Assembly (NCBI GenBank): GCA_964399675.1
Contig: CAYNRK010000001.1
Location: forward strand, 424 to 64,423
Direction of reading: 5' to 3'
DNA: 64,000 nucleotides
DNA from: an uncultured Gammaproteobacteria bacterium
GTDB lineage: Bacteria > Patescibacteriota > Patescibacteriia > UBA9934 > GWF2-40-263
Both the position numbers and the translations under genes were made by a program. Below, one piece after another: positions 1-64,000 of the stretch; positions within the stretch are counted from its first letter, which is position 1; every line of letters begins with the position of its first letter. The notes below the pieces were generated by a model. The model was given only the letters and a program-made list of their open reading frames with translations, made no database searches and was not told the origin of the DNA.

Positions 1-1090
1 GAGCATCAAGTTCCAGCGGCTCCATTTCCTTCCCAGCAGTTCCTTCTGTAATTTTGTAAACATCCTTATCAATCTTTTTAAGTTCCTTTGACGAAGCGGT
101 GTAGGCTCTTACGGTTGTATCTAAATGTTTGCCAACCCTATTGTGATGATCTTCATAGGCACGCATGTGGCGCATAAGATTTTCTGTTTGCTTTTGAATA
201 TCTTTTACCGACTCTTCAATCTGGAGTGCTTTGAGTCCCAAAATCACAGTTTGAAGATAGGCAAAAAAGCTTGTTGGAGAGACGATCATCACCCCCTTTT
301 CAAATGCGTATTCAATTAAGTTACGGGTATTCACTTTGACAGCACCAACGTCAGCCGTAATCAAGTTGTGATAAACACCCTCAGCTGGAACAAACATGAA
401 TGCAAAGTTAGTTGTTCCCTTTTGAGGTTGAATATATTTTGATGTTTCGTCGATCCTTAGCTTTACATCAGACTTAAACTGCTTTTCCAATTCTTCACGA
501 CGTACAGCATCAGGTTCTTGTGAAATTCTGTTGTAGTTCTCAAGTGAAAATTTTGCATCAATCGGAATGATTAAATCTTTAATAAGTAAGACTGCATCAG
601 GAATCAGTTTTTGGCCAGATTCCTCGTGCACACCAAGTTGGTATTGCATTTTGTATTGTCCAGGAGGAAGAACCTGATTGAGAAGTGTCTCAAGCCAGTA
701 TTCACCAAGAATCCCCCGCTGCTTTGGATTTTTCAAAATATTCTCAAGACTCTGCAGCTGTTCTGAAAAATTAAGGACCTGTTTATTTGTTTCGTCTAAC
801 GTTGTAAGTCGTTCTGTTACGTCTTTGATAATTCCAGATGTGTGTACAAAGTGTTTTTGAAGAGTTGATGACGAATCAGTCATGTTTTTTACAAGCCGAT
901 GATGCATTGAGTCCAATTTTTCATGTACTTCCCTTCTTTGATCGTTTGAGGATTCCTGAATTTCCTTTCGTAAGTCATTAATGAGTTGCAGAGTTGATGA
1001 ATCTAAAGATCCGTCACCATGCTTTTTTGTTGCAAGATAGGCAATGATTAGACCAAGTGCGATTATTACAATAATTAAAAGATATTCCAT
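1..1090 (-). CDS. rmuC: DNA recombination protein RmuC homologue; the C-terminal end runs off the window start, the start codon is at 1090
   Basis: Reverse-strand ORF opens with ATG at 1088-1090 (MEYLLIIVIIALGLIIAYL..., N-terminal TM helix), followed by a long coiled-coil region and a block '...DAVLLIKDLIIPIDAKFSLENY...' that matches the conserved RmuC 'VDAKFPLEAY' region. No stop before position 1, which is why the ORF track omits it. Confidence 0.7.
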   Translation of the reverse strand, partial: MEYLLIIVIIALGLIIAYLATKKHGDGSLDSSTLQLINDLRKEIQESSNDQRREVHEKLDSMHHRLVKNMTDSSSTLQKHFVHTSGIIKDVTERLTTLDETNKQVLNFSEQLQSLENILKNPKQRGILGEYWLETLLNQVLPPGQYKMQYQLGVHEESGQKLIPDAVLLIKDLIIPIDAKFSLENYNRISQEPDAVRREELEKQFKSDVKLRIDETSKYIQPQKGTTNFAFMFVPAEGVYHNLITADVGAVKVNTRNLIEYAFEKGVMIVSPTSFFAYLQTVILGLKALQIEESVKDIQKQTENLMRHMRAYEDHHNRVGKHLDTTVRAYTASSKELKKIDKDVYKITEGTAGKEMEPLELDA

Positions 1091-1192
1091 AAATTTTGTT
1101 TTGACTCACGTGATTTTGAAGGGTATTATGTTCTCGTGTTTGCCCAGTATATCATGATTTTTTAATTATCGATTTCATTTTACGACACTTAA

Positions 1193-1268
1193 GTCCCCGT
1201 AACTCAACAGGATAGAGTGCGTCCCTCCTAAGGACGAAATAGAGGTTCGAGTCCTCTCGGGGATACCA
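1193..1268 (+). tRNA. tRNA-Arg (anticodon CCT), CCA encoded
   Basis: Manual cloverleaf fold: acceptor gtccccg/cggggat, D-stem actc/gagt, anticodon stem cgtcc/ggacg with loop ctCCTaa, T-arm gagg-ttcgagt-cctc, discriminator A plus CCA. Confidence 0.85.
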
Positions 1269-1286
1269 CATTCACTTTCTAAATTT

Positions 1287-1943
1287 ATGGCTTTAATCGA
1301 CAAGTACAGTGCCCTCCTCTTTGATCTTGATGGTTTGATGTTCAATACAGAAGAAATTGCACATGAAGCAATCAGTTACGTGGTTTCAAAATTTGGGGGT
1401 ACATTTTCAGATGAAATACATTCAAAGATTTTAGGTACACAAGCTCTTTATTATGTACCCTACATAATAAAGGACACCGGAATTGATTGCACAGTTGATG
1501 AGTTTAGACGACTAGAAAGAGAAAGGTTTTTTGAGAACTATGATCAGAAGGTCAAAAAGCTGCCAGGTTTAGATCAAATACTTGATCTTGGAAGGGTTTC
1601 TGGAAAGAAGATGGCTGTTGTAACTAGCTCTACACTCAGTTCAGCAAAAAAGAAACTTGGAGCTTTCGATTTAGAGGATTTTTTTGATGGGCTGATTACA
1701 GCAGACATGATTGAAAACGGAAAACCAGCTCCTGATGCGTATATTGTAGGAGCAAAATCTTTAGGGTTTTCACCAAATGAGTGCATAGTTCTTGAAGATG
1801 CAGAAAACGGCGTTGAGGCTGGTCATCGAGCAGGAGCCTTTACAATTGCAGTTCCAAATAGATTTAATGCTAAATGCGCTTTTAACTCAGCTGATTTTGT
1901 TTGTTCTGATTTACACCAGGCTGTTGAGTATCTAAGCATTTAG
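1287..1943 (+). CDS. HAD-superfamily hydrolase (beta-phosphoglucomutase-like, subfamily IA)
   Basis: N-terminal 'LLFDLDGLMFNTE' HAD motif I, a later 'VTSS' motif II-like region, and 'LEDAENGVEAGHRAG' motif IV. Confidence 0.8.
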   Translation: MALIDKYSALLFDLDGLMFNTEEIAHEAISYVVSKFGGTFSDEIHSKILGTQALYYVPYIIKDTGIDCTVDEFRRLERERFFENYDQKVKKLPGLDQILDLGRVSGKKMAVVTSSTLSSAKKKLGAFDLEDFFDGLITADMIENGKPAPDAYIVGAKSLGFSPNECIVLEDAENGVEAGHRAGAFTIAVPNRFNAKCAFNSADFVCSDLHQAVEYLSI

Positions 1944-2019
1944 GGCCCTTAGCTCAGTTGGCTAGAGCGTCGCATTCGCATTGCGAAGGCCAGCGGTTCG
2001 AATCCGCTAGGGTCCACCA
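1943..2019 (+). tRNA. tRNA-Ala (anticodon CGC), CCA encoded; its 5' end overlaps the HAD stop codon by 1 nt
   Basis: gggccct acceptor with a G3:U70 wobble (the Ala identity element), anticodon stem tcgca/tgcga with loop ttCGCat, canonical T-arm ggttcgaatcc. Confidence 0.85.
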
Positions 2020-2040
2020 AGTTTAATAAATATTCAAATT

Positions 2041-2484
2041 ATGAAGCCAGGCACCGATTATACAGGGGTTACAACTGCTTTTTACTGTACTGATGGAAGT
2101 GGCAGGTTTCTTTTTCACAAAAGGAGCGAGAGCTGTAGAGATGAGCACGGAAAATGGGATTGTGGTGGTGGAAAATTGGAGTTCGGGTGTTCATTAAAAG
2201 AAAATGTTTTGCGAGAAGTTCAGGAGGAATACGGTTGTCCAGGAAAGATATTAAAGCAACTTCCTGCGCATTCAATGCATCGAGAATGGAAAGGTAAAGC
2301 TTTGCATTGGGTTGCTATATCTTTTATTGTTTTAATTAAAGCATCAGAAGCCAGAAATAATGAACCTGAGAAAATTTGTGAAATCGGATGGTTTGAATTA
2401 GATAATCTTCCTAGTCCACTTCATCCAGCAGTTAAAAAGGAAGTTAAAGACAGCCTTGAAGTTTTTAAGAAGTATTCAAAATAG
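2041..2484 (+). CDS. NUDIX hydrolase
   Basis: Clear Nudix box 'GGGKLEFGCSLKENVLREVQEEYG' (GX5EX7REUXEEXGU). Confidence 0.8.
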   Translation: MKPGTDYTGVTTAFYCTDGSGRFLFHKRSESCRDEHGKWDCGGGKLEFGCSLKENVLREVQEEYGCPGKILKQLPAHSMHREWKGKALHWVAISFIVLIKASEARNNEPEKICEIGWFELDNLPSPLHPAVKKEVKDSLEVFKKYSK

Positions 2485-2493
2485 AAAAAAGAA

Positions 2494-2524
2494 GTGCCGA
2501 TGTTCAACCATCGGTATTTTGTTT
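2494..2524 (+). terminator. Rho-independent terminator after the NUDIX gene
   Basis: Hairpin gccgatg-ttcaac-catcggt followed by a T-run. Confidence 0.6.
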
Positions 2525-2776
2525 CTCGAGAAACAAAGAAAAAATTGAAAAAATATAAGAATTTGCTAATATTAGTAAAGAAATTGATACTGTCGTTTTT
2601 TCTTCGGAATCTTAATTTAATTTTACGACACGTCGTTGTCCACACCTGCGTAGACAAAACTCAAAATCTGTGGATAAGCAGGCCATTTTTGGCCACTTTT
2701 TGATTTTGAACAAAAATAAACGTTTTTTTGACCTATTTGTGGGTAACTTTTTAGCTAAGATTAGCTAAATTCTCCG

Positions 2777-2805
2777 TTGACTACTTTTGGTATTCATGGT
2801 ATACT
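2777..2805 (+). promoter_or_regulatory. Sigma70-like promoter of the surface-protein operon (TTGACT-17-TATACT), preceded by two TTAGCTAA palindromes at 2751-2758 and 2761-2768
   Basis: Near-consensus -35 and -10 hexamers with a 17-nt spacer. The promoter overlaps the ORF-track start at 2787, so the real start is the ATG at 2826. Confidence 0.55.
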
Positions 2806-2825
2806 GTATTTGTATAGGTAGAACT

Positions 2826-3731
2826 ATGTTCAAACGCATTCTTACCTTTTCAATTGTGGGGATTTTTCTATATGTGAACTTTGTTCACGCAGAAATGTCC
2901 TCAACAAATTACAAGATTAGGTGGGACTCGTTCAGCACCGGTGGTTCTGATACATCAAGCTCAGCGAGTTATATTGTGCGAGATTCTATTACAGCTACAG
3001 CCACAGGATCTGGGTCCAGCTCTTCCTATCAACTACAGGACGGTTACGCGTCTGCCATTGATGATCAGATCATCTCATTCTCTCTAAAGATCCAAGATGT
3101 ATCAGACGAGCGAACTGCAACAGCTTTGGCAAGTACAACCGTGACAACGGATACAACAGGGGTTTCGGTTGATGATTACATACTCATTGTTCAAGACAAG
3201 GGTGCAAGTCAGGTGAGTGCCATTGGAAAGGTTTCTTCAATAGGAGCGGGCACACTGACTGTTGACTCGCTCACAACTTCTGGAAGCACACCCACAATTG
3301 ATGGAACAAACGATTATGTCTATCAACTAGATGGAAGCGCGATCACATATCCTACATTAAGTGATTCATATGTAAGAACAGCTGTGATCGGGTTTGAAGT
3401 CAGTTCACGGGTTGATAACGGATACGTTGTGCAGGTACTTGAAGATGGAAACATGAGAAATGATTCTGATGATATTGACGATGTGTCAGACGGTACAGTT
3501 ACCGCAGGAAGTGAAGAGTATGGTGCGCGTTCATCAGATTCATCATTATCAAACTCAACATTTGATACTGAAGATGCAGCAATCACGACTTCGTTTAAAG
3601 AAGTCGCTTCAACCACTTCTATGAGTTATGAAAGCCGGAACTTCATTACATTGAAAGCGGCAATTGCCACAGAAACACAGGCTGGATCGTATAGTCACAT
3701 CATCTCACTTATTGCTTCTGGAAATTACTGA
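2826..3731 (+). CDS. Secreted Ser/Thr-rich protein of unknown function, first gene of the surface operon
   Basis: Start moved to the ATG at 2826 (MFKRILTFSIVGIFLYVNFVHA = signal peptide), downstream of the predicted promoter. S/T/D-rich sequence with no recognisable catalytic motif. Confidence 0.55.
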   Translation: MFKRILTFSIVGIFLYVNFVHAEMSSTNYKIRWDSFSTGGSDTSSSASYIVRDSITATATGSGSSSSYQLQDGYASAIDDQIISFSLKIQDVSDERTATALASTTVTTDTTGVSVDDYILIVQDKGASQVSAIGKVSSIGAGTLTVDSLTTSGSTPTIDGTNDYVYQLDGSAITYPTLSDSYVRTAVIGFEVSSRVDNGYVVQVLEDGNMRNDSDDIDDVSDGTVTAGSEEYGARSSDSSLSNSTFDTEDAAITTSFKEVASTTSMSYESRNFITLKAAIATETQAGSYSHIISLIASGNY

Positions 3732-3732
3732 T

Positions 3733-4659
3733 ATGAAACGAGCTCTTTCCATTATCTGCTTCGTTGTTCTCGCATGGATTCCTTGCGCTGCATTTGGCGC
3801 CACTGTTGCACCGGCTTTAATTGAAGTAAGTGCAAGCCGCGGAGAAACAATTGAAAGTTTTTTTCAGGTGATCAATGCAAGTACAACTGAGCAGAAATAT
3901 TATCTGGGTGTGATGAAGTTTGAACCAACTGAAGGAACTGGAGCACCTTCCTTTATCTCGTATGAAAAAGATCGTTCCGGTCTTCCGGAATGGATCGATT
4001 TTCAAGTGAATGAATTTCCAGTGCCAGCAAATTCCAAGGTGGATGTACCGTTTACCATTGCCATTCCAGATGACATTTCCTCAGGAGGATATTATTCCGC
4101 ACTTACTGTCTCAAACGCTCCGCACGATATCGTTGCAACCAATGGTGCGATTGTGGATGCAAAGACAGCCGTGCTTGTTCTTTTAACGGTTGAAGGTGAA
4201 ACAAACGAAAGCGCAGTGCTTTTAGATCTTGTTTCAGACGTTGAGGGTAAGGCAGTCTCTTCAATAAAAGGAGAGTTTGTATATCGTATTCAAAACCAAG
4301 GTAATGTTCATGTTAGGCCAGAAGGCGTTCTCAGATTCAAGGATGTCTTTGGTAGGCAGATTTATTCTCAAGCCGTGAATGAAAAACAGGGAAGGGTCCT
4401 GCCATCATCAACAAGAACTTACAAAGAAGAAGTTGATCTTGGTGAAAATAGTTTTCTTGGAGCACTGAACTTTCAAATGAGAACATTGCTTGTTGGTCCT
4501 GTTACAGCTGAACTTGATTTGAAATATGGACAACAAGGACAATTGTTTGCAAAGACAAGTTTCTGGTTTGTTCCATGGCAGTTAATGATCTCGATTCTGA
4601 TTCTCGTCATTGTCGTTGTGTCCCTTTATAAAAAAAGTGCTAGGAGGTCTCGCACATAA
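3733..4659 (+). CDS. Cell-surface protein with N-terminal signal peptide and C-terminal TM anchor plus basic tail
   Basis: ATG at 3733 (MKRALSIICFVVLAWIPCAAFG), 2 nt after the upstream stop. The C-terminus 'WQLMISILILVIVVVSLYKKSARRSRT' is a TM helix followed by a positively charged tail. The architecture resembles DUF916-type surface-anchored proteins, at low confidence. Confidence 0.55.
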   Translation: MKRALSIICFVVLAWIPCAAFGATVAPALIEVSASRGETIESFFQVINASTTEQKYYLGVMKFEPTEGTGAPSFISYEKDRSGLPEWIDFQVNEFPVPANSKVDVPFTIAIPDDISSGGYYSALTVSNAPHDIVATNGAIVDAKTAVLVLLTVEGETNESAVLLDLVSDVEGKAVSSIKGEFVYRIQNQGNVHVRPEGVLRFKDVFGRQIYSQAVNEKQGRVLPSSTRTYKEEVDLGENSFLGALNFQMRTLLVGPVTAELDLKYGQQGQLFAKTSFWFVPWQLMISILILVIVVVSLYKKSARRSRT

Positions 4660-4672
4660 TTAGATCCCATGT

Positions 4673-7600
4673 GTGCAAAGTACAATTCGAAACATTTGGT
4701 ACACCCTATCAGTCGCGGCTATTTCAGTGGCGATTGTTGTGGTTGCGCCAGTGCATGCTGCAACCGTAACTAGTGGAAACGATTATCCGTCTACTTTGCA
4801 AACAAGTCAGGCGTCTAATCACAAGGTGTTCTTTACAACTCCAACAGGTGTGTCCGAGGGTTCAACAATAACCCTCACATTTGAATCAGAGTTTGATACA
4901 TCATCTATTACAGAAAACGATGTTGATATAGATGATGATGGGATTGATCTTACAACAGCTGCAAATTGTTCAGGATCTGAGGAAGCTTCCATTGCGATTG
5001 CTTCAGACGTTATAACAATAACGATCTGTTCAGGAGACGGTGGTGCAATTGCTGCGACAAGTGTTGTCACCATCGAGATCGGGGATAATGCGACAAGTTC
5101 TGGCACGGGCTCTAATCAGATCACCAACCCATCAGTAACCGCAAACTACAATCTCAATATTGCAGGAACTTTTGGAGATTCCGGATCCATTATTCTACCT
5201 ATTGGATCTGACGATTCTATAGTTGTCAGTGGAATTGTTCTTGGGGGCGGTGGAGGCGGTGGTGGAGGAGGAGGAGGTGATGAACCTGAACCGGAAGAAC
5301 CAGATGATGCAACAGCTCCTGTAATCAGCAATATCCTGACTTCAGAGATAACAACCACTTCAGCAACGATTACCTGGGATACTGATGAATCAGCAAATAG
5401 CTTTGTCGATTATGGTTTAACAGAAGAATTTGAAAGTGGTACTGAGAGTGATGCAAGTTTTGTTACACCTCATTCCATTGGTCTAAGTGGGCTTACAGAG
5501 GGGGCAACATATTCTTTCCGTATTCGATCTCAAGACAGTAGTTCTAATGAAGTAACTTCTGCAACACAAACTTTCACAACCCTTGATGAAACAGCGCCGG
5601 TCGTCACAGACATTGATGTAGTAGATATCACAACCACGTCAGCGCGCATTACATGGACGACAGATGAAGCAGCATCGAGCGCGGTTGAGTATGGTCTGAC
5701 AGATGAGTATGGAGATACAGAATCAGACGTTGCACTAGTTACTGATCATTCAGTGATTCTTACTGATCTTACTGATAACACCTCGTACAATTTCCGGATT
5801 ATTTCTGCGGATGCTTCTTCCAATCAGGTAACCACTGAAGATGCAACATTCACAACAGATGAAGATCTTCCACCAGCAAACGTGTCGGGTTTAAGTCTTA
5901 CAGCTGGAGACGGGGAGATAACTGTGACAATGACGAATCCTGAAGATAGTGATTTAGAAGGAGTGAAAATTATTGTTTGTGAAGATGAGGCACCATCCGG
6001 TCCACAAGATCCAGACTGTGAAATAATTTTTGACGGACTTTCAGAAACGTTTACACACATAGGACTCACCAATGGCAACATTTATTACTATGGAGTTTTT
6101 GCCTATGACAGGGCAGGGCAGTTCTCTTCTGGTGCGATTGAATCAGGTACACCAATCGCGCTAGAAGATGAGGTGCAGGAAGAAGAGGAGCCCGAAGCTG
6201 AGGAGCCCGAAGTGGGCGCCGAAGCTGAGGAATCCTTAGAAGATTCTGAAGACGCAGCAGATTCTGGATTAGGAGATTCGGCCGGTGAAGCGGGCGAATC
6301 AGATGATTCAGATGATGGAGCATCTTCAGGTGCTGACATCCCATCAGACACGAGTACGGGGTCAGATTCTGGTACAGGTTCGGGTACTGGAAGTTCGTCC
6401 TCTGGAGTGTCAGGAGATTCTTCTCTGCAAGGCGCAGTTGAAGGTCAATTGGATCGCACAGATGTGCGCATCCTCGTTGGTGCCGGTAAATTGATTCTTC
6501 GATCCACAAGCTCAGGTGTGATCGAGATAATCAAAGACACTAAGGTCACCATAGAGATTCCCGCAAGTGAGCTGGGTCAGGGAATCGTCAAGTCTGTCCA
6601 ACTAACAGTTGGATCAGATACATATCTTATGCGTCCCGTTACAGAAGGGGACGTGCACGCTCTTTATCGTTTTGAGCGCTCAAGCAAGAAACTCTCTCAG
6701 GGATCGCGCATTACCCTTGCGCAGTTCCAAGAGGAACCGATAGAGGCCTATCAGGCCGGCGTTGTTATTCCTTCTGAGCTTGGTTTGCATGAGCTCACGA
6801 TTACCGCCACGTATGAGAACAACAAAACCTCTTTTGTTTCTTCATACCTCAGCGTCCTGGCAGCCGGTCAGGTCATTGGGGACATCGATGGTGAAGAAAC
6901 TACACTTGGTGAAGTTGCTCTTACAGTTCACGAGAAAATTGGAAAAGAATTTATTGTCTGGGATGGGTCGTCCTATAATCAATTCAATCCATACGTGACA
7001 ACAAGCGGTTCGTTTGCTTGGTATGTTCCAAACGGAACTTACAAAGTCGTTGCCTCAGCCAATGGGTTTGAGGTGTATGACTCAGGAGCGTTCATTGTAA
7101 GCAACTCCATCATCAATCCACTTGTTGTGCTTCTTCCTCTGGTCAAGGAAGAGCCGGACAATGTGTTGCAAGAGGTTGCGCTGGCAACAACAGAAGTGGC
7201 GACAACTGTTGTTGAAGCAGTAACCGAAACATTCAGCGCTGTTACAGAATCAGAAGTGGCAAAAGCCATTGATGAAGGATTGGAAGCGGTTCGTGAGCTT
7301 CCTGGTGTAGAGGAAGCTGCCGAAATCTCAGTTCCAACCTTAGCGGTTACTGCAGGTGCAAGCGTTGTGGTGATGACAATTGCGTTCGATTTTCTACCAC
7401 TTCTTCAATATTTTTTCACTGCCCCAATTCTATTTTTTGGGCGCAGACGGCGAAAGGGCCATGGTGTTATTTATAACGCCATTTCAAAAGAGCCCGTGGA
7501 CTTAGCCGTGGTCCGACTCTTTCAACTTGATGCGAAAAATCCAACAGCGCGCGGGAAATTGGTCAAATCTCGTGTAACCGGAAAAGGTGGTCAGTACTTT

Positions 7601-8395
7601 TTCTTGGTAAAGCCTGGAATATATCGCATTGAAGCCACAAAGGCTGGATTCGATTTCCCATCGAGTTTCTTGAAAGAGAAAAAAACTGACGGTTCTTACC
7701 TTGATGTATATCACGGCGAGACCGTTACGGTTCGTGATGAAGGAGCAATCATCTCAGCGAATGTTCCTATAGATCCATCACAATCAGCAAAATTCACCAC
7801 ACCAGCAAAGATCATTTTCCAAGAACGGTTGCGAATGGTGCAACGTGGAATTGCATATGCAGGAATCCTTGCTTCAGTGGTGTTTGCAATCATTCGACCC
7901 GACATGCTTGCGGTCGGAATGGTTGTTGTACAGGGCGGTGTGTATTACCTGGCACATCGATTAGCTGCACCGCCCAAGTTGCGTAGTTGGGGAATTGTAT
8001 ATGACGAACAAACCAAACGTCCTCTTGCAAACGCTGTAGCTCGTATCTTTGAACCAAAGTACAACAAACTGCTTGAAACAAAGATAACTGATAGTAAAGG
8101 ACGTTATGCATTCTTGCTTGGTCCAAGTAAGTATTACGCTGTGTTTGAAAAACAAGGATTCCGTCCAACACAACTTAAGGGAATCGATTATCAAGGGAAT
8201 CAAGCGGCAACACCGTTTACAGAAGATGTTGGTATGAAGTCAGTTGATGGAAGCACGTCTCAAATGCCTCTTATAAATTCTTCTACCCCCTCGACAAGCT
8301 CGGGGAGTATTAACGAGAAAAAAATATCGCCTGAGCCTGTCGAAGGCCAGCAGTTAGACAGAGATCCAGACGATAAAACTCAATTCCAATTATGA
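4673..8395 (+). CDS. Large surface protein (1240 aa): signal peptide, tandem fibronectin-III-like domains, poly-Gly/acidic linkers, carboxypeptidase-regulatory-like beta-sandwich repeats and C-terminal TM helices
   Basis: Repeated blocks 'TSATITWDTDE..S.VDYGLT.E..S..S......H...L..L...T.Y.FRI.S.D.S.N' are FN3-like. The blocks 'GKGGQYFFLVKPGIYRIEATKAGFDFP' and 'GRYAFLLGPSKYYAVFEKQGFRP' are carboxypeptidase-regulatory-like. There is a G14 tract and E/D-rich low-complexity sequence, and hydrophobic helices near residues 880-960. Confidence 0.6.
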   Translation: MQSTIRNIWYTLSVAAISVAIVVVAPVHAATVTSGNDYPSTLQTSQASNHKVFFTTPTGVSEGSTITLTFESEFDTSSITENDVDIDDDGIDLTTAANCSGSEEASIAIASDVITITICSGDGGAIAATSVVTIEIGDNATSSGTGSNQITNPSVTANYNLNIAGTFGDSGSIILPIGSDDSIVVSGIVLGGGGGGGGGGGGDEPEPEEPDDATAPVISNILTSEITTTSATITWDTDESANSFVDYGLTEEFESGTESDASFVTPHSIGLSGLTEGATYSFRIRSQDSSSNEVTSATQTFTTLDETAPVVTDIDVVDITTTSARITWTTDEAASSAVEYGLTDEYGDTESDVALVTDHSVILTDLTDNTSYNFRIISADASSNQVTTEDATFTTDEDLPPANVSGLSLTAGDGEITVTMTNPEDSDLEGVKIIVCEDEAPSGPQDPDCEIIFDGLSETFTHIGLTNGNIYYYGVFAYDRAGQFSSGAIESGTPIALEDEVQEEEEPEAEEPEVGAEAEESLEDSEDAADSGLGDSAGEAGESDDSDDGASSGADIPSDTSTGSDSGTGSGTGSSSSGVSGDSSLQGAVEGQLDRTDVRILVGAGKLILRSTSSGVIEIIKDTKVTIEIPASELGQGIVKSVQLTVGSDTYLMRPVTEGDVHALYRFERSSKKLSQGSRITLAQFQEEPIEAYQAGVVIPSELGLHELTITATYENNKTSFVSSYLSVLAAGQVIGDIDGEETTLGEVALTVHEKIGKEFIVWDGSSYNQFNPYVTTSGSFAWYVPNGTYKVVASANGFEVYDSGAFIVSNSIINPLVVLLPLVKEEPDNVLQEVALATTEVATTVVEAVTETFSAVTESEVAKAIDEGLEAVRELPGVEEAAEISVPTLAVTAGASVVVMTIAFDFLPLLQYFFTAPILFFGRRRRKGHGVIYNAISKEPVDLAVVRLFQLDAKNPTARGKLVKSRVTGKGGQYFFLVKPGIYRIEATKAGFDFPSSFLKEKKTDGSYLDVYHGETVTVRDEGAIISANVPIDPSQSAKFTTPAKIIFQERLRMVQRGIAYAGILASVVFAIIRPDMLAVGMVVVQGGVYYLAHRLAAPPKLRSWGIVYDEQTKRPLANAVARIFEPKYNKLLETKITDSKGRYAFLLGPSKYYAVFEKQGFRPTQLKGIDYQGNQAATPFTEDVGMKSVDGSTSQMPLINSSTPSTSSGSINEKKISPEPVEGQQLDRDPDDKTQFQL

Positions 8396-11300
8396 TCCGC
8401 ACCTTGCGATCAAAATTCATTAACCTATTTACCATCATCTCCATGCTTGTGATGGTATTTGGCGTTACTGGAATTCTGAGCGCAGCTTCTGCACCAAACA
8501 TAATCACTTACCAGGGGCGAATCTTAAACTCAAATGGAGTTCCTGTCTCAGACGCTTCATTGGCAATTGTGTTTGCACTTTATGATGCATCAACAGACGG
8601 TACATGTGTTTGGTCAAACTCAAGCGCCAGTTGTGCCACAACAACAACCATAGCAGTCTCGCTCACAAGCGGGCTGTTTACAGAGAATTTAGGTGACACA
8701 GATGATAGTTACGCAGCCATTGGGGATTCAATTTTTTCTGACAACGCAACACTTTATCTTGAAGTGATTGTTGCCGGCGAAACACTGACTCCTCGAAAAA
8801 GAATTACAGCCGCGCCATATGCGCTGAACGCAGATACGCTTGATGGTATTGATTCATCATCGTTTTTACAAGCATCTGGAGGAGATTTAGAGCTAACTGG
8901 AAGTTTGTCAGTTGGAGATGGTGCTCCAAACAGAATTACACCAGATGACGAAGAGGTTTATATTGAGGGGGCGCTTGAAGTTGATGGAGCTGCTTATTTT
9001 GATAATAGAATCGCAGCAAACCTAAGCAGTGCAACAGATAGTTTTATCAATCTGACAAGCACTGGCGATTTTATATTTTATGATAACGGAACTGCCGCAA
9101 TGACAATTGATGATTCCGGAGATGTAACACTTGCTGGTGGCTTGGCGGTTAACGGTGACGATATAACTTCAGACGGCAATCTTGAAATTGAAGCTACTGG
9201 TTATGTTCGGGTTGGTGATTCAGGAGTCCCAACAACCGCAAGTTCTGATGACGACTTGTTTGTTACAGACGATCTTGAAGTTGATGGGATTGGTCGTTTT
9301 GATCTTGGTGCTTCAGATTACTTATTGGTTAATGCAGCTTCATTTGATTCAACCACAACAACAGGAGCTCTAAGTATTTATGTTGATTCTGAAACAAATA
9401 ATAACAGAGGAATTTTTCTTGATTACGAGTTTTTAGATGATGATGATGGTACAGATACAGGCGTTGGAATGTTCATGAATCTATACAACACCACAGCAGA
9501 TGATGGAGACACAATTTACGGCATTCACATTGATCAGGTTACATCAAACATTGGAACAGATGCTCTGATTCGTCTTGAGAATTCTGATACCGATGCTGCT
9601 GACGCTGTTATCAACGCGATTCTGATTGATGGTGCCGGAGCTATTACTGATGCAATTGATGCAGCAGATAGTGATATTGAAAACGCATTGCACATTGATG
9701 CTAACTTTATAAGACACAATAATCTCAGAACTGCTGAGATAGATATAAATACACTCACTTGGGAAGATGTTTCCGGAAATGATTTGATGACACTTACTGA
9801 TAATTCGAATACTGGAGACCTTGTTCTTACCGGTGATCTTGCTGTTAACGGCGATGATATTACTTCAGATGGGAATCTCGACATCATTGCTACCACTTAT
9901 GTAGGTGTTGGATCTGAGAGCCCTAGTTCAGCAACAGGGGCCGGTGATCTATTTGTATCAGATGCTATTGAAATAGACGGCCTATCTTATCTTAAAGGCC
10001 AAGTACAAACCTCAAGCAATGTTCTTGCAACTCTAGATGGTACTGAGCAATTTCGCGTTGATATTACTGGGACTGGATCGTTTTTAGTGAGAGACGGGGC
10101 TGCTGATATTTTTGTTCTTGACGATGAAGGTGCTGTTACATTTACACTTGATTCAATAGATGATCCAGCTTTTACAATCACAAATAATGGATCATCAAAT
10201 GTAACAACAAATCTTGCTTCAACAGGAGATTTTGTGATTCAAGACAACGGCACTCCAGCCTTCACAGTTGATGATTCCGGTGATGTAACACTTGCTGGCG
10301 ACTTGGCAGTTAATGGAGACGATATTACTTCAGATGGAGATTTGACAATCAACCCAGCAGGCGGACAGGTTAGTCTTGCAGATGGTGACACACTTAACAT
10401 TGGTGGAACTGCTGCAGGTCAGGCTTACAATGTGATTGGTGACAGTGTTGCAACTGCAAGTGGGCAGACTGATTCTGATGACGATCTTTATATAGAGGGT
10501 GATTTAGAAGTTGATGGACTGGTTGTGTTTCAAGGATCACAATTTCAAATCGATGCATTACCAACAACTGCAACAACGGGTGTTATTGATGTGGATATTT
10601 CGACCGTAACTGCTGGTGTTGAGGGTTTAAATATTTATATAACTCAGTCGGATGGTTCAGCTAGTGGTGCAGATGTTGAGGCCATTAATTTAACTCTTGC
10701 GGCAAATGATGCAGATGGTGACATGTTTGGAATTGATATAGTCGCAAATGCAACTGATAACGCAGCAGCGGGTTCTTATGAAGCACTTATCCGTCTTTCA
10801 AACACCGAGCCAACAGCTTCAACAGTAACCGACGCTCTTCTTGTTACAACATCATCTGGTACATCTGGTGATATTGTGGACGCTGTTGATGCTTCAGCCG
10901 GTGACATTACAAATGCTCTTAATGCTGGGAGTAACTTTGTATTATTTAATGGAACGCGAGCATATTCATCAAGCTCTACTGTCTTAGTTTTTGAAGATAC
11001 AGCCGGAAACGACTTAATGACAGTTACTGACGCAGGAACAACTGGAAATTTGGCAGTGAGCGGAAGCCTTGCCGTGACTGGAAATTTGGTTGCAAGCAGT
11101 GATGTTAGTTGTACAGACTGTTTGGATTTTCCAGATTTTGAGGACACTCTCGATTTTGATTCAGACACACAATTCACACAGAATGGTACTGAAACTCTTA
11201 CTTTTTCAAACCAAGGAACAGGTGCAATAACATTTGATCTAACATCAACCGGGGATTTTATTGTTGCAGATGATGGAACACCAGCATTTACTGTAAACGA

Positions 11301-14300
11301 TTCTGGAAACGCAACATTTGCAGGAGACTTAACAGTAAGCGGAACACTTTCTGGAGTCTCAGATATTGGTGGAACAACCGCAACAACATTTACTCTTGAT
11401 ACAGACAGCTCTGGAGTTGCTGATCAGGATTTATATTTTTATTTTGAGGACGACGAAGCTGCAACAGCACATTATCTTGGTTGGGATGATGGGCTTGATT
11501 CTTTCCTTTTTAATGATGAGGTTTCTCCAGCAACCGCCGGAACTCCAACACTTGGTCTTACAACAAATGAATGGGATGGACTTTATATTGGAGATGATGG
11601 GGTTGGGGTAACTTTTGGAGCTGGACAGGAATTCGTTGCCACTCACAATTCAACAGATTCAATAATGAGTTTTAGAACAGCACAAACCGCCTCTTTAGAT
11701 ACAGATACTGCTATTTATACTTTTGCAGCAGATACGGCAAACGCTGGAATGACAGCAAGCAGCGAAGTGTTTGAAATTGGTTATGGCGATGTTGATGACT
11801 CAGCAGCCAATTGGACAGAGCTTTTCTCAGTTAGGGAAGATGGAGATGTTCAAATTGGTGGTAACAGGTTGACCACAAATGGCATCACATCCATGAACCT
11901 ATTTAACGAAAACGTACTTACAGCCAGTGTTTTGACAACCGCAACAGACATAACAATAGGTGCTGTTGCTGGTACGGTTTCATTGCAAGGTGACCTGGCA
12001 GTCAACGGAGACGATATTACTTCAGATGGTGACCTCACCATTGACGCAGCTGGCGGACAAGTTCTTTTTGCAGATGGGGATGTTTTTAATATTGGGGGTG
12101 CTTCGGGTGTTGCTTATAACGTTATTGGTGACAATACGGATAATGTTAGTGGCACACCAAACTCTGATGACGACCTTTATATTGAGGGAAACATTGAGGT
12201 GGATGGTGCATTCAATTTTGATAGTTCAGGTTCTTTCGAAGGTCCTGTGACTATTATTACGGGCGCACTTAGAGTAAACAGCGATTCAATTACATCAGAC
12301 TCAAATCTTGATATTTCAGCAACTGGGTATGTTCGGATTGGTGATACCGGAACCCCTGGAGTTGCAAATGGAGATGATGATCTTTATGTTGAAGGCGGTC
12401 TGGAAGTTGATGGAGAAACAGAGCTTGATGGCGCGCTTGATGCTGATGGCCAAGTTGATTTAGGTGATAACGGAGACACAGTTGCCATTAACTCTTCTGA
12501 CTGGGACATTGGCACGGATGGAACGATTACAGGCGTTGATTTTGATGCCAATGGTTCCGGCAACTCTCTTTCAAATGTTGATGCAGCAGATATAACAGAT
12601 GACTCATTAGATTTTACAGAGTTTGATGACTCAATGTCGCTTGATGCTGCATTGACTGTATTAGGTGGGGCAGGTGAGACAATTACTTGGTCTCGCACTC
12701 TGACTAATGCCACTGCAGAGAAGGCAATGACGCTTAATGTAACTCCTAGCGATTCAACCGGTGCAACAACAGAGCAGTATGGTCTCTATATTGATAACAC
12801 CAGTAGTTTGAGTTATGCAGTGGATGCTTTACTTGTTATTGACAACTCTCATACTTCAGACTCTGATGATGTTGGAGCAGGGATTCGTTTTGAATCTAAT
12901 GTAGGAGATTTTCTTTATGGCATTGACATGAACAGTGCCACAGTGCAAACCTCTGATATTCGTCTGTCAAATGGAGAAACTATTTCAAACACAGCAGACG
13001 GAACCATTGCCATAACAGCAACCGATACAACAATTTCCGGCAATCTTTCTGTTGATGGAAATGCCAATCCAGCAAATGCTGGTCAAGAAACTCTTGGTAC
13101 AACAGCTCTTGAATGGGACGGGCTCTTTGTTGGTGATGATGGGGTTGGTGTTACATGGGGTGCTGGGCAGGATTTGGTGGCCGCATTTGACAATGCGAGC
13201 GACTCACTTGAATTTATTGGATCACTTGTTTCAATCGGTGCTGAAGCCGACAATACAACGGCAACAGGTGATAATGATTTATTTGTTGTAGGTGATTTTG
13301 AGGTGAACGGTGCCACAGACTTAGATGGAAATCTTTTAGTAGCTGACACTGACATTGCTTTTGATGGAGCTTCAACAACTTTTACAACAACTGGTGCTTT
13401 CACACTTACTCCAGGAGGCGCAACTCTTTTAGGAGACGGTGTAAACACAATGCAAATCAATTCTTCTGATTGGGATATTGGTACAGACGGAACGATTACA
13501 GGTGTTGATTTTGATGCTAATGGAACAGAGAACTCTCTTTCAAATGTTGATGCAGCAGATATAACAGATGACTCACTCACTTTTGCACAAATTAGCGACT
13601 CCTCAGCCATTGATACTGATACAACCTTTACAGCAGCTGACGGAGTTCAGCTCACACTCACCCCAACGCACACAAACGGTGATACAAATTTTTTCACAAT
13701 TAACGCAGATCAAACCGATGATGGTGATGGCACAGATGATTTCTATGCCATAAAACTTGATCTTACATCTGAGAGCGGGGACACAGGAGATACATTCCGA
13801 GGAATTGGTATTGAATGGGAAGAAGGAACAGCAAATACTGTTATGGATGCTGCCATTAGGATTGATAATGAAGAAACAACAGACTCCACCATAACGGATG
13901 CAATTATTATTACTTCCTCAGGTGTTGAAGCAGGCGTAGTAGATGCGCTTGATGCATCTGATTCAAACATCACGAACGCCCTGAACATTGGTACTAATAA
14001 TATTGTTTTTGACACAATGCGTCAGTACGGTTCATCTTCAACAGTTCTTACTTGGGATGATGGTGGTAATACAATGATGACACTTACAGACAATTCAAAC
14101 GAAGGTGATCTTGTGATTACAGGTGATCTAACAGCAGATGACTTTTCTTGTACTTCAGGCGACTGTTTGGACTTTACAGAATTGTCTGACACCATGGCTC
14201 TTGACACAGCAACCTCAATTACCGGTACTGCTGGTGAGACTTTTACATTTACTCGTACCGGAACCGCAGCTGCAAGCGAAAATGGTGTGGCAATTGGGAT

Positions 14301-17300
14301 GACAATCGGACTTTTAGACGGAATGTCACGACAACAGAATGGTTTGGAGATTACGGTTACAAACGAAGCGGATCATGAAGGCTCAACAAACATTATAACC
14401 GGACTTAATGTTGCAGCACTTGGAACCGCAGATGCTGAGGCTTGGGAAAGAGGGATTCAGATTAATGCTGGTTGGGATCACAATATACTTTTTAATGATA
14501 CAACAACAAATATCGGAGTGGCAGATGGGGGTACGATCACTTGGAATGATAATAATAGTCAGACTTTGATGACACTTACAGATGATTCAGACGAAGGAGA
14601 TTTGGTTGTAACAGGGTCTGGAGATTTTGATGAATTAACAGTTGATGAAAATGGACTTGGAATTGATGTTGCAGCTGCCGGACAGCTAACAATTGGAGGT
14701 ACAAATGCAACAACTATTTCAATATGTAATTCAGCTGATTGTGCAGTGGTTGATATTGCAACTAATGCGTCTGCAGACAATATTTATTTAGGGGATGTTG
14801 CAGATACCGTTGCAATAAGAGGAGCAGCAGGTTCTTATGTTAATTTTCCATATTTTGATATTGCAGCAAACACAAACTTCATGACATTTACTCCTAATAC
14901 AACAGGAACGGTTCTTGATTTTGATCTTGAAACAGAGTGGACAACAGGAGATCTTATTAATGCTGATTGGGATTCGTCTACTGCTATGACAGGAACTTCA
15001 GTGACAGGAATTGATCTTGATTTTACAAACGCAACAGCAACTCAAGATGTTGATTGGAATGGAATAAATGTAAAATCTCCAAGCTCAACATCGTTAAGCG
15101 GTAATACAACAACAAATCTTGTTGGGTTTAATATCCCATCTGCAGCAACATTAGACACAACTGGAGCTGCAGGAGATACAACAATTGTTTCTTGGATTGG
15201 AAACCAGATTTATACACCAGACATTGATACAGGAGCAGGAGAAACAAATGATGTTGTTACTTCAGTTGGGATTGCAATTATGGGTGGTACGGTTACAAAT
15301 GGAGGTGGAACTGAAAATCAATACGGGATAACGTTTGGAAATATTCAAAGCGATATTATAACAGGCAACGGTGAAGAGCTTGATGTTACAGCAGGAGACG
15401 GATCAGGTGCTGCTGGAGGAGCGCTTGATTTTAATGCTGGAGCAGGAGCTGCAACATATGATGGAGGAGCTGCAACAATGAACGCTGGAGACGGTGGGAT
15501 TGCATCAGATGGAGTGGATGTTGGTGGTGAGGGTGGAGGCGTAACAATAGCTGCTGGTAATGGAGGTGCAGGAATAATGGTTCTTGATGCCGGCGATGGT
15601 GGTGCATTAACTATTTCATCTGGAACAGGTGGTGCAAGAGCCATGGCTGGAACAGGTGCTGGAGGACTTCTTACAATTAGTGCTGGAGACGCTGGATCAT
15701 CAGCAACCGCAGAGTCAGCCGCAGGCGGGTCTGTTCTGATTACAGCCGGTGATGGAGAAGGTACAGGAGCAGCGGGCGACGGAGGTTCTATTACACTCAA
15801 CCCTGGTGATGCAGAAAGTGCGAGTGGTCAGTACGGAGCGATTGTTCTTGAGGGGGCAATAGATTTTGGAACTCAAGCAGCATTTGCTGATGGAGATACA
15901 GACCCTTCTGTTGAGCAAGGATCATTTTTTAGAACAGTAAATACCAATCCGGTTGGTGTAACAATTACAAATTTTGATGATGGAGTTGCCGGTCAGATTA
16001 TATTTATTGAAAATGTCGATACCTATAATACTATATTTTCTGAGGCTGGTGCAACAATAAGCCTTGGAACAAATAATATTACTACAGGCAGTGGAGACTT
16101 TACCGTTTGGATGTTTGACGGATCTGTTTGGCACCTTGTTTCATACATGCCTAGTTCTGCCAACAATTCAAACGGTGATGGTTTTGACGTTGCTGAGTGG
16201 TATCCGGCCTCAGAAGATGTTGTTCCCGGAGAAGTTGTGATTGCAAATTCAAATAGCTCTGTTGAAGTTAAGAAAAGCTCAGCACAATATCAAACAGCAT
16301 TGCTCGGTGTTGTTTCAACCCAACCAGGCCTTATTTTGGGAAGTGAGGGTGAAAGCACTTTTGCAGCTCAAGTAGCACTTGCCGGTCGTGTTCCGGTTAA
16401 AGCTACAAATGAAAATGGCGCAATCAAAGTTGGTGATTATCTTACAAGCTCAAGTGTTAGTGGACACGCAATGAAAGCCACAAAAGCCGGTCCGGTTGTT
16501 GGAATGGCGCTTGAGGATTTCAATGAAGCAACTGGAACCGTTCTTATGCATGTTAGCTCTGGTTGGTATGCAGGTGGAGTAATCGGAACCGATGGAACTT
16601 CAACTCTTATTACAGACAATGCGGTGATGGCTCCGCTTGGCATTGCAACAGAAGAAACACCAGACTTTGATTCGTATGGTTTGAGTTTGCGTGGCTCAGC
16701 TTGGAATGGAGCAGAGGCAGTTAACAAGCAAATGACACTTGTTACAGATATTACAAACGCAGATTCATATCGACTGTCAGTTCGTGACACAATTGGAACA
16801 GAAGTTGCTTACATCACAAACGAAGGAACAATGAGTATCTCTGGTGACATGGTGATTGCCGGAAAGCTTTATCCATCTGACAGAGGCGTTGCACAAACTG
16901 AAAAGTATATTTACTACGACGGTTCATCAGGGCCGGGTGGAGATTTTATGCGTACAAACGCAAGTGGTTGGTCAACAGGCTCATACGACTTTGCTGAAAT
17001 GTTCCCGTCCAATCAAGCGCTTCTGGCTGGTGAGGTTGTTGCGTTTTCTGGCGATGGAATAAATGTTTCAAGATCACTCAATTCACATGACAGCAAGTTG
17101 GCAGGAATTGTCTCAACTCGTCCGGGATTTTTGGCTGGCGAAAATTTAGCTGGTAATTATCCGGTTGCTTTAGCTGGGCGTGTGCCAACAAAAGTTGTTC
17201 TTGAAAATGGCGTGATTGAAGTCGGTGACGCTCTTACAAGTTCATCAACTCCCGGATCTGCCATGAAGGCAACAGAATCCGGAATGATTATTGGTTACGC

Positions 17301-18213
17301 TCTTGAGCCATACACAGGATCACAAAACGATGATCGGATAGTTGTATTTGTAAACGTTGGTTATTTTGCCGGAGAAAGTCTGGGAGCAACTCCTGGCGCG
17401 CAAAATACAGCATCTGAGTTTGCTCAAAGTTTTGCCACAAGTTATACGTCCCTAAACATGAGCGGAAATATTTACATGACCGGTAATGAGATTTTGAGTA
17501 TTGGAAAACTTGCCGGCATCTCAGACAACTGGTCTATTGATCAAGATGGAACAATGAAGACAAAGAGTCTTCTCAAGACTGTAATCACTTCACATCAAGG
17601 TACACAAGTTGAAACAATCGCTGTAACTTCACCAGAAGCAATCATCACGCTTTCAGGCACAACCGAACTTAAAGACGGCCAAGCAGAGGTCAGATTTGAA
17701 AAAGTCATTCCTGAATACAATGATGTAATTTCAGCCTGGGCGCCGATTCGTGTTGTTGTTACTCCAATGGGACCTGTCTCACTTTATGTTGAGCACAAAG
17801 ATCAGAATGGATTTATTGTAAAACGATTTGGAGGAAATGAAGTTGATGTTGAGTTTGATTGGATGGTAACTGCTTATCGCAAAGGCTTTGAGCCGGAGGA
17901 AGATGTTGAAGAGATCCGAGAGGTGGAAGATGTCCGAGAGGTGGAAGAAGAGGTAGCCCCAGGCTTTAGCCTGGGCGAAGAGGTCAGGGAAATTGAAAAA
18001 GATGAACCAATTACAGAAGAAGAAAAAGTTGAAAATGAAGAGGAAGATTCATTGGTCCCATTGGTCGAATCCGACCCATTGAATAACGAAGAGGTAGTTT
18101 TAGATGATCCCGCACCTCAGGTGAGTCCTGATGAAACCCCAGTCGATCCTTTGGTTCAAGATGATGGTGGCATACTTGCCGAGCAACCATCTGAACCAGT
18201 ATCGAACCCTTAA
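8392..18213 (+). CDS. Giant (3273 aa) repetitive cell-surface / fibre-like protein. It starts inside an ATGA overlap with the upstream gene
   Basis: N-terminal signal-anchor (MIRTLRSKFINLFTIISMLVMVFGVTGILSAASA) and a 'YALNADTLDGIDSSSFL' motif typical of fibre proteins. Four or more 'LAVNGDDITSDG(N/D)L' repeats and duplicated 'SSDWDIGTDGTITGVDFDANG' modules. A Gly/Ala-rich beta-helix-like stretch (aa approx 2320-2480). Two tandem approx 170-aa C-terminal domains, and an acidic tail containing 'EEIREVEDVREVEEE'. Confidence 0.65.
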   Translation: MIRTLRSKFINLFTIISMLVMVFGVTGILSAASAPNIITYQGRILNSNGVPVSDASLAIVFALYDASTDGTCVWSNSSASCATTTTIAVSLTSGLFTENLGDTDDSYAAIGDSIFSDNATLYLEVIVAGETLTPRKRITAAPYALNADTLDGIDSSSFLQASGGDLELTGSLSVGDGAPNRITPDDEEVYIEGALEVDGAAYFDNRIAANLSSATDSFINLTSTGDFIFYDNGTAAMTIDDSGDVTLAGGLAVNGDDITSDGNLEIEATGYVRVGDSGVPTTASSDDDLFVTDDLEVDGIGRFDLGASDYLLVNAASFDSTTTTGALSIYVDSETNNNRGIFLDYEFLDDDDGTDTGVGMFMNLYNTTADDGDTIYGIHIDQVTSNIGTDALIRLENSDTDAADAVINAILIDGAGAITDAIDAADSDIENALHIDANFIRHNNLRTAEIDINTLTWEDVSGNDLMTLTDNSNTGDLVLTGDLAVNGDDITSDGNLDIIATTYVGVGSESPSSATGAGDLFVSDAIEIDGLSYLKGQVQTSSNVLATLDGTEQFRVDITGTGSFLVRDGAADIFVLDDEGAVTFTLDSIDDPAFTITNNGSSNVTTNLASTGDFVIQDNGTPAFTVDDSGDVTLAGDLAVNGDDITSDGDLTINPAGGQVSLADGDTLNIGGTAAGQAYNVIGDSVATASGQTDSDDDLYIEGDLEVDGLVVFQGSQFQIDALPTTATTGVIDVDISTVTAGVEGLNIYITQSDGSASGADVEAINLTLAANDADGDMFGIDIVANATDNAAAGSYEALIRLSNTEPTASTVTDALLVTTSSGTSGDIVDAVDASAGDITNALNAGSNFVLFNGTRAYSSSSTVLVFEDTAGNDLMTVTDAGTTGNLAVSGSLAVTGNLVASSDVSCTDCLDFPDFEDTLDFDSDTQFTQNGTETLTFSNQGTGAITFDLTSTGDFIVADDGTPAFTVNDSGNATFAGDLTVSGTLSGVSDIGGTTATTFTLDTDSSGVADQDLYFYFEDDEAATAHYLGWDDGLDSFLFNDEVSPATAGTPTLGLTTNEWDGLYIGDDGVGVTFGAGQEFVATHNSTDSIMSFRTAQTASLDTDTAIYTFAADTANAGMTASSEVFEIGYGDVDDSAANWTELFSVREDGDVQIGGNRLTTNGITSMNLFNENVLTASVLTTATDITIGAVAGTVSLQGDLAVNGDDITSDGDLTIDAAGGQVLFADGDVFNIGGASGVAYNVIGDNTDNVSGTPNSDDDLYIEGNIEVDGAFNFDSSGSFEGPVTIITGALRVNSDSITSDSNLDISATGYVRIGDTGTPGVANGDDDLYVEGGLEVDGETELDGALDADGQVDLGDNGDTVAINSSDWDIGTDGTITGVDFDANGSGNSLSNVDAADITDDSLDFTEFDDSMSLDAALTVLGGAGETITWSRTLTNATAEKAMTLNVTPSDSTGATTEQYGLYIDNTSSLSYAVDALLVIDNSHTSDSDDVGAGIRFESNVGDFLYGIDMNSATVQTSDIRLSNGETISNTADGTIAITATDTTISGNLSVDGNANPANAGQETLGTTALEWDGLFVGDDGVGVTWGAGQDLVAAFDNASDSLEFIGSLVSIGAEADNTTATGDNDLFVVGDFEVNGATDLDGNLLVADTDIAFDGASTTFTTTGAFTLTPGGATLLGDGVNTMQINSSDWDIGTDGTITGVDFDANGTENSLSNVDAADITDDSLTFAQISDSSAIDTDTTFTAADGVQLTLTPTHTNGDTNFFTINADQTDDGDGTDDFYAIKLDLTSESGDTGDTFRGIGIEWEEGTANTVMDAAIRIDNEETTDSTITDAIIITSSGVEAGVVDALDASDSNITNALNIGTNNIVFDTMRQYGSSSTVLTWDDGGNTMMTLTDNSNEGDLVITGDLTADDFSCTSGDCLDFTELSDTMALDTATSITGTAGETFTFTRTGTAAASENGVAIGMTIGLLDGMSRQQNGLEITVTNEADHEGSTNIITGLNVAALGTADAEAWERGIQINAGWDHNILFNDTTTNIGVADGGTITWNDNNSQTLMTLTDDSDEGDLVVTGSGDFDELTVDENGLGIDVAAAGQLTIGGTNATTISICNSADCAVVDIATNASADNIYLGDVADTVAIRGAAGSYVNFPYFDIAANTNFMTFTPNTTGTVLDFDLETEWTTGDLINADWDSSTAMTGTSVTGIDLDFTNATATQDVDWNGINVKSPSSTSLSGNTTTNLVGFNIPSAATLDTTGAAGDTTIVSWIGNQIYTPDIDTGAGETNDVVTSVGIAIMGGTVTNGGGTENQYGITFGNIQSDIITGNGEELDVTAGDGSGAAGGALDFNAGAGAATYDGGAATMNAGDGGIASDGVDVGGEGGGVTIAAGNGGAGIMVLDAGDGGALTISSGTGGARAMAGTGAGGLLTISAGDAGSSATAESAAGGSVLITAGDGEGTGAAGDGGSITLNPGDAESASGQYGAIVLEGAIDFGTQAAFADGDTDPSVEQGSFFRTVNTNPVGVTITNFDDGVAGQIIFIENVDTYNTIFSEAGATISLGTNNITTGSGDFTVWMFDGSVWHLVSYMPSSANNSNGDGFDVAEWYPASEDVVPGEVVIANSNSSVEVKKSSAQYQTALLGVVSTQPGLILGSEGESTFAAQVALAGRVPVKATNENGAIKVGDYLTSSSVSGHAMKATKAGPVVGMALEDFNEATGTVLMHVSSGWYAGGVIGTDGTSTLITDNAVMAPLGIATEETPDFDSYGLSLRGSAWNGAEAVNKQMTLVTDITNADSYRLSVRDTIGTEVAYITNEGTMSISGDMVIAGKLYPSDRGVAQTEKYIYYDGSSGPGGDFMRTNASGWSTGSYDFAEMFPSNQALLAGEVVAFSGDGINVSRSLNSHDSKLAGIVSTRPGFLAGENLAGNYPVALAGRVPTKVVLENGVIEVGDALTSSSTPGSAMKATESGMIIGYALEPYTGSQNDDRIVVFVNVGYFAGESLGATPGAQNTASEFAQSFATSYTSLNMSGNIYMTGNEILSIGKLAGISDNWSIDQDGTMKTKSLLKTVITSHQGTQVETIAVTSPEAIITLSGTTELKDGQAEVRFEKVIPEYNDVISAWAPIRVVVTPMGPVSLYVEHKDQNGFIVKRFGGNEVDVEFDWMVTAYRKGFEPEEDVEEIREVEDVREVEEEVAPGFSLGEEVREIEKDEPITEEEKVENEEEDSLVPLVESDPLNNEEVVLDDPAPQVSPDETPVDPLVQDDGGILAEQPSEPVSNP

Positions 18214-18459
18214 TCGTCAATGCGGTTAGGACTAAATAGGCCAAGGCTCCCATACCTATACATTGCCCCCACGCAATGTTGGCCACGAAGCCGTTCTGAC
18301 TGCGTTGAAGAAACGTTCTTTCTACAACGCCTATCCCGGTATTATCCGGGGCTTATGTGAGTTTAAACAAAACCCTTGTTTAAGTTTGCATAGACCCAAA
18401 TGGGTCACACACAATTTCATAGCATTAAGCGCGGGATCCCCACACTCGCGCTTTTTGCA

Positions 18460-18495
18460 TTCCCGCGCCTAGAGCGCGCGCCTAGAGCGCGGGAA
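18460..18495. repeat. GC-rich hairpin repeat ttcccgcgc-(cctagagcgcgcgcctaga)-gcgcgggaa. A second copy is at 40309-40347
   Basis: Perfect 9-bp inverted termini ttcccgcgc/gcgcgggaa that contain a tandem 'cctagagcgcg'. The core 'cctagagcgcgggaa' is shared with the 40.3-kb copy. Confidence 0.5.
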
Positions 18496-18513
18496 ATCAT
18501 TTTTTGCTATACT

Positions 18514-20901
18514 ATGTTGAGTATGTCAACTCAAAGGAAAACAGAAGACTCTTTATTAAGTGCATCGCGTGGTTTGCTCTATGCATTGCTTTTTTTACTT
18601 CCTTTATTTTTTCTTCCAATAACCCTGGATATACTTGAGATAAACAAACAAACTCTTCTTTTAGTATTAGTCTTTGCATCAGCTCTTTTGTGGATTGGAT
18701 CAATGATGAAAAATAAACAGTTTGTTTTCAGACGAGGTTGGATAAATATATTTCCTGTTTTATTACTTGCTGGAATGGTTGTCTCTGCTTTTTATTCAGT
18801 AGCACCTTACCTTTCTTGGGTTGGTTCAATGACGCAGGAGTACACAAGCGCTCTTACAGCATTTGGAGGAGTAATACTTTTTTACTTGTTAGTTAACACA
18901 ACCCATGAGCGCGCTGCACATCGAATAGTTCATTTTTGGTTACTGTTAAGCGCTGTGATTGTTGGGCTTGTTGGTTCGCTTTCAATAATGGGGGCTTCTG
19001 TTTTCTCATTTTCGTTTGCGCAAAATCTTGTTTTCAACACAATTGGATCGCTAAGCACATTTGCGATTTATTTAGTTATCATGACAATTTTTGCTGGTGC
19101 TCTTCTTGTCTCTCACAAAAAACAAGACGCACTTTTGCATAACGGTTTTTTGGGTTTTGTGGAGCACCTCATGATCGTCTTGTTATTTTTGATAACGTTC
19201 TTTGTTTTGCTGGTAATTGACTTTGCACTACTTTGGCTCATCTTTTCACTTGGCATTATCTTTTTGATGATTTTTGCATTGTTTCGCGCAAAGGATTTTC
19301 AAAGCTCTTCCAAGTTTATTCTTCCTGTTCTTCTGTTGCTCTTAGGACTTCCGTTTTGGTTTTGGTTTTCTTCCCCATTTAATATTTCCCTTCCTGTTGA
19401 GGTTGTTCAAACTCACACAGCAAGCATGGGAATTGCCAATAGTGCACTTCAATCTTTTTCAAGTTCATATGGATCAGGGCCTGGAACATATTTATTTGAT
19501 TACACAATGTTTCATGACGCAGGGATCAATGAAACCAATTTTTGGAATACACGGTTTGATCGCAGCTCATCCTTTTATACAACACTTCTTGCAACAACAG
19601 GTTTTATAGGTACAGGTGTATGGCTTTTGTTTATACTTGTTTTGGCTCTTAGATCTCTTCAACAAATCATAAAACCTCAATCGCGAGAAGAATGGCTGCA
19701 AAGCTTTGTTGCGTTTATGCCATGGCTTACACTTGTTGTGGCATCATTCCTGTATCCATTCAACATGACTCTAATGTTTTTATTTTTTGCTTTTTCCGGT
19801 TTGCTTGGTTCGCAAGTTATTACAAAGACGCTTAAGAAATCATACTCACAAGCACCCTCTCTTGCTCTACTTTTCTCCGCAGTCTTTATGATAGGCTCGC
19901 TTGTTTTTTTGGTGGGAATTTTTGTTACTGCACAACGATATGGGGCTGAGATAGCTTATGCCAAGGCAGTTCGTTTGGATCGAGATGGGGCCAGTACTGA
20001 AGATGTGGTCAAATATTTAGACAAAGCAGCAACATGGAATCGTTTTCATGATGGGTATTACCGATCATTGGCTCGAACACTTCTATTGCGAGTGGACGAT
20101 TATATTAGCGAGTCTTCCTCTGGTGTTCAGATGACAGAAGAGTCGCGGAGTTATGTTCAGGGGATTGTTGCTTCATCTGTGAACGCGGCTGTTCGAGCAA
20201 CAGAGCTCTCTCCTTATAATGTTCAAAATTGGCTTACTCGCGGAGTTGTTTATCAAGAGCTTATGCCTCTTATGTCTGATGCAGAAGGTTTTGCTATTGA
20301 GGCACACACAAAAGCGGTTGAGCTTGAGCCATTCAATCCAAGTCATTGGACAGAGCTTGGACAAACATATCTTTCAGCTGCTGAATTAAAACGGCCACTA
20401 ACAGTTGCAGAGGATAAGAGTGTTTCTGAACAGGCAAAAGTTGATTTGCAGGAAATGTTACAAAAAGCTCATCAATCTTTTCAAAAAGCCATTGAACTTC
20501 GACCGGCGTATTCACCAGCGCATTATCAGGTGGCAGTTGCTCTTGAGCGTGAAGGAAAACTGGATGAAGCTGTAGGAAAAATGGAGGCAGTTGCCAAGTA
20601 CAATCAATTGGATGTTGGTGTGGCATTCCAGCTCGGGCTTCTTTATTTAAGACGCGGAGGTGAACTGGATCTTAAGCGTGCAAAAAATTCTTTTGAATAT
20701 GCAATCTCGCTTGCTCCGGCATATGCAAATGCAAGATGGTTCCTGGCTTCTATTTATGAGCGTGAAAAGGATTTTGCAGCCGCTGCTCATCAGGTTGAAA
20801 AAGTCCTTGAGTTGGATCCTGGCAATGAGCTGGTAAAGACCAGATTAGATAGATTGCTAACAGGACAGGTTACAAAAGGTTTGCCAGAGTCTCTTAAATA
20901 A
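18514..20901 (+). CDS. Polytopic membrane protein (O-antigen-ligase/Wzy-like region) with a C-terminal TPR-repeat domain
   Basis: Probable start is the ATG at 18514 (MLSMSTQRK...), because the ORF-track start at 18400 lies inside the hairpin repeat. More than 10 hydrophobic helices, followed by TPR-like repeats ('AIELRPAYSPAHYQVAVALEREGKLDEA', 'AISLAPAYANARWFLASIYEREKDFAAA'). Confidence 0.6.
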   Translation: MLSMSTQRKTEDSLLSASRGLLYALLFLLPLFFLPITLDILEINKQTLLLVLVFASALLWIGSMMKNKQFVFRRGWINIFPVLLLAGMVVSAFYSVAPYLSWVGSMTQEYTSALTAFGGVILFYLLVNTTHERAAHRIVHFWLLLSAVIVGLVGSLSIMGASVFSFSFAQNLVFNTIGSLSTFAIYLVIMTIFAGALLVSHKKQDALLHNGFLGFVEHLMIVLLFLITFFVLLVIDFALLWLIFSLGIIFLMIFALFRAKDFQSSSKFILPVLLLLLGLPFWFWFSSPFNISLPVEVVQTHTASMGIANSALQSFSSSYGSGPGTYLFDYTMFHDAGINETNFWNTRFDRSSSFYTTLLATTGFIGTGVWLLFILVLALRSLQQIIKPQSREEWLQSFVAFMPWLTLVVASFLYPFNMTLMFLFFAFSGLLGSQVITKTLKKSYSQAPSLALLFSAVFMIGSLVFLVGIFVTAQRYGAEIAYAKAVRLDRDGASTEDVVKYLDKAATWNRFHDGYYRSLARTLLLRVDDYISESSSGVQMTEESRSYVQGIVASSVNAAVRATELSPYNVQNWLTRGVVYQELMPLMSDAEGFAIEAHTKAVELEPFNPSHWTELGQTYLSAAELKRPLTVAEDKSVSEQAKVDLQEMLQKAHQSFQKAIELRPAYSPAHYQVAVALEREGKLDEAVGKMEAVAKYNQLDVGVAFQLGLLYLRRGGELDLKRAKNSFEYAISLAPAYANARWFLASIYEREKDFAAAAHQVEKVLELDPGNELVKTRLDRLLTGQVTKGLPESLK

Positions 20902-20951
20902 AAACCCGTGTAAAGCACACGGGTTTTTTGATCGAGCTTAGCTCGATTTTT
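20902..20951 (+). terminator. Tandem rho-independent terminators
   Basis: aaacccgtgt-aaagc-acacgggttttttg, followed immediately by atcgagc-tta-gctcgatttttt. Confidence 0.65.
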
Positions 20952-21413
20952 TACTTGGCAAAAATTTTGTTGACTGTTAGGATAGCTCGGACGGTTGAGG
21001 GCGGTGTTGCGCTTTCACAAATGACCATCTTCAGGCACAAATCGACGGGCAGCGTTAAGGTGGGAATCCCCGCTGAACACAAGTCGGTCTTTTATGCAGC
21101 AGCGCAAGCGGCTGTTCACAGTGTCTGGATGTTAAGGAGTGTCATGCGCAACGCAAACTCAGATCGTCGTTACCAATGTGGTGCTGGTGGTTGCAGTGCC
21201 CCCACCTGGCCGGATCCCGTGTTCTTCCCGTCGCTCTTGGGTCACGTACCCAGGCCGCGGCGCTTTGAGCGAGGATTCGTGCCCTGGCGGCGCTGGAGCA
21301 AGCTGGTTCCGCAGAAGTAGCGGTCAGCCGTCAGGTCGTCCGTGCGCGGGTACGCTGCGTGCGGGCGACCACTTCTTAGATCACCACAGTCCATCCCAAA
21401 AGGGGGAGACACG

Positions 21414-22349
21414 ATGAGTAAATTCGTCGAGATGCTTCAGGCTCGCTGGCAAGCGGGCAAGTTCACCTGTGTTGGCCTGGATCCCAGGCTTGCGCAGATC
21501 CACGAGAGCATCAGTGGAGAAACAGGTGCCTTGCGTCTGTACCGCTTTTGCATGAAAATCGTTGAGGCAACGGCAGCTTATGCCCTCTGCTTCAAGCCGA
21601 ACATCGCGTTCTGGCTGAGGGTTCCAGAAGGAGATAGAGCACTCAGGTCGCTCATCGAGCACGTCCGTTCGAGGTATCGACATGTACCAATCGTTCTGGA
21701 CCACAAGCTCGGGGACATCGGCTCCACCAACGAGGCGTACGCAGACTACGCGCTCGACGAGATGGGGGCTGATGCTGTCACGCTCAATCCGTACCTGGGC
21801 GCTGGTGCGAATGCTCCGTTCCTCGATCGCGAAGACAGGGGCTGCGTCTGGTTGTGCAAGACGTCCAACCCTGGTGCCGAGGAGTTCCAGGACCGGCAAG
21901 TCGTCGTGCACGGCGAAGAGCTCGCGCGCGTGAACGACACCCCGACCGGTGCCGTGCTCGAGCAGTTCGAGGATACGGACGTTCACACACTTCTGCTCCA
22001 CCAGCTCGTGGCGCACAACGTCACCCACAACTGGAACCGAAACGGGAACTGCGCGCTCGTGACCGGAGCCACGTTCCTCTCGGACATGGCACTCGTTCGC
22101 AAGATCGTCGGCGAGATGCCACTGCTCATTCCCGGGATCGGCAAGCAGACCGAGGGCCAGCCTGATGTGCTCGGGTCCACGGTCGAGGCCGGCATGAGCC
22201 CCGAAGGTGTGGGCATGATCATCAGCTCCAGCCGCGGTGTCATCCACAAGTCCACAGAAGCGGACTTCGCTGACGCGGCAGCGGTTGAGGTGATCCGGCT
22301 CAACACCGAGATCAACGCGGCTCGCGAGGCACTCCTGGCTGCAGCCTAG
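21414..22349 (+). CDS. pyrF: Orotidine-5'-phosphate decarboxylase, long type-2 form. High-GC gene in a low-GC genome
   Basis: Strong SD (aaagggggag) 5 nt before the ATG at 21414. 'KFTCVGLDP' and 'PIVLDHKLGDIGSTNEAYA' match the type-2 ODCase D-x-K-R/L-G-D-I-G-x-T signature. GC by eye exceeds 60%, versus approx 40% in the flanks. The antisense ORF 21381..22373 is rejected. Confidence 0.75.
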   Translation: MSKFVEMLQARWQAGKFTCVGLDPRLAQIHESISGETGALRLYRFCMKIVEATAAYALCFKPNIAFWLRVPEGDRALRSLIEHVRSRYRHVPIVLDHKLGDIGSTNEAYADYALDEMGADAVTLNPYLGAGANAPFLDREDRGCVWLCKTSNPGAEEFQDRQVVVHGEELARVNDTPTGAVLEQFEDTDVHTLLLHQLVAHNVTHNWNRNGNCALVTGATFLSDMALVRKIVGEMPLLIPGIGKQTEGQPDVLGSTVEAGMSPEGVGMIISSSRGVIHKSTEADFADAAAVEVIRLNTEINAAREALLAAA

Positions 22350-22380
22350 CCTCAGAGGCAACTGCTTCATCAACTCTCAC

Positions 22381-22407
22381 GAACGACTCGCCCGAGTCGT
22401 TCTTTCT
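22381..22407 (+). terminator. Rho-independent terminator after pyrF
   Basis: gaacgactcg-ccc-gagtcgttc followed by tttcta. Confidence 0.6.
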
Positions 22408-22423
22408 ATTACGGCTTAATATT

Positions 22424-22519
22424 GCGTCTTTGCGAGGAAGCCCGTCAGACGGGCTGACGAAGCAATCTCCGCATAACGGGGATTGCCGCGTCGGCTTTTG
22501 GGCTCCTCGCAATGACACA
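22424..22519. repeat. Long imperfect hairpin repeat (MITE-like), copy 1 of 3
   Basis: Left arm 'tcTTTGCGAGGAaGCCC..GACGAAGCAATCtCCG' pairs with right arm 'CGGggATTGCcgCGTCggc..GGGCTCCTCGCAATGACACA'. It shares TIR-like ends (TTGCGAGGAG / CTCCTCGCAATGACAC) and the core GACGAAGCAATC with the copies at 24424 and 32535. Confidence 0.6.
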
Positions 22520-22566
22520 GGAGAGGTTGAGTAAAACCAAGATTTCTTATACTCTATCCTCAGCAC

Positions 22567-22642
22567 GGGCCCTTGGCGAAGTTGGTATCGCGCTTGCATG
22601 GCATGCAAGAGATCGCGGGTTCGAGCCCCGCAGGGTCCACCA
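22567..22642 (+). tRNA. tRNA-Ala (anticodon GGC), CCA encoded
   Basis: Full manual fold. Acceptor gggccct/agggtcc with G3:U70, D-stem gcga/tcgc, anticodon stem cttgc/gcaag with loop atGGCat, T-arm gcggg-ttcgagc-cccgc. Confidence 0.85.
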
Positions 22643-22737
22643 CCGAGCTGAGCTCGGTTGACTGCAAAAAAGCAAAGCTGAGCTTTGCTGCAGGTCATCC
22701 GTGTATTCTTCAGCGAGGCAGTCGAGCTGAGCTCGAC
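22643..22737. promoter_or_regulatory. Three spaced perfect palindromes sharing the core AGCTGAGCT: ccgagctgagctcgg at 22643-22657, gcaaagctgagctttgc at 22672-22688 and gtcgagctgagctcgac at 22721-22737
   Basis: Seen directly. They lie between the tRNA-Ala 3' end and an AT-rich -10 (tttaatataat) upstream of the gene at 22776. They could be operator sites or tRNA-flank hairpins. Confidence 0.4.
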
Positions 22738-22775
22738 GTGGCAAGCCAATCAAAAATTTAATATAATCAGAAAAT

Positions 22776-23567
22776 ATGGATAAGACCAAACTATTTTTCG
22801 TAATCGCAATGGTTATCATTGTGGCAATTATAATTGCGGTTTCACAGAAAGACCAAATCATTTCTGTAACCAATTTTGAGGAATGCATAGACGCTGGCAA
22901 TCCAGCAATGGAAAGCTATCCAAGGCAATGTCGTCATAATGACAGAACATACACTGAAGACATTAGTGACAAAACAAAAGAAGTTAAACCCATTTATGTC
23001 TCTACTCCAAAGCCAAACGATATTATTACAAGTCCTTTGACTATAAAAGGAAAAGCAATTGGTACATGGTTTTTTGAAGGAGACTTTCCGGTTATGCTAA
23101 CTGATTGGGATGGCAAAATTATTGCTGAAGGATTTGCTGCGGCAAAAGGTGATTGGATGACAGATGAGTTTGTGCCATTTACTACTTCGCTTGAGTTTGT
23201 TAATCCTGAATATCGCAACAATGGAACTTTGATTTTGCAAAAGGACAATCCATCAGATTTGCCTGAACTCGATGATGCGCTTGAAGTATCGATTTATTTT
23301 GAGGAGCAAGAAGATGTTGGTCCAAAGCTTCCAAAAGACAAGGCTTATAAAATTGCAGATGATAGTGAAGAATGTTCAATGGCTGGAATTGCAAAAGAGG
23401 ATCACGTTTATAATGAGATTACAAAAACTTGGTGGATTGATTTGGAAAGAGAACCAGAACTTGAAAAGGACGGATGCAATCCAGCGTGTGTTGTTAATGA
23501 GGAAACCTTAGAAGCAGAAGTAAATTGGAGATGTACCGGCCTTATTCCAGAGGAAGAAATCGAATAA
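22776..23567 (+). CDS. Membrane-anchored protein with a Gmad2-like immunoglobulin-type domain
   Basis: N-terminal TM (FFVIAMVIIVAIIIAV). 'ITSPLTIKGKAIGTWFFEGDFPVMLTDWDGKIIAEGFAAAKGDWMTDEFVPF' resembles the Gmad2 Ig-like fold. Acidic C-terminus with Cys pairs. Confidence 0.45.
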   Translation: MDKTKLFFVIAMVIIVAIIIAVSQKDQIISVTNFEECIDAGNPAMESYPRQCRHNDRTYTEDISDKTKEVKPIYVSTPKPNDIITSPLTIKGKAIGTWFFEGDFPVMLTDWDGKIIAEGFAAAKGDWMTDEFVPFTTSLEFVNPEYRNNGTLILQKDNPSDLPELDDALEVSIYFEEQEDVGPKLPKDKAYKIADDSEECSMAGIAKEDHVYNEITKTWWIDLEREPELEKDGCNPACVVNEETLEAEVNWRCTGLIPEEEIE

Positions 23568-23662
23568 TTAAATTAAAAAATACCTCAGTATTGTCTGGGG
23601 TGTTTTTTGTTTGACGAATAACACAGGACTAGATATGATCATTTCGCAACCCGGAGGATGCA

Positions 23663-24331
23663 ATGGAACATCACTTTTCGTCAGACCTACAAGAGCTCGC
23701 TCGGCAACTGCTCGAGATTGGGGCCGTGAAGTTTGGAAGCTTCCAACTCAAGCTTCACGAGACCAAGCCGGATGCACCGCTCTCGCCCATCTACTTCAAC
23801 CTGCGAACAGAGGACAACCCCAACCCTGGGCCGCTCACCGCGCGCGAGCTGGATCTGATCGCGAAGATCTTCGCGAGGATGATCATGCAGCAGGTGCTGC
23901 GGTTCGATGGCATCTGCGGCATCCCGAACGCAGGAACGCCTCTTGCACAAGTGCTCGGTGTCCAATGTACAGCTCATCCGCTCGTGACTCTGCGCAAGAC
24001 CACGGGCGAGAGCAGTCGCAAGATCGACGCTGTTCTCGATCGCGGAGGACTTGGGTCAGGTGCACGCATCCTGCTCCTGGACGATGTGATCACAGGAGCG
24101 GACACCAAGAAGGAGGCTTTGGCTGTTCTACGGGAAGCCGGCTTCCAGGTCACCGAGCTTCTCGTGGTCGTGGACCGAGAGCAGTCCGATGGCGTGGCAA
24201 CGCTCGCGGCAGACGACTGCACTACCCGTGCCATCTTCACCATGAGCGAGCTGCTCGACTTCTATGTGCACATCGGGTGGATCACGCCGGACAAGCAAGC
24301 CGAGGTTCTCGCCTACATCGCGGCCAACTAG
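23663..24331 (+). CDS. pyrE: Type-I phosphoribosyltransferase, orotate phosphoribosyltransferase-like. High-GC gene
   Basis: PRPP-binding motif 'ILLLDDVITGADTKKEA'. The N-terminal 'FGSFQLKLHETKPDAPLSPIYFNLR' resembles the OPRT 'FGEFTLKSG..SPYYFD' region. At 222 aa it fits PyrE. High GC. The overlapping out-of-frame ORF 23611..24393 is rejected. Substrate assignment (orotate versus another base) is inferred. Confidence 0.6.
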   Translation: MEHHFSSDLQELARQLLEIGAVKFGSFQLKLHETKPDAPLSPIYFNLRTEDNPNPGPLTARELDLIAKIFARMIMQQVLRFDGICGIPNAGTPLAQVLGVQCTAHPLVTLRKTTGESSRKIDAVLDRGGLGSGARILLLDDVITGADTKKEALAVLREAGFQVTELLVVVDREQSDGVATLAADDCTTRAIFTMSELLDFYVHIGWITPDKQAEVLAYIAAN

Positions 24332-24423
24332 TCCCCCCGAAGCTCGAAGAGCGAAGGGGGATTTCTGTTTCTCGACACTTTTTAATTTTGTAGATATACT
24401 CTTTTTGTTATTATCATTTTCTT

Positions 24424-24545
24424 GCGTCGTTGCGAGGAAGGAGGCCTCAAGCCGACTGACGAAGCAATCTCCGTGGAAGGCGCACGGAGATTGCTTCGTC
24501 GGCTTGCCGGCCTCCTCGCAACGACGCCGTGAGGGCAATGACACA
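24424..24545. repeat. Long hairpin repeat (MITE-like), copy 2 of 3, lying in the ychF 5' leader
   Basis: Nearly perfect approx 50-bp arms: gcgtcgttgcgaggaAggaggccTcaagccgacTgacgaagcaatctccgtg / cacggagattgcttcgtcggcttgccggcctcctcgcaacgacgc. The tail gggcaatgacaca ends 9 nt before the ychF ATG. Confidence 0.65.
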
Positions 24546-24553
24546 AAAAATTT

Positions 24554-25594
24554 ATGCTTCAAGTCGGAATCGTTGGGCTTCCAAATGTTGGCAAGTCCAC
24601 ACTTTTTAAAACACTTACCAAAAAGCAAGTTGATTGCGAGAACTTCCCTTTTTGCACCATTGAGCCAAATGTTGGTGTTGTTGAGGTTCCGGATGAACGT
24701 CTTGAAAAGCTTGCAACAATGTCTCGTTCAGAAAAAATTATTCCAACCGCAATTGAATTTTTGGATATTGCCGGACTTGTAAAAGGCGCGCATAAAGGAG
24801 AAGGACTTGGAAATCAATTTCTTTCAAACATTAGAAACGTTGACATGATCGTTCATGTGATCCGTGCTTTTGAGGATGAAAACGTTCACCATGTTGATGG
24901 TTCAATTGATCCAAAGCGGGATACAGAAACTATTGAAACAGAACTTGCAATGGCAGATCTTGAAACAGTTGAAAAGCGTTTGAATAATGTTCAATCAAAA
25001 ATGAAAGCTGGCAGAACAAAAGAATTGGAAGCCGAAGAGCACATCATCAAACAATTACTTGGTGCGGTTAGTGAAGGGAAGATGGCAAATACTGTTGAGC
25101 TTTCAGAAGACGAGGAAAAGATTGTAAAGTCTTTGAATCTTTTAACTCGCAAGCCGATTCTTTATATTCAAAACATTGCTGATGACAATGTCTCAGAAGA
25201 TTTTTCAATAAATTTTAAACTCGAGTCAGAGATTGTTGAAATGCCAGAGGAAGAGCAAGAAGAATTTTTGCGTGAGCTTGGACTTGAGCAGTCAGGGCTT
25301 GATCGGTTGATTACTGAATGTTATAAAAAGTTGGATCTAATTACCTTTCTAACAACCGGGGAACAAGAAACAAGAGCTTGGACTGTTAAAAAAGGTTCCA
25401 AAGCTCCTGTTGCTGCCGGAGTGATTCACACTGATTTTGAAAAAGCATTCATCCGCGCAGAGATAATTACTTATGAAGATTTTGTTGCCCTCGGTGGGGA
25501 GGCTGGAGCAAAAGAAGCTGGTAAGCAAAGAATTGAAGGAAAAGAGTATGTGATTCAAGATGGGGACGTGTGCCACTTCAGAGTTGGAGTATAA
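24554..25594 (+). CDS. ychF: Ribosome-binding ATPase YchF (Obg-family P-loop NTPase)
   Basis: 'MLQVGIVGLPNVGKSTLF' G1 motif, 'FCTIEPNVG' and 'DIAGLVKGA' YchF signatures, C-terminal TGS-like end. Confidence 0.85.
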   Translation: MLQVGIVGLPNVGKSTLFKTLTKKQVDCENFPFCTIEPNVGVVEVPDERLEKLATMSRSEKIIPTAIEFLDIAGLVKGAHKGEGLGNQFLSNIRNVDMIVHVIRAFEDENVHHVDGSIDPKRDTETIETELAMADLETVEKRLNNVQSKMKAGRTKELEAEEHIIKQLLGAVSEGKMANTVELSEDEEKIVKSLNLLTRKPILYIQNIADDNVSEDFSINFKLESEIVEMPEEEQEEFLRELGLEQSGLDRLITECYKKLDLITFLTTGEQETRAWTVKKGSKAPVAAGVIHTDFEKAFIRAEIITYEDFVALGGEAGAKEAGKQRIEGKEYVIQDGDVCHFRVGV

Positions 25595-25647
25595 CTGGCA
25601 AAAATTTCAAATCAAAAAATGACGGCTGGCCGTCATTTTTTAGTTTC

Positions 25648-26745
25648 TTATATCAATTCATTTTCCAGAGTGATTTCTCCATGTAGATCCTCGATCATTA
25701 TTTGTTTAATGTCCTCATAGCTTTTCTTTTGACCAAGCAACCATCCTAACTTAACTGTCATTGCTTCAATGCTCATATCAAAAGCAGGAATTGCTAAATC
25801 GTTATCTCGTAAATGCTGCCCTGTTTCATTAACCTGAAAATTTGATACACCTCCAGGAGCCTGGGTTGTAACAACAATTGGGATTTTCTTTTCTTTCAAA
25901 TATTCAAACGCTGGAAATAAATGAGAGCTTGGATCACCTGCACCAAACGCCCGAAACACAAATGCTTTTATTCCATTGTTTTCTACCAGCGATTGAAAGA
26001 CATTCACTGACATTCCTGGGAACTCTGTAAAAGACGCAATGCTCTTTGTATCAAAATCTTTTTTAACACTCAGCACTCTTGATTGAACAGCCAATGCCTT
26101 TCTTTGAGACAGATACTTAACATGTTTTCTCATTGCTGCATCATCTATTCTCATGAACCTTCCAATGTTTCCTAAGGTTCCGGTTTGAAATGCTTTGAAC
26201 GGATCATAATCAAAATCAGTTCCTTTTTTTACTCTTGCGCCAGTAATTATTTTACTTCCAAAAACACAAATCACACCTTTAACTTCATGATAATCCCAAA
26301 CAGCTAAACGCAAAGCATTAACTAAGTTGGTCACAGCATCTGTTCCTAAATATCCCAAAGGTACTTGAGCTCCTGTGAGAATCACAGTCTTGTTTATATT
26401 TTCAAAAGCAAACGAAAGCGCTGCAGCTGTGTATCCCATTGTGTTTGTTCCGTGCAAGACAATAAAAGAATCATAGTCATCGTACTTTTCCTGAATTTCC
26501 GTTGCCAAGGTTGTCCAGTTTTCTGGTTGAATATTTGAACTATCAACATTAAACAACTCCACAATTGAAGGATTGATTTCAATGTTCCAATTCTTTTTAA
26601 CTATATCTACTGAGTTATTTAGAATTGAAAGAAAGCTGTTTGGATCAGATTTTGTATTTTGTGAAACATCGCTTTTTGCAACATTTCCAGCCACAGTCCC
26701 TCCGGTGAAAATTACCAATATTCTTTTTTGCGCGTATGTTGTCAT
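25648..26745 (-). CDS. ansA: L-asparaginase (type I family)
   Basis: N-terminal 'ILVIFTGGTVAG' asparaginase motif, a 'HGTNTM' block, and a length that fits the type I enzyme. Confidence 0.7.
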   Translation of the reverse strand: MTTYAQKRILVIFTGGTVAGNVAKSDVSQNTKSDPNSFLSILNNSVDIVKKNWNIEINPSIVELFNVDSSNIQPENWTTLATEIQEKYDDYDSFIVLHGTNTMGYTAAALSFAFENINKTVILTGAQVPLGYLGTDAVTNLVNALRLAVWDYHEVKGVICVFGSKIITGARVKKGTDFDYDPFKAFQTGTLGNIGRFMRIDDAAMRKHVKYLSQRKALAVQSRVLSVKKDFDTKSIASFTEFPGMSVNVFQSLVENNGIKAFVFRAFGAGDPSSHLFPAFEYLKEKKIPIVVTTQAPGGVSNFQVNETGQHLRDNDLAIPAFDMSIEAMTVKLGWLLGQKKSYEDIKQIMIEDLHGEITLENELI

Positions 26746-26778
26746 AGTTTTTTTGTTGTTGGGAGTAGGATAATATTT

Positions 26779-27981
26779 TTATAAAGAAAGCACAACAATT
26801 TCGCGGGCGATGTATTGTTTGTCGCGTTTATACAGATAGGAACCAATAAAATTAAAACCAATTTTTTCAAGCATAGATTTGAGCGGGAGTCTTTCAACAG
26901 AACCATCTGAAAGAACAAAAGCCGGAAAAGCTACAACAGCCATTCCGTCTTTTTTTAAAAGTTTGTGAAGTTCAACAAAAGAAGGTCGATACATGGACAA
27001 AAGATCTTTTGTAACTTTTTCTATTTTTGATTTGCGTATTGCACTTGATCGAGGTGTGCCAAGAAAAGTTTCAGTAACAATTAAATCAACCGGCTCTTGT
27101 ATGGATTCGGATAATGCTTCAGCCGAACTGACAAACAATTCTAAATCCTGATCCCACTTATGGGACGGTCGTCCCATAAGTGGGTCATAGGTTTCTTTGA
27201 GCCATTGAAGATTTTTTCGCGTATCATCAATTGCTTTTTCTGAAATATCTGACCCAATAACTTTTGTAAATCCTAAAAGCATTGCTTCCATAAGAATGGT
27301 TCCGGAGCCACAAAATGGATCCAAAAGTGGGCCGATCGTCTCATGATTTGATGAAGCAAGGTTGATCATCATGCGTGCGAGCTTTGGTGGAAGCATGCCT
27401 GACTTCGCGTCTCTTGCCGGTCGTCCAAAGTCTCGTTTTGACCATGCTTTAAAATCTTGAACAGTTTCAGTTTGACCGATCAGGATTTTATTTTTGCATG
27501 CAATAAACACAAATTCTCCACCTGATTCAAGTAATCCATTTTGTTTAACAATGACTGATGACAGCTTAGGTTCCTTTGAACTTACATATCGAACCGGGCG
27601 TCCTGTTTCTTTTAGAGCTTTCTTAATTTCTTTTCCAAGTTCCTTTAATGATTTTTCAATTCTTTTTCCAAGCTCTTTGTTCCCGTTGTCATAAACACTT
27701 AGCCCAAAAGAAATTTTATTTTTTCCAATGGCTTCTGAGGCAAAGCTGGCAATGAGTTCAGTGACATCTTTTATTTCATCCTGCTTTAGCTCGCCAATAA
27801 TATTTCCGATTTTTATAGTTCCAGCCAATCTGTTCTGAAGCTCCCCTAGATTATTTTTTACATCATCAAGCAACAGAATTTGGGAATCAGTGTTAATCCA
27901 CTCTTTAGGCGGATTTTCAATCACAGAATAAATTTCCTGAATTGATAACTTTGGATGAGATCCTAATATAAAATAGATCAT
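26779..27981 (-). CDS. Putative RNA (guanine-N2) methyltransferase, THUMP/Trm11/RlmL-like
   Basis: SAM motif I 'LLDPFCGSGTILMEA' and a downstream 'IGSDIS' motif II. The N-terminal approx 180 aa are a THUMP-like RNA-binding region. Confidence 0.55.
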   Translation of the reverse strand: MIYFILGSHPKLSIQEIYSVIENPPKEWINTDSQILLLDDVKNNLGELQNRLAGTIKIGNIIGELKQDEIKDVTELIASFASEAIGKNKISFGLSVYDNGNKELGKRIEKSLKELGKEIKKALKETGRPVRYVSSKEPKLSSVIVKQNGLLESGGEFVFIACKNKILIGQTETVQDFKAWSKRDFGRPARDAKSGMLPPKLARMMINLASSNHETIGPLLDPFCGSGTILMEAMLLGFTKVIGSDISEKAIDDTRKNLQWLKETYDPLMGRPSHKWDQDLELFVSSAEALSESIQEPVDLIVTETFLGTPRSSAIRKSKIEKVTKDLLSMYRPSFVELHKLLKKDGMAVVAFPAFVLSDGSVERLPLKSMLEKIGFNFIGSYLYKRDKQYIAREIVVLSL

Positions 27982-28060
27982 AACAAGCCCTACTATACAG
28001 CAGGGTTGACATTATCGGCAATTTATGGAAAAGTGTTCGGTCCTCAAACGGGAGGTCTAC

Positions 28061-47200: not shown

Positions 47201-48245
47201 TCGTGTTGAGGAATTGTTTGAAGCTCGAAATCCAAAACAAAAGGCCATTATGTCAGAGGTCTCTGGGAAGGCAACCATTGAATCACTTCAACGCGAAATT
47301 GTTCAAGCTGGAACAGGAAAACAAATTGTTGACACACGACCTGGACAAAAGACAGTAAAGATCGAATACCTTGGATTAGACGAAGAAATTTTCTTGTATG
47401 GAAAAACAGGAGAGTGCTTTGTTAAGGACGGTGATTCAGTTAAGAAAGGACAGGTGGTTGCTAAAAAAGGTTCAGGGGTTGAACTCTTGGCTCCGGCTGA
47501 TGGAACAATTACAATCAAAAAAGAAAATTCAGTGACTGTAATTTTTGAGATGTTGAAAATTAGAGAGTACATTATCCCACCTGGTTACACGCTTTATGTA
47601 AAAGACGGTGATGAGATCCAGGCCGGAGATACACTAACAGATGGAAACCTTGATTTGCAAGTTTTGTTCAAATTTAAAGGTCAGGATGCAGTGCAAAAAT
47701 ATCTCTCAAAGGAAATTCAGTTCATCTATTCAAGTCAGGGACAAAAGCTTAATAACAAGCACATTGAGATTATAATTCGACAAATGTTTTCACGCGTAAG
47801 AGTTGCTGATCCAGGCGATACAGATCTTTTGCCAAACAATATTATTGAAAAAGCATCGTTTTTGGATGCTAATGATGGTGTTGGAAAAGGTGAAAAAGCA
47901 GCCGAGAGCGAGCCTCTGTTCTTAGGAATTACAAAGATTTCTCTTTCAACTGATTCGTGGTTGTCTTCTGCGTCTTTCCAAGAAACTGCAAAAGTTCTCA
48001 TCAACGCTGCTGTAACAGGAAAGATTGATAGGCTGGAGGGTCTGAAAGAAAATGTGATTATTGGACGATTGATTCCTGCAGGAACAGGATTCGGAGACAT
48101 GCAAGAGGAGCTTATTGGAACCATTGAATATGAAAAAGATGAGCCAGTGGTTGAAGAGGCACCGGTTGATGTAACAGAAGAAGTTGAAAAAGCATTTGAA
48201 GAAAATAAGACTGTTGAGACAAAAGAGGCTCCAGATAATGAGTAA
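44217..48245 (+). CDS. rpoC: DNA-directed RNA polymerase subunit beta'
   Basis: Zn-finger '[23 protein letters not shown]', the catalytic '[12 protein letters not shown]', and 'trigger-loop' blocks. It begins 1 nt after the rpoB stop. Confidence 0.95.
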   Translation: [1342 protein letters not shown]

Positions 48246-48313
48246 ATCTAAAAGCGGTGTTTGAAAAGACGCCGCTTTTAGATTTCAGTAGATTTTGTTA
48301 TCATTTCCACACT

Positions 48314-48799
48314 ATGAAAAAAGATGGACATATAATAATGGGAGTAGATCCAGGCTATGGCAGAATGGGTTTTGGAGTTGTTTATGTTGAGGGTGGTGAA
48401 GTGGAGCTTGTTGATTATGGTGTTGCCACAACAACAAGCGGAGAGCACTTTGAGGATCGGTTGCTTAGTTTGGCAAATGATTTACATGATTTAATGGTTC
48501 ACCATAATCCAGATGTTGTGGCAGTTGAAAAATTGTTTTTTGGAAAAAGCACAACCACAGCCATGAAGGTTGCAGAAGCAAGAGGGGTGGCACTTCTTAT
48601 GGCAGCGCAATCCAGAGTTCCGGTTTTGGAATTCACTCCAGCACAGGTTAAAAAAGCACTTACTGGAAACGGAAAGGCCACAAAAGCTGGGGTGCAAAAG
48701 ATGGTAAAGAAGTTGCTGAGTTTGCCTCGCGTACCAAAACCGGATGATGCTGCAGATGCCCTGGCTGTTGCAATTACAGCCGCAAATAAAAAGTGGTGA
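48314..48799 (+). CDS. ruvC: Holliday-junction resolvase RuvC
   Basis: Start at MKKDGHIIMGVDPGYGRMGFGVV (catalytic Asp in 'GVDPG'). A later 'E..FFG' motif and C-terminal 'DDAADALAVAI'. Confidence 0.8.
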   Translation: MKKDGHIIMGVDPGYGRMGFGVVYVEGGEVELVDYGVATTTSGEHFEDRLLSLANDLHDLMVHHNPDVVAVEKLFFGKSTTTAMKVAEARGVALLMAAQSRVPVLEFTPAQVKKALTGNGKATKAGVQKMVKKLLSLPRVPKPDDAADALAVAITAANKKW

Positions 48800-48800
48800 T

Positions 48801-49109
48801 ATGAAAATTTATTGGGTTAATCATTTGATAGGTGTTGAGGATTATGATTCTGAAAAGCATAAACTTAAAATGACCAGGTTTAATTATTGGCACAAAGAAG
48901 AGTTAATTGTGGCAGGGGATTTGGGTGGACATTATGACAATGCTCAAGCAGCAAAAAAGTTTGTTGATGATATACCAGACAGAAAACCCGATGGTGCTGG
49001 AAGTTGCTCGGCTGGCAAGACTCTAAGATGGAATAGTTATGGATATGGAATCGAAACTCCGGAAGATTTAAAAGCTATTATTTTAGATGTGCTCGGTTTG
49101 TCCGGGTAA
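48801..49109 (+). CDS. Hypothetical protein (103 aa), translationally coupled to ruvC
   Basis: ATG at 48801, 2 nt after the ruvC stop. No recognisable motif. Confidence 0.4.
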   Translation: MKIYWVNHLIGVEDYDSEKHKLKMTRFNYWHKEELIVAGDLGGHYDNAQAAKKFVDDIPDRKPDGAGSCSAGKTLRWNSYGYGIETPEDLKAIILDVLGLSG

Positions 49110-49156
49110 TGTCAGAGATTTTTTTCTTTGATCAAAAAAAGGTAAGGTAATATTGT

Positions 49157-49297
49157 ATGAAGGATTATTCAACTAAAAAGGCTCAGGAGATTCAGGACGA
49201 TATTTTAAAACAGATGACTCCAACACAGCGTATTGCACTCATGGCCAGACTCTCAAAATTTGCTCAGAAGCTTTCTCGTTTACGCCTGAAGGAATGA
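49157..49297 (+). CDS. Small 46-aa ORF, translationally coupled to the downstream nucleotidyltransferase gene (possible partner or antitoxin-like)
   Basis: ATG at 49157 after aaaaaggtaaggtaa. The stop TGA at 49295-97 lies 1 nt before the ATG at 49299. Encodes MKDYSTKKAQEIQDDILKQMTPTQRIALMARLSKFAQKLSRLRLKE. Confidence 0.3.
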   Translation: MKDYSTKKAQEIQDDILKQMTPTQRIALMARLSKFAQKLSRLRLKE

Positions 49298-49298
49298 T

Positions 49299-49850
49299 AT
49301 GAGTTTTGAACATTTTTTGAGTGTTTTGGGCAAGATCTTGGAAGACCTCAATGTGTGCTATTTTGTAACAGGCGGATTTGCTGTTTGTGTTTGGGGTCGG
49401 CCAAGAACTACTTTTGATCTCGATTTGGTTATTGTAATGAATCAGGCTGATGTCAATCCCTTTATACAGTCGATGCGCAATATTGATGAATCAATCTATG
49501 TTGATGAGCAGATGATACGATCCGAAATTGATCGAAAAGGAGAATTTAATATCATTCATCCAAACTCTGGGCTTAAAGTAGATTTTTTTGTAAAAAAAGA
49601 CGATGAGTTAAGCCGGACACAAATGGCTCGAAGAATTGAAAAAAAAATTAATGGTCAAACAATTTATTTTATATCCCCCGAGGATTTGATCATAAGCAAA
49701 CTCATTTGGGCAAAAAAGTCTGGATCCAATAGGCAATTAGATGATGCACAATCAGTGTTTGAAATAATGAAGAATGAATTGGATAGTCAATATATTAATG
49801 AATGGTTAAAAAGGCTCGGTCTTGAAAAATTACTAAAATCAATACAGTAA
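49299..49850 (+). CDS. Nucleotidyltransferase-fold protein (Pol-beta-like minimal NTase N-domain plus an approx 120-aa C-domain)
   Basis: 'YFVTGGFAVCVWGRPRTTFDLDLVI' matches the hG[GS]...[DE]h[DE]h NTase signature, as in AbiEii/MNT-type proteins. Confidence 0.5.
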   Translation: MSFEHFLSVLGKILEDLNVCYFVTGGFAVCVWGRPRTTFDLDLVIVMNQADVNPFIQSMRNIDESIYVDEQMIRSEIDRKGEFNIIHPNSGLKVDFFVKKDDELSRTQMARRIEKKINGQTIYFISPEDLIISKLIWAKKSGSNRQLDDAQSVFEIMKNELDSQYINEWLKRLGLEKLLKSIQ

Positions 49851-49896
49851 TGAAAAGACCACCCTAAGGTGGTTAAGTGGCCGAAGGCTGGTTGGC

Positions 49897-50826
49897 CTAG
49901 GAGCCGTTGCTGCGCAGGATCATGTCCAGAAGAGCCATGCGCACGAGCATGCCGTTTTCGACCTGCCTGAAGTAGGCAGCTCGAGGATCAGCATCGATCT
50001 CAGGATGGATTTCATTGACCCTGGGCAAAGGGTGCAAGATAGCCATGCCCTCCCTGGCAAGATCAAGCTCCCGCTTGCGCAAGATGTAGCGATCACGAGT
50101 TGCCAGGTAATCGGTCTGATCTGTGAATCGTTCCTTTTGTACACGTGTCATATAGAGCACGTCTGCCCGGCCGATTGCAGCGTCAAGGCTTTCCATTTCT
50201 TGGAAACCAAGACTCTTTTCCCCGAGCTCGTCTTTGATCCTCTGAGGAATACAGAGGCTCTCCGGAGACACAAAGATCAGTTGCACATTGTAGAGTGCGA
50301 GTAGCCGAGCCAGCGAATGTACTGTTCGGCCATACTTGAGGTCACCGACCATGACCACAGTTGTGCCATCAATCCTGCCAAGCTCGCTTTGGATTGTGTA
50401 GAGATCCAAGAGCGCTTGAGTAGGATGCTCGCCAGCGCCGTCACCTGCGTTGATGATTGGCTTTGTTGCAACACTTGCTGCAAGTCGTGCCGAACCAATC
50501 TCCGGATGACGAAGCACAATCGCATCAGCGTACCGACAGATTGTGCGAATCGTGTCCTGAAGGGTTTCCCCTTTGACAGCAGACGAAAATTGCGCTGCGC
50601 TTTCTGTGCCAACCACACGTCCGCCCAGACGATGCATTGCAGTATCGAACGACATCTTTGTTCTGGTCGAGGGCTCGTAGAACAAAGACGCAAGCACATA
50701 GCCTGAGAGAAGCTGGCTGCCGTGGTTCTTTGCCACAGACCGCATTTCATCAACACGAGCAAACAGCGACGTGATGATCTCCAGTGTGAGCTGGTCTACA
50801 CTGACCAGGTGCTCAAGCTTTGCCAT
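49897..50826 (-). CDS. pyrB: Aspartate carbamoyltransferase catalytic subunit. High-GC gene
   Basis: 'SLFYEPSTRTKMSFDTAMHRLGG' (carbamoyl-phosphate-binding STRT motif) and 'EHPTQALLDLYT' (HPTQ is typical of ATCase, whereas OTCase has HPCQ). GC by eye exceeds 55%. Confidence 0.7.
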   Translation of the reverse strand: MAKLEHLVSVDQLTLEIITSLFARVDEMRSVAKNHGSQLLSGYVLASLFYEPSTRTKMSFDTAMHRLGGRVVGTESAAQFSSAVKGETLQDTIRTICRYADAIVLRHPEIGSARLAASVATKPIINAGDGAGEHPTQALLDLYTIQSELGRIDGTTVVMVGDLKYGRTVHSLARLLALYNVQLIFVSPESLCIPQRIKDELGEKSLGFQEMESLDAAIGRADVLYMTRVQKERFTDQTDYLATRDRYILRKRELDLAREGMAILHPLPRVNEIHPEIDADPRAAYFRQVENGMLVRMALLDMILRSNGS

Positions 50827-50967
50827 GGATCTTGCTCCTATTTGGATTTGCCAGTTTTTCTGGCAAAGAATTGGCCTTATGCCGCGCTGAGCATAGCAAT
50901 GAATAATAGGTGTGTCAAATTGATTGATTCAAAACAAAAAATCCCGGCTGTTGCCAGGATCTTTTGT

Positions 50968-51042
50968 TGGAGCGGGTGAAGGGGATCGAACCCTCATCTC
51001 GACCTTGGAAGGGTCGCATTCTAGCCATTGAACTACACCCGC
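50968..51042 (-). tRNA. tRNA-Gly (anticodon TCC), CCA encoded
   Basis: Reverse complement gcgggtg-ta-gttc-aatggcta-gaat-g-cgacc-ctTCCaa-ggtcg-agat-gaggg-ttcgatc-ccctt-cacccgc-t-cca. Confidence 0.85.
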
Positions 51043-51725
51043 ACACTCTTTTTTTGGTTTAATGAAGCTTCAATTAGTCCAATAATATACCTGTGCATTA
51101 AGGAACCAAATTTTGGATCACTACAAGCGTTGACAGTTACATGCATTGTTCCATAAGGCAATTTTCTTCTTTTTGTTCTTGATTTGTCCGTACGTTTATC
51201 AACCGCGCATTTCCCAAATTGCGTGAGTGGAATTTTAGCGATTCTTGACCAGTATGTCAATGCTTCTTTTTCGTCAATATCAGGATAAATATGGACTCGT
51301 CCACGAAAATGTTTATTGGGAATTTCCAACACCTCTCGAAACCACCTCATTAAACATTTAATGACTAACGGATCCGAGTTTGACACCCGAGTGGTCTCGT
51401 ATAGTTTCATACCCTCTCCTATGTATAAACCTAATCCGAGCATCATCAGATCCCTTTTTGAGACATTGTCAATTGTTCGTAGAGCCTTATTTTTTGCATC
51501 CTGAATCGATTTTTTTTTCAAGTCATGCCTTGTTTTTGCAGATTTCTCCCAAGCCTCATTCATTCTTTTTCTAACGGTTTTATTTGGAGTGAAGTGCACG
51601 TTTCTTAACCAATGACTGAGAGTGCTTTTTGCAACACCGAGTCTTTCAGAAATAATATTGTAAGACCAACCTTTCTTTCTTAAATCAATTGCTTGTTCAC
51701 GAAGCGATATTTTCATATATATCAT
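51033..51725 (-). CDS. HTH-domain protein (N-terminal IS30/resolvase-like HTH) with a possible LAGLIDADG-like motif. Its last codons and stop overlap the 5' end of tRNA-Gly
   Basis: 'LREQAIDLRKKGWSYNIISERLGVAKSTLSHWL' HTH. 'LMMLGLGLYIGEGMK' resembles a single LAGLIDADG motif (LxGLxIGEG). The stop TAG at 51033-35 lies inside the tRNA acceptor stem. Confidence 0.35.
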   Translation of the reverse strand: MIYMKISLREQAIDLRKKGWSYNIISERLGVAKSTLSHWLRNVHFTPNKTVRKRMNEAWEKSAKTRHDLKKKSIQDAKNKALRTIDNVSKRDLMMLGLGLYIGEGMKLYETTRVSNSDPLVIKCLMRWFREVLEIPNKHFRGRVHIYPDIDEKEALTYWSRIAKIPLTQFGKCAVDKRTDKSRTKRRKLPYGTMHVTVNACSDPKFGSLMHRYIIGLIEASLNQKKSVRV

Positions 51726-51839
51726 TTTACCATACCCATTTTATGGGTTCAAGTATTGCTATTCCTTAAAACAAACTGACCGCCATTCTATGACGGTCGC
51801 CATGTGATGTTAATTAATTTTTTTGAAAAAATTTGGCAT

Positions 51840-53459
51840 TTAGAACAATGCCTTTCCTGTCATCTCTTTTGGCTTTTTCAAATCAAGCATTTTCAGAATA
51901 GTTGGCGCCACATCAGCCAGCTTGCCTTTATTTAATTTTAGATCTTTTTTGTTTTTTCTAATCAGAATGCAAGGAACAGGATTTGTAGTATGGCCTGTGT
52001 AGACTTCATCTGTTTTTAAATCAATCATACTTTCAGCATTTCCGTGATCTCCAATTAAAAGCACTTGTCCATTCTTTTTAAGCACAGCCTCAGTAATTTT
52101 TTTAACTTGCGTGTCAACAACTTCAACTGCCTTTTTTGTTGCCTCAAAGTTTCCGGTGTGAGCTACCATGTCTGCATTTGGGAAGTTCACACAAATGAAT
52201 GAGAAAGATTCTTTTCTTAGTTCTTCTAAAATTATTTTTGTAAGTTTTTGAGCGTGCATTTCAGGGTGTTCATCAAAATGCTTTTTCTTTTTGGTTCTTA
52301 TTATTTTTCGCGTTTCATCGTTTACAGGCTTTGCATGACCACCATTTATAAAGTAGGTAACGTGAGCGTACTTTTCTGATTCAGAAAGATAAAGTTGTTC
52401 GTACGACTCCCCAATTGCTTTTGCTAGGGTGTTTGGGATAACAGGACTAGGGAAGGCTGTTAAGATTCCAGGAAGGTCTGGTCCAAATTCTGACATTGCC
52501 ACAAAGTGAGTGTGCGCAAGTTTTTTTGAGCGATGAAACGACCCGGGATTGTCTTTGAAAAAGTCAGGCTGAACAAATGCTTTGGCAATCTGTCGTGCTC
52601 TATCACTTCTTGCGTTGAAAAAGTAAATAACATCTTTGTGATTGATTCGTGGCAAAGGCTTTCCATTTTCTGTGAGAATAGTTGGACAAATAAATTCGTC
52701 TGTTTCGTCTCTGTTGTACGCTTGGGCAATAACGTCTTCTGCTGACCCGGCTACGCACGAACCTTTACCGCTCACAAGCGCGTCATATGCTTTTTTAGTC
52801 CTGCCCCACACTTTATTTCTATCCATTGCATAGTAGCGCCCCATTACAGTTGCAATCTTTTCGCCATTTTTCATGTGAGGTCTTAGCTCACGCAAAAATC
52901 TAACTGCAGAGTGGGGAGATGAATCGCGTCCGTCAGTAAAAAGATGAAGGTAAACTTTTTTCTGTTTGTTCATTCTAAAGAATTTCAAAAGTGCAATCAC
53001 GTGCTCAAGGCGTGCGTGCCCACTGTGATCGTTTGTAAGAAGCCCCATCACGTGAACTGCTGATTTATTTTTTTTTACAAAGTCGAGTCCATGTAGAAAT
53101 GCTTCATTTTTGAAAAAGGTTCCGTCTTTGATTGCACTTGAGATTCTTTCAAGATCTTGTTCTACTACTCTTCCTGCACCAATGTTCAAATGCCCGGCTT
53201 CTGAGTTTCCTGCTTGATTGGTTGCAAGCCCAACAGATTTTCCAGACGCAACAAGTTCAGTGCTTGGATATTTTTTTAAGTAAGAAAAAATTGTTGGTGC
53301 TGTTTTTGGAGTGATAGCGTTACCTTTATTTTTCGGATCAGCCAAACCAAAACCATCAAGAATGATAAGAACAGTTGGTTTGTGTTTATTACCAGTTTTT
53401 GCCATATCAAAGATTAGTATACCATGCGGATTTTTTTGAAAAGAAAACACACCAGCCAT
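51840..53459 (-). CDS. gpmI: 2,3-bisphosphoglycerate-independent phosphoglycerate mutase
   Basis: 'PTVLIILDGFGL', 'HLFTDGRDS' and 'GDHGNAE' iPGM metal-binding motifs. The true start is probably the internal ATG near 53403 (MAKTGNKHKPTV...). Confidence 0.8.
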   Translation of the reverse strand: MAGVFSFQKNPHGILIFDMAKTGNKHKPTVLIILDGFGLADPKNKGNAITPKTAPTIFSYLKKYPSTELVASGKSVGLATNQAGNSEAGHLNIGAGRVVEQDLERISSAIKDGTFFKNEAFLHGLDFVKKNKSAVHVMGLLTNDHSGHARLEHVIALLKFFRMNKQKKVYLHLFTDGRDSSPHSAVRFLRELRPHMKNGEKIATVMGRYYAMDRNKVWGRTKKAYDALVSGKGSCVAGSAEDVIAQAYNRDETDEFICPTILTENGKPLPRINHKDVIYFFNARSDRARQIAKAFVQPDFFKDNPGSFHRSKKLAHTHFVAMSEFGPDLPGILTAFPSPVIPNTLAKAIGESYEQLYLSESEKYAHVTYFINGGHAKPVNDETRKIIRTKKKKHFDEHPEMHAQKLTKIILEELRKESFSFICVNFPNADMVAHTGNFEATKKAVEVVDTQVKKITEAVLKKNGQVLLIGDHGNAESMIDLKTDEVYTGHTTNPVPCILIRKNKKDLKLNKGKLADVAPTILKMLDLKKPKEMTGKALF

Positions 53460-53483
53460 GGACTGATGTGTTTTCTAGTTACA

Positions 53484-54047
53484 CTATAGATCAATTTCTG
53501 AAGAAATTTCTTGCATGGCTTGTATTGCAATTTGGAAGAATTTTGATTTCTCCAATCCGATTTTTTCAATATCAGAAATTAATTCACGAGAAACATTTGC
53601 TGCAAAGTGGTTTGTTTTGAATTTCTTATTAAGCGAACTGGCCTTCATGCCCTCTAGTTTTTGAGGCCGCATCAGAGCATAAGCATAAATAAGTCCTGTT
53701 ACACTTTCGCCAGCTGCAAGAGCGTAATCAAGCTTGCTTTCACGGTTTACTCCTGTGTGATCTTCATTATGTGCAGAAATTGCATGCGCTACTTCTTCTG
53801 TAATTTCACAATCCTCTTCTTTTAAAATCTCTAGAGTTTTAATTCCATGCTGTTCAGGATCTTCAGAAGTTTGCTCCCAATCTAAATCATGCAAAAGACC
53901 AGCGATCCCCCAAATTTCTTCGTCTTCACCTAATTCCTTTGCCAAAGCCCTCAGAACAACTTCACTTTCACGAGAATGGATTTGATTATTTTTATCCTGT
54001 AAATATTTCTGTATGAGTTCACGAGCCTTCTCGGTTGTTATTTGCAT
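53484..54047 (-). CDS. HD-domain phosphohydrolase
   Basis: 'AGLLHDLDWE' HD motif. Start set at MQITTEKAREL (54047), because the ORF-track N-terminus (to 54110) overlaps tRNA-Pro. Confidence 0.6.
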   Translation of the reverse strand: MQITTEKARELIQKYLQDKNNQIHSRESEVVLRALAKELGEDEEIWGIAGLLHDLDWEQTSEDPEQHGIKTLEILKEEDCEITEEVAHAISAHNEDHTGVNRESKLDYALAAGESVTGLIYAYALMRPQKLEGMKASSLNKKFKTNHFAANVSRELISDIEKIGLEKSKFFQIAIQAMQEISSEIDL

Positions 54048-54061
54048 AAACCATAGTTTAA

Positions 54062-54139
54062 TGGTCGGGATGACAGGACTCGAACCTGCGACCTCTTGGT
54101 CCCAAACCAAGCGCTCTAGCCTGCTGAGCTACATCCCGA
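54062..54139 (-). tRNA. tRNA-Pro (anticodon TGG), CCA encoded
   Basis: Reverse complement cgggatg-ta-gctc-agcaggcta-gagc-g-cttgg-ttTGGga-ccaag-aggtc-gcagg-ttcgagt-cctgt-catcccg-a-cca. Confidence 0.85.
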
Positions 54140-54357
54140 TGTGCGAGAGTGTAGCAGAGAAACATAGATTAATCAAGCCAACAGGGCTGTTCTTTGTTAT
54201 AATTTAAAACAAGTTGTTGGCCCGTCACCCCGACCAAAAGAACTGATGATAAGTTTCATCAGTTCTTTTGTTTCAGTGGTTTTTTTGGGGCATGCTAGAT
54301 GCTATAATATAAAATATTTTACGTGCAAGAATAGAATAATTAAAAAAACCAAACTTT

Positions 54358-55347
54358 ATGGACGAATTAAAAAAATACGTACAATTTGCAGTAAAGAAAA
54401 AAGCATCGGATATTCATCTTATTGCAAATGCTTTTCCATACATTCGTGTAAACGGAAAACTTATTGCAATCAATAAAACCCTGCTTTCTCCGCAAGGAGT
54501 TCAGAAAAAAGCAATGGGATTACTTAAACAAAATCAACTTAAAAAACTTGAAGTAGACGGCGATGTGGATGTTGGTGTTGTTGTGGATGGTGTTGGACTC
54601 AGAATTAACATTCATAAAAACTCAAGTGGATTTGGAATGGCAATTCGAGTTATTCCAACAAAGATCCCAACTCCAGAAGAGTTGAACTTTCATGAAACAA
54701 TGGCCCAGATTCCAGAATATGAAAACGGTCTGGTGATTGTTAGTGGTGCAACAGGAACAGGAAAATCTACAACCCTTGCTTCAATCATTGAGCAAATGAA
54801 CCAGACTTCAAAGCGCCACATTATAACCCTGGAAGATCCAATAGAATATCGGTTCAAAGACAAAGAGTCACTTATTGAGCAAAGACAACTTGGACTTGAT
54901 TTTTCCAGCTTTCCACAAGGCCTTCGTCATGTTCTGCGCCAAGATCCGGATGTGATTATGATTGGAGAAATGCGCGATCAAGAAAGCATAGCTTTAGCTC
55001 TTACCGCGGCTGAGACCGGACACCTTGTTTTATCAACATTGCACGCACCAAACGCACCCGAAGTTGTTGAACGGATTGTTAATGTTTTTGAAGGGATTGC
55101 TCAACAGCAAATCCTTATTCAATTATCAGCGACTCTTCGTATGGTTGTAGCTCAAAAGCTTTTACCAAAAAAAGATGGAGGACTTATTGCTGCAAGAGAA
55201 GTTTTGGTAACAACTTCTGCAATACAAAATGCAATCAGACAAAATAATCTTGCCACACTTAGATCTGCAGTCCAGACAGGAAAGAAGCACGGTATGATTA
55301 GTATGGATAGGGCAGTGGAAGAGCTTGAAGCCAAGAAATTGATTTAA
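54358..55347 (+). CDS. pilT: Type IV pilus retraction ATPase PilT
   Basis: 'VSGATGTGKSTTLASII' Walker A, Asp box, 'IMIGEMRDQESI' and 'GHLVLSTLHAPNA' His box. Approx 330 aa with no N1 domain, typical of PilT. Confidence 0.8.
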   Translation: MDELKKYVQFAVKKKASDIHLIANAFPYIRVNGKLIAINKTLLSPQGVQKKAMGLLKQNQLKKLEVDGDVDVGVVVDGVGLRINIHKNSSGFGMAIRVIPTKIPTPEELNFHETMAQIPEYENGLVIVSGATGTGKSTTLASIIEQMNQTSKRHIITLEDPIEYRFKDKESLIEQRQLGLDFSSFPQGLRHVLRQDPDVIMIGEMRDQESIALALTAAETGHLVLSTLHAPNAPEVVERIVNVFEGIAQQQILIQLSATLRMVVAQKLLPKKDGGLIAAREVLVTTSAIQNAIRQNNLATLRSAVQTGKKHGMISMDRAVEELEAKKLI

Positions 55348-55355
55348 AATTTGAT

Positions 55356-56441
55356 ATGAGCAAAAAAACTCCATGGTACAAAAAAGACGTTGGTGCTTTT
55401 TTGCCTCCGCGAACAGTTGATGTTGTTACCACAACACAAAATCTTTCTGTAATGCTTGATGCAGGGCTGACAGTTCCAGAGGCGCTTGATGTACTTCAGG
55501 AGCAATCAAGCGGATCTATTAAAAAAACCATTAAGCGAATTCATAAACGCATTCAATCAGGTGATGCGTTTGGTGACGCGCTCGAAACTGAATCAAAAGT
55601 GTTTAGTCCAATTTTTGTTAGTGCAGTTAAAATAGGTGAAACATCCGGTACTTTGGCGGAAAATTTAAAACAGGTTGCAACACAAATGCAGCATGATTTA
55701 AGAGTCAGACAAAACATTCAGTCAGCAATGTTTTATCCAATAATAGTTCTGGTTGCAACAATTGGTCTTGGTTTTGCAATTGCAACTTTTGTGCTACCTC
55801 AGATGATTGATGTTTTTGTGTCTTTAAATGTGGAGCTTCCTTGGACAACCCGCTTTTTGATTTTCCTTGCTCACCTTTTTGGTAATTACGGCCTTTTCAT
55901 TGCCCCTGCCACTATTGTTGGAGTTATCCTTGTTGTCATGTTTTTGAAACAAAAATTCATGCAGCGTTTTACTCATCCGTTGATTCTAGCTCTTCCCGGT
56001 GTTGGTACATTTTCAAAAGATGTGAACCGGGCTCGTTTTTGTAGGTCTCTTGGCACTCTATTAAAAAGCGGAGTTCCAATCCAAGAATCTTTGCAAATTG
56101 CTGCAGACAGTTTTCCAAATGTGGTTTATAAAAATTCAGTGAATAAAATGCACGAAATGATTGCCTCAGGTGAAAATTTTTCAACAATTATTGGTAATTA
56201 TCCAGATCTTTATCCAAAAATGATTCATAGAATGGTCGCTGTTGGAGAACAATCGGGCGGCATGCAGAGCTCGCTCTTGTATCTGGCTGTTTTTTACGAA
56301 AGAAAAGTTGAATATACTGCAAAGAATTTTTCCGCAATAATTGAACCGGTGCTTTTAGTATTTATTGGCCTTGCAGTAGCCTTTGTTGCACTATCAATTA
56401 TCTCACCAATATATTCTGTAACAGAAAGCCTTACTCTATAA
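55356..56441 (+). CDS. pilC: Type IV pilus / T2SS platform protein (GspF/PilC family)
   Basis: Two GspF-domain repeats, three TM helices, and the context between pilT and the pilins. Confidence 0.7.
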   Translation: MSKKTPWYKKDVGAFLPPRTVDVVTTTQNLSVMLDAGLTVPEALDVLQEQSSGSIKKTIKRIHKRIQSGDAFGDALETESKVFSPIFVSAVKIGETSGTLAENLKQVATQMQHDLRVRQNIQSAMFYPIIVLVATIGLGFAIATFVLPQMIDVFVSLNVELPWTTRFLIFLAHLFGNYGLFIAPATIVGVILVVMFLKQKFMQRFTHPLILALPGVGTFSKDVNRARFCRSLGTLLKSGVPIQESLQIAADSFPNVVYKNSVNKMHEMIASGENFSTIIGNYPDLYPKMIHRMVAVGEQSGGMQSSLLYLAVFYERKVEYTAKNFSAIIEPVLLVFIGLAVAFVALSIISPIYSVTESLTL

Positions 56442-56453
56442 GGTGTCTTCGAT

Positions 56454-56909
56454 ATGAATCAATCCGGATTTACATTAATCGAAGTTATTGTTGTCTTGTC
56501 AATCGTTGTTTTGTTAGCGGCTTTAAGCAGCGGCTTTGCAGGTATTGCTGTTCAACAAAACACACTACTTAACACATCTTCTGATGTAGTTGATACACTT
56601 CGTCGTGCACAATCACATACCATGAACGGTCAACAGGATGGTGTTTGGGGAGTGTATTTTACCTCAGACAGTTTTGTTTTATTTCTTGGGCCAACATACA
56701 TTGCTGAGGCTGATGACAATATTCCAACCGTGTTAAGCAGTAGCATGACAATTTCAAATATCTCTTTAAACGGCGGAGGGACTGATGTTTTGTTTGATGA
56801 CCCATATGGAGATACAGATGAATATGGTTCTTTATTAATTTCTGATGTAACCACATCTAAAACAAAAACCATAAGCATTAATGAAATGGGAATGGTGGAC
56901 ATGAATTAA
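56454..56909 (+). CDS. Minor pilin / pseudopilin (prepilin-type N-terminal cleavage/methylation domain)
   Basis: Class III signal 'MNQSG|FTLIEVIVVLSIVVLLAAL' with Glu at +5. Confidence 0.75.
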   Translation: MNQSGFTLIEVIVVLSIVVLLAALSSGFAGIAVQQNTLLNTSSDVVDTLRRAQSHTMNGQQDGVWGVYFTSDSFVLFLGPTYIAEADDNIPTVLSSSMTISNISLNGGGTDVLFDDPYGDTDEYGSLLISDVTTSKTKTISINEMGMVDMN

Positions 56910-56923
56910 GATAAGAGCATATT

Positions 56924-59071
56924 TTGTCATTTATCAAAAACACATCTGGTCAGTCACTTGTCGAGCTTATTGTGGCGCTTGCAATTTTTTCAATTGTAGT
57001 TTTGTCCGCAAGTTTAATTTTTTTAGATAACATCACCGCTCTTAAAGTTGGAAATGAACTAACAGAAGCAACCTCGCTTGTTCAAGAAGGACTTGATGCT
57101 TCGCGGAGTATTCGCGATAACAAGTTTTCCGATCTTTCAAACGGACCTCATGGTGTTACAAGAGCCTCTGGATATTGGGAGTTCTCTGGTTCAAGTGATA
57201 CAACCGGAATCTACACACGCGTTATAACAATTTCTGATGTAGAGCGGGATGAAGATGGGAATGTCGTTGCAAGCGACGGAACAGTTGATGTCAGGACAAA
57301 GAAAGTTTTATCATCAGTGAGTTGGGATTCTCGCGGATCCACTCGTTCAACATCAGCACTCAGTTATCTTACTGATTGGAATGTTTATGATTGGGCAGAG
57401 ACAAATGATACAGAGTTTGGTGCAGGGACGGTTTCAAGCACAAGCGTTACTGGTGTGGGTGCAGGTGCAAGTATTCAGCTCATAATTTCAACTGTGGAAG
57501 GGATAACACGTTGGGTGCCGGGAGGAGGCTCTTCATTTATTAATGATACAGACACAGATTTTGGAGCAGGGTCAACTTCAGATACTACAATTTTCGGGAC
57601 AAACATCTCAGCAGTTGTGCAACTCAGTACTGACTCTGGAGATTTTTATAATTCATCAGGCACTTTTATTTCACAAGTTTTTGATAGTGGTTCAGCAACA
57701 ACTGTTTGGAATACCCTGAACTGGGTAGAGAATAATTATCTATCAACTGATGTTACGTTTGCAACCAGAACCGGGAACTCTGCTGTACCAGATGCTGGAT
57801 GGACAGGGTGGAGTCCAGAGCTGATCGATCCAAATGGATCCTCAATCACTTCTTCAAACAATCAGTATTTGCAATATAGAATTACACTGACCACATCAGA
57901 TTCAACAGTGAGTCCAGCTGTTGACTTTGTAAGTATTGGATATGGAGATCCGGATATCTCCAGCAACTTATATGATTTACACATGACATCTGAACTTGAT
58001 GGAAGATCGGTTGGTTCTGGTGGCGAAGTTATGGGATTTGATCAAGATATTTGGACTGCATGGGGTTCTCCAACACCAAACGATTTATACGGAGTTCATC
58101 TTGTAGCAGCGAATGATGGCTGGGCTGTTGGTCAGTCCGGATATATTGCTCAGTGGGATGGTGCAACTTGGTCGTATTTTGATTCGCCAACATCAAATCA
58201 GCTTAATTCAGTTAGTCTTTCTTCAACTTCTGCTGGCTGGGCTGTTGGAGATGGTGGGGTGATTATTGAATGGGATGGTGTTGATTGGACAACCGCAAGT
58301 TCACCAACAGTAAATCAGCTTAATGCAATCTCAACAGTTTCTCCTTCTGATATATGGGCGGTTGGTGATAGTGGAACTATAATTCATTTCAATGGTTCTT
58401 CTTGGTTTGCCGTTTCGTCTCCAACAGCCGTAGATTTACGAGGTGTTTATATGGTCTCATCTTCTGATGGCTGGGCTGTTGGAAGCAATGGAAAAATTTT
58501 GAGATATTCCAATGGAGCCTGGTCAGTTCATTCAACGGTCTTTGGTGGATCTCAAAATTTGAACGGTATCTTTATGAATTCCGAATCTGATGGTTGGATA
58601 GTTGGAAACAGTGGTGGAATTTTAAACTATAATGGTTCAGCATGGCTTATTAAAGATTCACCAACCAGCACAAGTCTCCACTCTGTTTATACAAATTCTG
58701 AAACCAACGGTTGGATAGTCGGAGATTCAGGAATGTTCCTGTCTTTGTATTTAACTGAAATTAGCGGTTATGTTACAGACGGAACGTTTACTTCCCAGGT
58801 TCTTGATAGTGATTCTGCAGATACTGATTGGCAAACATTGTTTTGGAATGAAACACTTCCAACAGACACAGACATAACCGTGGCTGTTAGAAGTGGAAAC
58901 GCAGCTGTGCCGGATGCAACTTGGTCTGCGTTTTCCTCAGAGTATACAGATTCAAGTGGAATTGATATTTCATCTCAGGCTGGCAGGTATTTTCAATATC
59001 GAGCAACTTTGAGTACAACAAATGTTGCGGTAACTCCAGCTCTAGGAGATGTGGTTATAACATATAAATAG
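56924..59071 (+). CDS. 715-aa pilin-like protein: type IV pilin N-terminus fused to a Ycf48/BNR-like beta-propeller (candidate pilus-tip adhesin)
   Basis: 'TSGQ|SLVELIVALAIFSIVVLS' with Glu at +5. Approx 8 repeats of 'D.WAVG.SG.I..(W/F/Y)(D/N)G..W' (GWAVGQSGYIAQWDGATW, GWAVGDGGVIIEWDGVDW, IWAVGDSGTIIHFNGSSW, GWAVGSNGKILRYSNGAW, GWIVGNSGGILNYNGSAW ...) that resemble Ycf48/sialidase-like propeller blades. Confidence 0.55.
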   Translation: MSFIKNTSGQSLVELIVALAIFSIVVLSASLIFLDNITALKVGNELTEATSLVQEGLDASRSIRDNKFSDLSNGPHGVTRASGYWEFSGSSDTTGIYTRVITISDVERDEDGNVVASDGTVDVRTKKVLSSVSWDSRGSTRSTSALSYLTDWNVYDWAETNDTEFGAGTVSSTSVTGVGAGASIQLIISTVEGITRWVPGGGSSFINDTDTDFGAGSTSDTTIFGTNISAVVQLSTDSGDFYNSSGTFISQVFDSGSATTVWNTLNWVENNYLSTDVTFATRTGNSAVPDAGWTGWSPELIDPNGSSITSSNNQYLQYRITLTTSDSTVSPAVDFVSIGYGDPDISSNLYDLHMTSELDGRSVGSGGEVMGFDQDIWTAWGSPTPNDLYGVHLVAANDGWAVGQSGYIAQWDGATWSYFDSPTSNQLNSVSLSSTSAGWAVGDGGVIIEWDGVDWTTASSPTVNQLNAISTVSPSDIWAVGDSGTIIHFNGSSWFAVSSPTAVDLRGVYMVSSSDGWAVGSNGKILRYSNGAWSVHSTVFGGSQNLNGIFMNSESDGWIVGNSGGILNYNGSAWLIKDSPTSTSLHSVYTNSETNGWIVGDSGMFLSLYLTEISGYVTDGTFTSQVLDSDSADTDWQTLFWNETLPTDTDITVAVRSGNAAVPDATWSAFSSEYTDSSGIDISSQAGRYFQYRATLSTTNVAVTPALGDVVITYK

Positions 59072-59074
59072 TTT

Positions 59075-59584
59075 ATGAAAAACGGTTTTACACTTATTGG
59101 AATAATCATCTACATTGCAATTTTCTTTTTGTTTTTTGTGGCGCTTGTTCAGTTTTCGCAAAATATTGTGCTCACTGCGGAAAAGGCAAGAGTAATTCAC
59201 GAGGTTGAACAAAACGCACGCTTTGCTCTTGAACGAATCACTCGCGAAATCCAGTCAGCTGATGATGTGAATGTTGGAGCATCAACTTTTGAAAGTCATC
59301 CCGGGGTTCTTTCACTTGCTGATGACACACTTGCAAATGACCCAACAGTTTTTGATGTTAGTGACGGTAGGCTGAGAATCACAGAAGGAGCAGGGAGTCC
59401 AATACTTTTAACATCCAGCAAAGTCACAGTCACGAATTTGGTTTTTACTGATTTAAGTATTACAGATCGAACCAAAAATATTCATATTTCACTGACAGTT
59501 GAGCACGCCAATGCAGAGAGTATTACTTATACAACATCCATTTCAATTCAGAACTCAATTGTTATTCGCGAAGAAGAGGATTAA
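59075..59584 (+). CDS. Minor pilin-like protein (PilW/PilV-like)
   Basis: 'MKNG|FTLIGIIIYIAIFF', a prepilin-like hydrophobic N-terminus with Gly at +5. Confidence 0.55.
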   Translation: MKNGFTLIGIIIYIAIFFLFFVALVQFSQNIVLTAEKARVIHEVEQNARFALERITREIQSADDVNVGASTFESHPGVLSLADDTLANDPTVFDVSDGRLRITEGAGSPILLTSSKVTVTNLVFTDLSITDRTKNIHISLTVEHANAESITYTTSISIQNSIVIREEED

Positions 59585-59587
59585 TTT

Positions 59588-60001
59588 ATGAATCACCAAC
59601 TATTAAACAATAATCAGGGCGCAGCAGCACTTATTACAGTGATTGCTGTTATGGCAATTTTGTTTAGTTTGATTACTGTTGTTAGTAAGTTTAGTTTAAA
59701 TGGACTTGCGATTAACTTAGAATCAGATCAGTCACACAAGGCTTTGCAGATTGCAGAGGCCTGCGCAGAAGAATCAGCACTTCGTTTGAAACTTGATTCA
59801 AGTTATACTGGTGGAAGCCTAACGTTTGCTGTCGGAAGCTGTACTATTTCAATAAGCGGTGCTGGCACAACACGAACTGCAACAGTTGTTGCAACAGTTG
59901 GTCAAAACACAAGAGACGTTCAGGTAAATCTAACACTTGTCTCAAACATTTCTGCTACTGCAGAAGGGTTGAATTTTAGTAATTGGGAGGAGAAAAATTA
60001 G
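59588..60001 (+). CDS. Minor pilin-like protein (PilX-like)
   Basis: 'NNQG|AAALITVIAVMAILFSL' hydrophobic N-terminal helix, small size, and pilin-operon context. Confidence 0.45.
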   Translation: MNHQLLNNNQGAAALITVIAVMAILFSLITVVSKFSLNGLAINLESDQSHKALQIAEACAEESALRLKLDSSYTGGSLTFAVGSCTISISGAGTTRTATVVATVGQNTRDVQVNLTLVSNISATAEGLNFSNWEEKN

Positions 60002-60126
60002 GAGATTTTATCTAAAAAAGTTGTGGATACCATATTACAACCATAAAAGAATACGTGTTATACTTTAATTAACAAGAATCTGCAATTCTTTTAATACCAA
60101 AACAATTTTATTTAAAGATTGAATTT

Positions 60127-60660
60127 ATGAAAATTAATAAAACAAATCAACAAGGTTTTACTTTAATCGAACTTATCGTTGTGGTCGCTATTATCGCAAT
60201 TTTGGCAGCAGTGGTTTTTGTGGCACTTGATCCTGCTACCAGGTTTCAGGATGCAAGAGACGCTGTGCGCGACTCAGACGTAAATGAAGCATTAACGGCA
60301 GTAAAATTAGATCAAGTTGACAACGGAGGAACATATCTTGCTTCAATTGCTGGAATGACAGCAGGAGAAATTTACATGGCAGTGAATGGCGCTCTCATGG
60401 TAGCTGGTTGTGATGATAACAACGCAAGCTGTGATTCAAATGTTACAAGTGATACTCATTGTGTAAATGTGGCAGGTTTAATTTCTGAAGGTTATCTGCC
60501 AAGCATGCCAATAAGTCCAACCGGATCTATCACATGGGATGATGGTAATGCAGTAGGAGAAGAAGGTAGTGGATATACATTATCAAGATCAGCAACAGGG
60601 ATTATTACAGTGCGTGCATGTGAGTCTGAGAACACAACCGAAATTTCCGCTGCAAGATAA
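60127..60660 (+). CDS. pilA: Type IV major pilin, paralogue 1
   Basis: 'QQG|FTLIELIVVVAIIAILAAVVFVAL' (G-1, F+1, E+5). The C-terminal Cys pair 'CDDNNASCD...C...C' forms a disulfide loop. Confidence 0.8.
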   Translation: MKINKTNQQGFTLIELIVVVAIIAILAAVVFVALDPATRFQDARDAVRDSDVNEALTAVKLDQVDNGGTYLASIAGMTAGEIYMAVNGALMVAGCDDNNASCDSNVTSDTHCVNVAGLISEGYLPSMPISPTGSITWDDGNAVGEEGSGYTLSRSATGIITVRACESENTTEISAAR

Positions 60661-60687
60661 TTTTTATAAATTTAATTCAATATTATT

Positions 60688-61215
60688 ATGAAAACACAAA
60701 AAACACTTGGGTTTACATTAGTTGAGCTCTTGGTGGTCATTGCCATCATTGCCATTTTGGCTCTTGTCGTTTTTGTTGCTTTAGACCCGGCAACACGTTT
60801 CCAGGACGCTCGAGATTCTGTTCGGGCAACTGCTGTTGAGGAAATGCTCAGCGCTGTTAAATTGGATCAAGTTGACAATGGGGGAACATACCTTGCATCA
60901 ATTGCAGCAATGACCGCGGGTGAGACTTACATGGTGGTTAATGGTGCCCTAATGGTTGCTGGATGTGATGACAATAACGCAGCTTGTGACACAAATGTTA
61001 CAGGCGACGCGCATTGTGTAAACATTGCAGGACTTCTTACTGAAGGGTATGTGGCTGAAATGCCAATTAGCCCTGCCGGTACTATCACATGGGATGATGG
61101 TAACGCAGTTGGAGAAGAGGGTAGTGGATATACAATGTCACGTGATGCAACCGGTGTTATAACTGTTCGCGCTTGCGAATCAGAGAACACTACGGAAATT
61201 TCCGTTGCACGATAA
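60688..61215 (+). CDS. pilA: Type IV major pilin, paralogue 2 (approx 80% identical to paralogue 1 over the C-terminal 120 aa)
   Basis: 'TLG|FTLVELLVVIAIIAILALVVFVAL'. The C-terminus is nearly identical to the upstream gene (…ITWDDGNAVGEEGSGYT.SR.ATG.ITVRACESENTTEIS.AR). Confidence 0.8.
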   Translation: MKTQKTLGFTLVELLVVIAIIAILALVVFVALDPATRFQDARDSVRATAVEEMLSAVKLDQVDNGGTYLASIAAMTAGETYMVVNGALMVAGCDDNNAACDTNVTGDAHCVNIAGLLTEGYVAEMPISPAGTITWDDGNAVGEEGSGYTMSRDATGVITVRACESENTTEISVAR

Positions 61216-61337
61216 AAAAGTCAAAAAGGAAAAACACGGACCTTTATGCAATTATTGCAAAAGGATCCGTGTTGCTTTTTTATATGGTGGTTTTGAGATT
61301 TAATTGAAGAAATTGATCATTTGATGATTTATTTATT

Positions 61338-62687
61338 ATGGCAAAACCAAAAGACAAATTAGAGGGTAAAGAGGTTAAAGAAGTCCGAGAGGTGAAAGAT
61401 GTAAAAGAGGTAAAAAAGGGTGTTGATTCCAAAAAAATAAAGACAATCAATGTTCCTAAAAAAGCAGAGATTGAAGCAATGGTAACAAAGGCTGATTCCA
61501 AGAAAAAAGATGAAGGGGCTACTCGTCTTTTTGACAGCCTGTTTTTATTTGCACACAAAGCAAGAGCATCAGACATTCATTTTGAGCCGGGAAGAGCAGA
61601 GTGTCTTGTTAGATTGCGAATCGACGGAATCCTTCGGGATGAGTTTGTATTACCAGTGGCAGTGCACGCAAGACTAATCTCACTTTTAAAAATTCGAACT
61701 CACATGCGCACTGATGAGCATCGTGCGCCACAAGATGGAAGATATCAGTTTTCAACAAGTACAGGAGATGTTGATATCCGAGCATCAGTCATGCCGGTAT
61801 CAGATGGTGAAAAAGCAGTGCTCAGGCTTCTTTCTGCAGAGTCTCACAAATTAACTCTTGAGCAACTTGGGTTTTCTGAAAAAGATCATGCCAGTGTTGA
61901 AAAAGCTGTTAAAAAACCTTGGGGCATGATTCTTGCAACAGGTCCCACAGGAAGCGGAAAGACCACGACCATTTATGCAATTTTAGAAATTTTGAATAAG
62001 CGCGGAGTAAACATTTCAACAATTGAGGATCCGGTTGAGTTTTACATTCCAGGAGTAAATCAAAGCCAGGTAGATCGTGCTGCAAAATTAACATTTGCTT
62101 CCGGGCTTCGTACAATTGTTCGTCAGGATCCGGACATTATGATGGTTGGAGAAATTCGTGATGAAGAAACCGCAAAAATTGCAGTGAACGCAGCTCTGAC
62201 AGGCCACAAACTTCTTTCCACACTTCATACAAACAATGCCGCAACAACAATTCCACGACTTTTAGATATGAAAGTGGAGCCTTTTCTTCTTGCTTCAACA
62301 CTTATCGTATCTGTGGCACAGCGTTTAATGCGACGGGTTTGTACTGACTGCTGGTCAAGTGTGAAAATGACCAAAAAGGAAGCAGCGGATATTTTAGAAC
62401 CCGAAACCCTTGAGTCATTATTTGAAAAAAAATCAAGTGTTTCTGTTGCAAAAGTGAAAGGATGTAAATCGTGTGGGGAAACCGGTTATCATGGGCGGGT
62501 TGGAATTTTTGAGGTCTTGTCGGTAAACGAAGAAATTCAAAAACTTATTATCCAACGTGCAACAAGCGAAGAGATCAATGCAAAAGCAATTGAACAAGGT
62601 ATGACCTCACTTGCTGAAGATGGAATAAAAAAAGTTCTTTCTCTTGAAACAACTCTCGAAGAGTATCTTCGGGTAATGCAAGAATAA
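61338..62687 (+). CDS. pilB: Type IV pilus assembly ATPase PilB/GspE with a Lys/Glu-rich repetitive N-terminus
   Basis: 'ILATGPTGSGKTTTIYA' Walker A, 'MMVGEIRDEETA', 'GHKLLSTLHTNNA', and the tetracysteine 'CTDC...CKSC'. The N-terminus is 'KEVKEVREVKDVKEVKK'. Confidence 0.8.
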   Translation: MAKPKDKLEGKEVKEVREVKDVKEVKKGVDSKKIKTINVPKKAEIEAMVTKADSKKKDEGATRLFDSLFLFAHKARASDIHFEPGRAECLVRLRIDGILRDEFVLPVAVHARLISLLKIRTHMRTDEHRAPQDGRYQFSTSTGDVDIRASVMPVSDGEKAVLRLLSAESHKLTLEQLGFSEKDHASVEKAVKKPWGMILATGPTGSGKTTTIYAILEILNKRGVNISTIEDPVEFYIPGVNQSQVDRAAKLTFASGLRTIVRQDPDIMMVGEIRDEETAKIAVNAALTGHKLLSTLHTNNAATTIPRLLDMKVEPFLLASTLIVSVAQRLMRRVCTDCWSSVKMTKKEAADILEPETLESLFEKKSSVSVAKVKGCKSCGETGYHGRVGIFEVLSVNEEIQKLIIQRATSEEINAKAIEQGMTSLAEDGIKKVLSLETTLEEYLRVMQE

Positions 62688-62689
62688 AT

Positions 62690-63574
62690 ATGTTTAAGCA
62701 TCTCAAATTACGAGCAAAGTTCCTTCTCGGTTTTCTCATAATCATTTTTCTAACAGGCGTTGCTGCGATTTATAGCATCACAACTGTTCAACAAGCAAAT
62801 AGAAATTTTAGAGATTTTGATGAGTACACGCTTTCAAAAACAGATACTTTTGTTGATTTTAAGGATTTTCTTAACATGGCAATTATTAGCGCCTATGAAG
62901 ATTCTTTTGATACAGAAGCTGAATTTCAAACCAGAGAATTATTAAATGAAGCAGAATTTTCTTTGGGGAAATATTTGGAGTTTTTAGGCCATGCCAACGG
63001 AGCTGATTCTTTTATTAATCATAGATTGCAAGTTGCATTTTCTGAGGTTGAAGATGAAATTGAGCAGCTTCTTGAATTGCACAATCAAGGGGCTGATCAG
63101 GAAGTTGTTCTCGAGCAAATGAAACAACTACGCATTGCAAAAACAAGAGCAATGAATTCTGTTCATGGCGAGGTTGACAAATTATTGGAACAGGAACGTG
63201 AATATGAAAGGCGTGCAAATAAGCAATTTTTAGCAAGAGCAACAAAAGTAACAGTTGGGATTTCAGTTATTATAATGCTTTTGATTGTTCTTGTTTCGCT
63301 ATATCTTTCACGTTCACTGGCAGGCAGAATTCTAAAAGCCAGACAGCTTGCTCTTGATATTGCAAGTGGCCAATTGGGCAAAAAAGTGGTTGTTGATTCA
63401 AAAGACGAAATCGGGGATCTTGCACTGGCTTTGAATATAATGACCGATCGCTTAAAGGATTTTTATGAAAACATTGAGGGTATGGCACAGGAAAGAACAA
63501 AAGAATTGGAAGAAGCAAAAAAAGATCTTGAGAAAAAGGTAAAAGAGCGTACAAAAAAATTAGAGAAAAAATAA
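62690..63574 (+). CDS. Membrane protein with a HAMP domain and a coiled-coil C-terminus (sensor/chemoreceptor-like fragment)
   Basis: N-terminal TM, a periplasmic approx 150 aa, a second TM, then 'LSRSLAGRILKARQLALDIASGQLGKKVVVDSKDEIGDLALALNIMTDRLKDFY', which is a HAMP-like region. There is no kinase or MCP signalling domain before the stop. Confidence 0.5.
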   Translation: MFKHLKLRAKFLLGFLIIIFLTGVAAIYSITTVQQANRNFRDFDEYTLSKTDTFVDFKDFLNMAIISAYEDSFDTEAEFQTRELLNEAEFSLGKYLEFLGHANGADSFINHRLQVAFSEVEDEIEQLLELHNQGADQEVVLEQMKQLRIAKTRAMNSVHGEVDKLLEQEREYERRANKQFLARATKVTVGISVIIMLLIVLVSLYLSRSLAGRILKARQLALDIASGQLGKKVVVDSKDEIGDLALALNIMTDRLKDFYENIEGMAQERTKELEEAKKDLEKKVKERTKKLEKK

Positions 63575-63575
63575 G

Positions 63576-64000
63576 ATGGCAAACATAGAATCAAAACAAA
63601 AAATTTCTCTGGCAGGACTATGGAAACGAGTAAATGTAAGACTTTCTCACAAAGAACGTTTGATTTTTACTAAGTATCTATCGGTTCTGTTGCGTTCCGG
63701 ATTGGCCATTGATGAAGCTGTTGAGGTTCTTGGTGCACAATCAAAAGGGCCGCTTAAGAAAATTATTGCTGATGTCTCAAAAACACTTGCACGAGGAGAC
63801 ACGCTTGCTGATGGGCTATCAATTCACCCACAAGTCTTTTCCCCTGTGTACATTAATTTGATCGGAGCCGGTGAAGCATCCGGAACCCTTCAAGAAAATC
63901 TTGAGCATCTTGTTCACCAATTGCAAAAGGATTATGATCTTCGTCAGAAAGTTCGGGGAGCAATGATTTATCCAATGATCATTGTTGCAAGTGCGGTTTT
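63576..64000 (+). CDS. pilC: Second GspF/PilC-family platform protein. The 3' end is truncated by the window
   Basis: 'LFTKYLSVLLRSGLAIDEAVEVLG......GDTLADGLSIHPQVFSPVYINLIGAGEASGTLQENLE' is a canonical GspF domain. Confidence 0.65.
   Translation, partial: MANIESKQKISLAGLWKRVNVRLSHKERLIFTKYLSVLLRSGLAIDEAVEVLGAQSKGPLKKIIADVSKTLARGDTLADGLSIHPQVFSPVYINLIGAGEASGTLQENLEHLVHQLQKDYDLRQKVRGAMIYPMIIVASAV

What the first reader, a model, noticed from the sequence alone, without database searches (positions are those of the whole stretch)
2751..18213. Four-gene co-directional operon ending in a 3273-aa giant surface protein
A near-consensus promoter (TTGACT-17-TATACT at 2777-2805) drives four signal-peptide proteins in a row. 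The genes are tightly packed: a 2-nt gap between the first two, and an ATGA start/stop overlap at 8392-8395. Together they span more than 15 kb, about 24% of the window. The set is a secreted S/T-rich protein, a C-terminally TM-anchored protein, an FN3/carboxypeptidase-regulatory-like 1240-aa protein with TM helices, and a 3273-aa repeat protein with a fibre-like 'NADTLDGIDSSSF' N-terminal region, Gly/Ala beta-helix-like repeats and an acidic tail. This architecture is typical of the host-attachment apparatus of episymbiotic bacteria. No component has a known catalytic motif. The whole unit is a candidate uncharacterised adhesion/fibre system.
Basis: partly seen in the sequence, partly recalled or inferred. 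Interest (0 to 1): 0.65.

Follow-up and report, generated by a model that had tools for sequence, protein, structure and literature searches.

The report
Pam-like pilus operon with giant fibre
This is a real, tightly conserved five-gene surface-appendage operon of Uhrbacteria, tiny bacteria thought to live attached to other cells; it is a stripped-down relative of the "Pam" pilus described in 2026, always paired with a giant protein built like a phage tail fibre, so it is a new variant of a newly known system, not an unknown one.

Summary
Four co-directional secreted or membrane proteins (A 2826-3731, B 3733-4659, C 4673-8395, D 8392-18213) lie behind a near-consensus promoter. Order A-B-C-D is kept in about 60 Uhrbacteria species genomes, and the promoter recurs in 53 of 70 orthologous loci. 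Corrections: the A-B gap is 1 nt, and a fifth gene E (18400-20901, membrane protein with TPR repeats) follows D wherever D's end is seen.

The unit is a distant branch of the CPR "Pam" pilus (bioRxiv 2026).
- A matches NCBIfam PamT (E 1e-13) and Pam_pilin_C (E 7e-7), both below curated cut-offs.
- B folds (pLDDT 94) like chaperone-usher chaperones and WxLIP, and has a C-terminal membrane helix like PamC/D.
- C starts with the N-terminal domain type of two-domain pilins in related loci, then a linker-like strand, poly-Gly, FN3 domains and a membrane module. This makes it a PamR-like anchor.
- D is a mosaic fibre with conserved ends, a weakly MAT-like N-terminus and two phi29-gp12-type chaperone domains (DVAE/DFAE).

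Assembly by strand complementation, A polymerisation and D docking are inferred, not shown. Verdict: new variant of a known kind; interest 0.55.

The parts
2777..2805 (+). Sigma-70-type promoter: TTGACT, 17 nt, TATACT, with TG extended -10. About 20 nt separate the -10 from the ATG, so the leader is very short.
   Evidence: best match in 19 kb; the same promoter at the same distance in 53 of 70 orthologous loci, against 6.3 expected.
2826..3731 (+). Gene A, 301 aa, a PamT-like pilin. Signal peptide aa 1-22. N-module aa 23-80 with three S-x-x-Y-x-[ILV]-x-D motifs. Inserted beta domain aa 81-165. Pam_pilin_C-like C-terminal domain aa 166-301, ending in the conserved IASGN[FY].
   Evidence: NCBIfam PamT E 1.2e-13 and Pam_pilin_C E 7.2e-7, both below cut-offs. 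The N-module alone hits PamT profile positions 27-80 at E 6.6e-7. In the AF2 model, aa 1-79 have pLDDT below 50 and aa 80-301 mostly above 90. Weak but recurrent Foldseek hits to CfaB, PapA, CsuA/B and FimA. 1130 family representatives.
3733..4659 (+). Gene B, 308 aa: signal peptide, two Ig-like domains, a C-terminal TM helix (aa 282-307) and a basic tail. A membrane-anchored chaperone of PamC/D type and WxLIP-like fold.
   Evidence: AF2 pLDDT 93.7. Foldseek: WxLIP 9i1y/9i25 at E 1e-11; CfaA, CsuC, Caf1M, DraB, EcpB and CupB2 at E 1e-10 to 1e-8. Always adjacent to A.
4673..8395 (+). Gene C, 1240 aa, the membrane anchor/stalk. Signal peptide. Pilin-NTD-type domain aa 30-176 (nt 4760-5200). Linker-like strand DDSIVVSGIV aa 180-189 (nt 5210-5239). 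Poly-Gly aa 191-202. FN3-type domains aa about 215-500. Acidic/Ser-rich linker. Ig-like region. Conserved module of TM segments plus two CarboxypepD_reg domains aa 885-1192 (nt 7325-8248).
   Evidence: Pfam; TM scan. The N-terminal domain profile also hits the N-terminal half of about 350-370-aa two-domain pilins in related loci. C-like anchors elsewhere start with the strand V.V.ATVP. The C-terminal module is conserved at E 1e-94 to 1e-149 in most distant loci that carry it.
8392..18213 (+). Gene D, 3273 aa, a giant mosaic fibre. Signal/anchor segment. Conserved N-terminal domain aa 30-165 including NADTLDGIDSSS. Mosaic repeats aa 170-2075. Gly/Ala-rich stretch aa 2251-2500. Phage_depo_C-like sandwich aa about 2507-2580. 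Two gp12-type chaperone/autocleavage domains (DVAEWY at 2599, DFAEMF at 2866). Acidic tail aa 3120-3273.
   Evidence: NCBIfam Bdello_MAT_N E 3e-8, below cut-off. Self-similarity. Conserved ends and variable middle in orthologues. D/A/E/F motif residues invariant or nearly so. PDB 3gqh E 0.018; Pfam Peptidase_G2 in 7 of 13 orthologues; Phage_depo_C E 9e-6. Only weak jumbo-phage hits.
18400..20901 (+). Gene E, 833 aa (or 792 aa from the ATG at 18523): a polytopic membrane protein with a C-terminal TPR domain.
   Evidence: It follows D in all 15 loci where D ends inside the locus. In variant loci it sits upstream of the pilin or after D. Only TPR repeats are recognised. No promoter-like or terminator-like site was found in the D-E gap.
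20930..20948 (+). Terminator-like hairpin with a T-run just after gene E; a possible end of the transcription unit.
   Evidence: 8-bp stem, 4 GC pairs, followed by TTTT. It is a consensus match only.

Best explanation
The operon encodes a minimal Pam-type cell-surface appendage, held together by beta-strand complementation and coupled to a phage-tail-fibre-like adhesin.

Proposed steps:
1. All products are exported by Sec (inferred from their signal peptides).
2. B, a two-Ig-domain chaperone tethered to the membrane by its C-terminal helix, holds A's incomplete Ig-like C-terminal domain.
3. C is the anchor and stalk. It carries a pilin-type N-terminal domain and a linker strand (DDSIVVSGIV), but no acceptor domain. 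It would plug that strand into A's C-terminal domain, fixing A to the membrane through FN3 domains and a conserved multi-TM module.
4. A is PamT-like: an N-terminal module of three SxxY motifs, an inserted domain and an acceptor domain. It either caps C singly or also polymerises through its N-module.
5. D is a trimeric mosaic fibre. Its folding is driven by two C-terminal phi29-gp12-type intramolecular chaperone domains that may cut themselves off. Its conserved N-terminal domain would attach it to the A/C structure or to the envelope, and its variable middle and tip would bind a partner cell.
6. E is a conserved membrane TPR accessory protein of unknown role.

Shown here: the homologies, the folds of A and B, the gene linkage and the promoter conservation. 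Inferred: every physical interaction and the adhesive function.
For: - A is related to Pam. PamT E 1.2e-13 and Pam_pilin_C E 7.2e-7. The two halves are independently significant. 44 of 49 distant family members hit both models.
- The A model has a conserved but unfolded N-terminal 57 aa and a confident all-beta body. Its recurrent structural matches are chaperone-usher pilins.
- B has pLDDT 93.7 and a chaperone/WxLIP fold plus a C-terminal TM. This is the PamC/D architecture described in the preprint.
- C's N-terminal domain type is fused to the Pam_pilin_C-like domain through 'DDQVTVSATVDPS' in about 350-370-aa pilins of related loci, which is the PamA/B layout.
- C-like anchors elsewhere begin with the bare strand V.V.ATVP right after the signal peptide. 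This matches the PamR idea.
- P0316 and P0313 fuse the A-type N-module to a C-type body.
- Linkage: A-B-C-D in every sufficiently long locus of 80 species genomes, with E after D in 15 of 15. The cassette recurs with about 220-aa pilins in metagenomes.
- D has conserved ends, a variable middle, twin D-x-A-E motifs and Peptidase_G2/3gqh similarity.
- The preprint reports a tail-fibre-like gene central to pam neighbourhoods.
- Loci with giant adhesins that end in the pilin domain show the classic 'adhesin plus pilin domain' logic.
Against: - A scores far below NCBI's cut-offs: 51 against 240 bits, and 29 against 55 bits.
- B, C and E hit no Pam model.
- Foldseek matches of A to pilins are all above E 1e-3.
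- No two-domain major pilin exists in the 64-kb window, so a long filament is not assured.
- No complex prediction could be run, so strand insertion by C, A-A polymerisation and D docking are untested.
- B's best structural match is WxLIP, which serves a non-polymeric system.
- The window copy of D does not itself reach Pfam Peptidase_G2, and the PDB profile E-value is only 0.018.
- No expression or localisation data exist.
Confidence: 0.6

Rival explanations
1. WxL-type static surface complex. B acts like Firmicute WxLIP: a membrane-anchored holder that binds monomeric A at the cell surface by inserting a beta-hairpin. There is no strand exchange between subunits and no filament. C and D are independent surface proteins that merely share the operon.
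For: B's top Foldseek hits are E. faecium WxLIP structures 9i1y and 9i25, at E about 1e-11. WxLIP has the same layout of two Ig domains plus a C-terminal TM (PMC10599100). No major pilin gene lies in the window.
Against: A has no WxL motif and a single Trp. B gives no DUF916/DUF3324 hit in Pfam. A is homologous to Pam pilin models. C carries a pilin-type N-terminal domain plus linker strand. The strict five-gene linkage argues for a single machine.
Confidence: 0.15
2. A true homopolymeric pilus. A polymerises head-to-tail through its N-terminal SxxY module into a long filament. C only terminates and anchors it. D is a separate adhesin that is not physically attached to the pilus.
For: A has both a conserved, monomer-disordered N-module and an acceptor domain. 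In P0316 and P0313 the N-module sits exactly where other anchors carry the donor strand, suggesting that it too binds the acceptor domain. A's family is very large and conserved, as expected of a major structural subunit.
Against: The preprint models PamT as a single tip subunit, not a polymer. Presence of the N-module tracks presence of D (23/3/3/8, p 5e-4, not corrected for phylogeny), which fits a D-docking role equally well. No test of A-A docking was possible.
Confidence: 0.2
3. Prophage or tailocin remnant. D is a phage tail fibre and its neighbours are phage structural or accessory genes.
For: D has phage-type chaperone/autocleavage domains and a Phage_depo_C-like domain. There are weak hits to jumbo-phage virion proteins.
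Against: None of the four proteins has a significant PHROG match: A, B and D gave no hit, and C only a marginal one (phrog_4971, E 0.0035) over its FN3 region. D's N-terminus has no phage match. The cassette sits at the same chromosomal place, next to RmuC, S20, holA, polA or HAD genes, in many species. Composition is typical of the window. Similarity to phages covers only about 115 aa at 32-36% identity.
Confidence: 0.03

Closest known systems
Pam pilus of Candidatus Mycosynbacter amalyticus (Troman et al., bioRxiv 10.64898/2026.03.03.709456; NCBIfam NF058579 PamT, NF058581 Pam_pilin_C)
   Same: Restricted to CPR bacteria. All components are Sec-exported. A is homologous to PamT (N-module plus C-terminal pilin domain). 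The chaperone-like protein has a C-terminal membrane helix (PamC/D). The anchor contains FN3 domains, a membrane segment and an N-terminal strand element (PamR idea). A tail-fibre-like gene is a neighbour. No usher or dedicated trans-envelope machine is present.
   Different: - The lineage is Uhrbacteria (Parcubacteria group), which the preprint's text does not name.
- There is one pilin-type gene instead of four or five, and no PamA/B-type two-domain major pilin; that N-terminal domain is instead part of the anchor C.
- A has an extra 85-aa domain.
- The anchor is 1240 aa with a conserved multi-TM/CarboxypepD_reg module, whereas PamR is small.
- There is one chaperone, not two.
- A TPR membrane gene is conserved.
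- No ATP synthase gene was seen among the window ORFs I annotated.
- All scores are below NCBI's curated cut-offs.
Chaperone-usher pili (Pap, Fim, CFA/I, Csu)
   Same: The chaperone fold of B. An Ig-like pilin domain is suggested for A. Related loci show the logic of a tip subunit with an acceptor domain and of 'adhesin plus pilin domain' proteins.
   Different: No outer membrane and no usher. The chaperone is membrane-anchored. There is no detectable sequence similarity, and structural matches of A are weak (E 4e-3 to 0.1).
WxL/WxLIP (DUF916-DUF3324) surface protein clusters of Firmicutes
   Same: B's best structural match. Same layout of two Ig domains plus a C-terminal TM. Encoded next to the secreted protein it would hold.
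   Different: No WxL domain, no LPXTG partner and no Pfam DUF916/DUF3324 signal. The partner A is Pam-pilin-like.
Bdellovibrio MAT (mosaic adhesive trimer) fibres (PMC10769870) and phage tailspikes with a C-terminal intramolecular chaperone (phi29 gp12, PDB 3gqh)
   Same: D has a conserved N-terminal domain (weak Bdello_MAT_N match), a mosaic variable shaft and a C-terminal chaperone/autocleavage module with a D-F-A-E motif. For MAT, the surface element that binds the N-terminus is also unknown.
   Different: D is 3273 aa. It carries two gp12/G2-type modules rather than one S74 module, plus a long acidic tail. It is fixed in a pilus-type operon in a CPR bacterium. The similarities are below family cut-offs.

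Membership tests
Pam pilus system (NCBIfam/preprint) | Pilin C-terminal domain reaches the NF058581 cut-off (55 bits) | tested here: not met
   29.4-30.5 bits, E 3e-7 to 7e-7 over the whole 148-position profile. Significant homology, but below the cut-off.
Pam pilus system (NCBIfam/preprint) | PamT equivalog score (240 bits) | tested here: not met
   51 bits, E 1.2e-13. A has an 85-aa insertion that the model lacks.
Pam pilus system (NCBIfam/preprint) | PapD/FimC-like two-domain chaperone with a C-terminal TM helix, encoded beside the pilin | tested here: met
   AF2 pLDDT 93.7 with helix 282-307. Foldseek hits to chaperone-usher chaperones at E 1e-10 to 1e-8. Adjacent to A in all loci.
Pam pilus system (NCBIfam/preprint) | Two-domain major pilins (N-terminal domain, linker strand, C-terminal domain), as in PamA/PamB | tested here: not met
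   [quoted passage not shown] The N-terminal domain type occurs only at the start of C.
Pam pilus system (NCBIfam/preprint) | FN3-containing membrane anchor with an N-terminal donor strand (PamR) | tested here: inconclusive
   C has FN3 domains, TM segments and a linker-like strand at aa 180-189, and related anchors start with V.V.ATVP. Strand insertion was not tested, and C hit no NCBIfam Pam model (the only Pam models any query matched were PamT and Pam_pilin_C).
Pam pilus system (NCBIfam/preprint) | Filament assembled by donor-strand exchange | not testable with these tools
Chaperone-usher pili | Outer-membrane usher | tested here: not met
   No usher family in Pfam or NCBIfam scans of A-D or E.
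Chaperone-usher pili | Incomplete Ig-fold pilin subunit | tested here: inconclusive
   Recurrent but weak Foldseek matches to CfaB, PapA, CsuA/B and FimA: E 4.8e-3 to 0.17, target TM-score 0.36-0.52.
WxL/WxLIP clusters | DUF916/DUF3324 sequence families, a WxL-domain partner and an LPXTG partner | tested here: not met
   No such Pfam hits for B. A has no W-x-L motif, and no LPXTG motif occurs in A-E. Only the fold of B matches.
Bdellovibrio MAT fibres (NF053851) | N-terminal domain reaches the cut-off (60 bits) | tested here: not met
   33.6 bits, E 3e-8, D aa 28-111.
Bdellovibrio MAT fibres (NF053851) | Mosaic fibre: invariant N-terminus and swappable shaft/tip | tested here: met
   The N-terminus and the C-terminal 740 aa are conserved, while the middle is variable and internally repeated. 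Orthologues span about 990 to 3273 aa.
Peptidase_G2 / phi29 gp12 intramolecular chaperone (PF11962, PDB 3gqh) | D-F-A-E autocleavage motif and domain similarity | tested here: inconclusive
   DVAEWY at 2599 and DFAEMF at 2866, with D, A, E and F invariant or at least 90% conserved. PF11962 hits 7 of 13 orthologues (best E 7.6e-7) but not the window copy. 3gqh E 0.018. Cleavage is untested.
   No LPXTG motif, no SLH or S-layer Pfam hits, and strict linkage.

The most novel reading that the evidence does not exclude
The operon builds a hybrid organelle not yet described. C is a membrane-anchored stalk. A caps it by strand complementation. A's N-terminal module of three SxxY motifs is not a polymerisation strand but the socket that holds the conserved N-terminal domains of the trimeric, phage-tail-fibre-like D. 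The pilus machinery would then serve to mount an exchangeable giant fibre for capturing a partner cell. This would also name the kind of 'unknown surface element' that MAT-type fibres bind.
Probability: 0.2. Interest if true: 0.75.

Novelty: new variant of a known kind. Interest (0 to 1): 0.55.

Why it matters
CPR/Patescibacteria are a large share of bacterial diversity, and how they attach to partner cells is mostly unknown. The Pam pilus was structurally defined only in 2026, in one Saccharimonadia parasite.

This locus shows a reduced, strongly conserved version in Uhrbacteria: one PamT-like subunit, one tethered chaperone and an anchor that has absorbed the pilin N-terminal domain. It is always joined to a giant mosaic fibre and a TPR membrane protein.

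It gives concrete, testable predictions:
- which strand completes which domain;
- whether PamT-type N-modules dock the fibre;
- whether the fibre self-cleaves at Y|DFAEMF.

It also suggests that Pam-type systems, together with their tail-fibre partner, are much more widespread and modular than reported. A's family has 1130 representatives at 50% identity.

Tried and rejected
1. C's N-terminal domain as an A-like pilin domain. A profile built from A3 hit C, but the signal came from the shared C-terminal TM/CarboxypepD_reg module of fused proteins in A3; the N-terminal 'match' scored -14.7 bits. Profile-profile hhalign of C's N-domain against A's N-module, middle domain and C-terminal domain gave probabilities below 1%. 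Rejected. C's N-domain instead matches the other (N-terminal) domain of two-domain pilins.
2. Direct identification of D. There was no PDB sequence hit and no PHROG, and full-length Pfam gave nothing useful. Only an orthologue profile of the C-terminal 740 aa revealed the gp12-type modules.
3. The last large protein search, on D's N-terminus, returned only Uhrbacteria fragments and added nothing.
4. E's membrane domain. Pfam, NCBIfam and a PDB profile recognised only the TPR part. A glycosyltransferase or O-antigen-ligase-like role remains a guess without support.
6. The metagenome scan with the 50-sequence short-pilin alignment failed because it was too diverse. It worked with 14 sequences.
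7. Prophage origin was rejected (plus conserved chromosomal context).
8. Exact-sequence cluster look-up gave no names or organism for the window. The Uhrbacteria assignment rests on the names of homologues.
9. Rfam found only tRNAs in the window.

Full report
**Observation**

The four ORFs exist as described:
- A, 2826-3731, 301 aa
- B, 3733-4659, 308 aa
- C, 4673-8395, 1240 aa, GTG start
- D, 8392-18213, 3273 aa

The promoter is TTGACT (2777-2782), a 17-nt spacer and TATACT (2800-2805), with a TG extended -10. It is the best sigma-70 match in 1900-21000 (10/12 plus TG), although the overall number of promoter-like sites there is what chance gives.

The spacing needs one correction. A and B are separated by 1 nt (TGA T ATG) and B and C by 13 nt. 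C and D overlap in ATGA, as stated.

Signal-peptide-like N-termini, B's C-terminal helix, C's FN3/CarboxypepD_reg domains and TM segments, and D's NADTLDGIDSSS motif, Gly/Ala-rich block and acidic tail are all present.

**Reality and linkage**

A has 352 relatives in the word-indexed search. The best 120 are about 300 aa and 50-60% identical, and those with names are 'Candidatus Uhrbacteria' or Patescibacteria. B has 69 relatives, several with locus tags adjacent to A homologues.

A scan of one genome per species confirmed 97 loci, of which 80 were fetched. Local profile annotation finds A-B-C-D in that order in every locus long enough to show it.

D's first 170 aa and its C-terminal 740 aa are conserved. 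The middle varies, and total length runs from about 990 aa to 3273 aa.

A fifth gene, E (18400-20901), encodes a polytopic membrane protein with C-terminal TPR repeats. It follows D in all 15 loci where D ends inside the fetched DNA. No promoter-like or terminator-like site lies in the 186-nt D-E gap, and a terminator-like hairpin follows E at 20930-20948.

The promoter is phylogenetically conserved. 53 of 70 orthologous loci have TTGACN-17-TATA(A/C)T at 10/12 or better, against 6.3 expected. The -10 usually ends 19-21 nt before the ATG, which implies a very short leader.

**What the proteins are**

*A.* NCBIfam matches A to 'CPR-type pilus protein PamT' (E 1.2e-13) and to the 'Pam pilus system pilin subunit' C-terminal domain (E 7.2e-7, full profile length). 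Both scores are well below the curated cut-offs.
- The two halves are independently significant. The mature N-terminal 63 aa alone match PamT profile positions 27-80 (E 6.6e-7), and aa 80-301 match Pam_pilin_C (E 3.3e-7).
- With a 65-sequence alignment, AF2 gives a confident all-beta body (aa 80-301, mostly pLDDT above 90). Residues 1-79 stay below pLDDT 50.
- Yet aa 23-80 are among the most conserved in the family: three S-x-x-Y-x-[ILV]-x-D motifs.
- Foldseek against the PDB gives only weak hits, but they are repeatedly chaperone-usher pilins (CfaB, PapA, CsuA/B, FimA, the PapG pilin domain).

*B.* The model has pLDDT 93.7: two beta-sandwich domains followed by a C-terminal helix. It matches E. 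faecium WxLIP (E 1e-11) and then many chaperone-usher chaperones (E 1e-10 to 1e-8).

*The published system.* The Pam preprint describes pilins assembled by donor-strand exchange, PapD/FimC-like chaperones that carry a C-terminal membrane helix (PamC/D), a tip protein PamT, an FN3-type membrane anchor PamR whose N-terminal strand is predicted to enter the last pilin, and a tail-fibre-like gene as a constant neighbour.

**The wider family explains C**

An exhaustive profile search with A's family finds 1130 representatives. They fall into three groups:
- about 220-aa proteins with A's N-module and C-terminal domain but without its middle domain, which is the PamT layout;
- longer proteins with the same C-terminal domain;
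- P0316 and P0313, in which the A-type N-module is fused to a body like C (Gly-rich linker, FN3 domains, acidic linker, and the same TM/CarboxypepD_reg module).

44 of 49 of these distant members hit both Pam models.

Metagenome loci seeded with short pilins show the same cassette: pilin-B-C-D, with E either before the pilin or after D. Three further observations bear on C:
- Some loci add pilins of about 350-370 aa. These consist of a domain that my profile of C's N-terminal domain recognises (E 1e-22 to 1e-42), the linker 'DDQVTVSATVDPS', and the Pam_pilin_C-like domain. This is the PamA/B architecture.
- The window's C begins with that same domain type (aa 30-176), followed by DDSIVVSGIV and twelve glycines.
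- C-like anchors in short-pilin loci begin, directly after the signal peptide, with a strand of the same pattern (for example TESVTINATVPAICGNG).

C is therefore best read as an anchor that offers a donor-type strand and has no acceptor domain. C's N-domain is not related to any domain of A.

Other loci have giant beta-helix-like proteins that end in the pilin C-terminal domain (L142, L145, L156, L125). These lack D within the DNA fetched, though L142 and L125 extend too little beyond the pilin genes to be sure. This is the classic 'adhesin plus pilin domain' arrangement.

**D**

D has no sequence match in the PDB or PHROGs. Its N-terminus weakly matches the Bdellovibrio MAT fibre N-domain (E 3e-8, below the cut-off). 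Residues 170-2075 are a mosaic of internal repeats, and 2601-2732 is duplicated at 2868-2998.

A profile of the conserved C-terminal 740 aa gives three results:
- It matches the phi29 pre-neck appendage chaperone domain (3gqh, E 0.018, aligned on DFAE.F) and a tailspike chaperone domain.
- Pfam Peptidase_G2 hits 7 of 13 orthologues, with a best E of 7.6e-7.
- The window copy has a Phage_depo_C-like domain (E 9e-6).

Both D-x-A-E motifs (aa 2599 and 2866) are invariant or nearly so among orthologues. From my own knowledge of phi29 gp12, cleavage occurs just before the Asp of this motif; I did not check this here.

Similarity to phages is limited to about 115 aa at 32-36% identity in jumbo-phage virion proteins, and the N-terminus has no phage match. 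The MAT paper notes that the invariant N-domain presumably binds an unidentified surface element.

**Mechanism**

The best-supported reading is a minimal Pam-type appendage:
- B chaperones A.
- C's strand completes A's C-terminal domain and anchors it.
- D is a trimeric, self-chaperoned fibre that provides reach and specificity.
- E is a conserved accessory protein of unknown role.

Two points remain open.

First, does A polymerise? For polymerisation: A has both an N-module and an acceptor domain, and the N-module replaces the donor strand in P0316-type anchors. Against it: the preprint treats PamT as a single tip subunit, and the window has no major pilin.

Second, what does the N-module bind? 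In informative metagenome loci, pilins with the N-module and D co-occur (23/3/3/8, Fisher p 5e-4, or 1e-3 after removing duplicates). This fits a role in docking D, but it is not corrected for phylogeny.

**Comparison and novelty**

The unit works like the Pam system and shares homologous parts with it, but it fails the curated membership thresholds and differs in composition. It has a single pilin-type gene with an inserted domain, and no PamA/B. The anchor is a 1240-aa protein with a highly conserved multi-TM module (E 1e-94 to 1e-149 in most distant loci that carry it). The TPR membrane gene is fixed, and the lineage is Uhrbacteria (Parcubacteria group), which the preprint's text does not mention.

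It is not a chaperone-usher system (no usher), not a WxL cluster (no WxL, LPXTG or DUF916 signal), and not a prophage. I rate it a new variant of a known kind, of moderate interest.

**Limits**

- Two fold libraries were unavailable.
- The organism of the window is inferred from homologues only.
- All interactions and the adhesive function are inferences.

Noticed in passing
window 18400-20901: A fifth conserved gene: a polytopic membrane protein with a C-terminal TPR domain. It directly follows D in 15 of 15 informative orthologous loci and sits upstream of the pilin in variant loci. The membrane domain matches no known family; a GSGPGTY motif is conserved.
   Followed up: partly
window 54358-63574: A separate type IV pilus-type cluster: a T2SSF/PilC-like gene (55356-56441), a 715-aa protein with an N-terminal methylation motif (56924-59071) and a T2SSE ATPase (61338-62687). 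The genome therefore has two different appendage systems within 64 kb.
   Followed up: no
window 38001-40300: A GC-rich island (GC 0.577, against about 0.42 around it). It holds a 540-aa ORF (38594-40216) with no Pfam match and a long antisense ORF (39140-40258). Rfam finds no rRNA here.
   Followed up: no
L142:2050-9972, L145:2-10432, L156:5258-10405, L125:1-3507: Giant (1169 to at least 3477 aa) beta-helix-like proteins that end in the Pam_pilin_C-like domain and are followed by further pilins and B-like chaperones. No D-type fibre was found in the fetched DNA of these loci, though L142 and L125 are too short downstream to be sure. This is the 'adhesin fused to a pilin domain' design of FimH/PapG.
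   Followed up: partly
P0316 (933 aa), P0313 (715 aa): Proteins that fuse the PamT-type N-terminal module of three SxxY motifs directly to a C-type anchor body (FN3 domains, TM segments, two CarboxypepD_reg domains). Their genomic context could not be looked up.
   Followed up: partly
L121:8753-12799, L149:11485-15297, L165:11515-15300: C-like anchors carry Cys-rich 'CGNG..E.GE.CDDGN...GDGCS..C' repeats after the N-terminal strand. They then have a block that looks like the start of a Hint/intein domain (CF.xGTK[IV]L[ML]ADG.EKNIEE).
   Followed up: no
L017, L018, L020, L028, L029 and about 20 other loci: Many MAG records that carry this CPR operon are titled 'uncultured Gammaproteobacteria bacterium'. 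These are almost certainly placeholder or wrong taxonomic labels in the public records.
   Followed up: no
window 2806-2826 and orthologous loci: The -10 element ends only about 20 nt (in some relatives about 8 nt) before the start codon, and no clear Shine-Dalgarno sequence precedes any of the five genes. This suggests very short-leadered or leaderless translation.
   Followed up: partly
window 1193-2019 and 22567-22642: tRNA-Arg(CCT) and tRNA-Ala(CGC) lie just upstream of the operon region, and tRNA-Ala(GGC) lies downstream. The HAD hydrolase gene between the two upstream tRNAs is also the upstream neighbour of the operon in 14 related loci.
   Followed up: no

Follow-up and report, generated by a model that had tools for sequence, protein, structure and literature searches.

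The window, by which we mean the whole 64-kb stretch of DNA analysed, comes from an uncultured, ultra-small member of Candidatus Uhrbacteria (CPR/Patescibacteria); the best genome matches of its ychF gene, at 74% identity, are Candidatus Uhrbacteria MAGs. The chromosome is low in GC here (~0.41), with background genes (n = 36) at GC 0.401 (sd 0.028, range 0.34-0.46) and GC3 0.307 (sd 0.036) and intergenic DNA at GC 0.369, and the window has a cluster of type IV pilus genes of the sort that serves in DNA uptake. Five GC-rich islets lie among its low-GC genes as follows:

18400-20901, + strand: TPR-repeat protein, 833 aa (Pfam TPR), low-GC core gene, left anchor of variable slot A
20975-22416, + strand: islet 1, a contiguous GC-rich block of ~1.45 kb (leader, small ORF, spacer, pyrF, terminator)
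21144-21320, + strand: conserved small ORF, 58 aa, motif CGAGGCSAPxWPDP, AAGGAG Shine-Dalgarno sequence
21414-22349, + strand: pyrF, type-2 orotidine-5'-phosphate decarboxylase, 311 aa (TIGR02127 at 180 bits, cut-off 110.6; PF00215)
22417-22515, no strand assigned: GC-rich hairpin repeat of ~100 nt, copy 1 (-65 kcal/mol, z -8.4)
22567-22642, + strand: tRNA-Ala(GGC), between pyrF and the PRTase gene (ARAGORN, Rfam)
22776-23567, + strand: Gmad2-domain protein (PF10648), GC 0.378 (low), separating pyrF and tRNA-Ala from the PRTase gene
23663-24331, + strand: islet 2, OPRT-like (pyrE-like) phosphoribosyltransferase (PRTase), 222 aa, GC 0.596, GC3 0.726
24425-24530, no strand assigned: hairpin repeat, copy 2 (-84.7 kcal/mol, z -10.7)
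24554-25594, + strand: ychF GTPase (Pfam), low-GC core gene, right anchor of slot A
26779-27981, - strand: methyltransferase (Pfam), core gene with orthologues in 40 loci, left anchor of slot B
28061-28885, + strand: islet 3, M50 site-2 protease, 274 aa (PF02163, E 1e-40)
29005-29550, + strand: rpsF, ribosomal protein S6 (Pfam, synteny), core gene, right anchor of slot B
38594-40216, + strand: islet 4, Arg-rich orphan, 540 aa, N-terminal CxxC...CQxC domain, GC 0.612, GC3 0.660
48257-48799, + strand: ruvC (Pfam), core gene, anchor of the pyrB slot
49897-50826, - strand: islet 5, pyrB, catalytic chain of aspartate carbamoyltransferase, 309 aa (TIGR00670 at 351 bits, cut-off 237)
50968-51042, - strand: tRNA-Gly(TCC), 141 bp from the pyrB start (ARAGORN, Rfam)

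By sliding-window and per-gene GC, five stretches and no more exceed the window median by 0.10 or above, and none in the 64 kb falls that far short of it. The islet genes have GC 0.52-0.61 and GC3 0.57-0.76, which lie 4.4-7.5 and 7-12 standard deviations, respectively, from the background genes. The original prediction of five strongly GC-elevated genes against a ~40% background is thus borne out (0.52-0.61 versus 0.40), and computation of sliding-window GC and codon usage does not erase the elevation; the Shine-Dalgarno sequences and terminator hairpins are present, and the gene identities are correct (TIGR02127, TIGR00670 and PF02163, an OPRT-like PRTase, and a 540-aa protein that matches no family). 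The description of the islets as single genes needs amendment for islet 1, which also holds the 58-aa ORF and GC-rich non-coding DNA. The borders of the islets coincide with those of transcription units, from promoter to terminator and with non-coding DNA included; the window contains no integrase or transposase, and no direct repeats were seen at the islet borders. Codon usage is heterogeneous: pyrF and the PRTase gene have common codon choices, and GC1, GC2 and GC3 of these two genes each imply a genome of ~60-64% GC, whereas the Ala codon usage of pyrB, the 540-aa orphan and the M50 gene is host-like. This suggests that the islets differ in source or age, rather than stemming from the single high-GC donor that had been proposed.

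Slot A varies from 42 bp to 8.8 kb among relatives, with varied cargo, between ychF and a TPR gene whose orthologues (39-53% identical) precede ychF in 29 Uhrbacteria/Patescibacteria loci. Islet 1 has GC 0.51-0.69 throughout, and since its non-coding DNA is at 0.53-0.65 (leader 0.533; spacer at 21321-21413, 0.645) compared with 0.37 in the host, the signal is a property of the DNA block and not of codon choice. The 58-aa ORF has no Pfam match and is Uhrbacteria-specific; homologues directly follow the TPR gene in three loci (L006, L016, L021), with one also in L012, and they exceed the GC of their own locus in every case (GC-rich in 5/5). The adjoining pyrF has GC 0.610 and GC3 0.756, and its closest homologues (P0002, 55% identity; P0003, 46%) occur in the same synteny. 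In related Uhrbacteria the same flanks enclose pyrF, tRNA-Ala and the PRTase gene, and these copies too are GC-rich; a GC-rich pyrF occupies the slot in L180, L181 and L025, and in the first two the tRNA 3' of pyrF is 85-90% identical to the tRNA-Ala of the window. The L025 copy belongs to another lineage (33% identity), branching deeply with L118 in a midpoint-rooted tree, which points to independent acquisition in the same slot. The intervening Gmad2-domain gene is lineage-specific, being missing from slot A in all Uhrbacteria relatives compared and having its sole homologue in L119.

The PRTase is a putative OPRT: all 11 of its PDB sequence matches are OPRT or UMP synthase, and in other CPR its family shares operons with pyrF, pyrD, a pyrC-like amidohydrolase and pyrB; however, it scores under the curated OPRT cut-offs and carries a CPR-specific KLHE..PDAPLSP motif where the usual N-terminal orotate/PRPP loop would be. 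The family is confined to Patescibacteria (best non-self identity 56%) and adjoins pyrF in at least 14 CPR loci; the pairing of pyrF with the PRTase gene, to which pyrB, pyrC and pyrD are often added, is a gene cluster found commonly and repeatedly in CPR. Orthologues lie upstream of ychF in seven Uhrbacteria genomes and are GC-rich in five, those of L006 and L007 showing no excess. The window copy exceeds its flanks by 0.20 in GC, compared with a mean of 0.053 in 58 other CPR loci, where PRTase GC tracks that of the host (r 0.89); the family therefore normally ameliorates, and the window copy is an outlier. The hairpin repeat that follows both pyrF and the PRTase gene has three copies in the window, and its motif also occurs in other CPR loci.

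In slot B, the gap between the methyltransferase gene and rpsF measures 97-300 bp in 24 of 31 relatives (~120 bp in most); five loci (L007, L032, L040, L048, L055) hold unrelated, GC-richer ORFs there, and no M50 homologue was found in any locus compared. At least the M50 gene (GC 0.525, GC3 0.640; an alternative start at 28025 gives 286 aa) has been inserted between two genes that relatives otherwise keep apart by empty intergenic DNA alone. Its product resembles the peptidase M50 site-2 protease RseP in its transmembrane core and HExxH motif, and its top PDB sequence matches are RseP, but at 274 aa it lacks PDZ domains, falls under the NCBIfam RseP cut-off, and aligns to RseP models only in its N-terminal (~115-130 residues) and C-terminal segments.

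The 540-aa orphan of islet 4 matches no Pfam or NCBIfam family and has no more than 19 homologues, all weak, among 1.84e9 representative proteins; a homologue of 28% identity lies at a roughly syntenic position in L016. Its AF2 model is confident only at residues 1-80 and 165-313, and fold comparison with this model returned no match.

The pyrB of islet 5 (GC 0.532, GC3 0.568; best non-self identity 61%) groups with syntenic Uhrbacteria copies (P0122, P0123, P0124, P0141). Next to this clade lies one whose five named sequences are Chloroflexota/Anaerolineae, the source also of the named matches (57-58% identity), although the window copy is not nested within the Chloroflexota clade. In L183 and L182, whose ruvC is 78% and 65% identical to that of the window, pyrB likewise lies convergent downstream of ruvC, and the pyrB genes beside ruvC in L182, L183 and L187 are GC-rich too, whereas pyrB in four other CPR loci is GC-poor if anything. 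Between the window and L183, pyrB is just 59% identical as against 78% for ruvC, an excess divergence that fits replacement; between L182 and L187, pyrB (72%) and yebC (75%) diverge alike.

Pyrimidine genes are enriched among the islets, as predicted. However, the enzymes were described as consecutive late steps, whereas in the de novo pathway pyrB acts at step 2, and pyrE and pyrF act at steps 5 and 6; these three steps, scattered across 30 kb, are the only ones in the 64-kb window, where pyrC, pyrD and carAB were not found. With respect to the canonical pathway (carAB, pyrB, pyrC, pyrD, pyrE, pyrF), pyrB and pyrF are genuine members of their families and the PRTase is an OPRT homologue with kin in CPR pyr operons, but the set is partial and dispersed and the OPRT-like protein is below family thresholds. 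The statement that small-genome symbionts normally lack the pathway is too strong for this clade.

Across 784 kb of Uhrbacteria loci, gene-sized GC-rich islets are fourfold more frequent than GC-poor ones (7.3 versus 1.8 per 100 kb). Non-CPR controls show the opposite: they have GC-poor islets only, with no GC-rich islet in 433 kb of ychF loci. Variable slots lie between core genes at four places: between the TPR gene and ychF, between the methyltransferase gene and rpsF, downstream of ruvC, and between ftsK and rpoB. Recurrent GC-rich cargo at fixed Uhrbacteria slots was not found in the literature searched, nor by a search within PMC12455944.

We consider it somewhat probable that the islets are single transcription units which GC-richer donors, several of them CPR, have repeatedly contributed to hot-spot slots, either as gains or as replacements. 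Each variable slot holds one unit composed like the DNA of a 53-64% GC genome, and this unit would have arrived by horizontal transfer or have overwritten a resident copy (xenologous replacement). Transfer is favoured by the composition of the islets (z 4-12), extending to the non-coding DNA of islet 1; by slot B, near-empty in most relatives, with unrelated GC-richer ORFs in five and M50 here; by the variable length and cargo of slot A, with a pyrF of different lineage in L025; and by the heterogeneous codon usage, the outlying PRTase, the excess divergence of pyrB, the islet bias of Uhrbacteria and the type IV pilus cluster. The likely route, given that integrases and transposases are absent, would be natural transformation followed by illegitimate or short-homology recombination, for which adjacent tRNA genes may have served as anchors. 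The donor of the small ORF-pyrF block and of the OPRT-like gene would have to be a Patescibacterium or Uhrbacterium, because these families are confined there. No donor or near-donor sequence was found among ~15 billion proteins, and as the nearest homologues (55% for pyrF, 56% for the PRTase, 61% for pyrB) are as divergent as host core genes are from their nearest sampled relatives, no recent donor can be named.

The absence of a donor, and of direct repeats, integrase or transposase at the borders, weighs against transfer. In an alternative that we regard as unlikely, the small ORF, pyrF, pyrB and the OPRT-like gene would be native, would have been in place since the common ancestor of the Uhrbacteria subclade, and would be held 10-20 GC points above the chromosome, as whole transcription units, by a locus-specific force. 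This force might be selection, gene conversion biased to GC where recombination is frequent (hot spots), or transcription-linked mutation bias, by which rarely expressed units would escape AT-biased damage. The same families are GC-rich in the same slots of many divergent relatives, so that transfer would require many parallel events, all from GC-richer sources; the divergence of the nearest homologues equals that of core genes; and the PRTase and ychF trees are broadly congruent, as expected from vertical descent. The PRTase family has a GC3 excess that is systematic throughout CPR (mean +0.087, n = 39) while core genes stay near 0, and the borders fit promoter-to-terminator units, non-coding DNA included, something that insertion does not itself predict. 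The residual GC of an ancient transfer should, moreover, have decayed at such divergences, if the amelioration theory that Lawrence and Ochman reportedly set out in 1997 applies. However, we know of no mechanism that yields +0.3 to +0.45 GC3 in whole units, and a native equilibrium fits poorly with the PRTase orthologues of L006 and L007, the pyrB of the four other CPR loci, which if anything is low in GC, the unrelated GC-rich cargo of the same slots elsewhere, the M50 slot that is empty in most genomes, the L025 pyrF of another lineage, and the excess divergence of pyrB from that of L183.

In the original prediction, a single high-GC donor, distant and outside CPR, supplied the genes piecemeal and so gave the clade a pathway that it had lacked. 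Strongly atypical composition, the absence of M50 from the slot in relatives, and named matches outside CPR (GC-rich Xanthomonadales for pyrF, at 43-46%; Chloroflexota/Anaerolineae for pyrB) agree with it, and the foreign-looking composition and the insertion of M50 survive from it. For pyrF, the PRTase gene and pyrB, however, it is already largely refuted, and we consider it quite improbable: the nearest-neighbour search returned no close donor, neither pyrF nor pyrB falls within the Xanthomonadales or Chloroflexota clade, the PRTase family and small ORF are confined to CPR, where pyr clusters are native and widespread, and codon usage is heterogeneous. The flanks shared with relatives (pyrF-tRNA-Ala-PRTase in slot A, pyrB beside ruvC) show these genes to be residents of conserved slots and not novelties of the lineage. 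The five islets did not newly arrive from a single distant source, because in related Uhrbacteria the variable slots that they occupy hold versions of the same genes that are as rich in GC, or other GC-rich genes.

Independent contigs, which derive from different samples and were built by different pipelines (JGI 3300009106 and 3300009107, per-run Logan contigs, and ENA re-assemblies for several SAMN samples), reproduce all the islet junctions at 100% identity; the left junction of islet 1 is present in seven (L093-L099) and both junctions of the pyrB islet are in L190-L192. The islets are therefore not chimeric. In many assemblies the contigs stop at 22287-22436, where islet 1 has its 3' end, but these ends are ragged and adjoin a very stable hairpin, the break is bridged (L086 begins within pyrF, at 22295, and L093 runs on to 22350, so that the two overlap), and relatives show the same mosaic, which makes the joining in silico of GC-rich segments from another organism highly improbable.

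Recurrent gain or replacement at hot-spot slots can be set beside two known situations. Islets of the Lawrence-Ochman type share the sharp gene-scale departures in GC and codon usage, the patchiness among relatives and the variable intergenic slots, two of them here beside tRNA genes; the islets of the window differ in being GC-richer than their host where non-CPR controls are GC-poor only, in being single transcription units free of integrase, transposase and flanking direct repeats, and in including several genes with orthologues in the same slot of distant relatives. Horizontal transfer into Patescibacteria is documented from groundwater MAGs (PMC12455944), and there the recipients are likewise streamlined CPR, the cargo includes nucleotide-metabolism genes, and both CPR-to-CPR and non-CPR-to-CPR exchange are implicated; those transfers are recent and were found by nucleotide similarity of co-occurring MAGs, whereas the window has no detectable donor and the evidence lies in composition and slot comparison. 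Under recurrent gain or replacement, the donors would be several GC-richer organisms, and retention of the cargo would probably be selected, because it would give reduced cells the ATCase, OPRT and OMP decarboxylase steps that they otherwise lack.

Five sharply bounded GC-rich stretches interrupt the window. In 500-bp windows the background lies at GC 0.31-0.50 and the five stretches attain 0.50-0.63; in 600-bp windows over the whole window, five segments lie at least 0.10 above the median, these being the only such ones, and no segment lies 0.10 below it. Relative to 36 background genes (GC 0.401±0.028; GC at third codon positions, GC3, 0.307±0.036), the islet genes deviate with z of 4.4-7.5 for GC and 7-12 for GC3, and codon usage is heterogeneous from islet to islet.

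The five GC-rich islets (extent in 500-bp windows) and their principal genes
Islet 1, 21001-22500: pyrF, GC 0.610, GC3 0.756; small ORF of 58 aa at 21144-21320
Islet 2, 23501-24500: orotate phosphoribosyltransferase (OPRT)-like phosphoribosyltransferase (PRTase), GC 0.596, GC3 0.726
Islet 3, 28001-29000: M50 protease, GC 0.525, GC3 0.640
Islet 4, 38501-40500: 540-aa orphan ORF (hyp540), GC 0.612, GC3 0.660
Islet 5, 50001-51000: pyrB, GC 0.532, GC3 0.568

Sliding-window and per-gene values thus bear out the original prediction of elevated GC in five genes, and its gene calls were correct. Its description of single-gene islets fails for islet 1, a 1.45-kb block that includes the 58-aa ORF and GC-rich non-coding DNA (leader 0.533 and spacer 0.645, versus 0.369 for host intergenic DNA). 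GC1, GC2 and GC3 of both pyrF and PRTase imply a source genome of about 60-64% GC, by regression coefficients reportedly those of Lawrence and Ochman 1997. An economy of nucleotides, with pyr mRNAs poor in pyrimidines, was rejected as a cause: coding-strand C+T is 0.486 in pyrF versus 0.462 in host genes.

Look-ups of exact proteins retrieved contigs of mutually independent origin, in sample as well as in pipeline (among them ENA assemblies from several SAMN samples; JGI 3300009106, 3300009107 and 3300009128; per-run Logan contigs), that are 99.95-100% identical to the window and cross every islet junction. Chimeric assembly, a concern raised with the original prediction, is rejected, because independent assemblies reproduce the junctions at 100% identity. 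At least 12 independent contigs start or stop with ragged ends within 22287-22436, at the 3' end of pyrF and adjoining a very stable hairpin; one contig (L086, starting at 22295 inside pyrF) overlaps another (L093, ending at 22350) and bridges the break, which suggests a drop in coverage or sequencing at GC-rich structured DNA rather than a strain variant. Contigs L001 and L003 differ from the window solely in a cluster of sites at 40306-40326, in a very GC-rich hairpin just 3' of the 540-aa ORF.

The neighbouring gene ychF has its best matches in metagenome-assembled genomes (MAGs) of Candidatus Uhrbacteria, at 74% identity and lower, the window's own genome being absent from the species-representative collection. 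The order TPR protein, ychF, methyltransferase, rpsF, ssb, class II aminoacyl-tRNA synthetase (aaRS)-like gene is kept in dozens of Uhrbacteria loci. A 338-aa protein (31515-32531) with the class II aaRS catalytic core alone is encoded next to efp (32632-33246); domain content and neighbourhood suggest not a tRNA synthetase but an EpmA/PoxA-type enzyme that would modify EF-P. Type IV pilus genes and a repeat protein of 3273 aa are also present in the window; pilus genes and repeat proteins of this kind are common in CPR bacteria (Patescibacteria). The 3273-aa protein (8392-18213) has many internal repeats and no Pfam match, and is preceded by a 1240-aa protein (4673-8395) with fn3, purple-acid-phosphatase-N and CarboxypepD_reg domains; both are probably cell-surface proteins.

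The pyrF product matches the type-2 OMP decarboxylase family TIGR02127 over profile positions 1-260 of 261 (180.3 bits, cut-off 110.6). In the tree it groups with two homologues, P0002 (55% identical) and P0003 (46%), outside the GC-rich Xanthomonadales clade from which most named pyrF matches come. The small ORF upstream of pyrF has a strong Shine-Dalgarno sequence and the motif CGAGGCSAPxWPDPVFFP, and a Pfam search gave no match. The pyrB product exceeds the cut-off of TIGR00670 (350.6 versus 236.95 bits) and has both OTCace domains, PF02729 and PF00185. It forms a clade with P0122, P0123, P0124 and P0141 that adjoins a large clade whose five named sequences are Chloroflexota/Anaerolineae, and is about equally distant (58-61%) from the two.

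The 222-aa PRTase (23663-24331) falls below the curated OPRT cut-offs (TIGR00336, 63.6 versus 106.8 bits; PF00156, 25.2 versus 26.3). Its matches among PDB sequences are all OPRT or UMP synthase (11 of 11, best 4e-15), and it has the acidic PRPP-binding motif, a hydrophobic run, DD, a hydrophobic residue and T/S, as ILLLDDVITGADTK, in which D141 is invariant and D140 nearly so in the family alignment A1. Only 119 homologues are detectable, and those with names are all from Patescibacteria (Uhrbacteria, Kerfeldbacteria, Wildermuthbacteria, Parcubacteria, Paceibacterota), apart from five OPRTs of the archaeon Haloterrigena, which rank last with E of about 1e-4. Scanning metagenomes with the family alignment yielded 80 CPR loci, with pyrF immediately upstream of PRTase in at least 14 and pyrB nearby in eight; gene order is pyrB-pyrF-PRTase-pyrD in L130 and pyrF-PRTase-amidohydrolase (pyrC-like)-pyrB-...-pyrD in L172. 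Because of the OPRT-only PDB matches, the DD motif and the pyr gene context, the PRTase is very probably the CPR form of pyrE, with predicted activity on orotate, and on these gene orders part of the CPR has a native pyrimidine gene cluster.

The M50 protein (274 aa) shares the HExxH catalytic core of RseP-type site-2 proteases (PF02163, 139.9 bits, cut-off 27.2), but differs from RseP in lacking a PDZ match and in scoring 119 bits against TIGR00054, under its cut-off of 147.55. Hyp540 matched no Pfam or NCBIfam family and has 19 weak matches among 1.84e9 representative proteins; its AF2 model has a mean pLDDT of 62, and Foldseek found nothing in the PDB below E 0.48. A phage origin of hyp540 or the M50 gene was rejected, as a search of viral contigs found no relatives of either. 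Between ftsK and hyp540 lies a putative short, very basic ORF (37977-38167; GC about 0.55) with its own Shine-Dalgarno sequence, followed by several further Shine-Dalgarno-like sites before 38594; translation of these coordinates runs into a stop codon, so that its frame and limits are tentative.

By their synteny with related loci, pyrF, PRTase, pyrB and the small ORF hold conserved positions and are not novelties of this lineage. The TPR gene (51% identical), pyrF and tRNA-Ala (90% nucleotide identity) are found together in L181, the contig of P0003; pyrF, tRNA-Ala and PRTase in L180, the contig of P0002; PRTase lies directly upstream of ychF in seven Uhrbacteria genomes; and pyrB is convergent to ruvC in L182, L183 and L187. 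Homologues of the small ORF lie directly 3' of the TPR gene in L006, L016 and L021, with another in L012, and the small ORF exceeds its locus in GC in every genome carrying one. A homologue of hyp540 (28% identical) is present in L016 at a comparable distance from ychF. The positions themselves vary in content: in 29-31 related loci, slot A (TPR gene to ychF) and slot B (methyltransferase to rpsF) are anything from empty to several kb long. Slot B is a gap of 97-300 bp in 24 of 31 relatives, contains unrelated, GC-richer ORFs in L007, L032, L040, L048 and L055, and contains the M50 gene in the window alone; slot A of L025 holds a pyrF from a different lineage. In the window only, a low-GC Gmad2 gene parts tRNA-Ala from PRTase, relatives having no Gmad2 gene in this slot. 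The Gmad2-domain protein (22776-23567), an asparaginase (25648-26745) and a Fic protein (30487-31476) stand outside the conserved Uhrbacteria order yet have host-like low GC, so that the variable genes fall into two compositional classes. Speculatively, the asparaginase could provide aspartate, the substrate of aspartate transcarbamoylase (ATCase).

The GC excess recurs in relatives. Relative to its own neighbours, PRTase is elevated by 0.08 to 0.15 in L008, L013, L015, L017 and L027 and by about 0 in L006 and L007; pyrF by 0.10 in L181, about 0.09 in L180 and 0.075 in L025; and pyrB by 0.05 to 0.10 in L182, 0.10 in L183 and about 0.1 in L187. Purine genes are also GC-rich, namely purH in L187 and purC in L183; the GC-rich patches beside ruvC (L183 479-3508, with purC; L187 2250-6924, with purH) also hold an acyltransferase. 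When an excess of 0.10 or more over 600 bp is taken to define a GC-rich islet, the Uhrbacteria loci (784 kb) contain 57 GC-rich and 14 GC-poor islets, versus none and eight in the ychF loci from outside the CPR (433 kb); the Uhrbacteria loci all cover one neighbourhood, which makes these counts partly interdependent. Nucleotide-synthesis genes seem over-represented among the GC-rich islets, the remaining ORFs of which are mostly orphans or cell-wall-related genes.

For the origin of the islets, we lean towards a process in which single transcription units are gained or replaced again and again at hot-spot slots of Uhrbacteria, the donors being GC-richer and partly CPR, and nucleotide-synthesis genes are retained. 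Transfer of DNA blocks from GC-richer genomes is favoured because all three codon positions of pyrF and PRTase point to the same high source GC, because the non-coding DNA of islet 1 is also GC-rich, and because the slots are variable and hold unrelated cargo across genomes, including the other-lineage pyrF of L025. GC-rich Patescibacteria exist, flank GC reaching 0.68 among the PRTase loci. Both the small ORF and the PRTase family are confined to CPR, so that on this reading islets 1 and 2 must have had CPR donors. Between the window and L183, pyrB is 59% identical and ruvC 78%; between L182 and L187, pyrB is 72% identical and yebC 75%. This contrast, with the codon differences from islet to islet, fits replacement and multiple events.

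An unlikely alternative is a stable second compositional compartment, in which the units (pyrB, the pyrE-like gene, pyrF, the small ORF and orphans, with purC and purH in relatives) are vertically inherited at fixed positions and held 10-20 GC points above the genome (GC3 +0.2 to +0.45). The nearest sampled homologues of the pyr islet genes are 55-61% identical, the same distance as that of host core genes to their nearest relatives, and the PRTase and ychF trees are broadly congruent, as such descent would predict; maintenance in place would also explain why the GC borders match transcription-unit borders. Vertical descent since those splits would have saturated synonymous sites, so a GC3 excess of 0.2-0.45 would then require an active, locus-specific force, for which biased gene conversion at recombination hot spots and expression-dependent mutation bias in a repair-poor lineage are candidates.

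Intrinsic GC-richness of the PRTase family is insufficient as the full cause of islet 2. Across 58 CPR loci PRTase GC follows flank GC (r 0.89), the excess averaging +0.053, and the GC3 excess of the family is +0.087 versus about 0 for core genes, against which the excess in the window (+0.20 GC, +0.42 GC3) is extreme. Of the original prediction that one distant high-GC donor brought in a new pathway, transfer from GC-richer genomes is still favoured, but the single distant donor and the novelty are contradicted by the CPR-restricted PRTase and small ORF, the heterogeneous codon usage and the shared synteny.

Like classical integrative genomic islands, the islets are atypical in composition and variable in presence among relatives at the same site; unlike them, they have no integrase, recombinase or transposase gene nearby, none having turned up when practically every ORF of 100 aa or more in the window was scanned against Pfam. 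A repeat search found no direct repeats flanking any islet. Transfer RNA genes lie 217 bp after pyrF (tRNA-Ala) and 141 bp from pyrB (tRNA-Gly), and islets 2-4 have no adjacent tRNA gene. With neither mobility genes nor att-like repeats, DNA uptake and recombination without dedicated integration machinery would be the most plausible route of the favoured gain or replacement. The palindrome GAGCTNAGCTC occurs three times (20934-20944, 22645-22655 and 22724-22734; 0.05 expected by chance), bracketing islet 1 and tRNA-Ala, with at least one copy part of a terminator-like hairpin; it was rejected as a common flanking repeat or att site because it is confined to the surroundings of islet 1. A family of near-perfect, GC-rich hairpins of about 100 nt (22417-22515, 24425-24530 and 32540-32625; RNA fold -65 to -85 kcal/mol, z -8 to -11) has the conserved core TTGCGAGGA...GACGAAGCAATC(TCCG). 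Two of the three copies follow islet genes (pyrF and PRTase) and one a non-islet gene, which excludes an islet-flanking element; as the core recurs in the Patescibacteria loci L012, L101, L110, L116 and L169, it is a CPR-wide palindromic intergenic element.

That Patescibacteria receive genes by horizontal transfer is documented in general (PMC12455944). For compositional islets attributed to transfer in CPR, the GC-rich polarity and the recurrence at conserved slots are unusual here; a literature search, with a term search within that article, returned no account of GC-rich islets or pyr genes in Uhrbacteria.

The original prediction of three consecutive pyrimidine steps is incorrect: they are not consecutive, since pyrC and pyrD are missing from the window, and Pfam scans of its 64 kb also found no carAB. 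Over about 9 kb past its right end, contig L184 contains type IV pilus genes and then a GC-higher stretch without long ORFs, taken as putative rRNA from its composition, a tRNA-like piece and the contig end; this extension has no further protein-coding GC islet, and no carAB, pyrC or pyrD family is among its recorded Pfam matches. A large type IV pilus/type II secretion-like cluster runs from 54358 to 63574 and on into L184, with at least two PilB/PilT-type ATPases, PilC-like proteins, several prepilins and HAMP-domain proteins, and is possibly relevant as DNA-uptake machinery. In the pilus region downstream of the window, assemblies of the same population differ (L184 14703-16644, L185 5091-6993), L185 having two small ORFs and a TrmB-family regulator uncalled in L184.

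CPR bacteria are usually described as unable to make nucleotides. The window and its relatives show that ATCase, OMP decarboxylase and an OPRT-like enzyme persist in a subclade of Uhrbacteria; in relatives, purC and purH are odd in composition in the same way. Composition-based binning and contamination filters could wrongly remove these metabolic genes from CPR MAGs. If maintenance in place accounts for the GC excess, these genes would be a bacterial example, and an unusual one, of base composition that persists gene by gene. If the same slots regain these genes time and again, the ability of these symbionts to make nucleotides would be dynamic and would depend on transfer. Foreign DNA shows an AT-rich bias in most bacteria; the foreign DNA fixed by CPR would then be GC-rich, a polarity that matches uptake of community DNA better than delivery by phages or plasmids.
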